DNA of 64,000 nt from Vulcanimicrobiota bacterium (GCA_050250895.1 JBFWNU010000004.1:686934-750933); one strand, 5' to 3'; counted from the stretch's first letter, positions 1-64,000 are shown. Program-made: numbers and translations. The notes: generated by a model not told the origin, from the sequence alone.

Positions 1-9014: not shown

Positions 9015-9103
9015 AGTAACTCCTGAGCACGGTCAGAAGGACGCTCTAGACATCTTAGCTGTCGCGTTCACGCCAGGGGGTTCGAATCCCCCAGTTCCCA
9101 CCA
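9015..9103 (+). pseudogene. Degenerate tRNA-like element (intact T-arm and 3' acceptor strand with ACCA; 5' half decayed)
   Basis: GGGGG-TTCGAAT-CCCCC-AGTTCCC-A-CCA at 9076-9103. GCG-TTCA-CGC variable-arm-like hairpin and TCCT..GGTCAGA..AGGA D-arm-like segment. No clean anticodon arm. Confidence 0.5.
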
Positions 9104-10228
9104 ATTGCAGCCGTTGTCTAATGGTAGGACGCCGGTCTGCCAGGCCGGAGGTCCGGGTTCAAATCCCGGTGGCTGCTTCTGTTGGACCTTCGACAGGCCG
9201 TCCTGCCCCAAGGCAGCGGTGGCCCTTCGCTCCGAGTCGCACAGGGCTAGCCATTCCCGGGACGCCACCGGACAAGGGAATGAAAGCCACAGCGGTAGCG
9301 GAGCTAAGTCCAACGATGGACCCAGGCAGGTCAGCAGGCCGTCGGTGACCTCTTCTAATTCTTGCAGTTCCCGCCCGAGCACCCCCGTTCGAGACAGGTT
9401 CAGCTGCAGGCCGGAACAGACGAGCAAAAGCCGGAAATTCCAACGACGGTAGCGCTCTAGAAGCTCCCATCCGTCCAGAGGATAGGACACACCGTCGACC
9501 ACAATCAGGCCTCGCGATTGATACCGGTCGATGAAGGCGGCATCGCGTTGGGAGCAGACCTGATTGCCCACCGTCAGCACCAGACTAAAGCTGTGGCATC
9601 CAACCTCGACCTGACTCGATCCCAGGTGGGTCGGCCAGCCTGTGAACACTGCTCGTCCGACCGAAGGAAACGGCCCGCGCGTTCCGAGCCAGACCCTGTA
9701 GGCAGCACAGCGCCCCAAATCCATCGGCGGATTGATCACCTCTCCGTTGATCGTGATGGGGACCTCCGCCGGAGCATAGCGACACCGTTCTCGCACCCGC
9801 GCGACCTCGCCCCAGCCAAAGCCGAGCCGGCGCGCCAACACCAGCCGGCAGGTCGACCCTGGCTCCGGTAGCTCAGACCCCAGGGCAAGGTCCTCGCCCA
9901 CCCGCACGCCGTCAAGCTCGGCAAGCAGCCCCTGTTTAAGCGCGTGGAGAATCCCGATGCCCAGCTCAGACGAGAGCAAGCCGTCATGGTAGAGAGGTTG
10001 GGCGCCCTGCCACTCCAGGGTCAGTAGGCGCAGCGAAGCCTCCAGCTGAAGACGCGTCGCCCCCGCCTTGAGAACGGCCGAAATCAAGAGCAGAATATAC
10101 TCGAATCGATCGACTAACTGATGCTCGAGAAGCTTGCCCCACCCCGCCCGAGCCGACAGGGTAATCCGTCCTCGGCCAACCGACCGCCCGGCCGAGGAGA
10201 GCTCCTGGAGGAACGCATCAAGTTGCAT
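9068..10228 (-). CDS. Hypothetical protein with degenerate GHKL/Hsp90-like N-terminal domain; 3' end reads antisense through the tRNAs
   Basis: MQLDAFLQELSSAG...G.ITL....KL..HQL.....YIL.LI..V...GA and RC.YAP.....ING are shared with 24793..25947. Confidence 0.7.
   Translation of the reverse strand: MQLDAFLQELSSAGRSVGRGRITLSARAGWGKLLEHQLVDRFEYILLLISAVLKAGATRLQLEASLRLLTLEWQGAQPLYHDGLLSSELGIGILHALKQGLLAELDGVRVGEDLALGSELPEPGSTCRLVLARRLGFGWGEVARVRERCRYAPAEVPITINGEVINPPMDLGRCAAYRVWLGTRGPFPSVGRAVFTGWPTHLGSSQVEVGCHSFSLVLTVGNQVCSQRDAAFIDRYQSRGLIVVDGVSYPLDGWELLERYRRWNFRLLLVCSGLQLNLSRTGVLGRELQELEEVTDGLLTCLGPSLDLAPLPLWLSFPCPVASREWLALCDSERRATAALGQDGLSKVQQKQPPGFEPGPPAWQTGVLPLDNGCNWWELGDSNPLA
9107..9177 (+). 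tRNA. tRNA-Gly(GCC), atypical sequence, CCA not encoded
   Basis: Acceptor GCAGCCG/TGGCTGC, D-stem GTCT/GGAC, anticodon arm CCGGT-CTGCCAG-GCCGG, T-arm CCGGG-TTCAAAT-CCCGG, U73 discriminator. Confidence 0.85.
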
Positions 10229-10423
10229 ACATCCCTGGTCGCCGGCCTCCCTTGACTCTTCCCTGCCCCGGTCTCCCAGCCACTCCTGGACTACTTTGCA
10301 GAGCCAGCCCGGCCACCGGTGCATCTAACCCCCATCTACCCAGCCCGACCTAAAATCAGGTCATGGAAGGTTACCCCTGCCTCGGGATCTCGAACAAAGA
10401 AAGGCCCAAGAGCGGTTAAGCAA

Positions 10424-11395
10424 ATGAAGCTAAACTCTATCAGTAAGCGAGAAGCTGTTCAACGTCTCAAGGCCTGGCAGGCGCGTCTGCTGGATACAGA
10501 GCAGACTGCCGCGGCGTCGGCCGTCTACCAGGCCCGCCACCGCCTGGAGGAAGCTGAGGGCGAAACGCTCTTAGAGACCTATTCGCGGGCACGGAACAGG
10601 ACCAACGACTGCCAGAAGGTCCACGAAGCCGTCATGAAAGAGAGACGGGACACCGGTCCGGCGCTGCTGGTTGGCGCGGGCTCGCTGGCACTGGGCATCT
10701 CTTCCTATCTAAGTACGGCCAGCCTGAACTTTGCCGCGATATGCACGCTGACATCGGCCTCCCTGGTGCCGATCTGGGGAGCCTGCCGGGGCGTCTTCGA
10801 GGTGCTTGCCGGCAAAGACTATACCGGGGTCCTGGCGGCTGGGTGCACGGCCGGCCTGGCCACCATGGCCGTAGCCGGCGTGTCACCTTCAGGTTGGCAA
10901 CTGAGCCTGGCGGCTGCCGCCATCACCACCGGTGGGCTTTTCGCCACGGCCTTCGGGGCGCAAAAGATGGCCGACCACTATGGCCAGATCAAAATGGCCG
11001 TAGAAGAGAACCTCGAGGTCTTCAACCGGCCGCCCCAGGCTGGTCCGAGCCTGAGCGCCAGGTGTAGCCGTCAAATGGTGTTGGAGACACTCGACAAGCT
11101 GACCGATCGGGCCCTCGAAGCCTCTCAATCCGACCAGGCCAGGCAACTCCAGCAGGAGCGGAGGGTCCTTGACGGGCTCGAGGGGAGCAACTTTCTGGAA
11201 ATGTTCGAGGACAGCCAGGCCCGGCAGCCAGGAGCGCGGGTCGTCCTCCAAAAGCATGCGAGAGTCGTTCTCCAGGTCGTTCGCGACCGCGACCAGATCG
11301 AGACCATGGCCAGAGGGTCTGCGGTCATGGGCCAATTGGTGGTCCGGGACGAATGGGTGGACGTAGGCGGCCAAGGCGTGCCGGTGCGCGACTAA
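10424..11395 (+). CDS. Hypothetical membrane protein (about 4 hydrophobic segments) with conserved C-terminal motif; true start uncertain (see finding at 10325)
   Basis: Long ORF. Ends VRDEWVDVGGQGVPVRD. Confidence 0.75.
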   Translation: MKLNSISKREAVQRLKAWQARLLDTEQTAAASAVYQARHRLEEAEGETLLETYSRARNRTNDCQKVHEAVMKERRDTGPALLVGAGSLALGISSYLSTASLNFAAICTLTSASLVPIWGACRGVFEVLAGKDYTGVLAAGCTAGLATMAVAGVSPSGWQLSLAAAAITTGGLFATAFGAQKMADHYGQIKMAVEENLEVFNRPPQAGPSLSARCSRQMVLETLDKLTDRALEASQSDQARQLQQERRVLDGLEGSNFLEMFEDSQARQPGARVVLQKHARVVLQVVRDRDQIETMARGSAVMGQLVVRDEWVDVGGQGVPVRD

Positions 11396-11421
11396 GGGCC
11401 TGTCAGGGATTAACAGGCTCT
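11395..11421. repeat. Short inverted-repeat element resembling IS5-family ends (minimal MITE or scar) between convergent genes
   Basis: AGGGCCTGT-cagggatta-ACAGGCTCT. 18/19 match to the reverse complement of 19585-19603. Confidence 0.5.
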
Positions 11422-12142
11422 AGCGAGGATGACCACCTGGCTGGGAGGAGCGGGCTGCTTTGAGCAACGGTGGCCCGAAGCGCGACACCGGGTTGGCAAG
11501 TCCCACCAAATGCCCGTCTTCGCTACCGCCTCCATAGTTGATGCCCACCAACTGTCCGGAACTGTTGAGGATGGGAGCGCCGCTGGTGGCGCGCAACTCC
11601 AGGCCGGAGTTCTTGTAGACGAACACGAGCATCCCTTCGTGCAGGCCCTGGTAAGTGGCCGGATGGAGTAGCTGTTCTTCGGGGGCCCCTCCCACGACCT
11701 GGGCGGCTAACCACACCGGGTCTCCTTTGCGGGGCATCGCCCCCAGCCTCAACGGCTTCAACTTGACTTTGTCCGGACACCAGAAAGCGGCGATGTCTCC
11801 GGCCTGGGCGGGAAGCGACAACGCTGTGCCAGCGCTGCCCGCGAGGGCGCGACCGGGCCCGATGGGCTGGAGGTTGTAGCCGTGGACAGTTTTGGCGAGT
11901 TGACCGGGGGCGATGTCCTGCGCGAGCCCGCCCGCCGGGCCAAACAGGTGGAGGGCTGTCAGGATGACCGGTCGGGAAACGCCTTCCAGCTGAACACAGC
12001 TGGCTGTGCCGGCTTCGACGCGTCCCAGGGACGTATCGAAGGTGGGACGATAGAGGATCGCCTCGACGCTTTTCGAGGGGGGCGCCGCCACCGAGGCTCC
12101 CAAAACTCCAACCAGGCAAAGGCAAAGAAGGCGAACTCTCAT
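11420..12142 (-). CDS. Secreted trypsin-like serine protease
   Basis: Signal peptide, LTALH, GDIA, ATSGAP..N..G.LVGIN. Confidence 0.85.
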   Translation of the reverse strand: MRVRLLCLCLVGVLGASVAAPPSKSVEAILYRPTFDTSLGRVEAGTASCVQLEGVSRPVILTALHLFGPAGGLAQDIAPGQLAKTVHGYNLQPIGPGRALAGSAGTALSLPAQAGDIAAFWCPDKVKLKPLRLGAMPRKGDPVWLAAQVVGGAPEEQLLHPATYQGLHEGMLVFVYKNSGLELRATSGAPILNSSGQLVGINYGGGSEDGHLVGLANPVSRFGPPLLKAARSSQPGGHPR

Positions 12143-12187
12143 GGCCAGGAGCTTCGTCGACCGGCACGCGCCCCCTCTATGCCGCTA

Positions 12188-13297
12188 TCAGCCCCTCTTA
12201 AAGATCAGCCGAACCTCGGTGCCCTGACCAGGCTCGCTAACAAGCTCTAGAGCAGAGTGCTGACTTCGGGCCAGGGCTCGCGCCAGGGGCAGACCGAGAC
12301 CGACCCCGCCCGAGAAACGGTCGCGGCTCGATTCCAGACGATAGAACTGCTCGAAAATCCTCTCCTGATGGCGTTTGTCGATACCGCGCCCTCGGTCTTT
12401 GACAGACACGATGACCTCCTCGGCCGAGCCGTACACGCGCACCTGTATCTCGTCGGTATTGGCATAGAGCACACCGTTGCGCATCAGGTCGTGCAAGATC
12501 CTGGCCGTCAGCCTTCGGTTGATTCGCGCTAGAAGCGAAGGACTGTCGCAAGAGAAAACCACCCTGGTCGTAACCTGAGAGCTGAAATCCTCCACCTGCG
12601 CGCGCACGAACTCACCGAGTTCGACCTCTTCGAGGGAGGGCTTTTCTACCCCGGTCTCGGCTCGCAAAAACAGCATCAAGTCGGCCACCATCTTCGACAG
12701 CCCCGAAGCGGCCTGCTGGATCTCGGTAATGACTTCGTCACGAACCTCTTGGGGCAGCTCGGCGCGCAAGAGGTCGAGGTCGGTGACGATGACCGTGAGG
12801 GGATTGCGCAGCTCGTGAGAAAGACCCAGCAAGGTACGCTGGACCATGGCCTCGATCTCCTGACTCGAGCCGTCCGGGTCGGGAGCAAGACGCTGGCCCA
12901 ACACCTCCAGGTGTCGCCACTCGAGAAAATTGCGAAGCAGGTTGGCCACGCTACGGAGCAGTCGCTGCTCCTCCACCAGAAAGACCTCGTCGGACCTAGC
13001 CTCGAACCCCAGGGCAGTGTCGCTGACCACGACCCGACCAACCTCGTCGCCCGAGAGTTCCAGCCTCTCGACCAGCGCCGGCGCGTCGGGATGATAGTTC
13101 GAGCTGCGATACTCCCGACCCAGGTATTCGATACATGCCCCGGCAGACTGCGGCCGTTGCCATCCAGGAGGCAAGGCCTCGACGACCTGCTGGAGCACCG
13201 TCTCGAGCGACTGCGACGGTTCGAGGGTGTATCGCTGCACCTCGTAAAGGCAGCCTAGCTCCTTCTCGCGCTCGCGGAGCGAATCCAACTCTTCCAC
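12188..13297 (-). CDS. Orphan cytoplasmic sensor histidine kinase
   Basis: SHELRNPL (H box), N box LMRNG, D.GRGI, FEQFYR, G.GLGL. N-terminal LREREKEL.CLY GAF-like region. Confidence 0.93.
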   Translation of the reverse strand: MEELDSLREREKELGCLYEVQRYTLEPSQSLETVLQQVVEALPPGWQRPQSAGACIEYLGREYRSSNYHPDAPALVERLELSGDEVGRVVVSDTALGFEARSDEVFLVEEQRLLRSVANLLRNFLEWRHLEVLGQRLAPDPDGSSQEIEAMVQRTLLGLSHELRNPLTVIVTDLDLLRAELPQEVRDEVITEIQQAASGLSKMVADLMLFLRAETGVEKPSLEEVELGEFVRAQVEDFSSQVTTRVVFSCDSPSLLARINRRLTARILHDLMRNGVLYANTDEIQVRVYGSAEEVIVSVKDRGRGIDKRHQERIFEQFYRLESSRDRFSGGVGLGLPLARALARSQHSALELVSEPGQGTEVRLIFKRG

Positions 13298-13315
13298 CTG
13301 ATGGAGTTTGTCCAG

Positions 13316-14521
13316 TCAGCGTCGAATCTCCCCCAGGGGAACGAGCTTCTGCTCTCGCAGACTGGCCGGCACGTCGATGAAGAGCAGCCCCTTCTTGGTG
13401 CACAGCAGCAGGCGCGAGCCCTCGGGGGGGAACGAGACCGAGGTGCCGGACATGAATTCCAGGTGGCCCAGTTCTTTGCCGGTGGCCAGATCATAGATCC
13501 CGCCAGGACCGCCATAACCCACTCCCTGCACGGCCATGCTCGAGCCGGGTAACCGCTCGGCTATGAACGGGACCCTGCCGAGCGACTCGCCGCTGACCGA
13601 ATAGCAGGTCAGGCCGCCTTCTCCATCGACCACGAAGCCCGCCCCGGGAGCCCAGTATTTCAGGGTGTCTTTGGGGCCACCCGTGAAAACGGCTTTGCCT
13701 TCGCTGTCGAGGACCACCAGGTTACCTGCTTGCTTCTCCCAACGCAGCCTGCCATCGGGGTGGGTGGGGAAGTCGGCCTCATCATCCGGAGACTCTTCCA
13801 CCCGCGAGAGGTCTTTCCAGGCATAGACTCCCTTGACGGCTCTCGATCCGTTGTCGGCCATGTGACGACAGAGCACGCCCTCCTGCCCCGGCTGGCCATC
13901 GAGAAACTCGCCGCCCAGGCGAACCTCGCGCAGCTTCTGGCCGGACGGAAAAGCATACAGTTGAAGTTTGTCAAAGCCTCCTCGAGCGAAGGACTTGCCA
14001 TCGGCGGCCCAGACCAGACTGTGCCAGCGCGTGTCGGGCCAACTCCAACTTTGCAATTGGCGGCCGGTCTGACCGTCGTAGAGCCGGGTGTGGGTGTCGG
14101 CCTGGGTCCTTCCGTGACTGGTGCCCCAAACCAACAATCCATATCCCTTTGGAGCAAAACGCACGCTATAGGCGCCCGGCGCGCGAGGATCGGCCACCGG
14201 CCCCCTGAAGTTCCAGACGAGCTTGCCGCTCTGGGCGTCATACACGTCCAGGCGACTGGGATAGTCTCCCACCGCTAGATAGCGTCCGTCCCAGCTGAGA
14301 GAAGCGTTGGCGACCCGGTCAAAGCCGTTCAGGCGAGCTTTGCGAGAAAATCGGGTCACATCGAAGACCGACACGAAATGCTCGCCCCAGACCGCCGCGG
14401 TCTTGCCGTCGGCGGAGAACTCGGTCTGGGGTTCCACCCCCGGATCGACCGCGATTTGAGGAGCAGGTTCAGCCCAGACCACCAGGGTCAACAGCAACAA
14501 TAGGAACGTTCTCGTCAGCAT
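13316..14521 (-). CDS. Exported WD40/YVTN-type beta-propeller protein
   Basis: Start re-assigned to MLTRTFLLLLLTLVVWA (signal peptide). Repeated FSADG/SWDG/WAADG and YD..SGK motifs. Confidence 0.8.
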   Translation of the reverse strand: MLTRTFLLLLLTLVVWAEPAPQIAVDPGVEPQTEFSADGKTAAVWGEHFVSVFDVTRFSRKARLNGFDRVANASLSWDGRYLAVGDYPSRLDVYDAQSGKLVWNFRGPVADPRAPGAYSVRFAPKGYGLLVWGTSHGRTQADTHTRLYDGQTGRQLQSWSWPDTRWHSLVWAADGKSFARGGFDKLQLYAFPSGQKLREVRLGGEFLDGQPGQEGVLCRHMADNGSRAVKGVYAWKDLSRVEESPDDEADFPTHPDGRLRWEKQAGNLVVLDSEGKAVFTGGPKDTLKYWAPGAGFVVDGEGGLTCYSVSGESLGRVPFIAERLPGSSMAVQGVGYGGPGGIYDLATGKELGHLEFMSGTSVSFPPEGSRLLLCTKKGLLFIDVPASLREQKLVPLGEIRR

Positions 14522-14553
14522 CGCCGGGGGTTCTCCCTGGGTGCAACCAACTC

Positions 14554-14904
14554 CTAGACGGGGGTCTGTTGGTGAGCGACCAGTTGCCAGCGGCCGTCTT
14601 GCTCGCGCCAGACCGAGGTCATCCAAGCCTCGTAGGGGTCTTGTCCCCCGCGCTCGGCCACCACGTGATAGCTCAAAGCCACCATTTCGTCGTCGAGCTC
14701 CAACCACTCGACCTCGTCGAACTGATGCGATGTCCAGCCGCAGTTCTGGCGGGCCGCGTTCACGCACTCGGCCTTGGTAAGGCGCCCGAGGCCTGGCACC
14801 ACCAGCATCGCATCATCGTCGACCACGCGGCGATAGAAATCGGCGCTGCCGTCTTCAAAGAATCCATGTTCCAGCTTCATGACTTCGTGCATATTCTGAT
14901 TCAA
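14554..14904 (-). CDS. NTF2-like / DUF4440 family protein
   Basis: C-terminal TSVW...DGRWQLVAHQQTP. Confidence 0.85.
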   Translation of the reverse strand: MNQNMHEVMKLEHGFFEDGSADFYRRVVDDDAMLVVPGLGRLTKAECVNAARQNCGWTSHQFDEVEWLELDDEMVALSYHVVAERGGQDPYEAWMTSVWREQDGRWQLVAHQQTPV

Positions 14905-14955
14905 GCGAACCCGGCTGGATTAGACCACATCCTGACGGGTCCTGGGGGGGCACCC

Positions 14956-16488
14956 CTATAGGAAGGCAGGCTTCTTGTTCATGAACGTAGCCAGACCGTT
15001 CCAGCCAAACGACGGCACGCCGAAGCCCTGAGGATTCTGGCCCGGCTCGGCCAGGGGATGAAAATACTCGTAGAAATCGGCCCGGTCGAGCGCCTCGAAA
15101 GTGGAGCTGCGAATCTTCTCGGACATGGCCCGGGCCAGCACATTATCGGGATTGCTCTTGAGGTGCTGCTCAAGACCGCAGCGGGTGAAAAAGTTGACGA
15201 TGACCCAGATATTGCCGCGCCAGTAGTGGTCGTTGGGATTCTCGAGCATCTGCGTGGGCACGCTGGGATCGTCGAGCGAGGTCGTGGGCACGCTATACCC
15301 GTCGGGCGGATTGAACTCGCCGGGATTGAGCAAATGGTTGGCAATCAGGCTGGTCCCATGGGGCTCGCCCTCGAGCAGCATGGGATAGAACATGGCGGCG
15401 CTCTTGACCGGCGACTTGCGCTCGCCGATGAGGTCGCAATACTTGTCGCCATCCCACATCTTCTCGAAGATGGCAGCTTTGACTTCGTCGGCCCGCTGCT
15501 GATAGTGGTCGGCCCGGTCGGGCTGGTCGGCGGCTTGATACAACCGCGCCAGACACTCGAGATTCTTGGCGTAGAGAGCGTTGAAATCGACCGGTTTGAC
15601 GGCGAAGTCGCCGCTCTCGAAGATCTTGTCGAGGTCCCAGTCCAGGGCCTTATACTTGCAAAACAGACCCATCTTACGCACATCGATCTGGCTGCGCTCG
15701 ATGGGAGCCTCGGGCCGCCCCAGGCCGATGGTCTCGTCCCAACGCTGGCTATTGTCCCAGCCGCTCTCCCAGGGATGGATGATGCGGACCAGGCCGTCCT
15801 CGTCGGCCCGCCGGTCGTGAAGATAATCATAGTAGGCCGAAAGCTTCGGCAGCATTTCTCCGAGAAAGGCCTGGTCGTCGGTAGCAGCCTGCAACTCGAG
15901 AGCGGCCATGGCCAGGATCGGAGGCTGGGTGATATCAGAGTGCACCGGGCTCGACCAGTAGCCCTGACAGAATTCAGCGCGCTCGCTCTCGGGCACCAAC
16001 CGGCGACCGTCGGGCGAGTCGAGAAAACGCTGGTAATGCGGCTGGGCCCAGGTCGGCACCCGGCTGCCGTCGCCGTGGAAGTAGTTCATGTGGGGCACGA
16101 AGCCCAAGTCTTTCGAGGCGGGGTCGCGATTCTGGTTGGCGAAAACGGCGCGCAGCTCGGACTGAGCCACCTCGGGCTCGGTCCAGGCTAGATTCATGAC
16201 GTGAGCGGCCGAGTCCCAGAGCCATTGCTTGCCACCATAGTCGAGGCGCGAATCTTGAGCGCCGTCGCAGCGACTGGGAGTGGTGAAGGTATGCTCGGCG
16301 CCGGCGGGGTCGACGACCTTGACCCGATTACCGCTGAGAATCTGATAGGCTTTGAGGGTCACGGCCATGTCGCGTTCGCGCTGGGCCGCTCCCAGCTCCA
16401 GCTGGTCTTTGGGTCCAGAACTGGTGGGACGGGTGGCTGACCGAACCACGGGACGTGACGGCAGGCCGGGGAGTGAAGTGATGAGCAT
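14956..16488 (-). CDS. GH63/MGH1-like (alpha/alpha)6 glycoside hydrolase with low-complexity N-terminal extension
   Basis: QWLWDS, GFVPH, ITQPP, IIHPWESGWDNS.RWD, YWRG.IW, F.EYF.P, FGW. RBS GAGGAGG. Confidence 0.88.
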   Translation of the reverse strand: MLITSLPGLPSRPVVRSATRPTSSGPKDQLELGAAQRERDMAVTLKAYQILSGNRVKVVDPAGAEHTFTTPSRCDGAQDSRLDYGGKQWLWDSAAHVMNLAWTEPEVAQSELRAVFANQNRDPASKDLGFVPHMNYFHGDGSRVPTWAQPHYQRFLDSPDGRRLVPESERAEFCQGYWSSPVHSDITQPPILAMAALELQAATDDQAFLGEMLPKLSAYYDYLHDRRADEDGLVRIIHPWESGWDNSQRWDETIGLGRPEAPIERSQIDVRKMGLFCKYKALDWDLDKIFESGDFAVKPVDFNALYAKNLECLARLYQAADQPDRADHYQQRADEVKAAIFEKMWDGDKYCDLIGERKSPVKSAAMFYPMLLEGEPHGTSLIANHLLNPGEFNPPDGYSVPTTSLDDPSVPTQMLENPNDHYWRGNIWVIVNFFTRCGLEQHLKSNPDNVLARAMSEKIRSSTFEALDRADFYEYFHPLAEPGQNPQGFGVPSFGWNGLATFMNKKPAFL

Positions 16489-16505
16489 GGGGCCTCCTCT
16501 CTTTC

Positions 16506-16537
16506 AAAGTAAGAGAAAGCCCTGAAAAATCGTTGAA
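16506..16537 (-). promoter_or_regulatory. Direct-repeat promoter TTCAA-n6-TTCAG-N10-TACTTT
   Basis: Read directly on the minus strand. Same geometry as at least 7 other promoters in the window. Confidence 0.65.
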
Positions 16538-16539
16538 GC

Positions 16540-17451
16540 CTACTCGCCCGCCAGCACGTAGCCGGCGGCGGCGCCCGCCACAGCGCCCAGCCCGCCCACG
16601 ATCAGAGCCATTTGCATCGTCACCGGACTGGCCAGCCGTAGAGGGTTGGCCAGCGCCGGAACCATCACCGCAAACGTTCCCAGGGCGCCACCGAGGCCGG
16701 CCCCGATCAGCATCGAGCCGAGCGGGTCGCTCTGCTCGCTCTGAACGGTTGCAGTGCGCAGCAGGCCCGAGGCCTGGCCGAAGTTGCGCCGGGCCGACTG
16801 CACCTGACGCTCGCTGTCACCGAGCTCGCGGTCCATGAAGCCAAGTTCGCGCTCGATGCCGCGCAGGCTGTTGCCCACCAGGATGCCGTCCATCGACACA
16901 TCCACCCCGGGTTGGTCCATCTGGATCTGGCGGATGTGCATATCGGCCATGCGGACCTCGCGTTCGATGTTGCGATTACCGTTGTCAAAGCGGCGCCAAC
17001 CAATCCCGAGCGAGTCGACGGCTTGCGAGCCCTCTTCGAGCTGGGTAGCCGCCTGGCGCACTCGACCCAGCCGCTCGTCGCCGGCGGCCTCGAGATCCCG
17101 CAAAAGATCGGTCATGCTCTGTTTGGCCAGATCGACGCCGCGGTCGAGTTGGCCGTATTCCACCTCGCCCCGGCGCATCTGCATGGCCGCCGAATCGAGC
17201 TGGCGCGAGCCGTTGTCGAACTGCCGGTCGAGCTGATAGCCGGCCCAGCTCGAGTCGGTGGCGCGAGTGTCACGCTGAGCCTGGCTCTGGGGCATCCACG
17301 CCTGATCGAAATCGCGCTCGGCCGAGGCCAGATAGCGTTCGGTCTGAGAGTGGGTCTGACTGACCCGGTCAAGAGACGTGTTCGAGCCGTCAAGCTGGGC
17401 GGCCAGGCGCGCCAGGCGAGCGGCGAAAGGATCGCTTGCTGAGATGACCAT
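16540..17451 (-). CDS. Hypothetical coiled-coil protein with internal duplication and C-terminal glycine-zipper hairpin
   Basis: Two D..xD(S/V)S..G repeats. C-terminal GAGLGGALG...GGLGAVAGAAAG. Confidence 0.8.
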   Translation of the reverse strand: MVISASDPFAARLARLAAQLDGSNTSLDRVSQTHSQTERYLASAERDFDQAWMPQSQAQRDTRATDSSWAGYQLDRQFDNGSRQLDSAAMQMRRGEVEYGQLDRGVDLAKQSMTDLLRDLEAAGDERLGRVRQAATQLEEGSQAVDSLGIGWRRFDNGNRNIEREVRMADMHIRQIQMDQPGVDVSMDGILVGNSLRGIERELGFMDRELGDSERQVQSARRNFGQASGLLRTATVQSEQSDPLGSMLIGAGLGGALGTFAVMVPALANPLRLASPVTMQMALIVGGLGAVAGAAAGYVLAGE

Positions 17452-17514
17452 GATCGCACCCTAGTCAAGCAGGCCTGGGCCAGGTGTTGCCGGCAGATGA
17501 ACGAACCAACGGGT

Positions 17515-17946
17515 ATGCGACTCTGGTTGTTCTTTCTACTCACCCTCCCCTGCCTGGCCGGCCCGACCCTTGACGACCTCAAATGGATGAGCGGAGGCTG
17601 GGTCGACGCCACCACCGAAGAGAGTTGGAGTCGGCCCGCTGGCCACACCATGCTGGGCTACTCGCGCACCATCGAGGACGGCAAGACCGTCTTCTTCGAG
17701 TATCTGCGCATCGAAGAGACGGCCGATGGCATCTTCTACCGGGCCTCGCCTCTGGGTAAGAACGAGACCAGCTTTCGCCTCACCGAAAGCGGGCCCGGTT
17801 TGGCCGTGTTCTCGAACCCGGAACACGATTTTCCCAAGACCATTCGCTACCGCCGAGAGGGCGACTCGCTGACGGCCGAGGTCAGCGACGGCCAGCGCAC
17901 CGAGCGCTGGCAGTTGCGCCGGTCCCAGAAGGAAACAACCCCTTAG
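17515..17946 (+). CDS. DUF6265-like exported protein
   Basis: Signal peptide, L.WM.G.W, EE.W..P....MLG, FFEYLRI, F.NPEHDFP..I.Y. Confidence 0.85.
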   Translation: MRLWLFFLLTLPCLAGPTLDDLKWMSGGWVDATTEESWSRPAGHTMLGYSRTIEDGKTVFFEYLRIEETADGIFYRASPLGKNETSFRLTESGPGLAVFSNPEHDFPKTIRYRREGDSLTAEVSDGQRTERWQLRRSQKETTP

Positions 17947-17968
17947 CACCTGGAAGCCTTCCTCTGCG

Positions 17969-19093
17969 ATGCACAATGCCAGTGTTCTGAACCCGTGGGT
18001 GGATCTGCCGGTTTCAAGCCCGTACGAACTCGTGGGCGACCGACAGATGGTCAAGAAGCACAACGAAAGCGCCGGTGAGCAGTATCAGCTCGAGACGACC
18101 ATTCCTCCCCAACCCTTTCTGGGTGACCCTTTCCGGGCCAGCCTGATCCTGCTGTCGCGGGCCCCTGGATTCGACGAGCAAGACGATGTTCTCTATAGCT
18201 GGGGTGTGGTGGCCCAGGCGCTGCGGGCCAACCTGCTGCACCAGCCCAGCGCGCTGCGTCCGTTCTATGTGCTCGATCCCAACCTGGCCGGCTCGAGCAC
18301 CCAGAAACGATGGTTGCGCCAGCTTCGGCCTCTGATCCGGGCCCTGAAGAAGAGTGGTGTCGAGAACCCCGTCGACCTGATCTCGCGCCAGGTGGCCGTG
18401 ATCGAGTGGTTTCCTTATCGGGCCCGTCGTTTCAAGATGCCCCCGGCGGCCAGCGAAGGCCAACTCTACAGCTGGGTGCTGGCCCGCCGAGCCCTGGAAG
18501 ACCCCTACCAGATCGTGATTGTGCTGGGAGCCAAGAAGCAGTGGGAGCAATCCATCGGCGAGCTAGGTGTGCCGACGCTCTCGAGCCGGGAGCCGGTGCT
18601 CGGGCCCAAGCAACTGGGAGAGGTGCGCTTCGATTCGATCGTGGGCCACCTGATTCGAGCCGAGCAAGCCTTGCTCAACACCGTGGCCGACCGCCTGGCA
18701 TGGACCAAGACGCAGCCGATCGAAGAGGGCTTTCTTCGCTATCCCAGCCGAATCGAGGGCGTCACCTATGGCATTGGCTTCTGCGGTCGCAGCGAGCCCA
18801 AGCGCGCCCTGGTCGAGCTTCACATGAGTCGCGATGTCGAGCTGTTCGACTGGCTCAAAGCCCGCGTCTCGCAACGCCTGCTCAACGGCGTCAAGCTCTC
18901 GTGGGAGCGAATGGACGACCGTCCCGACGCCGGTCGTCGCAACTGTCGAGTGGCCATGTATCGCAGCATCGACTTCACCGAGACCCAGCGGGTGGTCGAG
19001 GCGCTCGTTTCCGACGCCATCGCCCTGCGCGGCCTGCTCGGTCCTCACCTGCGCCGCCACGAAAGCGCCGTCGAACCTTCGCGCATGGTCTGA
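17969..19093 (+). CDS. Putative uracil-DNA-glycosylase-fold protein fused to a DUF4268-like C-terminal domain
   Basis: PQPFLGDP..A.LILL..APG and IEWFPY motifs. C-terminal LFDWLK...LSWERMDDR...CRV. Confidence 0.6.
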   Translation: MHNASVLNPWVDLPVSSPYELVGDRQMVKKHNESAGEQYQLETTIPPQPFLGDPFRASLILLSRAPGFDEQDDVLYSWGVVAQALRANLLHQPSALRPFYVLDPNLAGSSTQKRWLRQLRPLIRALKKSGVENPVDLISRQVAVIEWFPYRARRFKMPPAASEGQLYSWVLARRALEDPYQIVIVLGAKKQWEQSIGELGVPTLSSREPVLGPKQLGEVRFDSIVGHLIRAEQALLNTVADRLAWTKTQPIEEGFLRYPSRIEGVTYGIGFCGRSEPKRALVELHMSRDVELFDWLKARVSQRLLNGVKLSWERMDDRPDAGRRNCRVAMYRSIDFTETQRVVEALVSDAIALRGLLGPHLRRHESAVEPSRMV

Positions 19094-19112
19094 GGTGGGC
19101 GCTGGATGGTGA

Positions 19113-19683
19113 AAACCGCCGGCGCTAAGACGCAGAGCGGTGGCGGAGGTGGCTGGATAGGAAAACCGCGGAGGGGTGGGCGTTGCCGCGAGGCCGTGCG
19201 CTCTGATGTTCGGGGCTGGTCCTGGAGCATAGCGAACAGGTCTTCCCGGATCCATCCATCCTCAAGCGTGGAGTAAAGATTGGAGGAATGTTGAAGTTGA
19301 AGCGCGTCTGTCGTGGTCGTGGCGCGTGGTCGAAGCACAGGTCGGTGGGCTCGGCAGTGGGGCGCCTGAGAAGTAAACCGCGGAGATCAGGAGGGCACGG
19401 AGAGGGTTGTGGGTGCCATGGGGTGAGCGTCCTGGCGAATTTATGGGTTAGTGTTTTGTCACATCGAACGGGTGCTCAAAACGGCGGTGGCTCAGTTGCT
19501 CGGTGGCTGCCCGATCGTAGGCGGTGCCTGAAGCGGTCAGACGCGCCTTGCCACAGGGGCGTCTCGACACCGGGAATGCTACTCTTAATCCCTGACAGAC
19601 CCTAATCCTAATCCAATAAATCCGCTGAGCAACCACCCTCTCAGCCACACTGCCCCCTCTGCGCCTCGGCGCCTTTGCGGTTT
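19113..19683. repeat. Intergenic region with several AACCGC..GCGCAGAG-type short repeats in inverted orientation and an IS-like end
   Basis: Copies at 19113-19137 (+), 19375-19404 (+), 19657-19683 (-). A further copy lies at 22106-22133 (-). Confidence 0.55.
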
Positions 19684-19764
19684 GCCCATGAGCACACCCC
19701 GACCACCAACGGCCACCGAGACAGAGGCGCCCACCTCCTCCGCGGCCCCCGCGTATCTCCGCCG

Positions 19765-20385
19765 TTACCCTCCGTGCTTGAAATTGGCCAGTCCCGTGCT
19801 GGCCGCCAGCCAGGCGCCAACAGCAGCCACCACCTGGCTATCTCTAGCCAGGCAAAAGCGGGTAGAGAGGGCGTTGATCGATTCGCCGGGGTTTACCAGA
19901 TAGACCTGACTGCTTCCAGTGCTGCTGCCTCGAAACAGCTGCAGACTGGCCCGCGAGAAGTCTTGCTCGTGCACTCCCCAGGGCGATTTGCGATATTGGG
20001 TCAGTCGGCCCGGAGCCAACTCCCAACGCAACTCGGTGACTAGCTCGCGGACGGCCAGGCCCCATAGCAGCAAGCTAATCAGCAAGAAGAGAAAAGTGAC
20101 CAGGGCCGGGCTGACGAAAAAGCCGGCTCCGGCAGCGGTGCCCCCGATCATGAAAAGCACCGCCGACATGAAGGCGTGCGAACGGGGCTGGGTCAGAACC
20201 AAGCGACCATCCCGCCGCTCGAACGTATAATGACGCGTCAACTCCTCGGGCGGCTCTAACTCGGCCACCTCCTGGCCCCCCTCGACTACCGGCGCGGCCG
20301 TATGCAAGTCTGCCGAGCACTGATAACAATTCTGGTCAGATTGACGATTCTGACTGCCGCAACCCGGGCAACGCAAATATCTCAT
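19765..20385 (-). CDS. Zinc-ribbon membrane protein
   Basis: Start re-assigned to MRYLRCPGCG...CYQC. Two TM segments. The upstream extension in the ORF track is repeat-derived. Confidence 0.8.
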   Translation of the reverse strand: MRYLRCPGCGSQNRQSDQNCYQCSADLHTAAPVVEGGQEVAELEPPEELTRHYTFERRDGRLVLTQPRSHAFMSAVLFMIGGTAAGAGFFVSPALVTFLFLLISLLLWGLAVRELVTELRWELAPGRLTQYRKSPWGVHEQDFSRASLQLFRGSSTGSSQVYLVNPGESINALSTRFCLARDSQVVAAVGAWLAASTGLANFKHGG

Positions 20386-20454
20386 ATAGGAAAATTCCAG
20401 CCGGCAAGTCAAAACTCCTGGGCAACGATGGCGCGCTCGGTGGTCCCGGCCCGG

Positions 20455-22112
20455 CCGCCTTCGGCGGGGCGGGGCGAACCCAGACTTCCAGCTGGAGGAC
20501 CGGCCCACGGGGCAGCGGCCTGGCCAGCTCCGCACGGAACACGAGCGGTCGCGAGCGCCCGGTAGCCGGGGCGAGGGGAGCACGGCCGCCTTCGGCGGGG
20601 CGGGGCGAACCCAGACTTCCAGCTGGAAGACCGGCCCGCGGGGCGGCGACCTGGTCACTTCCGCACGGAAGACGAGCGGTCGCGAGCGCCCGGCAGCCCG
20701 GGCCGGAGACGACCGCCTCGGGGGGGGCGGGGCGAACCCAGACTTCCAGTTGGAAGACCGGCCCGCGGGGCGGCGACCCGGCCAGCTCCGCACGGAACAC
20801 GAGCGGTCGCGAGCGCCCGGCAGCCGGGGCGAGGGGAGCACGACCGCCTTCGACGGGGCGATTCAACCCCCCAGACTTCCAGCTGGAAGACCGGCCCACG
20901 GGGCAGCGGCCTGGCCAACTCATCTGGCCACTTCCGCACGGAAGACGAGCGGTCGCGAGCCGAATCGCCCGGCCGCCCGGGCCGGAGCACGACCGCCTTC
21001 GACGGGGCGATTCAACCCCAGACTTCCAGCTGGAAGACCGGCCCACGGGGCAGCGACCTGGCCAACTCACGTGCCACTTCCGCACGGAAGACGAGCGGTC
21101 GCGAGCCGAATCGCCCGGCCGCCCTGGCCGGAGCACGACCGCCTCGGCGGGGTGGGGCGAACCCAGACCTCCAGCTGGAAGACCGGCCCACAGGGCAGCG
21201 ACCTGGCCAGCTCATCTGGCCACTTCCGCACGGAAGACGAGCGGTCGCGAGCGCCCGGCAGCCCGGGCCGGAGCACGTCCGCCTCGGCGGGGTGGGGCAA
21301 CCCAGACTTCCAGCTGGAAGACCGGCCCCCGGCGCGGCGATCTGGCCAGCTCACCTGGCCACTTCCGCACGGAAGACGAGCGGTCGCGAGCGCCCCGCAG
21401 CCCGGGCCGGAGCACGACCGCCTCGGCGGGGTGGGGCGAACCCAGACTTCCAGTTGGAAGACCGGCCCGCGGGGCGGCGATCTGGCCACTTCCGCACGGA
21501 AGACGAGCGGTCGCGAGCGCCCGGCAGCCCGGGCCGAGGGGAGCACGACCGCCTCGGCGGGGTGGGGCGAACCCAGACTTCCAGTTGGAAGACCGGCCCG
21601 CGGGGCGGCGACCCGGCCAGCTCCGCACGGAACACGAGCGGTCGCGAGCGCCCGGCAGCCGGGGCGAGGGGAGCACGACCGCCTTCGACGGGGCGATTCA
21701 ACCCCCCAGACTTCCAGCTGGAAGACCGGCCCACGGGGCAGCGGCCTGGCCAACTCATCTGGCCACTTCCGCACGGAAGACGAGCGGTCGCGAGCGCCCG
21801 GTAGCCGGGGCGAGGGGAGCACGGCCGCCTTCGGCGGGGTGGGGCAACCCAGACTTCCAGCTGGAAGACCGGCCCCCGGCGCGGCGATCTGGCCAGCTCA
21901 CCTGGCCACTTCCGCACGGAAGACGAGCGGTCGCGAGCGCCCCGCAGCCCGGGCCGGAGCACGACCGCCTCGGCGGGGCGGGGCGAACCCAGACTTCCAG
22001 CTGGAAGACCGGCCCGCGGGGCAGCGTGGCCACCTCACCTGGCCACTTCCGCACGGACGACGAGCGGTCGCGAGCGCCCGGCCGCCTGGGCCGGAGCACG
22101 TCCGCCTCGGCG
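20455..22112. repeat. Tandem mosaic repeat array, 12 units of ~127-147 bp (BIME/REP-like), non-coding
   Basis: CCCAGACTTCCAGCTGGAAGACCGGCCC core at ~20479, 20610, 20737, 20870, 21017, 21162, 21301, 21441, 21572, 21705, 21848, 21988. Each is followed by an (A)CTTCCGCACGGAAGACGAGCGGTCGCGAGC-type core. Confidence 0.95.
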
Positions 22113-22205
22113 CCTCGGCGCCCTTTGCGGTTAGCCCATCGAGCTCAAACCGACCGGCTACGACAAGCGATCCAGAGGCGCTCACCCCCAGCGCACCGGA
22201 TTGCC

Positions 22206-23171
22206 TCAGGTGAACTTCGAGAGGTAGTTGTAGCCGAAGTGACTGCCCGTGTCGTCGATGACGGTCATGTTGGGGTTGTCGGTGAAGATATCGTGGGTGA
22301 GAAACTCTTTGCCCAGCAGCTTGCGCGGCTCGAGGCCAAGTTGGGGGGCGGTTCGCGACAGCGACTTCCAGACCAGTTCGGCGCAGCCGAAGCCGTCGTC
22401 GCTGCCCTCGCCGCGCAGTTTGTACATCAGGTCGAAGCCTTTGCCCACATGAGTGCGGGCCTCGGCCACGGCGGCCTGAGCTTGCTCCTGGTCGCGATAG
22501 GCCGGGCGTAAAATCTTGACGTGCTCGTTCTCGCCCATCACTATGGCGGCGGGGCGCTCGATCACGCCACATTCAATCAGGCTGTCCACGGCCTGACCGT
22601 CACCGGCATAGAGGCCGACATGGACCCAGGAAGGGTTCGAGCCGGTCAGGCCGCCCATCACCTCGAGGTCGAGCCAGGTGTCCGAGTTGGTCACGATGAC
22701 ATCACCCGGTTCCATCTTGTCGAGCATCTGCTGCACACGCTCGGCGCTGGGGCGGGGGTGCGAAGTGTAACTGGGATCCCAGAGCTTCTTGGGCAGCGAG
22801 CCGAGGGTGAAGCCTTTCGTCTCGTCCTGCATTCGGGGCGAGAAGACATCGAGGCCGAGGCCGTCCATGGCCGCGCCCAGGCCGGTGCCGACCACCCCTC
22901 CGACCATTCCCCCCACCATCCGGCCAACCGGGAAAACGCCCTCGAAACGGCGGCTCTTGAACTCGACATAGACCCCGGTGGCAAAGCCCGCCACCGCGCC
23001 CGCCACTTTGGCTGCCGGCCCAAAACTGTCGCACAGTTCGGCTCCGAGCTTGGCCGTCACGAAGGGTACGGCCAGACGTGTGACCAGCGAACCGGTAGCT
23101 GCACCAAGACTGCCCATCGCCTTGCGATTGACGTGGCGGGCCGGAGAAGAGGCCTGATTCTGGATTCTCAT
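22206..23171 (-). CDS. Permuted papain-like amidase (YiiX/YebB, NlpC/P60 superfamily) with N-terminal glycine-zipper extension
   Basis: PGDVIV, WVHVGLY.G, ILRP, H.GK.FD, CAELVW. Start re-assigned to MRIQNQ. Confidence 0.85.
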   Translation of the reverse strand: MRIQNQASSPARHVNRKAMGSLGAATGSLVTRLAVPFVTAKLGAELCDSFGPAAKVAGAVAGFATGVYVEFKSRRFEGVFPVGRMVGGMVGGVVGTGLGAAMDGLGLDVFSPRMQDETKGFTLGSLPKKLWDPSYTSHPRPSAERVQQMLDKMEPGDVIVTNSDTWLDLEVMGGLTGSNPSWVHVGLYAGDGQAVDSLIECGVIERPAAIVMGENEHVKILRPAYRDQEQAQAAVAEARTHVGKGFDLMYKLRGEGSDDGFGCAELVWKSLSRTAPQLGLEPRKLLGKEFLTHDIFTDNPNMTVIDDTGSHFGYNYLSKFT

Positions 23172-23178
23172 GAGATCC

Positions 23179-23210
23179 AGTTTAGGGGTCGCGACTGAAA
23201 AGTATCTGAA
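23179..23210 (-). promoter_or_regulatory. Direct-repeat promoter TTCAG-n6-TTCAG-N10-TAAACT-N7-ATG (leaderless)
   Basis: Perfect 11-bp-period repeat inside the 3' end of the upstream gene. Confidence 0.7.
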
Positions 23211-24327
23211 CGGCCGAGGCCAGCCGTTGATAGTCGTCGAGAGTGTTGTAGGCAAAGGCTGAAAGGCGCAAGATGCCGGTGGGCCCGAAGGGACTGGCGT
23301 AGCTATCGAGGGCGAACTCGTCGTAGAGATGGCGATAGAGATCTCGATAGGGTCGGGGCAGGGGGATGGCTGCCAGGGTTCCCAGCATGGAATCGGGAGC
23401 CGGGGCCGGCTGCCCGAAGACCTCGAGGAGGAGGTCGCGGCCGGCCAGCACCAGTTGATGGCAGTCACGGCGCAGGTTGGTCCAGCCGAACTCGCTCTCG
23501 AGCAGGGTCAGCGAACGAGGGGCGGCCAGCCAGGCGGTCGGGTCGAAGGTTCCGGGCCAATCAAAGTTCTCGAGAAAGGGAGAGCGTTGGCGAGGGGAGT
23601 TGAAACCGTGGCTGATCACCGGGGGGACCAGCCCGGGTTGACCTTCGGGATGGACCCAGAGCACCGCCGCTCCTTTGGGGGCACAACACCATTTGTGGAG
23701 GTTGCCGGTGTAATAGCTCACTCCGGCTTGACCGAGGGCCTCCAGGTCGAGTTCGAGCATGCCCGGCGCATGGGCCCCATCGACCAGCACGGCCACCTTG
23801 CGCGCGGCCAGTTCGCGAGCCAGCGCCTCGATGGGAAAGACCAGACCGGTGGGGCTGGTGACGTGGTCGAGCATGACCAGGCGGGTGCGCGGGGTGAGCG
23901 AGCCGAGCACCGCCTCGATGACCTGCTCGGGCCCCTTGCAGGGGAAGGGAATGCGAGCCACCGAGAGTTTGAGACGGTAGCGCTGGGCCAGGTAGCAGGC
24001 CACATTGTTGCAGGCGTTATAGCCGTGATTGGTGATGACCAATTCATCGTCGGGCCGCCAATCTAGCGAACGCAAGACGGCATTGACCCCGCTGGTGGCG
24101 TTGGTGACGAAGGCTAGATTGTGGGGTTGCGAGCCGAGAAAGTGGGCCACCTCGAGGCGAGCCGACTCGAGCAGCTCGGGCAACTGGCGCAGCATGAAAT
24201 CGGCCGGACTGGCTTCAAGCCGGCCACGCAGTTCGGCCTGATAGTCGAGAACGGCGGTGGGGCAGGCTCCGAAAGAACCATGATTGAGAAACGTCAGAGC
24301 GGGGTCGAGCGACCACAGTGAACCCAT
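23182..24327 (-). CDS. PLP-dependent class V aminotransferase (isopenicillin-N epimerase / EgtE-like C-S lyase)
   Basis: FLNHGSFGACP, NATSG, DHVTSPTG, VDGAHAPG, GNLHKW. Confidence 0.92.
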   Translation of the reverse strand: MGSLWSLDPALTFLNHGSFGACPTAVLDYQAELRGRLEASPADFMLRQLPELLESARLEVAHFLGSQPHNLAFVTNATSGVNAVLRSLDWRPDDELVITNHGYNACNNVACYLAQRYRLKLSVARIPFPCKGPEQVIEAVLGSLTPRTRLVMLDHVTSPTGLVFPIEALARELAARKVAVLVDGAHAPGMLELDLEALGQAGVSYYTGNLHKWCCAPKGAAVLWVHPEGQPGLVPPVISHGFNSPRQRSPFLENFDWPGTFDPTAWLAAPRSLTLLESEFGWTNLRRDCHQLVLAGRDLLLEVFGQPAPAPDSMLGTLAAIPLPRPYRDLYRHLYDEFALDSYASPFGPTGILRLSAFAYNTLDDYQRLASAVQILFSRDP

Positions 24328-24421
24328 CGTGGTCCATTCTGGCGACCATCGACTTCCCCTCTCCAGCAAAACAGAAGGAGGATGAATTCACTCTGAGGAA
24401 ACCAGTGGATGGAGGTTGATG

Positions 24422-24796
24422 ATGAGAGAAACCGTGGGCTCGCTCAAAGCGTATTTCATTCTGGTCGGCGTTCTAGGCGGACTGGGTAGCCTGGTCAGGC
24501 TCGGGACTGCCGTCGAGGTCGGCAACCTCAACGGCGGCGGCATCCTCGTGTTTCTGATGGCAATGGCCGTCATCCAGGGGGTGCTCGCCCTGGGCTATCT
24601 CTACATGGGCTTCCAGCTCCCCACTCTGCTCAGCCAGAAACCCCACCTTCCCATGCGTATCGCAGGAGCGGCCATCATCCTGTCTGCCCTGACCTTCAAC
24701 ATCATCGGCGTGTTGCTCAACGTCTACATCTGGTATCAGCTCAAACGGCTCGCCACCGAGTCCGACGGCCAGGTCGAGCAGCAGGTGTTGCGATAG
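24422..24796 (+). CDS. Small integral membrane protein
   Basis: RBS GGAGG. 3-4 hydrophobic segments. Confidence 0.8.
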   Translation: MRETVGSLKAYFILVGVLGGLGSLVRLGTAVEVGNLNGGGILVFLMAMAVIQGVLALGYLYMGFQLPTLLSQKPHLPMRIAGAAIILSALTFNIIGVLLNVYIWYQLKRLATESDGQVEQQVLR

Positions 24797-25947
24797 AGCT
24801 TGAGGACCTTCTAGACGAGGCCCGGGGGGCGGGCCGAATCGACTCGTCGGGCAGTTTCACCGTCGACCTGCAGGCGGCGATTTCCAAGCTCCGCTCATAC
24901 CAGGTCGAGAACCCTTATCACTACGTCAACCGCCTGATTCGCACCGCCTATCTCGTCGGCAGCCCCTGCGTGGATGTGGCCAGCAAAGCCGCCCGCACCC
25001 GCGTTCACTTTCCTCTGGCCGCCATCGACCCGGCGCAGCTAGAACAACTGCTCGAGCAAATGTTCCAGGCTCAGAATCCCGCCGCCAAAGCTCTGGCCGA
25101 CGCCACCAATCTAGCCCTCGGGCTTGAGGATGAACGGGTGGAACTGAGCCTCGACAATGGCGAACGAGCTCGCTTGATGGTGGTCGACCACGGTCAGGTC
25201 GAGGTTTACGAGATCCGTCCCGAAGGTATGGGCACCACCTTCCAGTTGCGACGCTCGACGGGCTCCAAGCTAGCGACTCTGGCCACCAACTCGCCTGAGT
25301 ATATAGCCGTGGTGCGCCGCTTTCGCTATAGTCCGCTCGCGATCAGCATCAATGGTCAGAGTCCGCCTCGGGAAGTGGGTTGGGGGGCACCCCCCAAGAA
25401 AAACGGGCCCAAGTTTTTCGTGCGAGCCGGCTTCTTCAAGTCCCACCGCCTTTGCGTTGAGCATCATGCGGTCGAGGTGCGATACTACAGCGAAGACGAG
25501 GCCGGCAACGGGCTCGGACTACTGCCTTCTACGGCCACGGGGCTGGCCCGGCTCGGTCCTCAGTCGAGCGGCGAGCTCGATCGCTGTCAACTTGCCATTG
25601 GTCTGGCCATCGACCCGGCCCAACCTTCTACCATCGCCTGGGTCTATTGTGGCGAGACCCTTCAGACCTTTCCGGTGGAGCTGCCGGCTCCAGGACTGCA
25701 ACTATTGGTGTCGGCCAGCGATCTCAATCTGGATCTGACCGGAGAGAAGCTGGTGCAAGACGAGACCTTTCGAGACCGATGGGACTTCGCCAAGACCAGG
25801 GCTCGCGAACTGGTCGAGGCTCTGCGACGAGCCTATCCCGATACACGCGAGCGCAACCTGGCCAGGCAAGCGTTTCTTGACGAACAAGTGCGTTGGCGCC
25901 CTTTCCTCGAGGCCGACTTCCAGAGTTTTTTAAGCGACTCCGGCTAG
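24793..25947 (+). CDS. Hypothetical protein with degenerate GHKL-like domain (paralog of 9068..10228); probable ATA start
   Basis: Frame is open upstream of GTG 24970, giving IELEDLLDEARGAG.IDS.G.FTVD...KL..YQ...PYHY, which aligns with the paralog's N-terminus. Confidence 0.75.
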   Translation: MELEDLLDEARGAGRIDSSGSFTVDLQAAISKLRSYQVENPYHYVNRLIRTAYLVGSPCVDVASKAARTRVHFPLAAIDPAQLEQLLEQMFQAQNPAAKALADATNLALGLEDERVELSLDNGERARLMVVDHGQVEVYEIRPEGMGTTFQLRRSTGSKLATLATNSPEYIAVVRRFRYSPLAISINGQSPPREVGWGAPPKKNGPKFFVRAGFFKSHRLCVEHHAVEVRYYSEDEAGNGLGLLPSTATGLARLGPQSSGELDRCQLAIGLAIDPAQPSTIAWVYCGETLQTFPVELPAPGLQLLVSASDLNLDLTGEKLVQDETFRDRWDFAKTRARELVEALRRAYPDTRERNLARQAFLDEQVRWRPFLEADFQSFLSDSG

Positions 25948-25950
25948 TCT
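25919..25950 (+). promoter_or_regulatory. Direct-repeat promoter TCCAG-n6-TTAAG-N10-TAGTCT-N7-ATG (leaderless)
   Basis: Read directly; shared geometry. Confidence 0.65.
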
Positions 25951-25957
25951 CTTCCCT

Positions 25958-28900
25958 ATGCAGGTAGGGAATCTCACTTCATCCATCGTCTCCGTACGCC
26001 GAGCCGCCGCTAACGCCAGCAGCGACGGCCTGGCGGCCTCTGAAGAAGCCGCCTTTTCGACCTTTCTCGAGTATGGGGAAGGTCTCGACAGCCTCTCGCG
26101 CCCCGAGTATGCTCGCAGCCTGGCCTGGCTTTCTCGGCAGCAGCTCGACGCCGGCAAGCCTTTTGCTACCTATCAGGGTCTGGTCGAAGGCAAGCTCGAG
26201 ACCGTCGAAGTCAAGTATCACGACCTCGTCGTGGGCAAGTTCGTGCCCGACTTGCTGGCCAAGCCCGAGAGTCTCGAGAAGATGCTCAAACCCGTGGCCA
26301 CCAGTCTGGCCAGACTCGACGCTGCCAGCGCCAAAGCTCTGGCCGGCGAGCACGCGACGAGCCTGGTGGAACGGGCCAACTATCTAGCCGGACTGTGTCA
26401 GCGCCTGCCTTCGGCCAGCGCCCAGGCTCTTTACCAGGCGGTAGCCGCCCAACCCGACTGGTCGCAGGCGACCGGGTTCGGGACCGCTCTCCTTGACGCT
26501 CGTCCCGATGCCCCCGGCACCGAATGGGCCAAAGCCTTCGCGCATCAGGCCGAATTGGCCAAATGGCCGGGCAATCTGCAAGCGGCCGCCCAGGCTCTCT
26601 ATCTGAAGACCTTCGCCGCCACCGGCCAGGCCGACAAGGCCAATCAAGAAATGGCCCGCTGGCAACCTGCCCTGACCAGCCTGGCCCGGCCCGAGTTGGC
26701 AACGAGCCTGGTAGGATTGGCCGGCTCGGGTCTGGAGCCGGCCCGGGTGACCGAGACCCTGCAAGCCCTTAGTCCCTCAGGGCAAGACGCTCGTGTGATC
26801 GACTTCGAGAGGCTCAACGCCGGCCTTCAAGACGGCACGGCCAGCTGGAGCTTATTGGAAAAGCTCGAAACTCGGCCCCGCAACTGGGTCAAGTCAGCGC
26901 CCGACGCCGTGGCTCTGGCCACTCAGCTTTGTCCCGACGCCCAGGAGCGCTGGCAACTGGCCGCCCGCATTCTCGAATCGAACTCGGCCAAATGGTTGGG
27001 CGAGCTCGTTGGCCAGCCCAGCCAGTTGTTCGAAGCTCAACAGCCCTGGGCCTATGCCCGCACGGCCGCCGGCCTCGGCTGGACCGAGAGTCCCAACGGC
27101 AACTATGCTCCCAACCTGAACACCAGTTTGACGACTCCAGCCATCGACCTGGCCGGACTCCAGTCGCCGCGGGTCGAGCTGCGCTACCAGTGCGCGACCG
27201 AGGCCGGCTCGGATCGATGCCACCTGGAAGTGGCCGGAGAAGATGGCCAGTGGAAGTCACTGGGCTCCATGACCGGCAAGGTCTCGAACGGCTTTCAAGA
27301 GACCGAACTGTCCGAGTTCAAAGACCAGAAGGTCCGTCTGCGCCTACGCTTTAGCAGCGACAGCTCGAATCAGGGCGACGGGTTTCTGCTCGAGCATATG
27401 GCGGTTTCGGGCCGAACCGAGCAGGGCCAGTCCGTTCCGTTCTGGTATTCGGCCGGGCCTCGCGAGACGGCCGATGTGCTCGACCGTTACGCCAGCCTGG
27501 GCGCCAGCCAGCGGACCGACTATCTGGCCGGCCTCAAAAGGCTGATGGAGAGCGTCGAACGGCCCGAAGCCGCTCTGGCTCTCAGTGGAGCCGTGACCGG
27601 CAACCCTGGTGACCCCGGCTATGTCGACGAGTGCGGGAGGCTGGGTCAACTGGCCCGGCTGACCGACCTTTCGCCCGCCATCGAGCTGTGGCCAGGCCTG
27701 CACGACCGCCCTTCGGCCGACCTGGCTCGCCTGGGCTCGCTGTGCCGGCGGGCCTGGAGCGACCAACCCTCGCGAGAGGCGGGTCTGCAACGCCTGGCCC
27801 TGGCCAATCTGACCAGCGGGCAACTCGAGCGCCTCGAGCGGCTGGCCGATTCTACCGACGCCTTGCTCGCTGGATGGACGGTGCCGGTGGGCAGCTGGGG
27901 CTGGGAGCGCGATCCTGACCACGGACTGGTGCTGGCCGACAGCCCCGGAGGCAACTACGGCAACAATCAGGACCTCGCGCTGGTCTCGCCCGAGTTGACC
28001 ATTCCGGCCGAACTGCCTCGCCTGTCCTTCGAACGAGCTTACGTGATTGAAAATGGCGGCGACAAGGTCCACCTGGAGTTCTGTCCCGTGGGCGGAGAAT
28101 GGAGTCCGCTTCGCACCTACACCGGCAAGTCCGACTGGCAGCAGGAGAGCTTGAACCTGGCCAGCCTGGCCGGACGCAAAGGACGCCTTCGTCTGCGCCT
28201 GACCACCGATTCCAGCAACGTTTATGACGGCATCAAGCTCGCGGGACTGCGCTTGACCGGGGCCCACGACGAGCGCCCCATCGAAATGCCCTCGGGCGGA
28301 GTCAGCCTGGGCGAAGTGCTTGATTCCGTGAGTCGCACCAAGCCCGAGGCCCGAGAAGAGCTGCTGGCCAAACTCGAATTGCTGACGCCGCTGGCCGGCG
28401 AAGTGGGCCTGGCCATGCGGGTGATGGAGAGCGGTGGTGACTCGGAAACAGTGGCCATGGCCCGCCGTTTCGGCAGCCAGACCGCCCTGGAACTGAGCCG
28501 AGAATTTCCGGGGTTGTCCGAGCGCTCGGCTCGGCTGGCCGAGCGTCTTCACCGCTGCCTGGGCGAGCGGCCCGAACCGACCTATTGGGGCGAGACCGCC
28601 CGTCAGCTCGACGCCCATCCCGAATGGCTCGAACCGCTCGAGGAGCTGGTCGGTCCCGAGCCGGCCGCGGCCAACCTTCACAGCGGTTGGGGATTGGAGC
28701 GCGCCCCTGAGCTGGGGCTCGTATGGAGCGACAGTCCCGGGCGCAACTACGCCGACAACACCGACAACAGCCTGGAGTTGGAGCCACTCTCGTTGTGGGG
28801 GAAAAGCCAGGGCAAGCTGTCGTTTGAACTCACCAGCGCTCTCGAGAAAGACGGCGACAAGCTGCTGGTCGAGGCGGCCACCCACGGGGGCGCCTGGAGC

Positions 28901-29749
28901 ACCCTCGAGAAGTTCACCGGCAACCAGCCCTGGCAACGACACACCGTCGACTTGTCTCCCTTTGACGGGCAGAAGTTTCGACTGCGCTTTCGCCTGGTCA
29001 GCGACAGCAGCAAGAACTTCGACGGAGTCAAGCTCAATCGCATTCGGGTCGAGGCCCAGGACAGCCGGGGCAATCCCGAGCGCCTTTTCAACTTCGAGCC
29101 CGGCTCGCCGCACATGGTCGACTTGTTGGACGCCCTGCGAGCTGACCGCGGCCTCAAGAACAGCGCCGCCCATCTCGAGGTGCTCAGAGGGATCAGCGCC
29201 GACCTGGGAGGCTTTAGCCAGGCCGTGAGCTTGTGGCCGGTGGTCGAGAAGAGTCTGGAACATCCCCAGGGCGAAGCCGCCTTGACGGCCGTGCAAAAGC
29301 TGGCCCAGCGAGCCGGTGTGGCCATGACCAGTCAGTTGGCCCCGGCCGTGCTCTCGCAGCCCCAGATTACTCCGGAGATGAGCGAGCGCCTGGGCAATCT
29401 CGGCGAAGCCGCCCAGGGGTTGGGGCTCGAATCCAGTTTACTGCAGTGGCTGGCCGGCCGCGTGTTGCTCGAGCCCGACACGGCCAAACTCAAAGGGTTG
29501 CTGAGCAACCTTGGTCACGACCAGGCCACCGAGATCCTCACCGCCTTGCAAGCCAAAGCCAGGGTCCTGGAGGGAAGGGTGACCCTGGCCGAGGCCCTGG
29601 GGCGGCTGGCCGTGCTGCGCCTGGCCTCGGAGAACAGCACCACCGCTCAACTGCTAGATTCCCTCTTCGCCGAACTTTCCCGCACCGACTTCGAGCGGGG
29701 CGAAGACTGGCTGCAGGTGGGCGATCAGGTGGTACCGGTGCGCGAGTGA
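25958..29749 (+). CDS. 1263-aa protein with three beta-sandwich repeats (immune inhibitor A / MAM / cleaved-adhesin-like) separated by helical regions; conserved C-terminal motif
   Basis: Three copies of (D/E)SP.xNY..N....L...E.xxD...E......W..L...TG...L..x.xxK.RLRxR..xDSS...DG. Ends EDWLQVGDQVVPVRE. Confidence 0.85.
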   Translation: MQVGNLTSSIVSVRRAAANASSDGLAASEEAAFSTFLEYGEGLDSLSRPEYARSLAWLSRQQLDAGKPFATYQGLVEGKLETVEVKYHDLVVGKFVPDLLAKPESLEKMLKPVATSLARLDAASAKALAGEHATSLVERANYLAGLCQRLPSASAQALYQAVAAQPDWSQATGFGTALLDARPDAPGTEWAKAFAHQAELAKWPGNLQAAAQALYLKTFAATGQADKANQEMARWQPALTSLARPELATSLVGLAGSGLEPARVTETLQALSPSGQDARVIDFERLNAGLQDGTASWSLLEKLETRPRNWVKSAPDAVALATQLCPDAQERWQLAARILESNSAKWLGELVGQPSQLFEAQQPWAYARTAAGLGWTESPNGNYAPNLNTSLTTPAIDLAGLQSPRVELRYQCATEAGSDRCHLEVAGEDGQWKSLGSMTGKVSNGFQETELSEFKDQKVRLRLRFSSDSSNQGDGFLLEHMAVSGRTEQGQSVPFWYSAGPRETADVLDRYASLGASQRTDYLAGLKRLMESVERPEAALALSGAVTGNPGDPGYVDECGRLGQLARLTDLSPAIELWPGLHDRPSADLARLGSLCRRAWSDQPSREAGLQRLALANLTSGQLERLERLADSTDALLAGWTVPVGSWGWERDPDHGLVLADSPGGNYGNNQDLALVSPELTIPAELPRLSFERAYVIENGGDKVHLEFCPVGGEWSPLRTYTGKSDWQQESLNLASLAGRKGRLRLRLTTDSSNVYDGIKLAGLRLTGAHDERPIEMPSGGVSLGEVLDSVSRTKPEAREELLAKLELLTPLAGEVGLAMRVMESGGDSETVAMARRFGSQTALELSREFPGLSERSARLAERLHRCLGERPEPTYWGETARQLDAHPEWLEPLEELVGPEPAAANLHSGWGLERAPELGLVWSDSPGRNYADNTDNSLELEPLSLWGKSQGKLSFELTSALEKDGDKLLVEAATHGGAWSTLEKFTGNQPWQRHTVDLSPFDGQKFRLRFRLVSDSSKNFDGVKLNRIRVEAQDSRGNPERLFNFEPGSPHMVDLLDALRADRGLKNSAAHLEVLRGISADLGGFSQAVSLWPVVEKSLEHPQGEAALTAVQKLAQRAGVAMTSQLAPAVLSQPQITPEMSERLGNLGEAAQGLGLESSLLQWLAGRVLLEPDTAKLKGLLSNLGHDQATEILTALQAKARVLEGRVTLAEALGRLAVLRLASENSTTAQLLDSLFAELSRTDFERGEDWLQVGDQVVPVRE

Positions 29750-30666
29750 CAGATGCAGTCGACCATCATTTGATAGCTCATCTGGCTGTAGCCACCGCTG
29801 GGTAGAACCAGCAGCGGCCAACCTCGCGCACGAACCGAGCGAATCACGAACAGATCGCGCTCGAGCACCCCCGCGCGGCTGACCTCTAAGCCGCCCAGCA
29901 TATCGTGTTCGTAGATGTCGGTGCCGGCGTTGTAGATGACCAGACCCGCTTGCGGGACCCGGTCGAGAAACGGCCCCAGCTGCTCTTTGAGGGTCTCGAG
30001 ATAGATCTCGTCCTGGCTGCCGGGGTCGAGGGGAAAATCGGCGTCGATGCGCTGGCTGGCCTGCTCGTCGCCGACCGGATACGTCTTGCCATTGTAGATG
30101 TCGAAGATATGCACCTCGGGATCGTCGCGAAAGACATAGCAGACGCCGTTGCCCTGATGCGCGTCGAGATCGATGTAGAGCACCGGTCCCGTGAGCAGGC
30201 CCTCGGCTCGCAGCTTGAGCACGCAATAGCCGATATCGTTGAAGAGGCAGAACCCCTCGCCCTGGGCCGGTTTGGCGTGGTGGTAGCCGCCCGAAAGGTT
30301 GAAGGCCAGCCCATGAGCCAGAGCCTCGCGCCCGGCCAGCAAGGTGCCGGCGCAGGCAATGCGCATGGGCCCCAGCACGATGCGGTTGAGGATAAAGCGA
30401 GGTAACAACGCTAGCAGAGGGATCTCGAGCACCCGAGCGATGTCCAGCGAGCGCCGCAAGCTGGCCAGGTAGTCAGGCTGGTGCACCAGTTCGAGTTCGG
30501 CATCACTCAACGGCTGCTCGGGCTGGCACACCGACCCGTCGAAATCGGCGCCCAGCCGCTCGCGCAAAAGCTCGAAGGCTCGTCGAGGCCGCTGAAAATC
30601 GAAGGGATGCAAGAATTGCAGGCCCCAAAACCCCATCGAGAAATTGGGGTGATAAATGATCCTCAA
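29725..30666 (-). CDS. Histone deacetylase family (HDAC11-like) Zn-dependent deacylase
   Basis: GGYHHA, GEGFC.FND, IDLDAHQGNG, YNAGTD, SGGY. Confidence 0.95.
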   Translation of the reverse strand: MRIIYHPNFSMGFWGLQFLHPFDFQRPRRAFELLRERLGADFDGSVCQPEQPLSDAELELVHQPDYLASLRRSLDIARVLEIPLLALLPRFILNRIVLGPMRIACAGTLLAGREALAHGLAFNLSGGYHHAKPAQGEGFCLFNDIGYCVLKLRAEGLLTGPVLYIDLDAHQGNGVCYVFRDDPEVHIFDIYNGKTYPVGDEQASQRIDADFPLDPGSQDEIYLETLKEQLGPFLDRVPQAGLVIYNAGTDIYEHDMLGGLEVSRAGVLERDLFVIRSVRARGWPLLVLPSGGYSQMSYQMMVDCICHSRTGTT

Positions 30667-31875
30667 TCAGCCCAGGGCCGGGCAGCAGGGGGCCGAGGTG
30701 ACCTCGAGCACCACCCGCAGATTGGCGTCCAAGAACTGGTAGTGTTTCCGGATGCCGACATCCCAGGATTGATGGGTCTCGTCGAGCAGCTTGGACTGCA
30801 GGCGGACCCGCAGCAAGGTCACCGGAGCACCATCGTGACAGAAAAAGTCGCGCACGGTGCGGCAGTCAGGAAAGGCCAGCGGCTGGTCGTCGCCCCCGGG
30901 CGAGCGCATCATCACCACCAGGGTCTCTTGCTCGAGTTCCCAGGCGTAGCCCCGCAAAGTAGCATTGATCGGAATATCGGTATAGCCGTCGCCCGGCACC
31001 GGGTCGGGAGCGACCTGAGGGATCGGCGGAGCCACCGCTTCGGTCGGGGCCGGCGGAGCCTCGGGTGCGGTGGGCAGGGGCGGAGGCGTTGGGGGAGCCG
31101 TCGGGATCGGGGGCGGCGGTGGTGGAGGTGGAGGTGGTGGCGGCGGGGCCGCCGCCCGGTCGATGGCCCCGAGGTTCAAGCGCGACTTCTGGTCGGCCTT
31201 GGCCACCGGCTCGGAAGGAGGCGGAGGCAGCGGCACATCGCGCCGATTGGCGCCATCGTCGCGCAACATGTTGGCGCTCTCGAGCAAGGAGCGCAGGTCG
31301 GCGTGGGCGGCTGACTCGAAGAACTGACCCATGACCGAGAGCTTATGCTCGAGGTCGGGGTTATCGGGCTTGAACATGAGACCGGCTCGATAGCGGGCCC
31401 GGTCACCCATCCCTCTGCACCAGCGAACCTCGGCCGGAGTGGTGATGGGGGCCAGGTCGTGGCGGTCGAATTCCATGGTAAGGGTGACCAGGGAGCCCAC
31501 GGCCACATTGGCATCCACCTCGATCTGCAGTCCGGTGGCACTGACATCGAGGGTCATGGCGCGAAAGCCGGGCAATTGGGGAGAACGCACCCGAATACTG
31601 AGTTCTTTGCGGGCTGCTCCGCGTAGCCGCTCGCCGGTGACCGTTTCGCCGACCGCCCCTTCTACCAGGCGGCTGACATAGACGTAGCCCTCATCAGCAT
31701 GGGGTCGCGAACTCTGGACCATCACGTCGAGCTTGGCCAGATTGTTTGACCCTGGCGGAATAGCCACCCGGACGGTGACCCTGCTGCCGTCTTTGAACTT
31801 CTTGGCAGAACGGAATACCAGTTGCCGCTCGCTGAGTTCTACCAGGTCTACTTTCGCCTTCAGAAAGTCGAGCAC
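30667..31875 (-). CDS. PilZ-domain (c-di-GMP-binding) protein with polyproline linker
   Basis: RxxxR (RGAAR) and D.S.TG motifs, AEVRWC...AGL.F. Confidence 0.85.
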   Translation of the reverse strand: MLDFLKAKVDLVELSERQLVFRSAKKFKDGSRVTVRVAIPPGSNNLAKLDVMVQSSRPHADEGYVYVSRLVEGAVGETVTGERLRGAARKELSIRVRSPQLPGFRAMTLDVSATGLQIEVDANVAVGSLVTLTMEFDRHDLAPITTPAEVRWCRGMGDRARYRAGLMFKPDNPDLEHKLSVMGQFFESAAHADLRSLLESANMLRDDGANRRDVPLPPPPSEPVAKADQKSRLNLGAIDRAAAPPPPPPPPPPPPPIPTAPPTPPPLPTAPEAPPAPTEAVAPPIPQVAPDPVPGDGYTDIPINATLRGYAWELEQETLVVMMRSPGGDDQPLAFPDCRTVRDFFCHDGAPVTLLRVRLQSKLLDETHQSWDVGIRKHYQFLDANLRVVLEVTSAPCCPALG

Positions 31876-31890
31876 GTGATGATTCTCCCT

Positions 31891-32259
31891 TTAACTCGAA
31901 ACTCGCTGCCGAATCTGATCGAGTTCATCGGCGCCAATGCCTAGTTTGACCGCCAGCGTCCCGAGATACTTCATCTCGCCATCGTCGAGATGCCCATCGG
32001 CAAACGAAAGCGAGACCAGCATCTCGATGGCCTCGAGGCGGCTGGCGTGATCAGGAAGGACCGACTCGAGATCGGCCTCGATCTGTTGACCCGAGCCAGA
32101 AAGACCGGCGTCGAGACTCTGAATCTTGTCAATGAGAGAAACCCCGAGTTCATCGGCGAACCGGGCTATCATCGACGACTCTTCGGGAACCACTTCACCA
32201 TCTGCCCAGGCCATGTTGATCAGGGCCCTCAGTATCTGTCGCTGTCGATCGTCCACCAT
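31891..32259 (-). CDS. TerB-family (tellurite resistance-like) protein
   Basis: MAWADGEV..EE and FADGHLD..E...L..LA..LG. Confidence 0.88.
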   Translation of the reverse strand: MVDDRQRQILRALINMAWADGEVVPEESSMIARFADELGVSLIDKIQSLDAGLSGSGQQIEADLESVLPDHASRLEAIEMLVSLSFADGHLDDGEMKYLGTLAVKLGIGADELDQIRQRVSS

Positions 32260-32470
32260 GCCTCCAGCTGGTCTGGTCGGGATACCTTCGCAGGCCTACC
32301 CTCCCTGGCCTTCCCATTTTCGGGGCAGAGTTTAATAAATATCAACATCTGAAACACAATCGCAACATTGGCGCCACCCCGCGGCCAACCTTTACCCTTT
32401 AGGATGGAGAGACAACCAGATAGAAAAGCCCCGCGGGGGCACTCAACTCAACATCAAGGAGATACATATA

Positions 32471-32713
32471 ATGTCAGCTATCGGAGCCGTGAATAATAAC
32501 AGACCTGAAGTGGCCGGATCCGGGGCCGCCGATCTCATCGCCGCCCTCCTCGACGGCCAGAACTCCCCTTCGGTGGATGCCGGCGGAGGAGGCGGTGGAC
32601 CCGCCGCCGCCGGTGGAGCCTCTTCGTGCAAAGGCGGTTGCAAGGGCGGCAAGTGCGGCAAAGGCTGCAAATGTGGCTGCGGCGGACGCGGCTGCAAATG
32701 CTGCGGTAAGTAA
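32471..32713 (+). CDS. Small Gly/Cys/Lys-rich peptide (80 aa, 9 Cys), metallothionein-like C-terminus
   Basis: Strong RBS AAGGAG. Ends CKGGCKGGKCGKGCKCGCGGRGCKCCGK. Confidence 0.82.
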   Translation: MSAIGAVNNNRPEVAGSGAADLIAALLDGQNSPSVDAGGGGGGPAAAGGASSCKGGCKGGKCGKGCKCGCGGRGCKCCGK

Positions 32714-32726
32714 TCCACGACCAGCA

Positions 32727-32753
32727 GGAAGGGGGCTGGTGCGGCCCCCTTCC
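32727..32753 (+). terminator. Stem-loop after peptide gene (no U-tract; stabiliser or attenuator)
   Basis: GGAAGGGGGCTG-gtg-CGGCCCCCTTCC. Confidence 0.55.
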
Positions 32754-32777
32754 CCGATCCACGCGAGGGAGTAGTCT

Positions 32778-33683
32778 ATGAATCTCGGAGCATTTCGCGA
32801 AGCCTGGGGCATCGAGCCCGAACCCACCAACCTGCGAGGTCTGTTAAGGATCACCAGAGCCTGGCTGGCCGGCAAAACGAGCCAGCCGAAGGTCGAAGAG
32901 TCGCTGCACGCGATGCTGCGTGTGATCGAGGCCGCTCAAGAAGAGACTCGACTCGAACTTCGCACCAGCAACTGGGGCCCCCACCTGGCCGGTCTGGTCG
33001 AACGACAACTGGAAGCCTACGCTCAGGTTCGGCGGGCCCTGGCGCGCCTGGGCGTGGCCCTGCGCGACCGAGCGGTGGTCCAGGAGGACCTGGAGTGCGT
33101 CGAACTTGGACTGGAAGCCCTCGAGTCCGTGAGTCTGACCATCGAGCGCGATCTGGCCGAGCCCCACTGCCCCAACTGCGGCCAACCTGGGTTTGACGTA
33201 TGCAGCACTTGCAACCTCGAAGTGCTGATTCCGGTCCCCGACGACGCGCGCTTTAGCCCCTGCACCGAGGAAGTGGTACTAGGTCCCGAGTACCAGCGGG
33301 TCTTCCATCTCTATGAAGATGTCCTGGAAGGTCGGGTTCGTTTGACCCGGTTATTGAACTCGCTCGCCCCCCTCGAGAGCCGCCTACAAGAGAAAGCCAA
33401 CATCTCTCGCATTTTGCTGCACCAGGGCAAGGCCCTCGACGGCATGAGCCGGATCCCCGAACTGGTGGCCGAATCTCTTGACGGTCTCGACCAGATGCGT
33501 GAAGCCGGCGAGAGTCGCGAGATGCTCGATCTGGCCCAGGGCTGGGATCGGGTCTTTCGGGCCGCCCTCGAACTCAACGACGTCATGGCTGGCATCGCTC
33601 GGGCTGCCGGTCGGGCTCCCGCCACGCCCCCGCGACGCACCCAGCTGGCCACCGACAGTGTAGTGCTCAGCAACGAGCGCTAG
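32778..33683 (+). CDS. Hypothetical helical protein with central double CxxC zinc ribbon (paralog of 7375..8304)
   Basis: AF.EA..EPT, CPNCG...CSTC.LE.L.P, DL..GW...F.A, DSV.LS. Confidence 0.85.
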   Translation: MNLGAFREAWGIEPEPTNLRGLLRITRAWLAGKTSQPKVEESLHAMLRVIEAAQEETRLELRTSNWGPHLAGLVERQLEAYAQVRRALARLGVALRDRAVVQEDLECVELGLEALESVSLTIERDLAEPHCPNCGQPGFDVCSTCNLEVLIPVPDDARFSPCTEEVVLGPEYQRVFHLYEDVLEGRVRLTRLLNSLAPLESRLQEKANISRILLHQGKALDGMSRIPELVAESLDGLDQMREAGESREMLDLAQGWDRVFRAALELNDVMAGIARAAGRAPATPPRRTQLATDSVVLSNER

Positions 33684-34933
33684 AGAGCCAGGGCCGAGCG
33701 GTCGATCTGGTCGAGGCTAGCACAGCCGGCCAGGGCCATGGTGAGTTCGAAGTCAGCCTGGAAGTTCTCGAGCAGTTCGCGCACCCCGGCCTCGCCGGCC
33801 ACCGCCAGGGCATAGACGAAGGGGCGGCCCAATCCCACGGCCGTTGCCCCCAGCGCCAACGCTTTGAAGATGTCGGCTCCCCCTCGGATGCCGCTGTCGA
33901 AAAAGATGGGCACCCGACCGTCGACGGCGCTGGCCACTTCGGCCAGCGCCATCAGCGAAGCCAGAGCCCCGTCGACCTGGCGACCGCCGTGATTGGAAAC
34001 ATAAATGCCGTCAACTCCGACCTCCAGCGCCTGGCGGGCGTCGTCGGCGGCCAGAATGCCTTTGAGCACCAGCGGTAGTCGGGTCATCTCACGCAGCCTC
34101 GACAGGTCGTCCCAATTGAGACTGGCTCGGGTATAGATCTCGATGAACTTTCGCACCGCGCGCAAGGCCCTTCGCGAGCGCAGATTGTCGAGCAGGCCGC
34201 CGGGAAGGCGGTGGCTCTGTTGCACCAGCAAGGCCAGGCTCGAGAGGGTGATGGGACCGGCCGGAGGCTCGGCCTCGCTGTCCTCGACCAGAGCCTGAAA
34301 GACCGGGTCCGAGGTATATTGGGCGATTCCTTTACCTTGCAAGAAAGGCAGGCTGGCCCGGTCCAGATCGCGCACCCTCCAGCCCAGCATGGTGGTGTCG
34401 AGCGTCACCACGATGGCGCTGCAACCACAGTTCTCGGCTCGGGCCACGAGGCTCTTGATCAGCTCGTCGGATTGGCTGGGATAAAGCTGAAACCAGCGCG
34501 GACAGCCCATCAAAGCGGCGCACTCTTCCATCGGAGTCGATGCCTGGTTGGAGAAGATCATGGGAATCCCCAGGCCGGCCGCTGCTCGCGCTGCGGCTCG
34601 ATCAGCCTGGCGATGGGCCAGTTCCAGCACGCCCACCGGCGCCAGAAAGAACGGCGCGGGAACGGTTCCGCCAAAGACCTGGCGGCGCATATTTCGGCGG
34701 GACACATCCCGCAGCATGCGGGGCACGATGGCCACCTGCTCGAAGGCCCTTCGGTTGGCGGCCATGGTGGTCTCGAGGCCGGCCCCCCCGGCCACGTAGC
34801 TGTAGCCCGTGTCGCCCATGGCCCGGGCGGCCAGGCGCTCGAGAGCCCCGAGGTCAGTGGGCACGCTCGGGCGAAACCCTTTAGAACCTTCCACATAAAG
34901 GTGGCGCTGACGCGAGGGTGCGGGAGTCTTCAT
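33680..34933 (-). CDS. FMN-dependent alpha-hydroxy acid oxidase, lactate 2-monooxygenase-like
   Basis: YVAGGAG, WFQLY, VTLDT, LKGI, VSNHGGRQ.D, DSGIR.G.D..KALALGA. Confidence 0.95.
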   Translation of the reverse strand: MKTPAPSRQRHLYVEGSKGFRPSVPTDLGALERLAARAMGDTGYSYVAGGAGLETTMAANRRAFEQVAIVPRMLRDVSRRNMRRQVFGGTVPAPFFLAPVGVLELAHRQADRAAARAAAGLGIPMIFSNQASTPMEECAALMGCPRWFQLYPSQSDELIKSLVARAENCGCSAIVVTLDTTMLGWRVRDLDRASLPFLQGKGIAQYTSDPVFQALVEDSEAEPPAGPITLSSLALLVQQSHRLPGGLLDNLRSRRALRAVRKFIEIYTRASLNWDDLSRLREMTRLPLVLKGILAADDARQALEVGVDGIYVSNHGGRQVDGALASLMALAEVASAVDGRVPIFFDSGIRGGADIFKALALGATAVGLGRPFVYALAVAGEAGVRELLENFQADFELTMALAGCASLDQIDRSALAL

Positions 34934-36174
34934 AGACTGGCCAAGACCAGTTCGGCCACCCGGTCGGCCGCTTCAGGGTGGCCATGCTGGCGGGCCGCCT
35001 CGGTCATGCGCTGGGCCTCGTGGGGCCGATCCAACAGGTTGCCGACCGTTTGCCCCAGGTGATGGGCATCTTCAATGGCCAGGGCCGCTCCGGTGGCCAC
35101 CACCCGGTCGACCATGTGCGCTTCGAGCCCGGACAGGGCATCCTTGAGCAGCATCGGCCGGCCGCGGGCCAGCACCTCCGAGGTCGACAGTCCACCCGGC
35201 TTGGAAACCACCAGGTCGGCGGCGTCGGTCCAATCGGGCATGTTCGAAACAAATCCCTCGACCCGCAGCGGATGCCGCGTCTGGCGAGCAGCCAGGCTGG
35301 CCCGGGCCTCTTCGTTGCGACCGGTGATGACGGCCATCTGAAAGTCCTGGGGAAGAGCATCGAGGGCGTCGATCGTCTCGTCAAAATTGGCATACCCCAG
35401 CGAACCGCCCATCATCAGCACCATTGGCTTGTCGGGCTCGAGGCCGAGACTCTGGCGGGCCTGCGGGCTGGTCTGGGCAGGGCGGGCGAAGTCCGGCCGA
35501 ATGGGAATGCCGGTCACCCTAACTCGCTCTGGTTGGATGCCGAACTTTACCAGGTCGGCTTTGACCCCGTCGCTGGCGACGTAGAACCGCTCGATCTGGC
35601 TCTGGGCCCACATCTGGTGGGCGCCGAAGTCGGTGACCACACTCTGGACCGGCGTGTCGATGGTGCCGTCGGCCCGCCACTGCGAGAGCAGCGAGTTGGT
35701 AGGCGACATGGTCGAGATGATCAGGTCGGGCTTCTCCTGGTGGATACGACTCAGAAAAGCCGAGTTGAACAGGCCGTCGACGCGCACGGCGGCGTTCTGC
35801 AGCAGCTTCAGAGCCAGGTTGCCCTTGAGGTTTTGCTCGAAACCCCAGGTGCGCACCCAGTTGACCAGCTGGCCGCCCTCGAGCGCATTCTCGGCGGCCG
35901 TGCCGGTGGGAAAGGGGCTGGTGGAAGACTCGGAAATATTGATAACCTCGGTCTCGACCCCGGGGTGGCGATCGAGAGCCGCCTTGAGGGCGTTGGCTGC
36001 CGAGGCGTGGCCTCCGGTAAAAGAGGCATGCACCAGCCAGATCTTCTTGGGGTAACTTGAAGAACTCGCCTTCGGCTGGGGTCGGGTGGATTCATCGGCC
36101 GCAGGGCGAAGGGGGGCCGCGGCAGGCTTTCGATAGAGCGGCGAGGGTCGATTGTCGTTAGCTACGATGCGCAT
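34930..36174 (-). CDS. MGDG synthase / UgtP-like GT28 glycosyltransferase with low-complexity N-terminal extension
   Basis: GGH...A.AL, VVTDF..H..W, TGIPIR..F, MGGS.G, KPGGLS.SE. Confidence 0.92.
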   Translation of the reverse strand: MRIVANDNRPSPLYRKPAAAPLRPAADESTRPQPKASSSSYPKKIWLVHASFTGGHASAANALKAALDRHPGVETEVINISESSTSPFPTGTAAENALEGGQLVNWVRTWGFEQNLKGNLALKLLQNAAVRVDGLFNSAFLSRIHQEKPDLIISTMSPTNSLLSQWRADGTIDTPVQSVVTDFGAHQMWAQSQIERFYVASDGVKADLVKFGIQPERVRVTGIPIRPDFARPAQTSPQARQSLGLEPDKPMVLMMGGSLGYANFDETIDALDALPQDFQMAVITGRNEEARASLAARQTRHPLRVEGFVSNMPDWTDAADLVVSKPGGLSTSEVLARGRPMLLKDALSGLEAHMVDRVVATGAALAIEDAHHLGQTVGNLLDRPHEAQRMTEAARQHGHPEAADRVAELVLASL

Positions 36175-36179
36175 CCATC

Positions 36180-36863
36180 TCAGTATGACGTCGTGACCTT
36201 AAAGGATGTTGAAGCCGTTGAGGCCGCCCTCTGCCGCACCAGGAGCAGAGCCTGGTCGATGCGGTGGGAGCGTCCGTCCAGGTGCTGGCTGGCCTGTTCG
36301 AGAGCCCGCCACTCGGCTGGGCTGTCGGCGGCCAGGGTGGCCCGCACCAGCAAGCGAGCGACGGCGAAGGCGTAGAGTTCGTCCTGGCCGAGCAAGGGCA
36401 CCAGGTCCTCCAAGAGGATGAGACAGAAGACGGTGTCGCACCGGGCGGCGAGCTCGACATGCGAACGCGCCATCATCTGGTGCAGCGAGGTGCGCTGGCG
36501 AAAGCCAGGCAGTTCTTGCATCAAGAGAGCGAAAAGACGCCCCACGGCCGGATCGGCACACTGGCTGGAGGTGTGAGCCAGGGCCCGGGCAGCCGCCTCG
36601 CTCAGGCGCGCCATTTCGTGCCACTCGGCCACTCGGGCGGCGCGCGCCAGGGCTTGTCGGGCCACCTGATAGTCTCCGGCCGCGATGGCGTTGACCAGAG
36701 CCAGCACGTAAATCAGGCGAACCTCTTTATTGCTGTCAAAGTCAGAGAAGCCGGCCAGCTGGTCGGCCAGAGTCAGACAGCGGCGGGCGCTGGCGGTGGC
36801 CGTTCGAGCCAGGATTGCATTGGCGGCTTTGGTGCCGTGTTTCGGAAAGATCCCACACCACAT
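36180..36863 (-). CDS. Hypothetical helical protein
   Basis: Fills the gap between GH26 and GT28 genes. Start uncertain (MWCGIF chosen to avoid overlap). Confidence 0.55.
   Translation of the reverse strand: MWCGIFPKHGTKAANAILARTATASARRCLTLADQLAGFSDFDSNKEVRLIYVLALVNAIAAGDYQVARQALARAARVAEWHEMARLSEAAARALAHTSSQCADPAVGRLFALLMQELPGFRQRTSLHQMMARSHVELAARCDTVFCLILLEDLVPLLGQDELYAFAVARLLVRATLAADSPAEWRALEQASQHLDGRSHRIDQALLLVRQRAASTASTSFKVTTSY
36182..36213 (-). promoter_or_regulatory. Direct-repeat promoter TTCAA-n6-TTAAG-N10-CATACT-N7-ATG (leaderless)
   Basis: Read directly; shared geometry. Confidence 0.65.
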
Positions 36864-36924
36864 GCTAAGAGCATAAGAAAATTCGGGGTTTCCTTCCGTG
36901 CGGTGGCTCACACCGTGCGCTGGC

Positions 36925-38853
36925 TCACAACTCGAAAGGCATTTCTCGCGTCTCGACAAACCGGTCTTGATCGTCATAGACCAGCACCCGCAACTGATGC
37001 TTACCAGGCTTGACCGCGGCCAGCGGCAGCTTCCAGGCGCCGGGTTGGTCACAGGCCAACACCACCGCTCCGTCCAGCTTGAAATAGACCCTGGGATGCT
37101 CCACATAGGTCCTGATCTGGGCCTCGATGGTATCCTCGGCAGCCAATTTCTGCCCCTTTCGGAGCGGTTCGGCACGCACCGGCGAGACGGTCTGGCCAGC
37201 CCCCAGGAAATAGGGGGAAGAGGTGACCTGTCGATAGGCCTTGCGCAGCTCGGGCGGTGAACTCAACAGATAGTTGTTGAGCTTGCGCCCATAGCGGGCG
37301 TGAACCATGTTGTCGCAGTCATACCAGTTGACCATTTTCACTCGGGGATAGCGGGTGGGCAGAGCCGAGTAGAGTTGGCCCAGCTTGGTCATGGCGAAGT
37401 CCTGGCGCGGTTCGCTGTCGAGCTTAGAGAACTGGGTGGCGGCGAACTCGCCGATGGCGATCGGCTTGCGCTGGCTATAGGTGCGATAGACATAATCCAA
37501 CAGGTCGGTGGGGTGGATGTGTTCACCGGGACGAGAGCGCTCGTTGTCAAGGTAGAGCACACTGTAGAAGTTGACGCCAACCCAGTCGGTGGCGTCATCG
37601 CCTGGATAGTAGTCGTCGATGCCGGTTTGGGGGACGGTGTTTGGGCACCAGATAAGAGCGACCCTGGGGGCTTGACGAAAGGCCTGAAAAACGAGTCGAA
37701 AAGCCTGCCGATAAGCTTTGGGATCGCCGTGATAACCGGTCCAGTCGCCATTCATCTCGCCGGCAAAGCGAATGAAGATGGGGCAGTCGGCCGCTTTGGC
37801 CGCGGCCACGAAATCGTGCAGATACTGGTCGTCTTTGACCTGGTCGAGGGAAGACGGCTCCCAGGCGATATGAGCAATAGCGTTCTGGCTCTTGAGGTAT
37901 TCCACCCACTGGCTGGGAAAGGGCGCCCCGTAGGCGCGATACATGAAGAAGCTGGCGTGGGAGCGGCCCATCAGCTGGTTGAAGTCTTCCACCTTGCCAT
38001 GGGTCTGGCTCTCGAAAGTCTGCTGCCCGATATTGTCGTCACGGTCGATGAAGGCCCCGATGTAGCAGCCCTGAGGCGGCTCGAGTCGAGCCAGCCTTGC
38101 GGCTTTGGGGGCCAGGCGTCGATGAGCGAAGAGTTCAATCTCGGTGCGATATTGCCGGGCTTTGGCCAGTTCGACCAGGGCCGCGTTGGCATCACCACTC
38201 CGCTCATAGATAGCGGCCTCGCGCTGATAAGCCTCGGCGGCCAGCGGGAAAGCCTCGGCCTTGACCGCCGCTTCGGCCAGCACGCGCCAGTCGGCTGCCA
38301 TTTGCGAGCCTTCAGCCTGGGCTCGCAGGCCCTCGAGGGCGGGCGTGAGGAGGGCCCGCTGGGTGGCCGGTCCGGGTGGCTGCAGGGGCAGGTTCGAGAT
38401 GGGACCGGCCGGGCGGGCCACGGCGAAGGCCAGGTTCTCGAGCGGCTTACCGTCGAGCCACAGTCGCAGCTGGTGCGGGCCCGGTTCAAAGCCTTTCTCC
38501 GGGGCCTCCAGCAACAGACTTCCGCGTTCGGTAGGCTCGATGCCGGTCGACTCGGCCCCCTCCCCCACCTCGACCCGCAGGGTAGCCGCCGGACCGGCGT
38601 AACGATAGCGCAGGTAGAACTCCTGGGGCGAGGCTGAAAATTCGGTGACCGCCGGGCCATCGGGGCTCAGACCCAGGTCGGCCTCGAAGGCAATGGGGGC
38701 CGGAATTGGACTGGAAGGATGCTCGGGCGGGCCGGTCACCGTAAGGGTCGAAGCGGTCCTGGCGGGGCGGGGCGCAGGCAACGGCTCGCGCTCGGGGGGG
38801 CGGCTGTGGCCGCAACCCACCAGCAACACCAGCACCCAGCAGACGAACCTAAT
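36925..38853 (-). CDS. GH26-family glycoside hydrolase lipoprotein; probable ATT start
   Basis: HIAWEP, FIRFAGEMNGDW, YYPGD...DWVG.N.Y, KPI.IGEF. (I/M)RFVCWVLVLLVGC lipobox. Confidence 0.85.
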   Translation of the reverse strand: MRFVCWVLVLLVGCGHSRPPEREPLPAPRPARTASTLTVTGPPEHPSSPIPAPIAFEADLGLSPDGPAVTEFSASPQEFYLRYRYAGPAATLRVEVGEGAESTGIEPTERGSLLLEAPEKGFEPGPHQLRLWLDGKPLENLAFAVARPAGPISNLPLQPPGPATQRALLTPALEGLRAQAEGSQMAADWRVLAEAAVKAEAFPLAAEAYQREAAIYERSGDANAALVELAKARQYRTEIELFAHRRLAPKAARLARLEPPQGCYIGAFIDRDDNIGQQTFESQTHGKVEDFNQLMGRSHASFFMYRAYGAPFPSQWVEYLKSQNAIAHIAWEPSSLDQVKDDQYLHDFVAAAKAADCPIFIRFAGEMNGDWTGYHGDPKAYRQAFRLVFQAFRQAPRVALIWCPNTVPQTGIDDYYPGDDATDWVGVNFYSVLYLDNERSRPGEHIHPTDLLDYVYRTYSQRKPIAIGEFAATQFSKLDSEPRQDFAMTKLGQLYSALPTRYPRVKMVNWYDCDNMVHARYGRKLNNYLLSSPPELRKAYRQVTSSPYFLGAGQTVSPVRAEPLRKGQKLAAEDTIEAQIRTYVEHPRVYFKLDGAVVLACDQPGAWKLPLAAVKPGKHQLRVLVYDDQDRFVETREMPFEL

Positions 38854-39730
38854 GGAGGCGGAGCCTCACCTTGAGTTTGGGCGAAACTTCGAACGAATGG
38901 TCTTGATTGCCAGAGAACTCGGGTCCCACGATCGTTGAAATTGTACCTCTGCGGCCGAAAGCCTCCACCTCGAAGTCGCGACGGACCCCCACCAGAGCGT
39001 TGTAGTACAGACCGCCTTCGCCCTGGTCCAGGTTGTGCCGGTAACCCTGACGCCCTTCGAGATGCCAGGCGAGGGGTTGATTCCAGAACTGGAAGTCGCC
39101 ACCGGTGACCTCCTGGCGAAAGTAAGCGCCCACCTCGGTCCCCCGCTCGAGGAACTCGTGGTTGGTGCCGGCCACAAACTCGAACTCGCCGTGCATGTCG
39201 CGCCCCACCGGGCCTTCCCAGCGCTTGAAGGCTTCGAATCCCAGATTGACGCGGGAGTCATCGTAAGTGCGGAAGTCACCCAACAGCTTGCCGCGCAGGC
39301 CCTGGGTGGCCGTCCAGCCGTCGCCCAGGTCGGTGGTCCGGGCCAGCGAGGTTTCCATCAGCTCGCCTTTGAGCCTCAGGCCGGGAACGCCGTGGGCCAG
39401 CTTGGGGCTGAGATCGACGTCGACAGGTTCAAAACGCAGCGTGTAATCTCCCAGGCCCACCTCGTGGCGCTCGAACAGGGTCGAGGTCTCGGGGGCCGCC
39501 TGGCTTAAATGGGAGTCGAGATCGGCCGCGTGGGCCATCTGCGGGGCCAGCGTCAGCGCCGCCACGGCCATCAGGCCGACCAGCCCTTTCGAAGTGTGCC
39601 CAGCCTGGGGCTTAGCCTCGGAAGGGGTGTACAGGTCTTGAGGCTCGTCGAAAGAGGCCTCGGGAGCAGCTCGTCCTGCGGTCGGCGGAGCGCTACGTGA
39701 AATGAAAAGGCTCGAGCTAATGGTGGACAT
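38849..39730 (-). CDS. Hypothetical protein: low-complexity N-terminal extension, internal signal-peptide-like segment, beta-strand-rich (barrel-like) domain
   Basis: KGLVGLMAVAALTLAPQMAHA at aa ~48-68. Alternating hydrophobic strands to the C-terminus. Confidence 0.8.
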   Translation of the reverse strand: MSTISSSLFISRSAPPTAGRAAPEASFDEPQDLYTPSEAKPQAGHTSKGLVGLMAVAALTLAPQMAHAADLDSHLSQAAPETSTLFERHEVGLGDYTLRFEPVDVDLSPKLAHGVPGLRLKGELMETSLARTTDLGDGWTATQGLRGKLLGDFRTYDDSRVNLGFEAFKRWEGPVGRDMHGEFEFVAGTNHEFLERGTEVGAYFRQEVTGGDFQFWNQPLAWHLEGRQGYRHNLDQGEGGLYYNALVGVRRDFEVEAFGRRGTISTIVGPEFSGNQDHSFEVSPKLKVRLRLH

Positions 39731-39764
39731 AGCTCGAGCCTAAACGAGGATCGTTAAAGATCCA

Positions 39765-40487
39765 TTACACGCCCCATTGCTTCCACGGCTGGCTCTGAGC
39801 GTGGGCCATGATCTTGGGTGGATACGATGACCCGCCATTGTAGCGCTTGAGAGCAGCCTCCCAAGAACCGGTCTTGTCATAGAGGCTCTTGAGCAGGTTG
39901 GCGCCGTAGTCGATGTTCTTGACCGGGTCCCACACCTCGTTGGTGCGAGCAAACTGGTGGAAGCGGTCGTCAATTTGCATGATGCCTTTGCCGTGCTGGC
40001 CGTCAAAGGACTTGGCGTCGGCCCGCCAACCGCTCTCCTGGTAAGCTACGGCTTTGAGGATGTTAGGCGGAATGCCATATTTGGAGGCGGCCGCGTCGAG
40101 CATCTGACCGACCTGCTGCTTGTTGGGATTGGGGCCAAAGCTCGGGATCGTGGCGTTAGGGTTGGCCGCCGCCGCGCCCTGGGTAGCACCGCCACCGCCA
40201 CCGCCAGAGCCCAGGAAGTTATTGGCTGCGTTGTTCATTCCGAAGGCTGGAGAGCCGACTCCGCCGCCCCCGCCGCCAAAGCCGGGACTCTGGCCGGGCG
40301 AAAACATTCCGTTGCCCTCGCCACCCATCAGTCGGCCCAAGAGGCCGCCGGTCAATAGGCCCATCAGCAGGCCCATGACCATCCCGAGGATGTTCTGGAT
40401 GCCGCCGAAGAGTCCCCCGAATATACCACCCGCGCCCTGGGCCCCGAAGAGACCGCCGCCGGGATTGTTGCCACCGATGAAGTTCAT
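39765..40487 (-). CDS. Lytic transglycosylase (SLT domain) with Gly-rich N-terminal region
   Basis: LKAVAYQESG, GIMQI, NI.YGA..L, AL..YNG. RBS GGAGG. Confidence 0.92.
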   Translation of the reverse strand: MNFIGGNNPGGGLFGAQGAGGIFGGLFGGIQNILGMVMGLLMGLLTGGLLGRLMGGEGNGMFSPGQSPGFGGGGGGVGSPAFGMNNAANNFLGSGGGGGGATQGAAAANPNATIPSFGPNPNKQQVGQMLDAAASKYGIPPNILKAVAYQESGWRADAKSFDGQHGKGIMQIDDRFHQFARTNEVWDPVKNIDYGANLLKSLYDKTGSWEAALKRYNGGSSYPPKIMAHAQSQPWKQWGV

Positions 40488-40583
40488 TGGTGAACCTCCG
40501 TCTTTTTACGATTTTACTCAGCTTAAAAGACAGAGGTTGTCTGGGACCTGGACAGGACCCAGGAATGTTAACTTTCGGTAAAC

Positions 40584-41657
40584 TTACTGGCCCAGGATCT
40601 GCTGCAACGCGAGGGTGTCGGGGTGCTCGGGATCGATGTTGCGAGCGGCGGCCAGGCAACCAAGGGCGTCTTCGGTCTGGGAGCGGTCGATGTAGAGGTG
40701 AGCCGCCTTGAGGTAGGCCTGTAGCGCCGCACCGGCGTCCTTTCGCGCCTCTTCCACCTCGCCCAGAACCTTCCAATAGGGAGCTCGGTCAGGAGCCATG
40801 GCTAGAGCCTTGCGCAACTGGGAACGAGCCACCAGTAGATTGCCCTGGCGGAACAAACGCTGACCCTGGAGAAAATGCTGATAAGCCTTGGCATATTGAT
40901 TGGAAAGCTCGTCAGTGTCGACGGGTGCGCCTTTGGTGTATACGGCTACCAGATTGGTCAGGCGCCGCCGGGGGTGAGCCAGGACCTGACCCTGACAGTA
41001 CAGGGCGGTGGAACTGCCGCCATCGAGATTGATCGCCTCATACGAGCCGAGAGCCTGCATGATCCGTGCCAGTTCATTCAGACTGACCCCCTCGCCGGTG
41101 GTGACCAACAACATCTTATGGTCTTTGGTCAATCCCATGGCGGCCCGCTGGCGGCGCCCAAAAAGACCCGGATCGCTGAAGCCTTCGCCGCGCGGCTCGA
41201 CCCAGATCTGGCCGTCGTCGATCAGAGTCGGGCCTCCCGATACCGCAAACTGGACTCCGGCCCAATCGAGGTGGCGTCCCAGTTTGCCCTTGAGCGAGCG
41301 CAGTTCGGCCTTGCCCTCATCGTCAATGGTAATGACGCTGCCTACTGACCCTTCGGTCAACAAGCGGCCGTCTGCCACCACATTGCCCACTACGATGTTG
41401 GTGCCGGTGTCGAAGAAAGTCCCGGTAATAGCCGCCGCCGGCCGGGTTCGGGCTAACATCGACTTGAAGTCGAGGGCCTGGCCCCGCGGGGCCATCACCG
41501 GACGGATGCTGACCTCAGGAGAATCCAGGTCGATGGTTACCACGTGGAGGGGAACCCCCCTCACCGCCAACTTTTTGTGTTCGACCTGAGCCCACCCGTT
41601 GCTCGAGCAAAACAAAACAGTAGCCAATACGAAAGAAACAAACCTCAAGACACCCAT
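40584..41657 (-). CDS. Phosphodiester glycosidase (NAGPA-like) family protein with C-terminal TPR
   Basis: Signal peptide, GTFF, GGPTL, R.AMG, AINLDGGSST. Confidence 0.9.
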   Translation of the reverse strand: MGVLRFVSFVLATVLFCSSNGWAQVEHKKLAVRGVPLHVVTIDLDSPEVSIRPVMAPRGQALDFKSMLARTRPAAAITGTFFDTGTNIVVGNVVADGRLLTEGSVGSVITIDDEGKAELRSLKGKLGRHLDWAGVQFAVSGGPTLIDDGQIWVEPRGEGFSDPGLFGRRQRAAMGLTKDHKMLLVTTGEGVSLNELARIMQALGSYEAINLDGGSSTALYCQGQVLAHPRRRLTNLVAVYTKGAPVDTDELSNQYAKAYQHFLQGQRLFRQGNLLVARSQLRKALAMAPDRAPYWKVLGEVEEARKDAGAALQAYLKAAHLYIDRSQTEDALGCLAAARNIDPEHPDTLALQQILGQ

Positions 41658-41729
41658 CTTGAAGCTTTCTGTAAAATCTAGCGCTTCCCTGGCGTCCCAA
41701 AAGGACGAGAGGCGAACAAACGCTCTCGT

Positions 41730-42065
41730 TTACTCGTTGGTGGCGCCTACCGAGTCCAGCCGGAACTCGGCTGGCGGACGCACCGGAAGCTCGACCGGTG
41801 GCCGGTAGAAGAGTCCCGCCGGCGCATGGGTCTGTAAGACCACGGCCGCCGGCATTTCCCCCACCGGCCCAGGACCCACCAGGCCGAACACATAGTCACG
41901 AAAGGCGGGGTCCTGTTGCTTGGCCCAGCTTCTGAGCCGCTCGGCGTGTTCGGCCGGGGGCGGGGGTTGGTCGGTGGCGGTGGTCGGCCGCAACTCAGGG
42001 GTGTAGAGAGGCCGCGACAGAGGCTTCTTGACCAATCCGTGAGTGCCGACCGAGTTCGTTTCCAT
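41730..42065 (-). CDS. Small hypothetical protein
   Basis: ATG lies 6 nt after a TATACT -10 box that has the shared promoter geometry. Confidence 0.6.
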   Translation of the reverse strand: METNSVGTHGLVKKPLSRPLYTPELRPTTATDQPPPPAEHAERLRSWAKQQDPAFRDYVFGLVGPGPVGEMPAAVVLQTHAPAGLFYRPPVELPVRPPAEFRLDSVGATNE

Positions 42066-42226
42066 GCTGCGAGTATAGGAGGGTCAGGTTGGCTCAACAT
42101 TGTCTCGCCCGGCCAACTGTTAACGTCTTGTAAAAACTTCCCCGGGCGACTTTCCGACACATTTCCGCCAAGATTCGACAGTCCCGCGGCCTAGGCTAAA
42201 GCCACAAAGCCTGAAAGGAGGGTGCA

Positions 42227-44026
42227 ATGCACTCCCAATCCAAGACCAAGAAAATCGCCCTGGCGTGCGGGGCCTTCGGCCTTTCATGCCTGCTCTTCGG
42301 GTGCGGCGGCAGCGAGCTGGCTGACGCCGCCGCGGCGCTGGATACCGGTAGCGCCGCGAGCACCGAAACCATCGCCGCCCGGGCCCAACAGCCGCCGCCG
42401 TCAACGCGTTCCGGACCTGGGCCCGGACCTGGAGCCGGCCCCTTCGAAGCCCGTCAGATTGATGGAACGGGCAATCACAGCGGTGACCTGGGTTCGGCCG
42501 GCACTCAGTTGCTCCGCCGCGTGGCGGCGGCATACGCAGACGGAATCTCGACCCCGGCCGGAGGCGACCGGCCCAGCGCCCGCGCCGTCAGCAACGCCGT
42601 GGTGGCCCAGAGCGGAGAATTGGCCGACTCGGCCGGACGCACGGGTTTTGTCTGGGCGTGGGGCCAGTTCATCGACCACGATATGGACCTGACCCCGGAG
42701 GGCGGGGTCGAAGACTTTCCCATCGCCATCCCCACCGGCGACCCCTACTTTGATCCGAGCGGCAGCGGCACGGTGGTGATGGGCCTGAGTCGCTCGATCT
42801 ATGACGCCGCCACCGGGTTGGCGGCCGGCAACCCGCGCCAACAACTCAACCAGATCACCGCCTTCCTCGACGGTTCTCAAGTGTACGGCTCAGACGACGA
42901 GCGAGCGCTGGCTCTGCGTACTCTCTCCGACGGAAAAATGGCCACCAGCAGCGGGGACCTGCCGCCTTTCAACACCGTGGGTCTGCCCAACGCTGCGGCC
43001 GGCGATCCCAGCACCTTCTTCCTGTGCGGAGACATTCGAGCCAACGAGAACGTGGTCTTGACCAGTTTGCATACGCTTTTTGTCAGAGAGCACAATCGCA
43101 AGGCTGCAGAGATCAAAGCGGCCAGTCCTGGCCTGAGTGACGAAGAGATCTATCAGCGGGCCAGAAAACATGTGGGCGCTCTCATCCAGGTCATCACCTA
43201 TCAGGAGTTCCTTCCCGCCCTGCTGGGCGACCGAGCTCTGCCCGACTATCGCGGCTACCAGCCCAACGTCAATCCCCAGATTGCCAATACCTTCTCGGCC
43301 GCCGCCTATCGCCTGGGCCATAGCCAGGTAGGAACCACCGTGCTGCGCCTGGGTAGCGACGGCAACCCCATCAGCCAGGGCAACCTGACCATCAAAGATG
43401 CCTTTTTTCAACCGCAACTACTGGTCAACGAGGGGGGTATCGACCCCCTCCTGAAAGGGTTGGCTGCCACCACTCAACAGCCCACCGACGCCATGGTGGT
43501 CGACGACCTGCGCAACTTCCTCTTCGGCCCTCCCGGCTCGGGCGGACTGGACCTGGCCTCGCTCAACATGCAGCGTGGCCGAGACCACGGGCTGGGTGGC
43601 TACGCCCAGGTGCGCGCCGCCTACGGCCGGCCGCCCGCCCGCAACTTCGCAGACATCACCTCCAACGCCGGGTTGCAGGCCAAACTTGCCTCGGTCTACA
43701 GCCACGTCAACCAGGTCGATGCCTGGGTGGGACTGCTCTCTGAAGATCCGGTCCCTGGTGCGGCCGTGGGTCCGACCCTGCGCGCCATTCTGGTGGATCA
43801 ATTCAGCCGCCTACGCGACGGTGACCGCTTCTTCTATCGCAACGACCCGGCCTTGCGCGACCAGGTCCAACAACTCGAGGCAACTCGTCTGACCGATGTG
43901 ATTGCGCGCAACACCAACGTGCGCGGGCTCCAACCCAACGTCTTTCGCGGTGGACGGGCCCAAACCGGCCCGGCCCCGCGCCCCCGGGTCGACCGCCGGG
44001 GCGGTATACCGAGGATCTGCTTCTAA
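42227..44026 (+). CDS. Animal-type (peroxidase-cyclooxygenase superfamily) heme peroxidase, lipoprotein
   Basis: LLFGC lipobox, WGQFIDHD, FLDGS.VYG, GD.RANEN, LFVREHN, AYRLGHS, N.QRGRDHG, QF.RLRDGDRFFY. Confidence 0.95.
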   Translation: MHSQSKTKKIALACGAFGLSCLLFGCGGSELADAAAALDTGSAASTETIAARAQQPPPSTRSGPGPGPGAGPFEARQIDGTGNHSGDLGSAGTQLLRRVAAAYADGISTPAGGDRPSARAVSNAVVAQSGELADSAGRTGFVWAWGQFIDHDMDLTPEGGVEDFPIAIPTGDPYFDPSGSGTVVMGLSRSIYDAATGLAAGNPRQQLNQITAFLDGSQVYGSDDERALALRTLSDGKMATSSGDLPPFNTVGLPNAAAGDPSTFFLCGDIRANENVVLTSLHTLFVREHNRKAAEIKAASPGLSDEEIYQRARKHVGALIQVITYQEFLPALLGDRALPDYRGYQPNVNPQIANTFSAAAYRLGHSQVGTTVLRLGSDGNPISQGNLTIKDAFFQPQLLVNEGGIDPLLKGLAATTQQPTDAMVVDDLRNFLFGPPGSGGLDLASLNMQRGRDHGLGGYAQVRAAYGRPPARNFADITSNAGLQAKLASVYSHVNQVDAWVGLLSEDPVPGAAVGPTLRAILVDQFSRLRDGDRFFYRNDPALRDQVQQLEATRLTDVIARNTNVRGLQPNVFRGGRAQTGPAPRPRVDRRGGIPRICF

Positions 44027-44131
44027 AGACTGGGAGGGGCTGTTAGACCCGCCTGATGCGTAGCCGAGGTTTGGTCGCGCCTCAGGTGGGTTTAACGGCT
44101 TTTTCAGTCGCCCCGCCTAGACTCGGCCTGT

Positions 44132-44971
44132 ATGGCACTGAGCGGCAGCCTGGCCAGGGCAGGCATCCTGGTGTACAAGCGCTACATTTCGGCCGAGTAC
44201 AACTCCAAGCGGCACAGCCATTGCATGTACTCTCAGTCGTGCTCGGCCTATGCCGGCCAGGCCTTCCAGGACCAGCCGGCCGGCCAGGCCCTGGCGTCCA
44301 CTTTGGCCCGCCTGGTGGCCTGCACCGAGCCTGTCAGGGAGGCCGCCTCGCAAGAGTTCGAACGAGTGCTAAGCCAGAGCCCGCCTGAGGACCTCGAGCA
44401 GCACTTTCACTTCGAAGAGCCCGAAGCGCGAAAGCTGCTGCTTGAGATCAAGGCGGGGCAGCGCCAGTCGCTGGCGAAACTCGACGTCCACCTTCACAGC
44501 CACTTTGGCGAGACGGCACCTGAGCGCTTCGAGGTCGGGCTGGCCCACCAGCCTCACCCGCTGCCGCCCCCGCGGGGATTGGCCCGCATTCTCTCGCCGG
44601 TGGCGGGACTCTTGACTGGTCTGGCCGGAGGGCTGGCGGGCGGTGCGGCCGGAGTGGTCGCGGGAGCCTGGCTGGGGACTCGCACCGGCTTTCTGGCCGG
44701 CTCGGGTGGCCTCGATCGGTGGCACCAACGGGTGGCCGAAAGCTACGGTCGTGACACACTGCGAGGGGTAGAGGCAATAGAAAAGCCGGTCATAGCCCCC
44801 CTGGCCCGTATGGGCCGGCACTGTCCGCCAGCCTTGCGCTGGGCGAGTGGGTGCCTGGGTGGTCTGACCGGCTTTGCGGCAGGCCTGGGCCTGGGCAGCG
44901 TCGGCGGCGCCATGGCCGGATTCGAGATGGGACGCTGCTTAGGCCACGGATTGGTGCGAGAGCACCTTTAA
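44132..44971 (+). CDS. YidD/haemolytic-domain protein fused to glycine-zipper membrane region
   Basis: I.VYKRYIS...C.Y..SCS.YA..A.....G......RL..C. Two GxxxG tracts. Confidence 0.75.
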   Translation: MALSGSLARAGILVYKRYISAEYNSKRHSHCMYSQSCSAYAGQAFQDQPAGQALASTLARLVACTEPVREAASQEFERVLSQSPPEDLEQHFHFEEPEARKLLLEIKAGQRQSLAKLDVHLHSHFGETAPERFEVGLAHQPHPLPPPRGLARILSPVAGLLTGLAGGLAGGAAGVVAGAWLGTRTGFLAGSGGLDRWHQRVAESYGRDTLRGVEAIEKPVIAPLARMGRHCPPALRWASGCLGGLTGFAAGLGLGSVGGAMAGFEMGRCLGHGLVREHL

Positions 44972-44982
44972 CGCTAAGCCCT

Positions 44983-45354
44983 TTAAGCCATTCCTCCGGC
45001 AATCGCTCCGAAGACACCGCCGGCTACAGCCCCGGTGACCCCGCCAGTGATAGCCCCGGCCAGAGGGCCGATAACGGCTCCGGCCACACCACCGATCAGG
45101 ACATCGGCGATCTTGTTGCCGGTCAGCTCGTGGCGAGAACCCCACAGCAAGCCGCCGACGAGGCCGACGGGTTCACCAATGACGCCGCCGATCTGAGCGC
45201 CGATCAAGCCGAAAGTGGCTGCCCCGGCGCAGCAGCCGGCCAGAGCGCCATCTCCGCTGGTCAGGGTCACCCGGTCCTGCCCGGCCATTTGAGGCGCCGC
45301 TGGACGCGAATTGGGACGAGCGTAGTTAGGTTGAGAGAAGCTTCCGATTTTCAA
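44983..45354 (-). CDS. Small glycine-zipper protein with polar N-terminal leader
   Basis: TTG start after ACGGAG. MKIGSFSQ...GQDRVTLTSG followed by long GxxxG repeats. Confidence 0.75.
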   Translation of the reverse strand: MKIGSFSQPNYARPNSRPAAPQMAGQDRVTLTSGDGALAGCCAGAATFGLIGAQIGGVIGEPVGLVGGLLWGSRHELTGNKIADVLIGGVAGAVIGPLAGAITGGVTGAVAGGVFGAIAGGMA

Positions 45355-45504
45355 GGTATTGGCTCCGTTTCTGTCTGTATTTGGAGAGAGGCCAGTTGGG
45401 CTTCTTGGGTTGGACACTAGCCGGCTGGTGTAGCCCGCATTTTAACCGGATGTAAAATGCTCGATGTTGAGAGCCTGTTGATGCCGCCCTGGTATTTTCG
45501 GACC

Positions 45505-46155
45505 ATGGGCGTAAACCGAAATAGCAGTTTTGACCAGGCATTACTGGAGGGCTTTCCCGATGTTCGATTGGCGATGGAATTAGCGCAAGCTATGCGTGAC
45601 AGACAGGAGGGCCATGAAGTCGTCGCCTGTCCCAACTGCGGCGGCCGCGCGTTTCTCGAGCAATTGGATGTGGTTCTTCCCGACACCAGGCGCCTTCACC
45701 GCGCCCAGATCACCTGTCAGGGCAAGCCAGACTGCCCTACCAGAATTTTGGACTATCCAGAAGGACTATCCATTTGGAACGCAGACGCTTTGACTATTCG
45801 CGACTTAGCCACTACAATGGGCGGTGGGGGTCGGATCCCCCATGTAAAGGTAATGAATATGCCCGAAAAACTTCCTCTGTGCGCGTGCGGGTGCGGCAAG
45901 CGAGTGAAATCAGAAGGCCGCCGCCTGGCATCGCGTCAATGCATTGGACGCTATAACGCCAACGTCAAAAGAAATGGAGCCAGAGCCGCTCGTAGCGCGT
46001 CGACCATCCACACGGTCGTCTCAGACACGCCCAGGACGCCCGTGCTGCTAGAACAGCTCATTTCGCTGGTAAGACTGGTTCCGCGCTCGTCTCGCCAAGA
46101 ATTCTGCTCGCAAGTGGTCTCTCTGGTCAACGCCGAAGAGGATCTCGGCGGCTAA
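45505..46155 (+). CDS. Hypothetical Cys-rich zinc-binding protein, lower GC than flanks
   Basis: CPNCGG...C....C and CACGCG...C motifs. Start re-assigned using TATTTT-N6-ATG. Confidence 0.65.
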   Translation: MGVNRNSSFDQALLEGFPDVRLAMELAQAMRDRQEGHEVVACPNCGGRAFLEQLDVVLPDTRRLHRAQITCQGKPDCPTRILDYPEGLSIWNADALTIRDLATTMGGGGRIPHVKVMNMPEKLPLCACGCGKRVKSEGRRLASRQCIGRYNANVKRNGARAARSASTIHTVVSDTPRTPVLLEQLISLVRLVPRSSRQEFCSQVVSLVNAEEDLGG

Positions 46156-46156
46156 C

Positions 46157-46495
46157 CTAGACAGTAACCACTTTGGGAGCGCGGCCGATGAGGCTGACGA
46201 TATCGTCCAGCGAGACCACCTGACCTACGTTTACGCTGTCCTTGAGATTGTAGTTCTCGAGACAGGATGCACTGCTGAGGATCTTCGCGCCCCCGGCTTC
46301 CAGAGTGCGCAGGGCCGGCAGCAACGGAGAGCCCTCCACCACCAGGCGGACCCCCTCGGTGTAGCAGCACACGGCTGCCGGCTTGGCCCCTGACTTGTCG
46401 AGGCCGAGCAGAAAGCGTTCCATCAGCCCAACCCCGTAGGGGGCGTCCTGCGGACCGACGGTTCCAAGAAAAGGCTTAGTCAATAGAATCACCAT
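46157..46495 (-). CDS. DsrE/YedF-like sulfur/selenium relay family protein
   Basis: G..LM..FL..L, Y.EGV.L, L..L...G..I.S..SCL..Y.L. Confidence 0.85.
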   Translation of the reverse strand: MVILLTKPFLGTVGPQDAPYGVGLMERFLLGLDKSGAKPAAVCCYTEGVRLVVEGSPLLPALRTLEAGGAKILSSASCLENYNLKDSVNVGQVVSLDDIVSLIGRAPKVVTV

Positions 46496-46521
46496 ATCGG
46501 TGCGTTCTTCGAAGCCGGGGG

Positions 46522-48780
46522 TTATTCCGCCTTCGGGGAGGCGTTTTCTTTCGGAGACGAAGCCGGCGTCGGCGAGGGCGTCTCGGGGGCCGGCGTCTCC
46601 GCCGGGGCTGCTGCTGGCGGGGTGCGCAGGCGCACCCAGGCATTGTTGTTAGGCACCACGCACTTGCGGGAGTGGTCGCGCCCGAGTTGGTCCCAGCGGG
46701 CCTTGAGCCAACGGAACTTCTCTGGCGTGAGCTGGGACATGGAACCGCCCGCGAAGAGGGCGTTACTGTAAAGCTGGCATTCGGCCTCGAGCAGATCGAC
46801 GGGTTCGTCCCAATCGGCACCGTCAGGACCCGACTCGACCAGGGGCTCGGCCCGACCCATCCAGAACCCGCCCTTGGTTTGGACCAGAGCCCATTGCTCG
46901 TTGGCCGACAGCGAGACCTCGACAATGTCGTCGGGATGGGTGACGACCGGTGTAGTGGGGGTCCCCGACTCGGTGTTCCACTCGCGGGCTCGTCCGCTGC
47001 CGTCGACCACTACCACGTTGTTGCCGGCTCCAAAGCCGGTGCCAGTGGCCGGAGCGTTGAGCGGCTTCATGAAGGGAGCGCCCACCTCCCAAAGAACGGC
47101 CTTGTTGGCATCACTGGTAATCAGCTTGTCCCCGTTGGGCGAGAACCGGATCAGCTTGAACTCGCTGCTACCGCCAGGAACGATGCGCAAGGTCTTGCCA
47201 TCAAAGTCGGACACGATGACATCGTTCTTGAGCGAGGCCACGGTGCGCTGACTGAGGGCCACCACCTTGCCTTTCACGGCCACCTGCTGAACCGGCTTGC
47301 CGGTCCCGGCATCCCAGACCGTCACGGCGTTGGCGCTCGCCGTGACCACGGTTTTGCCGTCACTCGAATAAGCCACAAAATCGGCCGGCTTTTTGAGCTT
47401 GAAGGTGACGCCCTTTTCTTTCTTCTCGAGGTCCCACAGCTGGGTAGCGAGGGGACCCGACGTCAAGAGAAACTTCTCGTCCGGCGAAAAGGCCGCCGCT
47501 GTGACCTCGCCCCCGCTGGCGATGAAAGGCAATTCACTGTGGTCTTTGAAAAGGCTTGGCTTCTTTCCACCAATCAGGGCATAGGTCCCTTTGGACGAGA
47601 GCAACCCGAAGTCACCCTCGTTGGCGCGGGCCAATTCGCGATAGAAGACCAGGCTCGGCTTTTCGTTCATGATCTTGGCGATGGCGTCGCGATACTTGCG
47701 CTCATCGGGAACCAGCTGGGCGGCTTGCAGATAAAAGAGAACAGCGGTCTGCCCCTCGGCCTGTTGGCCCGACTCGAAGTATTGCTCGGCCTGACGGCGA
47801 TTGGCCTGCTTGAGACTGATGAGCACGCCCGCTCCGATCATGCCGATCACCAGAACGCCGAACAAAGTGGCTGCTCGCGCTTTGCTGGCAATCACCCACT
47901 CGAGAATCCGCTGGCCGAGAGGCTTGGGAGCGTTCGGGTCCTTCTTTTCGGGGATACCGTGAATGACCCGCTCGAGCCAGACCAGGATCGCCGGAATGTC
48001 CTGAGGACGCTTCTCGGGATCGAGATCGAGACAATTCTCGATCAGGTCGGCAAACTTGATCGGGACCTTCGGGTTGTGCTTTACCAGCGGCTGTAAAGTC
48101 GTTTCTGGCAACAGCTCGGCATACTTGGCCCAGAGGTCGGCCGGGCGCTTGAACTTGGCCAGGGCCTGGTTGGCGGCATCGGTGCTGCGCGGCGGGGTGC
48201 CGGTAAGAATATGGTAAAACACCGCGCCCAGGGCGTAGATGTCCCAGGAAGGGTTGGGCTTGGCTCCGGCGGCGGCCATTTCGGGGGCCACATACCAGAC
48301 TTCTTCTGGGGTGGTGCGATAGAACTCCATCACCGGCACCTGGCCCAGGTCGGCCACCCGGATCTCGTCTTTTTCGGCCAGCAAGATGTTGGTGGGTTTG
48401 AGGTGACCGTGAACCCAGCCCTTCTTATGGGCGGCAGCCAGTGCCTTGCAGGTGTCCTCGAACCAACGGATCCCCTTCATCGGATCGTTGTAGGCCTGTC
48501 CGGCTCGGCTGTGGACCGAAGCCTTCATCAGAGGCGAGATGACGTAGAGATCCTCGTCGACTTCAAGGTCCTCTTGTGAGAGCAGGTTCACGCAGAGAAT
48601 CTGGAGTCGTTCTTCGCGATCTTGAAGACAACCCGGATGAATGGCGCGACGACGCGAGAGCATCTTGATCGCCACCTCTCGGCCACTTTCAGTGTGAACA
48701 CCCTTCCACACTTCGCCAAAGCTGCCCGACCCGAGATAGTCTTTTCTCTCGTAGCCTTTTAGCGGCTTCTCTCGCGCCAT
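46522..48780 (-). CDS. Hanks-type Ser/Thr kinase-like domain + TM + WD40 propeller (catalytic Asp replaced by His)
   Basis: LGSGSFGEVW, VAIK, HGHLKPTNIL, DLG, YVAPE, DIYALG. FSPD/YSSDG WD repeats. Confidence 0.9.
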   Translation of the reverse strand: MAREKPLKGYERKDYLGSGSFGEVWKGVHTESGREVAIKMLSRRRAIHPGCLQDREERLQILCVNLLSQEDLEVDEDLYVISPLMKASVHSRAGQAYNDPMKGIRWFEDTCKALAAAHKKGWVHGHLKPTNILLAEKDEIRVADLGQVPVMEFYRTTPEEVWYVAPEMAAAGAKPNPSWDIYALGAVFYHILTGTPPRSTDAANQALAKFKRPADLWAKYAELLPETTLQPLVKHNPKVPIKFADLIENCLDLDPEKRPQDIPAILVWLERVIHGIPEKKDPNAPKPLGQRILEWVIASKARAATLFGVLVIGMIGAGVLISLKQANRRQAEQYFESGQQAEGQTAVLFYLQAAQLVPDERKYRDAIAKIMNEKPSLVFYRELARANEGDFGLLSSKGTYALIGGKKPSLFKDHSELPFIASGGEVTAAAFSPDEKFLLTSGPLATQLWDLEKKEKGVTFKLKKPADFVAYSSDGKTVVTASANAVTVWDAGTGKPVQQVAVKGKVVALSQRTVASLKNDVIVSDFDGKTLRIVPGGSSEFKLIRFSPNGDKLITSDANKAVLWEVGAPFMKPLNAPATGTGFGAGNNVVVVDGSGRAREWNTESGTPTTPVVTHPDDIVEVSLSANEQWALVQTKGGFWMGRAEPLVESGPDGADWDEPVDLLEAECQLYSNALFAGGSMSQLTPEKFRWLKARWDQLGRDHSRKCVVPNNNAWVRLRTPPAAAPAETPAPETPSPTPASSPKENASPKAE

Positions 48781-48860
48781 TCGACCCAACCTCCGAACCG
48801 AATTATACCCAGCCGCCCGACTTCTGGGTCAATTTCGGGAAGTTAGATCTTCAATTTCTT

Positions 48861-51506
48861 TCAAGGCCTTCCTCCATCCGCGCCCTTCCGCTGGCGAGAC
48901 TGTAGCCGCCGCACTCTCAGGCGCATTCGTAGCAAGCGGGCCAGGGCGGGAAGGAAGACCAGTGATACGATGAAGTTGGCGGCCACCCCCACCGAAATAA
49001 CGAAGCCGAGCGAGTTCAAGCCGCGGTGCTGGGCGGTCATCAAACTGGCGAAACCCACCATCGTAGTCAGGCCACTGAGCATGATGGCCGGCCCGGTGGA
49101 ACTGGTCAAAATCGACTCGTGTCCCAACTCCTCCATCCGTCGTAACGAATGGACTCCATACACGACCCCAATCCCCACACTGATGGGTAGGGCAACGAAG
49201 TTGACCACATTGAAGTTGATGTGGCAATAACCCATCGCGCCCACGATGCAGATGACCCCGACGGCGGTGGGCAACAGGGTGAGCAGAAGCTCCTCCAGGC
49301 CCCGCAGATAGAATCCCATCACCAGGAGCACCCCGGCCAGGGTGAACCAGATGGTCAACCGATGGGCGCGCCCCATGGCTTGAAGGATGTGGTCCTGGAC
49401 CACGGGATGGCCGATCAGATCCGGGTCGACCGTGGTCACGTCGGCCAGAAACCGCTGCAGAGCGTCACGCTCCCAGATATTCTCGTTAGGCACTACGCTC
49501 AACTGAACCTGACCGTCGGTGCTCACGAAACGCACCCGCAGAGGCTCGGGCAAGTCATCGAAGCTGGGCGGCTCGGCCTGTTGCATCTTCAAGAATGCCA
49601 CCAATCGGGTCAGGTCTTCGTGAAGGGCGTCTTGAAAGGCTCCCAGACCGTCTTCGATGGGCCCGGGGTCCATGTTCTTGACCTGGGCCTCGAGCCGAGC
49701 CACGCGGCCGTCGAGTCCACCTTGCGAACCAAGCGTGTATTGGCTTCGCAGTCCCTCCACCCGGCGCTGCAGCGCCAGCAATTCGTCGACCCCGTTGACC
49801 GGCATCTTGGCCGGCACCGACAATTTGTCGACTTCGCCCAGGATCCGTTTCACCAGGGGCTTCTTGCGCTCGACATCGGGCGGAATCAAGGCTACCACCG
49901 AAGTAACCCGGGCGACGGTGGGTAGGGCCTCGAAGGCTTTCTGGCGTCGGCGCGCCTCTTCCAGATTGGGAGCCAGCGAGGTGGCCGAGAGAACGCCCGA
50001 CTTCAGCTCGCGCACGATCTCGATTTCGGTCCGGACCGATTCTAGCTCCTGGGCTTGAACCTTGAGCAGATTGTAGTCAAAGTGCACCTGGGAGCCCCAG
50101 ACCAGTCCCAGCAAACAGATGGCGATGCCAGCGCCGACCACGCGTCGGGGATGGAGCAGGAGGTGCTTTTCGAAGTCGGGTAGGGGGCTTGCCTCGCCGG
50201 CCAGCGTGCGACCTTCACCACCCAGGCGAAAGAGCGCGGGCAAGACCGTCACCGTCGAGAGGTAGCAGAGCAGAACGCCCCCGGCTGCGATCACTCCCAG
50301 GTCAGCAATGCCCCGAAAGCCGGTGAAGGTTAAAGCCACGAAAGCGGCAGCCGTAGCCAGAGCGCCCACCAGGGTGTCCATGCCGGTGCCCCCCATCGTT
50401 CGAGCCAGAGCGACATCTGGCTCGCAGCCGGCTCGCAGCTCTTCGGAATAACGAAAACAGATGTGGATACCGAAGTCGATGCCCAGCCCCATCAGCATCG
50501 TCACCATGCTGACGGTGATGAAGTTGAGGTGGCCCACCGCCAGGGTGGTGTAGCCAAGGGTCCAGCCCAGGCCACAAGATAGGGCGGCCACCGCCATGAC
50601 CGGTCGCCGAGGTTCGCCAAAGCCCCAGATGAAGAGGCCGGCAATGAGCAATAGACTGACGATGCCAGACCGAACGCTGTCTCGGGTGCAGGTTTTGCGC
50701 TCGTCGTTGAGCATGACCGGCAGCCCTGTCAGCCGCACCCGCAGCCCGTAAGCGCTGGGAGACAGGTCGGCCAGAATCGCCCGCAAACGAGCCACCGTCT
50801 CGGCCTGCCCTGCCAGCACCTCGCCGCGGCCTCCGGATTTGAGCGCGACCGCGTGGATACGGCCGTCGCCCAGGGTGAAGTAGACCTCGGTCTGACCGTT
50901 GATCAGCTTGCGCAGATAGTCCTGGGTGCGGGGGTCGTGGCTCTCGTCGAGCATTTCCCACAGAGGCGTGTGTTGGTAGCGGCCCCGGTTCGAGAGACTG
51001 GTCTCGAGCTCCCTCAGCAGTTGTTTGAGGATCCTCTGCCCACTGGGCCCCAGGTGGGTATCCGAACCGTCATTGTAACGCTCTAACTCGACGGCCAGAT
51101 GCTTGAGTTCATCGACCTCGAGATAGTAGAGGGCTTTGCGGCCCACCGTGGCCAGGTCGAGCTTGTAGTAGATGCTGTGGAAGAGGGCCGGCTCTTTTTG
51201 TAGCTTGGAAACCAACTCTTCGACGTAGGCTTGCCGCTGCTTGGCTGTACCCTGGTCGACGAGCACGGCGATATCGCCCGGATAAGGAAAGGTCGCCCGG
51301 TGACGTTCCACTCTGTGCACCACGGGATCATCGTCCTGGAAGAGATACGTCCAGTCCATGCGCAAATCCAAGCCGACCCAGGCGAGAGCGACCGACCAGG
51401 CACACAACAAAGCGGCCACGCCCAGGGTCAGCAGCGGCCTTTGATAGCACCCCAGCGAGAGGTCTACCAAAGCCCGCCGAACGGTGTCTTGGGGAGTGAG
51501 TTTCAT
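48861..51506 (-). CDS. MMPL/RND transporter, HpnN (hopanoid transporter)-like
   Basis: RLTG.P....E, GHLN.IT, GLGIDFGIH...RY.EE, F.G...LG.IA, N..NF.ALP...GIGV.YG.H. Confidence 0.85.
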   Translation of the reverse strand: MKLTPQDTVRRALVDLSLGCYQRPLLTLGVAALLCAWSVALAWVGLDLRMDWTYLFQDDDPVVHRVERHRATFPYPGDIAVLVDQGTAKQRQAYVEELVSKLQKEPALFHSIYYKLDLATVGRKALYYLEVDELKHLAVELERYNDGSDTHLGPSGQRILKQLLRELETSLSNRGRYQHTPLWEMLDESHDPRTQDYLRKLINGQTEVYFTLGDGRIHAVALKSGGRGEVLAGQAETVARLRAILADLSPSAYGLRVRLTGLPVMLNDERKTCTRDSVRSGIVSLLLIAGLFIWGFGEPRRPVMAVAALSCGLGWTLGYTTLAVGHLNFITVSMVTMLMGLGIDFGIHICFRYSEELRAGCEPDVALARTMGGTGMDTLVGALATAAAFVALTFTGFRGIADLGVIAAGGVLLCYLSTVTVLPALFRLGGEGRTLAGEASPLPDFEKHLLLHPRRVVGAGIAICLLGLVWGSQVHFDYNLLKVQAQELESVRTEIEIVRELKSGVLSATSLAPNLEEARRRQKAFEALPTVARVTSVVALIPPDVERKKPLVKRILGEVDKLSVPAKMPVNGVDELLALQRRVEGLRSQYTLGSQGGLDGRVARLEAQVKNMDPGPIEDGLGAFQDALHEDLTRLVAFLKMQQAEPPSFDDLPEPLRVRFVSTDGQVQLSVVPNENIWERDALQRFLADVTTVDPDLIGHPVVQDHILQAMGRAHRLTIWFTLAGVLLVMGFYLRGLEELLLTLLPTAVGVICIVGAMGYCHINFNVVNFVALPISVGIGVVYGVHSLRRMEELGHESILTSSTGPAIMLSGLTTMVGFASLMTAQHRGLNSLGFVISVGVAANFIVSLVFLPALARLLRMRLRVRRLQSRQRKGADGGRP

Positions 51507-51621
51507 TGACTTGAGGCCATGCTCACGCAACGGAGCCGACCTTTCTTGAACAATATGTCAACGCTTGGAGTTTCGCTCGTCAAACGGCAAGAATCCGGGC
51601 GCTCGTGCTGAAGAGACAGCC

Positions 51622-52794
51622 ATGCGTTCTCGTCGATTGTTGTGGCTGCTGGTGCTGTTGCTGGGCCTGGGCTGCCAACCTCCCAACGACAGGTTCCAGC
51701 TGGGCTCGCTCATCGCCGAGATGAAGCCGCCCTTCGGGGATTTTCAGCCTCAGGTTCACGGTCCGATGGTGGTCTATACCAATTCGAAGGGCTCCACCAT
51801 CCGGCTGCAAAACGAGGGGGAACTCGAGGTGGTGCGGCTGGCCGCTCAACTCGAGCGGGCCGCCTCTCAACTGCCAGGGGACCCCGGCGCAGCCGCCTCG
51901 ACGGTGCGCCTGGGGCGGCCCCCAGAGAGCCTGTTAGAAGGCCATCCTCAACGGGCCGAACTAGAATTCTGTCGCCAGAAAGTCGGCCAGGCGCTCGAGC
52001 TCTGGGACCAACCCGAGCAAGCCAGAAACGTGCTCGGCGAAGCCATCACCCAACTGCGCAACGCCCGGGTCGAGCCTGGCCCGCTGGGGTGGCACCGTCA
52101 CCCCGACCTGGCCGACCTGCCCCGACTCGAGGAGGGCGCTCCCGGCGAGTCCGAGATGCCTGCCTATCGAGCCGTCTTGAAGGGCGAGCACGGCGACGTG
52201 TTGGTCTATTTCTTCGTCAGCCACGGTCAACTGTTGAGCCTGGTGGCCTCGGGGCCCAACCAGCCGTTGCAAGAGTTCTCTTCTGGAGCCGAGCGCATCG
52301 CCGAAAGCCTCAGTTTCGAGCAGGGACAGCTGGCTCCCCAGGGACCTCCGGTCCTCGAGCAGCTGGCCCGGGTCCCCCGCCTGGGCTGGCTCTTCGGCCT
52401 CACCATTCCGGCCGCCTTGTTCGCCGCCCTGGGCGCGAACCTGGGATGGAAGCGCGGAGAGCACAACGACAAAGGGGCTCGAGCCACGGCCGCCACCTGG
52501 GCGGGCGTCAGCGTGGGAGCCGTCTATCCCTTTTGCCTCACCGTGGTGGGGGCCGTGGGGCTGGCGGCTCTGCTGGCCACTGGCACCTCGAGCGGCGGGT
52601 TCTCGCCGGGCCTGGCCGGGGCCATGATGACGTTCATGTTATTCGCCTGCGTCCAGACCTGCGGGGCGGCGGTGGGTCTGGTGACGGCCCTGGCCACCTG
52701 GGCGGCAGCCGTCAAAGGGAAACTCCCCGCGGTGGTAGCGGCCGGCCTTAGTGGCGCCGCCACTGTTCTTCTCGGCCTGGAGTTCTACGGCTGA
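51622..52794 (+). CDS. Hypothetical lipoprotein with C-terminal multi-TM region
   Basis: MRSRRLLWLLVLLLGLGC lipobox. Confidence 0.75.
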   Translation: MRSRRLLWLLVLLLGLGCQPPNDRFQLGSLIAEMKPPFGDFQPQVHGPMVVYTNSKGSTIRLQNEGELEVVRLAAQLERAASQLPGDPGAAASTVRLGRPPESLLEGHPQRAELEFCRQKVGQALELWDQPEQARNVLGEAITQLRNARVEPGPLGWHRHPDLADLPRLEEGAPGESEMPAYRAVLKGEHGDVLVYFFVSHGQLLSLVASGPNQPLQEFSSGAERIAESLSFEQGQLAPQGPPVLEQLARVPRLGWLFGLTIPAALFAALGANLGWKRGEHNDKGARATAATWAGVSVGAVYPFCLTVVGAVGLAALLATGTSSGGFSPGLAGAMMTFMLFACVQTCGAAVGLVTALATWAAAVKGKLPAVVAAGLSGAATVLLGLEFYG

Positions 52795-52831
52795 ACAGGA
52801 CCAGGCCGCCCGTTGCAGAAATTGTAACAAA

Positions 52832-53668
52832 GTGAAGGACGACTATAGCCAGCGGAAGCTGCAGGCCGAAATGGCCAAAGCTGCCGCCCGGCAGAAGGAA
52901 AAGAAGGAAGCCACACAGTCTCGGGGGGATCTCTGGAAAGAGCAGCGCAAGAATCGCAAAAAGCTCACCCAGAAAGCCGTCCTCATCTCTGTTTGGTCGG
53001 CCGCCGCCGTGGCCCTGGTGGTGGCCGCCTGGTTCATGGGTTGGTTTCCCGCCGGAACGCCCACGGCGCTCACCCAGGCGCTAGCCAACCCTAAGGCCAG
53101 TGAACTCGTCATACCTCGGACCGGGCTGACCAAGCTTCCCGACGAGATCTCCACCCTGACCGCTCTCCAGAAGCTCGACGTCAGCGAGAATCAGCTCGCC
53201 GAGTTGCCGGCCGGTGTGGCCAGTCTCACCAGCTTGCAGATCCTCAAATGTCGCTATAACCAGCTCGAACGATTGCCGTCGGGGTTGGGCAACCTGGCCG
53301 CGCTCAAAGAGCTGGATTGCTCAGGCAACAAGCTCACCGCTTTGCCCGACGACTGGTCCGGGCTAAAGAAGTTGACCCGACTGGACGTGTCCAAGAACCA
53401 GCTGGGCGAGCTTCCCTGGAACGTGGGCGACCTGCAATCCCTGACCTATTTCTCGGCCCGCAACAACCATCTCGGGGCGGTGCCCGACGGCCTCGGCAAG
53501 CTCACTGGCCTGGTAGAACTCGACCTGAGCTACAACCCTATTTCAACCCTTCCCGACCTCAGCAAGATGTCTCATCTCAAGACACTGAATTTGCGTTCGA
53601 CTAAATTGACCGCGGCCGAGAAGGACCGCCTTCGCGGCTCGCTACCGAGCACTCAGCTGCTATTCTAG
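52832..53668 (+). CDS. Membrane-anchored leucine-rich repeat protein
   Basis: Six to seven L..LD.S.N.L..LP repeats after one TM. Start re-assigned to GTG 52832. Confidence 0.9.
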   Translation: MKDDYSQRKLQAEMAKAAARQKEKKEATQSRGDLWKEQRKNRKKLTQKAVLISVWSAAAVALVVAAWFMGWFPAGTPTALTQALANPKASELVIPRTGLTKLPDEISTLTALQKLDVSENQLAELPAGVASLTSLQILKCRYNQLERLPSGLGNLAALKELDCSGNKLTALPDDWSGLKKLTRLDVSKNQLGELPWNVGDLQSLTYFSARNNHLGAVPDGLGKLTGLVELDLSYNPISTLPDLSKMSHLKTLNLRSTKLTAAEKDRLRGSLPSTQLLF

Positions 53669-53683
53669 AAAGGGGCGATTCCA

Positions 53684-54097
53684 GTGCTACCGCAACGACG
53701 TTCACGGCAGGGCTTCACCCTCATCGAATTGATGATTGCCATCGGCATTATCGCCATGCTCGCGGCCATCCTGGTCCCGAACTTCATCCGGGCCAAATCC
53801 AACTCGCAGCTGACCGCCTGCAAATCGAATCTTAAGAACATCGCCACCGCCGTGGAGGTCTATTCGACCGAGAACGGTGCTCGATTTCCCCTGGGCCTGA
53901 ACAATCTGACCCCGAACTTCTTGAAGACCATCCCCACCTGCCCGGCCATCGCCTCCAACAGCTACGAGGCCAGTTACGTCTCGCACTCGGTGCCCGACAT
54001 CTACACCGTGATGTGCGAGGGTAACAATCACCTCACGCTCCAGATTCCAGCCAACTATCCGCAGTGGAGTTCGGTTCAGGGCCTGATTGAGCGATAG
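53684..54097 (+). CDS. Type IV pilin / GspG-like prepilin
   Basis: QG|FTLIELMIAIGIIAMLAAILVPNF. Confidence 0.93.
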   Translation: MLPQRRSRQGFTLIELMIAIGIIAMLAAILVPNFIRAKSNSQLTACKSNLKNIATAVEVYSTENGARFPLGLNNLTPNFLKTIPTCPAIASNSYEASYVSHSVPDIYTVMCEGNNHLTLQIPANYPQWSSVQGLIER

Positions 54098-54611
54098 GGT
54101 GCCCCTCGACCAGACGGTCGAGTTCGGTTGGGACTGGTTTGGCCGGCCGCGCACGTTCGGCGCCTGGTTTCGTTGTGGTTGGGACGGGCAGCAACTGTCT
54201 TTCGAATTCGGAGTAGACAAGACGCCCGAGTGTGATCCTCACCCGCACGGTAGCTTTAGACAGGAACTGTGGAAGCAAGATGTGGCTGAGATCTTCGTAG
54301 CCGACCGCGAGGGTCGCTATCAGGAATTCAATGTGAGTCCAAGCGGGGCCTGGTGGAGCGCCCTCTTTCGTGGTTATCGCCAGCTCGAGCGCGAAGTGAG
54401 CGAGCCTCCGCTCGAGTTGCAAGCCGAGGGTGGGGTTGGCGTCTGGTGGGTGAAGCTTCGGGTCAAGCCAGCTCTGGAACTGCACAAGCTGAATTTGACG
54501 GCCATTCTTCGGCCCTCGGATCCCGTCTATCTTTGCCTGGGGCATCGCTCCGGGGGTGAGCCGGACTTTCACCGCGCCGACAACTTCCTACCTCTGGCCG
54601 ACTCGGCCTAG
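54087..54611 (+). CDS. DOMON/CBM9-like domain protein
   Basis: LW..DVAE.F.....Y.EFN.SP.G.WW...F..YR, PDFH....F. Confidence 0.8.
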   Translation: MSDRVPLDQTVEFGWDWFGRPRTFGAWFRCGWDGQQLSFEFGVDKTPECDPHPHGSFRQELWKQDVAEIFVADREGRYQEFNVSPSGAWWSALFRGYRQLEREVSEPPLELQAEGGVGVWWVKLRVKPALELHKLNLTAILRPSDPVYLCLGHRSGGEPDFHRADNFLPLADSA

Positions 54612-54650
54612 ATTGCAGGCCCGGCGAGCCCTCGCCAGGAACATTCGCCC

Positions 54651-55679
54651 ATGCGATGGGTCGCTTTAGCCCTGATTTTGATGCTGAGCAGCCCCGGGGG
54701 GGGCCACGAGCTCGAAGGCAGCACGGTGGTCCTGGCCATCACCTATCAGCGCCAGGACGACCGCAACCAACAACTGCTCGAGCGTCACCTGGCAACCCTG
54801 CGACGCCAGGTAGGCTTGAGCGCCGACGAGATGCCGATCGTCTTTCTCGGCTTTCAAGAAGCCGATTGCTCGCCCGAAGTACTCGCCCGCCTGGGGGTGA
54901 CTTGCGACGACGGTCCGCTGGTCTGCATCGTCGAGTGGGGACCCGAGAAGTTCGGCCCCCGCAGGGTGCTCGACGGGGCAGTGGCTCGTCATCTCGACCC
55001 TCAAGACGACCGGGTGGCCGCCATGGTGGCCACCTGGCTCCGCCGGGCCGGTCAGACCGACAAAATTGCTCTCTTGCCCCGACCGCAAACACCCGACCTG
55101 CCGGCGGCCGAACTCGTCCCGGCCCTGGACCAAGCAGTGGTTGCCTTCGTCGAAGGCCGCTACGGCGAGCCCGACGGAGACAACGCCATCGAACTTATCC
55201 AGGGCGCTCTCGACCGCCACGCTGACGCAGCTACGGTAGACCTGCTGGAGCGCTCGGTGGCCGCTTTCGAGAACCAGGCTCGAGCCGCCCTTCACAGCGG
55301 CGACCGGCCCCGGGCCGCCCAGATCTTTCGTCGCCTGGCGGCCCTGTTTCCGGATCGGCCAAGTTATGCTCAGGCGGCCCAGAGCCTGGCTTCGCCCGCC
55401 CGCGACCTGCTGATCGGCAATTGGAGCTATCGCAGCCAGCCGGGACGGGCCAGCTTTGCGGTATCCAAGGACTTCACATGCCAGGCGAACTGGTTTCCCG
55501 AGGGAGGTTCCCCTGCCAAAGAGCCGGGCACGTGGCGGTGCGTGGACCCCGAAGCCCGGGTCTTCGAAATCCGCTGGCGTTGGGGCAATGTCACTCGGGT
55601 CCGCCTGTCCTCCGAAGGCGATTCCTTCGAAAGCGACGGTCTGCTGGACGGTCCGGGTGAAGGTCGGCGCAAAGATTGA
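54651..55679 (+). CDS. Exported hypothetical protein (thioredoxin-like N-terminus, TPR-like middle)
   Basis: Signal-peptide-like start. Consistent strand and context. Confidence 0.7.
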   Translation: MRWVALALILMLSSPGGGHELEGSTVVLAITYQRQDDRNQQLLERHLATLRRQVGLSADEMPIVFLGFQEADCSPEVLARLGVTCDDGPLVCIVEWGPEKFGPRRVLDGAVARHLDPQDDRVAAMVATWLRRAGQTDKIALLPRPQTPDLPAAELVPALDQAVVAFVEGRYGEPDGDNAIELIQGALDRHADAATVDLLERSVAAFENQARAALHSGDRPRAAQIFRRLAALFPDRPSYAQAAQSLASPARDLLIGNWSYRSQPGRASFAVSKDFTCQANWFPEGGSPAKEPGTWRCVDPEARVFEIRWRWGNVTRVRLSSEGDSFESDGLLDGPGEGRRKD

Positions 55680-55716
55680 GCAGGATCCGAGCCTCAATCC
55701 CCATAAAGACTAAAGT

Positions 55717-56268
55717 ATGGCCTTGCGTTCGCTCTTCATCCTAGCTCTGGCGGCCTTCCTTTGCGGACCCGCCCAAGCCGAATCCCTCAACTATCACATC
55801 GAGAAAATCGCCCTCGAAGCTCGGGGTCTGCAGCTTGCTCTGGCGGCCGACGAAACTTCGACCTGGGGGCGCCAGACGGCTAGTGACGACCTGCGCCGTC
55901 TGCAATCGACGGCCGAAGCCTTCAGCCAGTCTCTCGAGGGGGAGCCCAAGCCCTCTTTCGAAGAAGCCACTCAGTTTCTGGTCCAGCTCGAGGTGGCCGC
56001 CGCCCGAGTGCGCACCAGTCGCGAAATCGCCGGCTACGAGGCCGAGCAACAACTGGCCGTGGATCGCATGCTGATGGAGGCCAAAGAGGCTCGCCGTAAC
56101 CTGACTGCCCAGCGCGAGTCGGCCGAGCGCCAGCAAGCCTCGAGGCCTACCACGCGCTTTAGCCTGGGGCTGAGCTTCGGCCGACCCTGGGGCTGGGGCT
56201 ATCCATACTACTATCCGCGCTATCGCTCTTACCCTCGCTACGGTTACCGCCATCGCATTTGTCGCTAA
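55717..56268 (+). CDS. Exported helical protein with Tyr/Arg/Pro-rich tail
   Basis: Signal peptide ending AQA. Ends WGWGYPYYYPRYRSYPRYGY. Confidence 0.8.
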   Translation: MALRSLFILALAAFLCGPAQAESLNYHIEKIALEARGLQLALAADETSTWGRQTASDDLRRLQSTAEAFSQSLEGEPKPSFEEATQFLVQLEVAAARVRTSREIAGYEAEQQLAVDRMLMEAKEARRNLTAQRESAERQQASRPTTRFSLGLSFGRPWGWGYPYYYPRYRSYPRYGYRHRICR

Positions 56269-56269
56269 A

Positions 56270-56299
56270 GAAAAGGAGCCGCCGAAACGGCTCCTTTTC
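56270..56299. terminator. Bidirectional intrinsic terminator
   Basis: GAAAAGGAGCCG-ccgaaa-CGGCTCCTTTTC between convergent genes. Confidence 0.9.
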
Positions 56300-56316
56300 G
56301 CAGGGCGAAGAAACGA

Positions 56317-57825
56317 CTAGAGCTGGACGGTGACAGCTTTCACTTCGGTGTAGTTGTTGATCACCTCGGCACCCATCTCGCGACCCCAGCCCGACTCTTT
56401 GTAGCCCCCGAACGGCAGCGCCGCGTCAAAGACGTTGTAGCAGTTGACCCAGATCGTGCCCGCCTTGATACGGTGGGCGAGCTTGTGGGCCTGGGACAGA
56501 TTCGAGGTCCAGATGCCGGCGGCCAGACCATAGTTGGTCTTGTTGGCGTAATCGACCAGTTCGTCCATGTCGCTGAACGGCGTGGCCGCGACCACCGGCC
56601 CGAAGATCTCATCCCGAACCACCGTCATATCGGGTTTGGTGTCGACTAACACGGTGGGCTCGACAAAATAGCCACTTTCGCCCTTGCGACCGCCGCCGGC
56701 CAGAGCCCTGGCGCCCTCGTCGCGACCCGCCTTGAGAAATCCGCAAACGCGGTCAAGCTGAGTGCGGGACACCAGCGGACCCATCTGGGTCTGGGCGTCG
56801 AGGCCGTGGCCCAGGCGGATCTTCTTGGCCCGCTCGGCCACCCCCTCGACCACTTCGTCAAAACAGTCTTTCTGCACGAACAGCCGGGAGCCGGCACTGC
56901 AGCACTGGCCGTGGTTGAAGAAGATGGCATTCGCTGCCCCGGCGATAGCGGCCTTGCGGGGAGCGTCGGCAAAAACGATGTTGGGCGACTTGCCCCCCAG
57001 CTCGAGCGAAACCTTCTTGAGGTTACTTTTGCCGGCCGCGGCCACGATCAGGCGACCCACCTCGGTGGAGCCAGTAAAGGCCACTTTGTCCACATCCATG
57101 TGGGCAGCCAGCGGAGCCCCCGCTTCTTCGCCAAAGCCGGTGATGATGTTGACGACTCCATCGGGGAAACCGGCTTCACAAAAGAGTTCACCCAGACGCA
57201 AGGCGCTCAAAGGGGTTTCTTCGGCCACTTTCAGCACGATGGTGCAACCGGCGGCGAGGGCCGGAGCCAGTTTCCAGGCGGCCATCAAGAGGGGGAAGTT
57301 CCAGGGAATGATCTGACCCACCACGCCCACCGCTTCGCGGCGAGTGTAAGAGAAGAATTCGGCGCCCGGAGCGAACGGCACGGTGATGGGAATGGTGCTG
57401 CCTTCGATTTTGGTGGCCCAACCGGCCATGTAGCGGAACATGTCGACCGAGAGCGGAACGTCGGCGACTTTGGCCACGCTCATGGGCTTGCCGTTGTCGA
57501 TGCTTTCTAGTTCGGCGAATTCATCCAGGTTCTCTTCGAGCAGGTCGGCGAGTTTCCAGATGAGACGCCCCCGCTCCGAGACGGTTAGCTTGGACCAGGG
57601 GCCGGTTTCGAAAGCCTTGCGAGCGGCGGCCACGGCCTGGTCGATGTCGGCGGCGGCCGCCTGGGCCACCTGGGAGACCTCTTTCTCGGTGGCCGGGTCG
57701 ACTACCGGGAAGGTCTTGTTGGTGGAGGCATCCACCCACTTTCCGTCGATGAGAAGTTGATGTTTGCGGTTGAGAAAAGCGGAGACTTTCGAGCTGTACT
57801 CCACCTTATCGATGACCAGGGACAT
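56317..57825 (-). CDS. NAD-dependent aldehyde dehydrogenase
   Basis: PWNFP, FTGSTE.G, LELGGKSP, GQCC, EIFGPV, PFGGYK.SG.GRE. Confidence 0.97.
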   Translation of the reverse strand: MSLVIDKVEYSSKVSAFLNRKHQLLIDGKWVDASTNKTFPVVDPATEKEVSQVAQAAAADIDQAVAAARKAFETGPWSKLTVSERGRLIWKLADLLEENLDEFAELESIDNGKPMSVAKVADVPLSVDMFRYMAGWATKIEGSTIPITVPFAPGAEFFSYTRREAVGVVGQIIPWNFPLLMAAWKLAPALAAGCTIVLKVAEETPLSALRLGELFCEAGFPDGVVNIITGFGEEAGAPLAAHMDVDKVAFTGSTEVGRLIVAAAGKSNLKKVSLELGGKSPNIVFADAPRKAAIAGAANAIFFNHGQCCSAGSRLFVQKDCFDEVVEGVAERAKKIRLGHGLDAQTQMGPLVSRTQLDRVCGFLKAGRDEGARALAGGGRKGESGYFVEPTVLVDTKPDMTVVRDEIFGPVVAATPFSDMDELVDYANKTNYGLAAGIWTSNLSQAHKLAHRIKAGTIWVNCYNVFDAALPFGGYKESGWGREMGAEVINNYTEVKAVTVQL

Positions 57826-57856
57826 AGGAGACCTCCAGCATTAGGATGGGCCCCGC

Positions 57857-58144
57857 TTAGCCGCAGCGCGTCTGGCCTCCTGTGGGTGAAAATTCAATCT
57901 GGTCGGGCCCGAACACCCGTCGCATCAATCGCCTGGCCAGCGGAAGGGCGAGGATAGCCTGACGGCGGAAGGCTCGGCCAAGAGCGGCGTCAAGTTCGTC
58001 GTCGGTAAAAGAGAGACCCTGCTCGAGGGCCATTTCACAGACCACCTGGCGGGCATAAGCATAAAGACGACGGGGGTTGGTGCGGAAAGTCGCACGGGCC
58101 GCCCAGACCACCTCTTCAACGATTCTCTTCAGCTGCTCGCTCAC
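57857..58144 (-). CDS. Small hypothetical protein
   Basis: GTG lies 6 nt after a TGc-TACTAT extended -10. Fills the intergenic gap. Confidence 0.55.
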   Translation of the reverse strand: MSEQLKRIVEEVVWAARATFRTNPRRLYAYARQVVCEMALEQGLSFTDDELDAALGRAFRRQAILALPLARRLMRRVFGPDQIEFSPTGGQTRCG

Positions 58145-58169
58145 TCCTATATAGTAGCACAAACCGGCC

Positions 58170-58202
58170 ACATTTTGCATATTTGCTTTGTTTGCAAAAT
58201 GT
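58170..58202. promoter_or_regulatory. Inverted-repeat operator candidate between divergent genes
   Basis: ACATTTTGCA-n13-TGCAAAATGT. Confidence 0.6.
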
Positions 58203-58239
58203 TAGAGGAACCTCGCGCCGCGCCGGAAAGAGGCTGGCT

Positions 58240-59883
58240 ATGCGAGCACCTGACCTGATTTTTACCAATGCCAAGATCTGGACGGCCGATGAAGCCAATC
58301 CATGGGCCGATTCGCTGGCCATCGCCGAGAACCGTATTCTGGCCGTGGGCCGTTCCGCAGAAATGCCCGAAGGCGGAAAGAGAATCGACCTGGGGGGACG
58401 ACTGTTGCTGCCCGGGCTGTGGGACGCCCACATCCACTTCTACTATTGGAGCCTGGGACTGCAACAGATTCCCCTGGCCGGCGTAGCCAGCCTGGCCCAG
58501 ATGTTGGAACGCATCGCCGTCTATGTGGCCTCGCAGCCCGGCAACACCTGGGCGCGGGGTTGGGGTTGGAACGAGACCTACTGGGAAGATTCTCGCCTAC
58601 CCCACCGTCGCGATCTCGACCGGGTGACCGGTTCGCATCGTCCGGCCATCTTCTTTCGAGCCGACATGCACTCGGCCGTGGCCAACACCTCGGCCCTGCA
58701 GATGGCAGGCCTCATGGAACCAGGGATGGAGGTCGAGGGGGGTGTCATCGACCGCGACGAAGACGGCTCGCCCACAGGGGTGCTACGAGAACTGGCCATC
58801 AATCTGGTCCGCGACCACATCCCCGCCCCCACCGGCGAGCACACCGACCAGGCCATGCTCGAGGGGATAGCTCGCCTGCACGAAGTCGGTATCACTGGCA
58901 TCTGCGACCAGCGCATGAAGGATCAGGAAGACGGCCCCAAAGCGCTGGCCGCCATGGCTCGCCTCAATCGCCAAGGCAAACTGGACCTGCGGGTCAATTG
59001 CAATATCGCCGCCCATAACCTCTCGCTGCTTGAGGCCCTGGGTCTGGCCTCTCCGATGGGCGACGAACGTCTGCGCCTGGGCCACGTCAAGGTTTTCGCT
59101 GACGGCACGCTGGGCAGTCGCACCGCCTGGATGCTCGAGCCCTTTCTCGGAGACGCGGACAAGCACGAGAATTGCGGACTTTGCCTGACGCCCCCCGAGC
59201 AGATCGCCGAAGAACTGCGTCGGGCCGTGGAGATCGGCTTTCCCGTCAGTATCCACGCGATCGGTGACCGGGCCAATCGAAGTTGCCTGGACCTCTTCGA
59301 GCAACTGCGTTCGGACGGTGTCGAACCCCCGCTCATCCCTCACCGTATCGAGCACGTGCAGATGATCGACTCGGCCGATCTGCCTCGCCTGGCCGAGCTT
59401 GGATTGACCGCCAGCGTGCAGCCGGCCCACGTGCTCGACGATATGGACACGGCCGACGCCTATTTGGGTGAACGAGCCAAACTGGCCTATCGTTTCGCCG
59501 AGTTGGCCAGCCACGGCACGCTGCTGGCTCTGGGCAGCGACGCGCCGGTGGCCGACTACAATCCTTTCTACGGCATGCACGGCGCGGTTTATCGCCAGCG
59601 TCCCGACCGAATGGACCGGCCGGGCTGGTTCGCCGACCAATGCTTGACCCTCGAGCAGACCCTGATGGGCTATACTCTGGGCGCCGCCCAGGCGGCCGGC
59701 TGGTCACGCCTCACCGGCAGCCTGGCGCCCGGCAAGCGAGCCGACTTCTGCGTGCTTGACCGTGACCTCTTTGAACTCGTCGAACAGCGCCAGAGCCTGC
59801 ACGAGACGAAAGTGGTAATGACCCTTTTTGACGGTCAGATCGTGCACAATCGGCTCGAAGTTCCCGCTCTGACAGCCCCGTAG
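58240..59883 (+). CDS. Amidohydrolase 3 (YtcJ-like) metal-dependent hydrolase
   Basis: PG..DAHIH, K.F.DG.LG.RTA, HAIGDRA, RIEH.Q, GSDAPV, G.L.PGK.ADF. Confidence 0.95.
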   Translation: MRAPDLIFTNAKIWTADEANPWADSLAIAENRILAVGRSAEMPEGGKRIDLGGRLLLPGLWDAHIHFYYWSLGLQQIPLAGVASLAQMLERIAVYVASQPGNTWARGWGWNETYWEDSRLPHRRDLDRVTGSHRPAIFFRADMHSAVANTSALQMAGLMEPGMEVEGGVIDRDEDGSPTGVLRELAINLVRDHIPAPTGEHTDQAMLEGIARLHEVGITGICDQRMKDQEDGPKALAAMARLNRQGKLDLRVNCNIAAHNLSLLEALGLASPMGDERLRLGHVKVFADGTLGSRTAWMLEPFLGDADKHENCGLCLTPPEQIAEELRRAVEIGFPVSIHAIGDRANRSCLDLFEQLRSDGVEPPLIPHRIEHVQMIDSADLPRLAELGLTASVQPAHVLDDMDTADAYLGERAKLAYRFAELASHGTLLALGSDAPVADYNPFYGMHGAVYRQRPDRMDRPGWFADQCLTLEQTLMGYTLGAAQAAGWSRLTGSLAPGKRADFCVLDRDLFELVEQRQSLHETKVVMTLFDGQIVHNRLEVPALTAP

Positions 59884-59952
59884 TTTACAACCTGGCAACA
59901 ATTTTCGGCCCGTTCCGAGGCTGTACGAACAGGCCGGCTCTAGGATGTGACG

Positions 59953-62175
59953 ATGAGCATTCTAGGACGTGTCAAAGATAAGCTGAACGAAACAGTCCAC
60001 CGGGTGGAACGAAAGACCAGACCGGTGACCGAGACGGTCAAAGAGGTGGTGCGCAAACGCCCCTCGCTGCCGACCCTGGTCGGGGCCCGCGAAGGCGCCC
60101 GGCAACTCGACAGCGGCTGGCGAGCCTTGACCGGCAAGACCCGCCCTCGTAGCCAGGCTCGAAAAGAGCCGACGGTGCTGCGCTCCGAGCCGGCGCAGCA
60201 GCCCGAGCCGAGAGGTTGGCGCGACCGACTGCGCAGCTCGGCCAGCGACCAATGGAACGGCCTCAAGTCGGGGGCCGCCGACCTGTTAGATCAGGGCAAA
60301 GACAAGTTGCACGACCTCGACCGAACCGCCTTTCATCTGGCCGCCAAGCCCATGGGGGTCGACCTTCATACCGACCGTGGGCTCTTTCAAGAGCTGTTGG
60401 CCGAGCATCCCGACGGCGGCACCAACTGGTCCTGGGGTATCGAGCAGGTCTTCGACGGCATGACCGACGCCCTCGATCGCAGCGGTCAGCAGCGAATGGA
60501 CAGCAACAACCGGGGCTACGACTGGCTCGAGCGCCAGGCCAGCCGGGTCGGCCTGGACGGAGCCGTTCGCTTCGTCGAACGCCAGCATGATAACACTATC
60601 GGAGGCACCAGCAACGCTCTCGAGGGCGTGGTCGGTGGTTTCAAACCGCTGGTGGCGCACCCCATGACCACCCTTTCTCCTGCTTTAACCGTGCAGGAAC
60701 TGGTCACCAACCCTAAAGCCAGCGCCGAACTGCTGGTGAACACCGTGAGCGGGCAAGAGCTCTCGCCCCACCAACAGCAGCAACTCGACGACTTGAACCT
60801 GATCAAGAATTTGGCCAGTGACGCTGGCACGTTGACTCAACTGGCTACCACCCCCGAGGGCGGTCTGTTGCTAGCCTCGGAGGTGCTCGACCGGCCCCTG
60901 ACCAGTCGCCAACAGCATCAGAAAGACGTCTTCTTGCGTTACACTGAGGACTACAAGCAAAGCTATGACGAGTATGGGGTGGCTGGTCTCATCAGTCATG
61001 TGGGCACCGAACTGAGCCTCGAGGTCCTGACCGAGACCGCTACCGGAGGCGGCGGCCTGACCACCCGGGTCGGTCGCGAGGCGGCCGAAGAGGTCGCCGA
61101 AGAGGCCGTCGGAGAGGCCGTCGAACAGACCGCTCGCCGAGGCGCTCGCGAGGTGGTCGACGCCCCCGTGAACCACCGCCTGGTTGACGGGCGCATGGGG
61201 GTGGTGGATGCGCCTGAGGGTGACATTTCCTTCGTCCACCGCGTCAGCGGGCCGGCCGGTGACCCTTCCGAACTGCTCGAAGGCGAGAAATATCTGCTGG
61301 GCCACAGCAACGGCCGGGGAGATTTCATCAGCCATCGCAACCTGCTTGGCTATGACGCTGAGGGCAAGCCCATCTGGGGACATGTCGACGCCCCCACGCC
61401 GCGCCTGCCCAGCCAGCCGGGAGTGGGCTGGCGCAACCGACTCGACTCGCTCCACCCCGGCCAGCGTCGCCGGGCCAGGGCGGCGGCGGAGCGCGACAAT
61501 CTTGGCCTCGAGCAAGAGTTGGCTGGCCGGGGCGAAGCCATCGACGGTGAAGGCCTGCGAGCGATCAGTGACAACTTCAACCAGCGAATGCCTCCCCAAC
61601 GGCTCCGCGTCGGCTCGCAAGAGATCCCGGTCCAAGGCCTGCGCGGCCTGCGCGAGCGGCGGGCGCTGCAGCGAGAACTCGAGCATCTGCGCCAGCAGGG
61701 GGGTGACGGCGTGTTGCGTCAATTCCACGAGGTCATCGTCACCGACCACCCCGGCGTCTTCAATTTCCAACGCTTCGAAAATGGAACCCCGGTGGCCGAC
61801 ATCCTGGGCCGCCCGGTCACGGATCCGGGTCGTCCCGGAGGATTTCACCTCGACAACTTCGATGGCGGCGGTCGAACCCTGTTCATCCACCGCCCTCGGG
61901 TGGGCGACGGAGAGACTCTTTTCCATGAGGTCGGCCACGCCGTCGACTTCAACAACGGCCAACTCAGCCGCCGTTCGAACGCGTTCGGACAGGGGGGGCT
62001 GGCCGACGCTGCTTCGGAATATGGCCTCAACAATGCGGCTGAAGACTTCGCCGAGATCTTCCGGGTGGTGGTCTCGGACCCCGACCAGGCAGCCCGCTGG
62101 ATCGCCGAGAACCCCGGCGGGCTACGTGCCCAGAAGGTACGCGAGGTCCGGCAAGCCCTGGACTGGCTACTCTGA
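59953..62175 (+). CDS. Polymorphic-toxin-like protein with C-terminal zincin (HExxH) metallopeptidase domain
   Basis: LFHEVGHAVD...SEYG..N..EDFAE.F. TETATGGGG pre-toxin-like linker. Confidence 0.75.
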   Translation: MSILGRVKDKLNETVHRVERKTRPVTETVKEVVRKRPSLPTLVGAREGARQLDSGWRALTGKTRPRSQARKEPTVLRSEPAQQPEPRGWRDRLRSSASDQWNGLKSGAADLLDQGKDKLHDLDRTAFHLAAKPMGVDLHTDRGLFQELLAEHPDGGTNWSWGIEQVFDGMTDALDRSGQQRMDSNNRGYDWLERQASRVGLDGAVRFVERQHDNTIGGTSNALEGVVGGFKPLVAHPMTTLSPALTVQELVTNPKASAELLVNTVSGQELSPHQQQQLDDLNLIKNLASDAGTLTQLATTPEGGLLLASEVLDRPLTSRQQHQKDVFLRYTEDYKQSYDEYGVAGLISHVGTELSLEVLTETATGGGGLTTRVGREAAEEVAEEAVGEAVEQTARRGAREVVDAPVNHRLVDGRMGVVDAPEGDISFVHRVSGPAGDPSELLEGEKYLLGHSNGRGDFISHRNLLGYDAEGKPIWGHVDAPTPRLPSQPGVGWRNRLDSLHPGQRRRARAAAERDNLGLEQELAGRGEAIDGEGLRAISDNFNQRMPPQRLRVGSQEIPVQGLRGLRERRALQRELEHLRQQGGDGVLRQFHEVIVTDHPGVFNFQRFENGTPVADILGRPVTDPGRPGGFHLDNFDGGGRTLFIHRPRVGDGETLFHEVGHAVDFNNGQLSRRSNAFGQGGLADAASEYGLNNAAEDFAEIFRVVVSDPDQAARWIAENPGGLRAQKVREVRQALDWLL

Positions 62176-62646
62176 CCAGGTTCGGAGCTGATAGAAGTAG
62201 GGATTCGGTGTGCTGGCCGTGCCCCGGACGAACTCGGCCAGGTCGATCTCGGCGTCGATTCTGGCTTCGGCCAACGGCTCGTTCTCATCGGGACCGAGCC
62301 GGCCCAGACAGACTACCGCCAACATCTGATAAGGCACCAGGCGTCGACCATCGATGCTGACCGTATAATACCCGACGAGTTGGCCCGTGTGGTCGTGGAC
62401 GAACTCGGTGTAACTAAAGATCTGCTCCTCCGAGACAATGGGCGGAGGAAAAGTGACATCCAGGGCCAGCTTGGCTTGCAGGTCGGCCAAACCGGCCAGA
62501 GCGAGTTGCCGGGCCTGAGCCTGGGCACGCGCCTCGGCCACGGCCCGGTGACGCGAGACCGATTGGCTCATGCTCGCCAGCCCGAGCAAGAAGAGCATCG
62601 AGAGCAAGAGCAATGCGCCCACCAACACCGAGGCCCGTCGTTTCAT
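62167..62646 (-). CDS. Minor pilin / pseudopilin, PilX-like
   Basis: RRA|SVLV...hydrophobic, QA..LA.AGL. Confidence 0.75.
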   Translation of the reverse strand: MKRRASVLVGALLLLSMLFLLGLASMSQSVSRHRAVAEARAQAQARQLALAGLADLQAKLALDVTFPPPIVSEEQIFSYTEFVHDHTGQLVGYYTVSIDGRRLVPYQMLAVVCLGRLGPDENEPLAEARIDAEIDLAEFVRGTASTPNPYFYQLRTWSE

Positions 62647-63152
62647 GGGTCACTCACCACAGGCAGATAAGTAGAGCGGGCCAGGCGCCTGATGCGACCA
62701 TCCTGGCTCCAGGATAGGATCATCTCCAGAGTCGGTCCGCTTTGGGTCACCGTAAGACCACTCAGGCCGTTGATGAGGGGACTGGTGTAGCCGGCCGAGG
62801 TCTGGGTCAGACTGCCTGAGGACAACTGATAGACGACCGTCACCCGGGGTTGGTCGGGCTGCCAACCGGTCGGTAGGGTCGCGGGCACGGGATTGGTATA
62901 GCGGACCGCCCCCGGGTCCAACAACTCCAGGGTGAGCAGGCTCGGTCCCGAACTGACGGCTACTGCGCTGCGGGCCTGGCGACAGATAAATTCGAGGGCT
63001 TCGCGAGCGGCCACGGCCTGGCGGGTATCGGCCACCCGCCGCCGGTGATTGGCCGATAAGTCTCTAGCCAGGGTCGAGGCGGCTACAAAAACGACGGCCA
63101 GAATCACCATGGTCGTCATCAGTTCGAGCAGACTAAAGCCCTGCCGTTTCAC
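62643..63152 (-). CDS. Prepilin-type (PilW/GspJ-like) protein
   Basis: QG|FSLLELM. Confidence 0.88.
   Translation of the reverse strand: MKRQGFSLLELMTTMVILAVVFVAASTLARDLSANHRRRVADTRQAVAAREALEFICRQARSAVAVSSGPSLLTLELLDPGAVRYTNPVPATLPTGWQPDQPRVTVVYQLSSGSLTQTSAGYTSPLINGLSGLTVTQSGPTLEMILSWSQDGRIRRLARSTYLPVVSDP

Positions 63153-64000: not shown

Follow-up and report, generated by a model that had tools for sequence, protein, structure and literature searches.

[quoted passage not shown] Dependence on FliI/FlhB has been described for a protease, a glucanase and a HAD-family protein of Lysobacter enzymogenes OH11 (PMC7688988). FlgM is exported by the flagellar type III system, which recognises its substrates by a disordered peptide at their N-terminus, as stated in the cited part of PMC3372961. 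[quoted passage not shown]

Here, we describe a two-part N-terminal tag on at least 113–141 of ~8,100 genes throughout the genome of an uncultured Eremiobacterota bacterium, where it is probably a so far undescribed export signal for a large protein arsenal. The likeness to the Cia proteins and the OH11 toxins, as portrayed in the cited sections, would lie in the co-option of flagellar export gear for enzymes or toxins against other cells. There, however, substrates are few and no common sequence tag is described, whereas the putative system presented here has more than 100 carriers, a recognisable tag and a promoter of its own.

A two-part N-terminal tag

The tag opens with a head, M-[RKQ]-[IV]-polar-[PSA]-hydrophobic, followed after a Pro/Ala/Arg/Ser-rich spacer of fixed length by a short, strand-like second motif, P-x-D-x-V-x-L-[SG], near residue 28; the aspartate of this motif has a median position of residue 28 (10–90% range, 26–32). 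An earlier note on this DNA had pointed to an acidic D-x-x-x-(L/P) turn in some N-terminal extensions, which turned out to be the second half of the tag, conserved genome-wide and better defined than had been described. A tag HMM was scanned over 44,837 candidate N-termini from 8,132 genes, with reversed sequences as decoys; the initial N-terminus listing took only N-termini of low hydrophobicity. At thresholds of at least 8, 10 and 15 bits, the HMM matched 141, 113 and 61 genes and 4, 1 and 0 reversed decoys, respectively, and 54 of the 60 matches in the first tag search began at residue 1–2. Acidic residues are almost missing from the first 12 tag residues (11/141 carriers, against 4938/8132 genes overall), a measure that, like I/V at position 3, is partly circular because the HMM itself selects for the head. 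The head-only score (residues 2–12) reached at least 4 bits in 258 genes, with 18 predicted from internal Met contexts, which suggests about 200 or more carriers. D.V.L[STG] at residues 10–70 was found in 52 of the 1272 M-x-[IV] proteins compared with 49 of the 6860 others (odds ratio 5.9, p 4e-17). We have very little doubt that the tag family is real.

Once the tag is removed, the 141 carriers fall into 110 unrelated families, 93 of them singletons. The earlier note had raised the question of whether such extensions are also common on housekeeping proteins, and none was seen on core housekeeping proteins among 60 scanned. A double-glycine leader, as in PCAT-exported peptides, was rejected: the residue after the motif leucine (+1) is S in 33/64 and G in 20/64, G stands at +2 in only 10/64 and at +3 in 10/64, and the carriers are large enzymes. 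Also rejected was a Sec or lipoprotein signal, with a hydrophobic core of at least ~10 uncharged residues close to the N-terminus, such a stretch being absent after the tag in 76/141 carriers, weak in 24/141 and strong in 41/141; no twin-arginine motif or lipobox was seen by eye in the tags. For carriers with a hydrophobic segment, such as the protein encoded at 38849–39730, the tag could form a tail in the cytoplasm or an extension ahead of a Sec signal. In being followed by a hydrophobic stretch, some tags may resemble ESPR-type extended signal peptides.

The nine listed genes of the window

In the window, the whole 64,000-nucleotide stretch of DNA that was analysed, the earlier note had listed nine genes as one set of putative effectors with N-terminal extensions, and all nine lie where it had placed them. 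Its domain names were borne out by Pfam for the glycoside hydrolase (GH), C92, GT28 and SLT enzymes and weakly for the Gly-zipper protein, while no Pfam family matched the coiled-coil, "barrel" or "zincin" protein. As a single tagged set, the list held for the Gly-zipper, repeat and GH proteins (tag HMM, 27.8, 11.4 and 10.7 bits), failed for the SLT and zincin proteins, and in the coiled-coil, C92, GT28 and "barrel" proteins came down to a head and/or box promoter only, or to a variant second motif.

The best tag of the window (K-I-G-S-F ... G-Q-D-R-V-T-L-T-S) belongs to the 123-residue Gly-zipper membrane protein encoded at 44983–45354 on the minus strand, whose Gly-zipper Pfam match (E 0.0014) is below the Pfam cut-off and whose start codon is TTG, not ATG. 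The repeat protein (25958–29749, plus strand; 1263 aa, InhA-like MAM domain, Pfam E 1.8e-13) has the head M-Q-V-G-N-L-T-S-S and a degenerate second motif, and its gene follows a tandem-box leaderless promoter at 25918–25957 on the same strand (TTCCAG-N5-TTTAAG-N10-TAGTCT-N7-ATG). The MGH1-like/GH63-like glycoside hydrolase (14956–16488, minus strand; Pfam E 2e-59) carries its tag at about residues 1–34 (M-L-I-T-S-L-P ... P-K-D-Q-L-E-L-G), and its catalytic domain begins near residue 87. Its tandem-box promoter, TTCAAC-N2-TTTTTCAG-N10-TACTTT, located at 16506–16537 on the minus strand by coordinates derived from the upstream string, is followed by a 17-nt leader containing GAGGAGG.

The coiled-coil protein, with a C-terminal Gly-zipper hairpin (16540–17451, minus strand), combines the head M-V-I-S-A-S with S-L-D-R-V-S at residues 26–31, a weak or partial tag with no HMM score at 8 bits or more; its gene is leaderless, with TAGGGT 6 nt upstream of the ATG. 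The C92 permuted-papain amidase (22206–23171, minus strand; Pfam E 8.5e-8) has the tag head only (M-R-I-Q-N-Q-A-S-S-P-A-R), followed by a Gly/Ala-rich hydrophobic region. The leaderless box promoter of its gene at 23172–23200 on the minus strand (TTTCAG-N10-TAAACT-N7-ATG; pattern match at 23169–23200, chance expectation 0.01) has a further TTCAG copy 11 nt upstream of the first. In the MGDG-synthase/GT28-type glycosyltransferase (34930–36174, minus strand; Pfam E 1.5e-19; box promoter TTTAAG-N10-CATACT-N7-ATG), the 50-residue extension (M-R-I-V-A-N ...) has a degenerate second motif, while orthologues have full tags. The 293-residue "barrel" protein (38849–39730, minus strand; promoter TTTAAC-N10-TAGGCT-N6-ATG at about 39731–39758) shows a head shifted by one residue (M-S-T-I-S-S), the variant second motif P-Q-D-L-Y-T-P-S and, after the tag, a signal-peptide-like hydrophobic stretch ending in AHA (about residues 48–69).

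Rejected as tag carriers were the SLT lytic transglycosylase (39765–40487, minus strand; Pfam E 1.7e-18), which has a Gly-rich hydrophobic N-terminus and whose gene has a Shine-Dalgarno site, and the possible zincin (59953–62175, plus strand; 740 aa, HEVGH motif near the C-terminus), which has a charged, helix-like N-terminus and whose gene is leaderless (TAGGAT 6 nt upstream of the ATG). Pseudopilin genes are also present in the window, at 53732–54097 and 62167–64000.

Start sites and a shared promoter

The earlier note had allowed for start-codon miscalls, and the called starts were backed by -10 box spacing, Shine-Dalgarno sites and GC content by codon position. A TAnnnT -10 box lies 6–7 nt before the ATG in five of the nine listed genes (coiled-coil, C92, repeat, "barrel" and zincin), and the GT28 ATG stands 7 nt downstream of CATACT, a leaderless geometry in all six; Shine-Dalgarno sites lie upstream of GH and SLT. 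Cases of a -10 box ending exactly 6 nt before the start number 606, compared with 114–299 for other spacings that were tried. Across the 141 tagged genes, codon-position GC follows a coding pattern within the tag region (0.68/0.61/0.70) and is flat in the 90 nt upstream (0.55/0.54/0.55). The start codons of the listed genes are, judged by these signals, credible.

Many tagged genes are predicted to be leaderless, with a common tandem TTTCAG-box promoter. A leaderless -10 box with a TTTCAG box precedes 33/141 tagged genes, against 139/7990 others. The strict tandem-box promoter gave 67 sites, compared with 10 in reversed sequence; 61 of these 67 are found no more than 300 nt ahead of a gene, and I/V occupies residue 3 in 30/61 strict box-promoter proteins, against 1272/8132 overall. 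No flagellar gene was among the listed strict box-promoter genes, and flgM is preceded by a sigma-28-type promoter (TAAGG-N15-TCGATAAT), the tagged genes using a promoter class of their own. With two TTTCAG-like boxes 11 bp apart, the proximal one 10 bp before the -10 box, the arrangement presumably resembles PhoB/OmpR-type activator promoters, which we take to have 11-bp-period direct repeats in place of a -35 box.

Replacement of signal peptides in orthologues

The lineage specificity that the earlier note had ascribed to the extensions was confirmed, in that distant homologues of the window GH and GT28 begin directly at the catalytic domain. In a GHL10/YddW-like enzyme family, tag-like N-termini are found on 31 of the 37 nearest homologues (18 with head and motif, 7 with the head only and 6 with the motif only) and a signal peptide on 1. 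Signal peptides are present on 65 of the 83 homologues that follow, where the tag does not occur (0/83). Tag and signal peptide both end shortly before the conserved RELRGAW enzyme start. The window GH family, as read by eye, includes tagged orthologues, orthologues with a lipoprotein signal and short ones with neither. The tag is also kept at the amino-acid level across differing composition, for example as M-D-K-I-N ... G-D-S-V-x-I-S in Lys-rich relatives.

In both enzyme families, the tag thus stands where orthologues have predicted Sec/lipoprotein signal peptides. It is likewise N-terminal, just before the mature enzyme, and interchangeable with such signals among orthologues, but differs from them in that 76/141 carriers have no hydrophobic core. 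This replacement in orthologous enzymes is new here; it speaks for an export signal and is the best evidence for export. We consider it quite probable that the tag is an export or targeting signal.

Likeness to FlgM and candidate export machinery

The earlier note had likened the extensions to FlgM and its D-x-V-x-L-S motif. The motif does recur in the FlgM of this class; the kinship is not significant by hhalign or Pfam. Nine FlgM proteins of the same class have M-x-[IV], then 35–45 polar disordered residues and then x-V-x-[LV]-S, the same N-terminal plan as that of the tag. hhalign placed the tag D-x-V-x-L-S in register with the FlgM S-x-V-x-L-S, although weakly (probability 5%, P 0.0077, 15 columns), whereas a Pfam search of 41 tags matched none (0/41) to any family at E up to 10, FlgM (PF04316) included, and Pfam FlgM had no match in 10 tagged GH orthologues. 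In layout, the tag mirrors the N-terminal half of FlgM, homology not being demonstrable. FlgM is an anti-sigma-28 factor, of which the genome has one true copy (C1:558732-559016). The tags differ from it in that they have no C-terminal helices for sigma-28 binding, stand on unrelated proteins, show a conserved P-x-D in front of V-x-L-S that FlgM is missing, and belong to genes of another promoter class. As in type III substrates, whose signal lies in the first 20–30 residues, the tagged N-termini are non-hydrophobic and predicted to be disordered, with I/V at residue 3 and a P/S/T/A/R-rich composition, and two of the three P. syringae rules given in the cited part of PMC3338616 hold for them. 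However, the tag is far more conserved in sequence than the signals of the P. syringae Hop effectors of the injectisome and has a second motif at fixed spacing, and injectisome genes were not found in this genome.

In the genome-wide search for an export apparatus that the earlier note had suggested, the only type III genes were those of flagellar sets. Two full FHIPEP genes each lie inside one of two flagellar gene sets, which include FlhB, FliPQR, FliFGHIJ and FliMN, so that the genome encodes a type III apparatus. It showed no injectisome-type cluster, neither of its two secretins is near an FlhA locus, and VipB (T6SS sheath) and VirB4 were not found in this 99.6% complete genome. This makes a type III route plausible, though not proven. 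Tag matches occur in 34/121 genomes of the phylum, with a concentration in the class to which the window belongs (f1 13/15, f3 5/5); on these matches, the tag is specific to one class-level clade of Eremiobacterota. FHIPEP is present in 117/121 genomes, including clades without a match to the tag model (g4 0/10, f15 0/45), and the co-occurrence of FlhA and tag therefore does not discriminate.

As the best explanation, held with about as much confidence as doubt, we propose that the extensions act as an N-terminal signal for export that is modular and has no hydrophobic core, likely serving a flagellar-type type III gate. The tag would direct the unfolded protein to the export gate of this flagellar-type apparatus, where the head would act as the signal and D-x-V-x-L-S would form a strand for docking. 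A flagellar-type gate appears most likely because of the FlgM-like layout and because the only type III sets encoded are the two flagellar-type ones; the flagellar type III route as such is a serious but tentative possibility.

Alternative explanations

The tag might instead be a signal for an undescribed path other than type III, through a new inner-membrane translocase or a type IV filament-like machine, with a convergent likeness to FlgM. Such a path would suit the signal-peptide swap, which shows export-type placement and names no route, as well as the non-significant FlgM likeness, a promoter class that is not of the flagellar sigma-28 type, and the presence of FlhA nearly everywhere in a phylum in which the tag is mainly found in one class. 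The genome has many type IV filament-like (T2SS/Tad-like) machines, GspF-like and GspE/PilT-like genes neighbour tagged genes (5 GspF-like among 529 proteins, as a raw count), and pseudopilin genes lie within the window; yet no candidate machine is singled out. Known T2SS and Tad systems pick up their substrates in the periplasm, so that a separate step would be needed to take the tag past the inner membrane, and to our knowledge all known non-hydrophobic N-terminal signals of such kind belong to type III systems. On this evidence, we regard such a path as rather unlikely.

It is improbable that the tag is a cytoplasmic handle (a degron, a pole or flagellar basal-body tether, or a regulatory docking peptide) on proteins that stay inside or in the inner membrane with the tag in the cytoplasm. 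Cytosol-type enzymes (P450, GGDEF, kinases, GT28) are tagged, 41/141 tags precede a transmembrane-like segment, and a shared promoter marks a regulon, which need not be a secretome; but the tag replaces Sec/lipoprotein signals on extracytoplasmic enzymes (GHL10/YddW-like and lipoprotein-type GH orthologues), and PG-binding, SleB-like, clostripain and GH68 proteins would be without substrate in the cytoplasm. An artefact of miscalled starts, or of AT-rich codon (K, I) bias after the start in a GC-rich genome, is largely refuted and very improbable. Although the gene calls come from a home-made gene caller and Ile at residue 3 is also somewhat raised in Shine-Dalgarno-led genes (8.4% of 3504), reversed decoys gave only 0–4 matches, the second motif keeps a constant distance to the start, the -10 box spacing peaks at 6 nt before it, codon-position GC is coding-like within the tag, and orthologues that differ in composition still conserve the tag in its amino acids.

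Cargo and neighbouring genes

The large dispersed repertoire that the earlier note had envisaged, with peptidoglycan, glycans, lipids, proteins and membranes as its likely targets, was recovered. Tagged genes are dispersed over the genome with no clustering, the window is not specially enriched, and the cargo comprises glycosidases, peptidoglycan hydrolases, proteases, lipases and Gly-zipper membrane proteins. The tag stands without a hydrophobic signal on usually extracytoplasmic families (PG_binding_1/3, SleB-like hydrolases, clostripain, GH68 and PQQ propellers) and is also found on cytosol-type enzymes (P450, GGDEF, PI3/PI4-kinase, ADP-PFK and GT28); the glycosyltransferase, the P450, the kinases and the GGDEF cyclase depend on cofactors of the cytosol. 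With the tag as an export signal, such a range of cargo would suit delivery to or onto other cells, and a predatory use of the tagged proteins may be conjectured.

The largest tagged proteins have up to 1,651 residues; a flagellar channel would need to pass proteins of that size, which counts against it. Dedicated chaperone genes are common, though not universal, next to genes of type III substrates. No recurrent chaperone-like neighbour family was found among the 529 proteins within two genes of tagged genes, whose most populous clusters are those of two-component proteins (14), Ser/Thr kinases (7) and GspF-like proteins (5).

Candidate genes and their translation starts

The genome that contains the window comprises 9.5 Mb on 17 contigs (63% G+C, 99.6% complete), and the closest homologues are labelled ‘Candidatus Eremiobacteraeota’ or ‘Candidatus Xenobia’ by their sources. 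A simple gene call of our own gave 8,132 genes, which together span 89% of the sequence. All nine genes that an earlier note had singled out as putative effectors were found where it had placed them, and six of its nine domain calls were matched by Pfam: an MGH1-like/GH63-like hydrolase (GH; 14956-16488, minus strand), a C92 amidase, an InhA-like MAM domain in the repeat protein, an MGDG-synthase/GT28, an SLT domain and, weakly, a Gly-zipper. The remaining three had no Pfam match; among them, the coiled-coil protein has a coiled coil followed by a C-terminal Gly-zipper hairpin and the ‘zincin’ carries an HEVGH motif, both in keeping with the labels given in the note.

Most of these genes have a recognizable signal before the start codon. 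The ATG lies 6-7 nt downstream of a TAnnnT box in five of the nine (coiled-coil, C92, repeat, barrel and zincin) and 7 nt downstream of CATACT in the GT28 gene, while two further genes have Shine-Dalgarno sites. Genome-wide, 606 TAnnnT boxes end exactly 6 nt upstream of a candidate start, compared with 114-299 at the other spacings tried, and several hundred genes in this organism therefore look leaderless. Boxes of this type in the window include those at 17458-17463, 39737-39742 and 59941-59946.

A tag with a head and a second motif

From a listing of 186 leaderless genes whose products have I/V as residue 3 and lack a hydrophobic N-terminus, the ‘D-x-x-x-(L/P) turn’ that the note had seen in three genes emerged as a conserved second motif. 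D.V.L[STG] occurs at residues 10-70 in 52 of 1272 M-x-[IV] proteins but in only 49 of 6860 others (odds ratio 5.9, p 4e-17), with a peak at residues 25-35; internal protein windows contain it in 26 of 5560 cases. A profile HMM built from the M-x-[IV] proteins with this motif (consensus MKIQPLTSAPAARPAAAPAAAPAPPQDQVELSG) was searched against all 44,837 candidate N-termini, with reversed decoys as the control. It retrieved 141 genes at 8 bits or more (4 decoys), 113 at 10 bits or more (1 decoy) and 61 at 15 bits or more (no decoys); the 141 are referred to here as carriers.

The head of the tag in the 141 carriers has R/K/Q at residue 2, I (107) or V (32) at residue 3, a polar residue at 4, P/S/A at 5 and L/F/V at 6. 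Acidic residues are nearly excluded from the first 12 positions (11/141 carriers vs 4938/8132 genes overall). The second motif reads P(-2)-x-D-[QRS]-V-[EST]-L-[SG], with its D at median residue 28 (10-90% range 26-32), and a D-x-[YF]-x-P-[ST] variant was seen by eye. A matrix restricted to residues 2-12 scored 258 genes at 4 bits or more, with 18 predicted from internal Met contexts, and many paralogues of tagged proteins have the head without the second motif. In all, the genome probably has about 200 carriers or more.

The nine genes do not form a single class. Three are positive by HMM (Gly-zipper protein, 27.8 bits; repeat protein, 11.4; GH, 10.7), the SLT and zincin genes lack the tag, and four have partial or variant forms: GT28 has the head in its own sequence and full tags on its orthologues, C92 has the head together with the box promoter described below, the coiled-coil protein has a weak version, and the barrel protein has a head displaced by one residue with a D-x-Y-x-P-S motif. 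In the barrel protein, a signal-peptide-like stretch ending in AHA stands after the tag.

The tags are translated sequence and their starts are genuine. Codon-position G+C in the tag region of the 141 carriers is 0.68/0.61/0.70, whereas the 90 nt upstream are flat (0.55/0.54/0.55); gene bodies have 0.69/0.46/0.79. This coding-type composition, with the -10 and Shine-Dalgarno geometry of the starts, bears out the view that the extensions are real protein rather than start miscalls.

A Pfam scan of 41 tags gave zero matches, a search of the ESM Atlas with a 72-aa tagged protein gave no usable match, and literature searches on Eremiobacterota secretion systems and ‘Eudoremicrobi’ turned up no description of such a tag. 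The identity of the tag as a double-glycine leader was considered and rejected. New here are the second motif at its fixed distance from the start, the decoy-controlled counts, the exchange with signal peptides and the promoter, together with the inventory of flagellar sets and the failure to find T6SS sheath, VirB4 or injectisome markers.

The tag in place of signal peptides

We compared the tagged GHL10/YddW-like enzyme at C3:568864-570339 with its best 120 homologues. Among the closest 37 (58-100% identity), head and motif are both present in 18, the head without the motif in 7, the motif without the head in 6 and a signal peptide in 1, whereas of the next 83 (50-60% identity; the sources of several give Myxococcales or Nannocystis as the name) 65 bear a signal peptide of the classical or lipoprotein type and none bears the tag. 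Tag and signal peptide both stop a short way ahead of the conserved RELRGAW sequence with which the mature enzyme starts, the D of the tag class lying 8-30 residues upstream of it. The GH family takes three forms by eye: distant homologues of about 400 aa that have the catalytic domain at their very start, a group with lipoprotein-type signals that numbers nine or ten, and Eremiobacterota orthologues with tags, including a Lys-rich one (M-D-K-I-N ... K-G-D-S-V-S-I-S) that keeps both motifs and alters the spacer. In the closest GT28 homologues, S-x-G-G-H is preceded by 45 residues (median), with the tag motifs present, compared with a median of 10 in distant ones. These comparisons of GHL10, GH and GT28 indicate that the tag is lineage-specific, and the distant GH and GT28 homologues, which have no extension, uphold what the earlier note had supposed of the extensions. 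Within the genome, 16 of 158 paralogues of tagged proteins are signal-peptide-like, but most ‘untagged’ ones carry a sub-threshold tag head, which makes this comparison uninformative.

Cytosol-type enzymes thus carry the tag as an addition, and on extracytoplasmic ones it takes the place of Sec signals. Such a combination would be expected of a signal to the cell exterior or into another cell, and a purely cytoplasmic role for the tag would be hard to reconcile with it. We consider it likely that the tag is an export signal.

A shared leaderless promoter

Many carriers share the arrangement (G)TTCAG-N5-TTTCAG-N10-TAGnCT-N6-ATG, in which the tandem boxes stand 11 bp apart, 10 bp separate the proximal one from the -10 box downstream of it, and the transcript is predicted to start at the ATG. 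A leaderless -10 box with the proximal box precedes 33 of 141 tagged genes, compared with 139 of 7990 others, and most of these 139 likewise start with M-x-[IV] and a polar stretch. The strict tandem pattern occurs 67 times (10 in reversed sequence), with 61 sites within 300 nt upstream of a gene; I/V stands at residue 3 in 30 of these 61 proteins, compared with 1272 of 8132 genes overall. We take this architecture to be reminiscent of activator-dependent promoters of the PhoB/OmpR type, and it offers a first handle on gene regulation in the phylum. The box arrangement was seen by eye in one of four upstream regions from relatives, and TTTCAG-N9-11-TAnnnT-N5-7-ATG was found in none of 95 loci searched, most of which comprised coding sequence only.

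Diversity and distribution of the cargo

Once the tag is removed, the 141 carriers fall into 110 families, 93 of them singletons. Domains were assigned by scanning 60 carriers against Pfam and NCBIfam. The families found were PAD-type deiminases (4), clostripain (2), PG_binding_1 and PG_binding_3 with SleB-like hydrolases (2 each), PQQ/BamB-like propellers (2), alpha/beta hydrolases, GHL10, alpha-amylase, GH68/32/43, InhA-MAM, M48, cytochrome P450 (2), a GGDEF cyclase, HD domains, PI3/PI4-kinase, ADP-PFK/GK, a PRK-type kinase and a lipid desaturase; none of the families listed for these 60 is a core housekeeping one. Downstream of the tag, 76 of the 141 have no hydrophobic stretch and 41 have a strong Gly/Ala-rich one, mostly in small proteins (median 180 aa). 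The carriers are scattered through the genome, where 4 pairs are adjacent (2.5 expected) and 30 lie no more than 10 genes apart (22.6 expected); clustering is thus weak, and the window is not special.

Possible route of export

A likeness to FlgM points to flagellar type III export. The genome’s own FlgM (C1:558732-559016) and eight others of the same class share with the tag a plan of M-x-[IV], 35-45 polar residues and x-V-x-[LV]-S. The earlier note had directed attention to T3SS or flagellar export genes beyond the window; two complete sets of flagellar export genes are present. One set, at C1:554-594 kb, includes flagellin, FlgM, FliA and L/P-ring genes, and the other, at C1:1459-1476 kb, includes FlhAB, FliPQR, FliMN, FliFGHIJ, FlgBC and FliE; the genome has one flagellin and eight rod/hook proteins. 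No injectisome markers were found in the genome, whose two secretins map well away from the FlhA loci, and neither VipB nor VirB4 was found. Flagellar substrates are selected via a disordered N-terminal peptide, according to PMC3372961, and the tag satisfies two of the three rules for P. syringae effectors in PMC3338616. As precedents, export of non-flagellar toxins through the flagellar gate is reported in Lysobacter enzymogenes (PMC7688988) and likewise in Campylobacter.

Other observations weigh against this route. The profile comparison between tag and FlgM was weak (probability 5%, P 0.0077), the Pfam FlgM model recognized none of 41 tags or of the tagged GH orthologues, and across the whole genome it found one true FlgM and otherwise weak partial matches. 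Upstream of flgM (C1:558732-559100) lies TAAGG-N15-TCGATAAT, which we take to be a textbook sigma-28-type promoter; the flagellar class-3 promoter type is therefore recognizable in this phylum, whereas the carriers have a promoter type of their own. Clustering of neighbouring genes revealed no chaperone-like family beside tagged genes. A predicted complex of the tag alignment with FlhA_C and FlhB_C of the second flagellar set spoke neither for nor against the route (score 0.01, mark 0.32). The tag model, derived from GC-rich tags and perhaps blind to the Lys-rich variant, matched 34 of 121 genomes of the phylum, mostly in the class of the window (clades f1 13/15 and f3 5/5, genus g8 4/4; genus g4, in the same family as g8, 0/10, and f15 0/45); FHIPEP, the FlhA family, is present in 117 of the 121, and a phyletic link between tag and FlhA was rejected as evidence because it is not discriminating. 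With evidence on both sides, we therefore hold the export function to be likely and flagellar type III export to be a possible route, somewhat doubtful at present.

A far-reaching reading, which we regard as rather unlikely, is that an uncultured large-genome Eremiobacterota clade would possess a delivery system of its own, with a two-part signal, a leaderless tandem-repeat-activator regulon and about 150-250 cargo proteins that exit via a flagellum-derived general effector gate or a wholly undescribed machine and are used against prokaryotic or eukaryotic cells. Legionella has a repertoire of similar scale.

Sequence-readable sorting signals are rare and very useful; if the tag is one, the entire exported arsenal of an uncultured phylum could be listed from genomes alone, and the tag would be portable for laboratory testing. 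A flagellar-type gate would be by far the largest known non-flagellar use of flagellar export, and another route would mean a new secretion pathway awaiting discovery. The tag also bears on the predatory lifestyle proposed, on other grounds, in PMC9259500 for related large-genome marine Eremiobacterota.

Lone FlhA and FliF paralogues and other features

Beyond the two full FlhA genes, eight proteins match FlhA in its cytoplasmic C-terminal half only (C1:2008491-2009819, C1:2013805-2014935, C1:2473679-2476609, C1:1126937-1128199, C6:529281-530624, C7:117220-118743, C7:121829-122929 and C8:31611-33212). One of them (976 aa) begins like FliF, and two are encoded a few genes away from tagged genes; these proteins could be docking platforms. 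Large-genome relatives have many FHIPEP matches as well. Across the phylum, two full-length FlhA genes occur in most genomes of the class, even in those of 2.4 Mb, which suggests that the class inherited a second flagellar-type core set from its ancestor. Three YscJ/FliF-family genes, one encoding a 501-aa FliF-like paralogue, lie outside the flagellar clusters (C2:555057-556562, C1:1835144-1835713 and C5:240420-241085); a secretion cluster formed by them was rejected, as each stands alone.

The window contains a single Rfam match, a tRNA gene at 9107-9177. About 1.9 kb at 20269-22205 has no confidently called gene and shows long overlapping ORFs on both strands, within the 4-kb bin of top G+C (0.686) and with strong AT skew (0.17). 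In other parts of the genome, tagged genes repeatedly have GspF-like and PilT/GspE-like genes close by, and prepilin/pseudopilin-type genes in the window with N-termini such as ...LIEILVIMAVIG... flank the region at 53732-54097 and 62167-64000.
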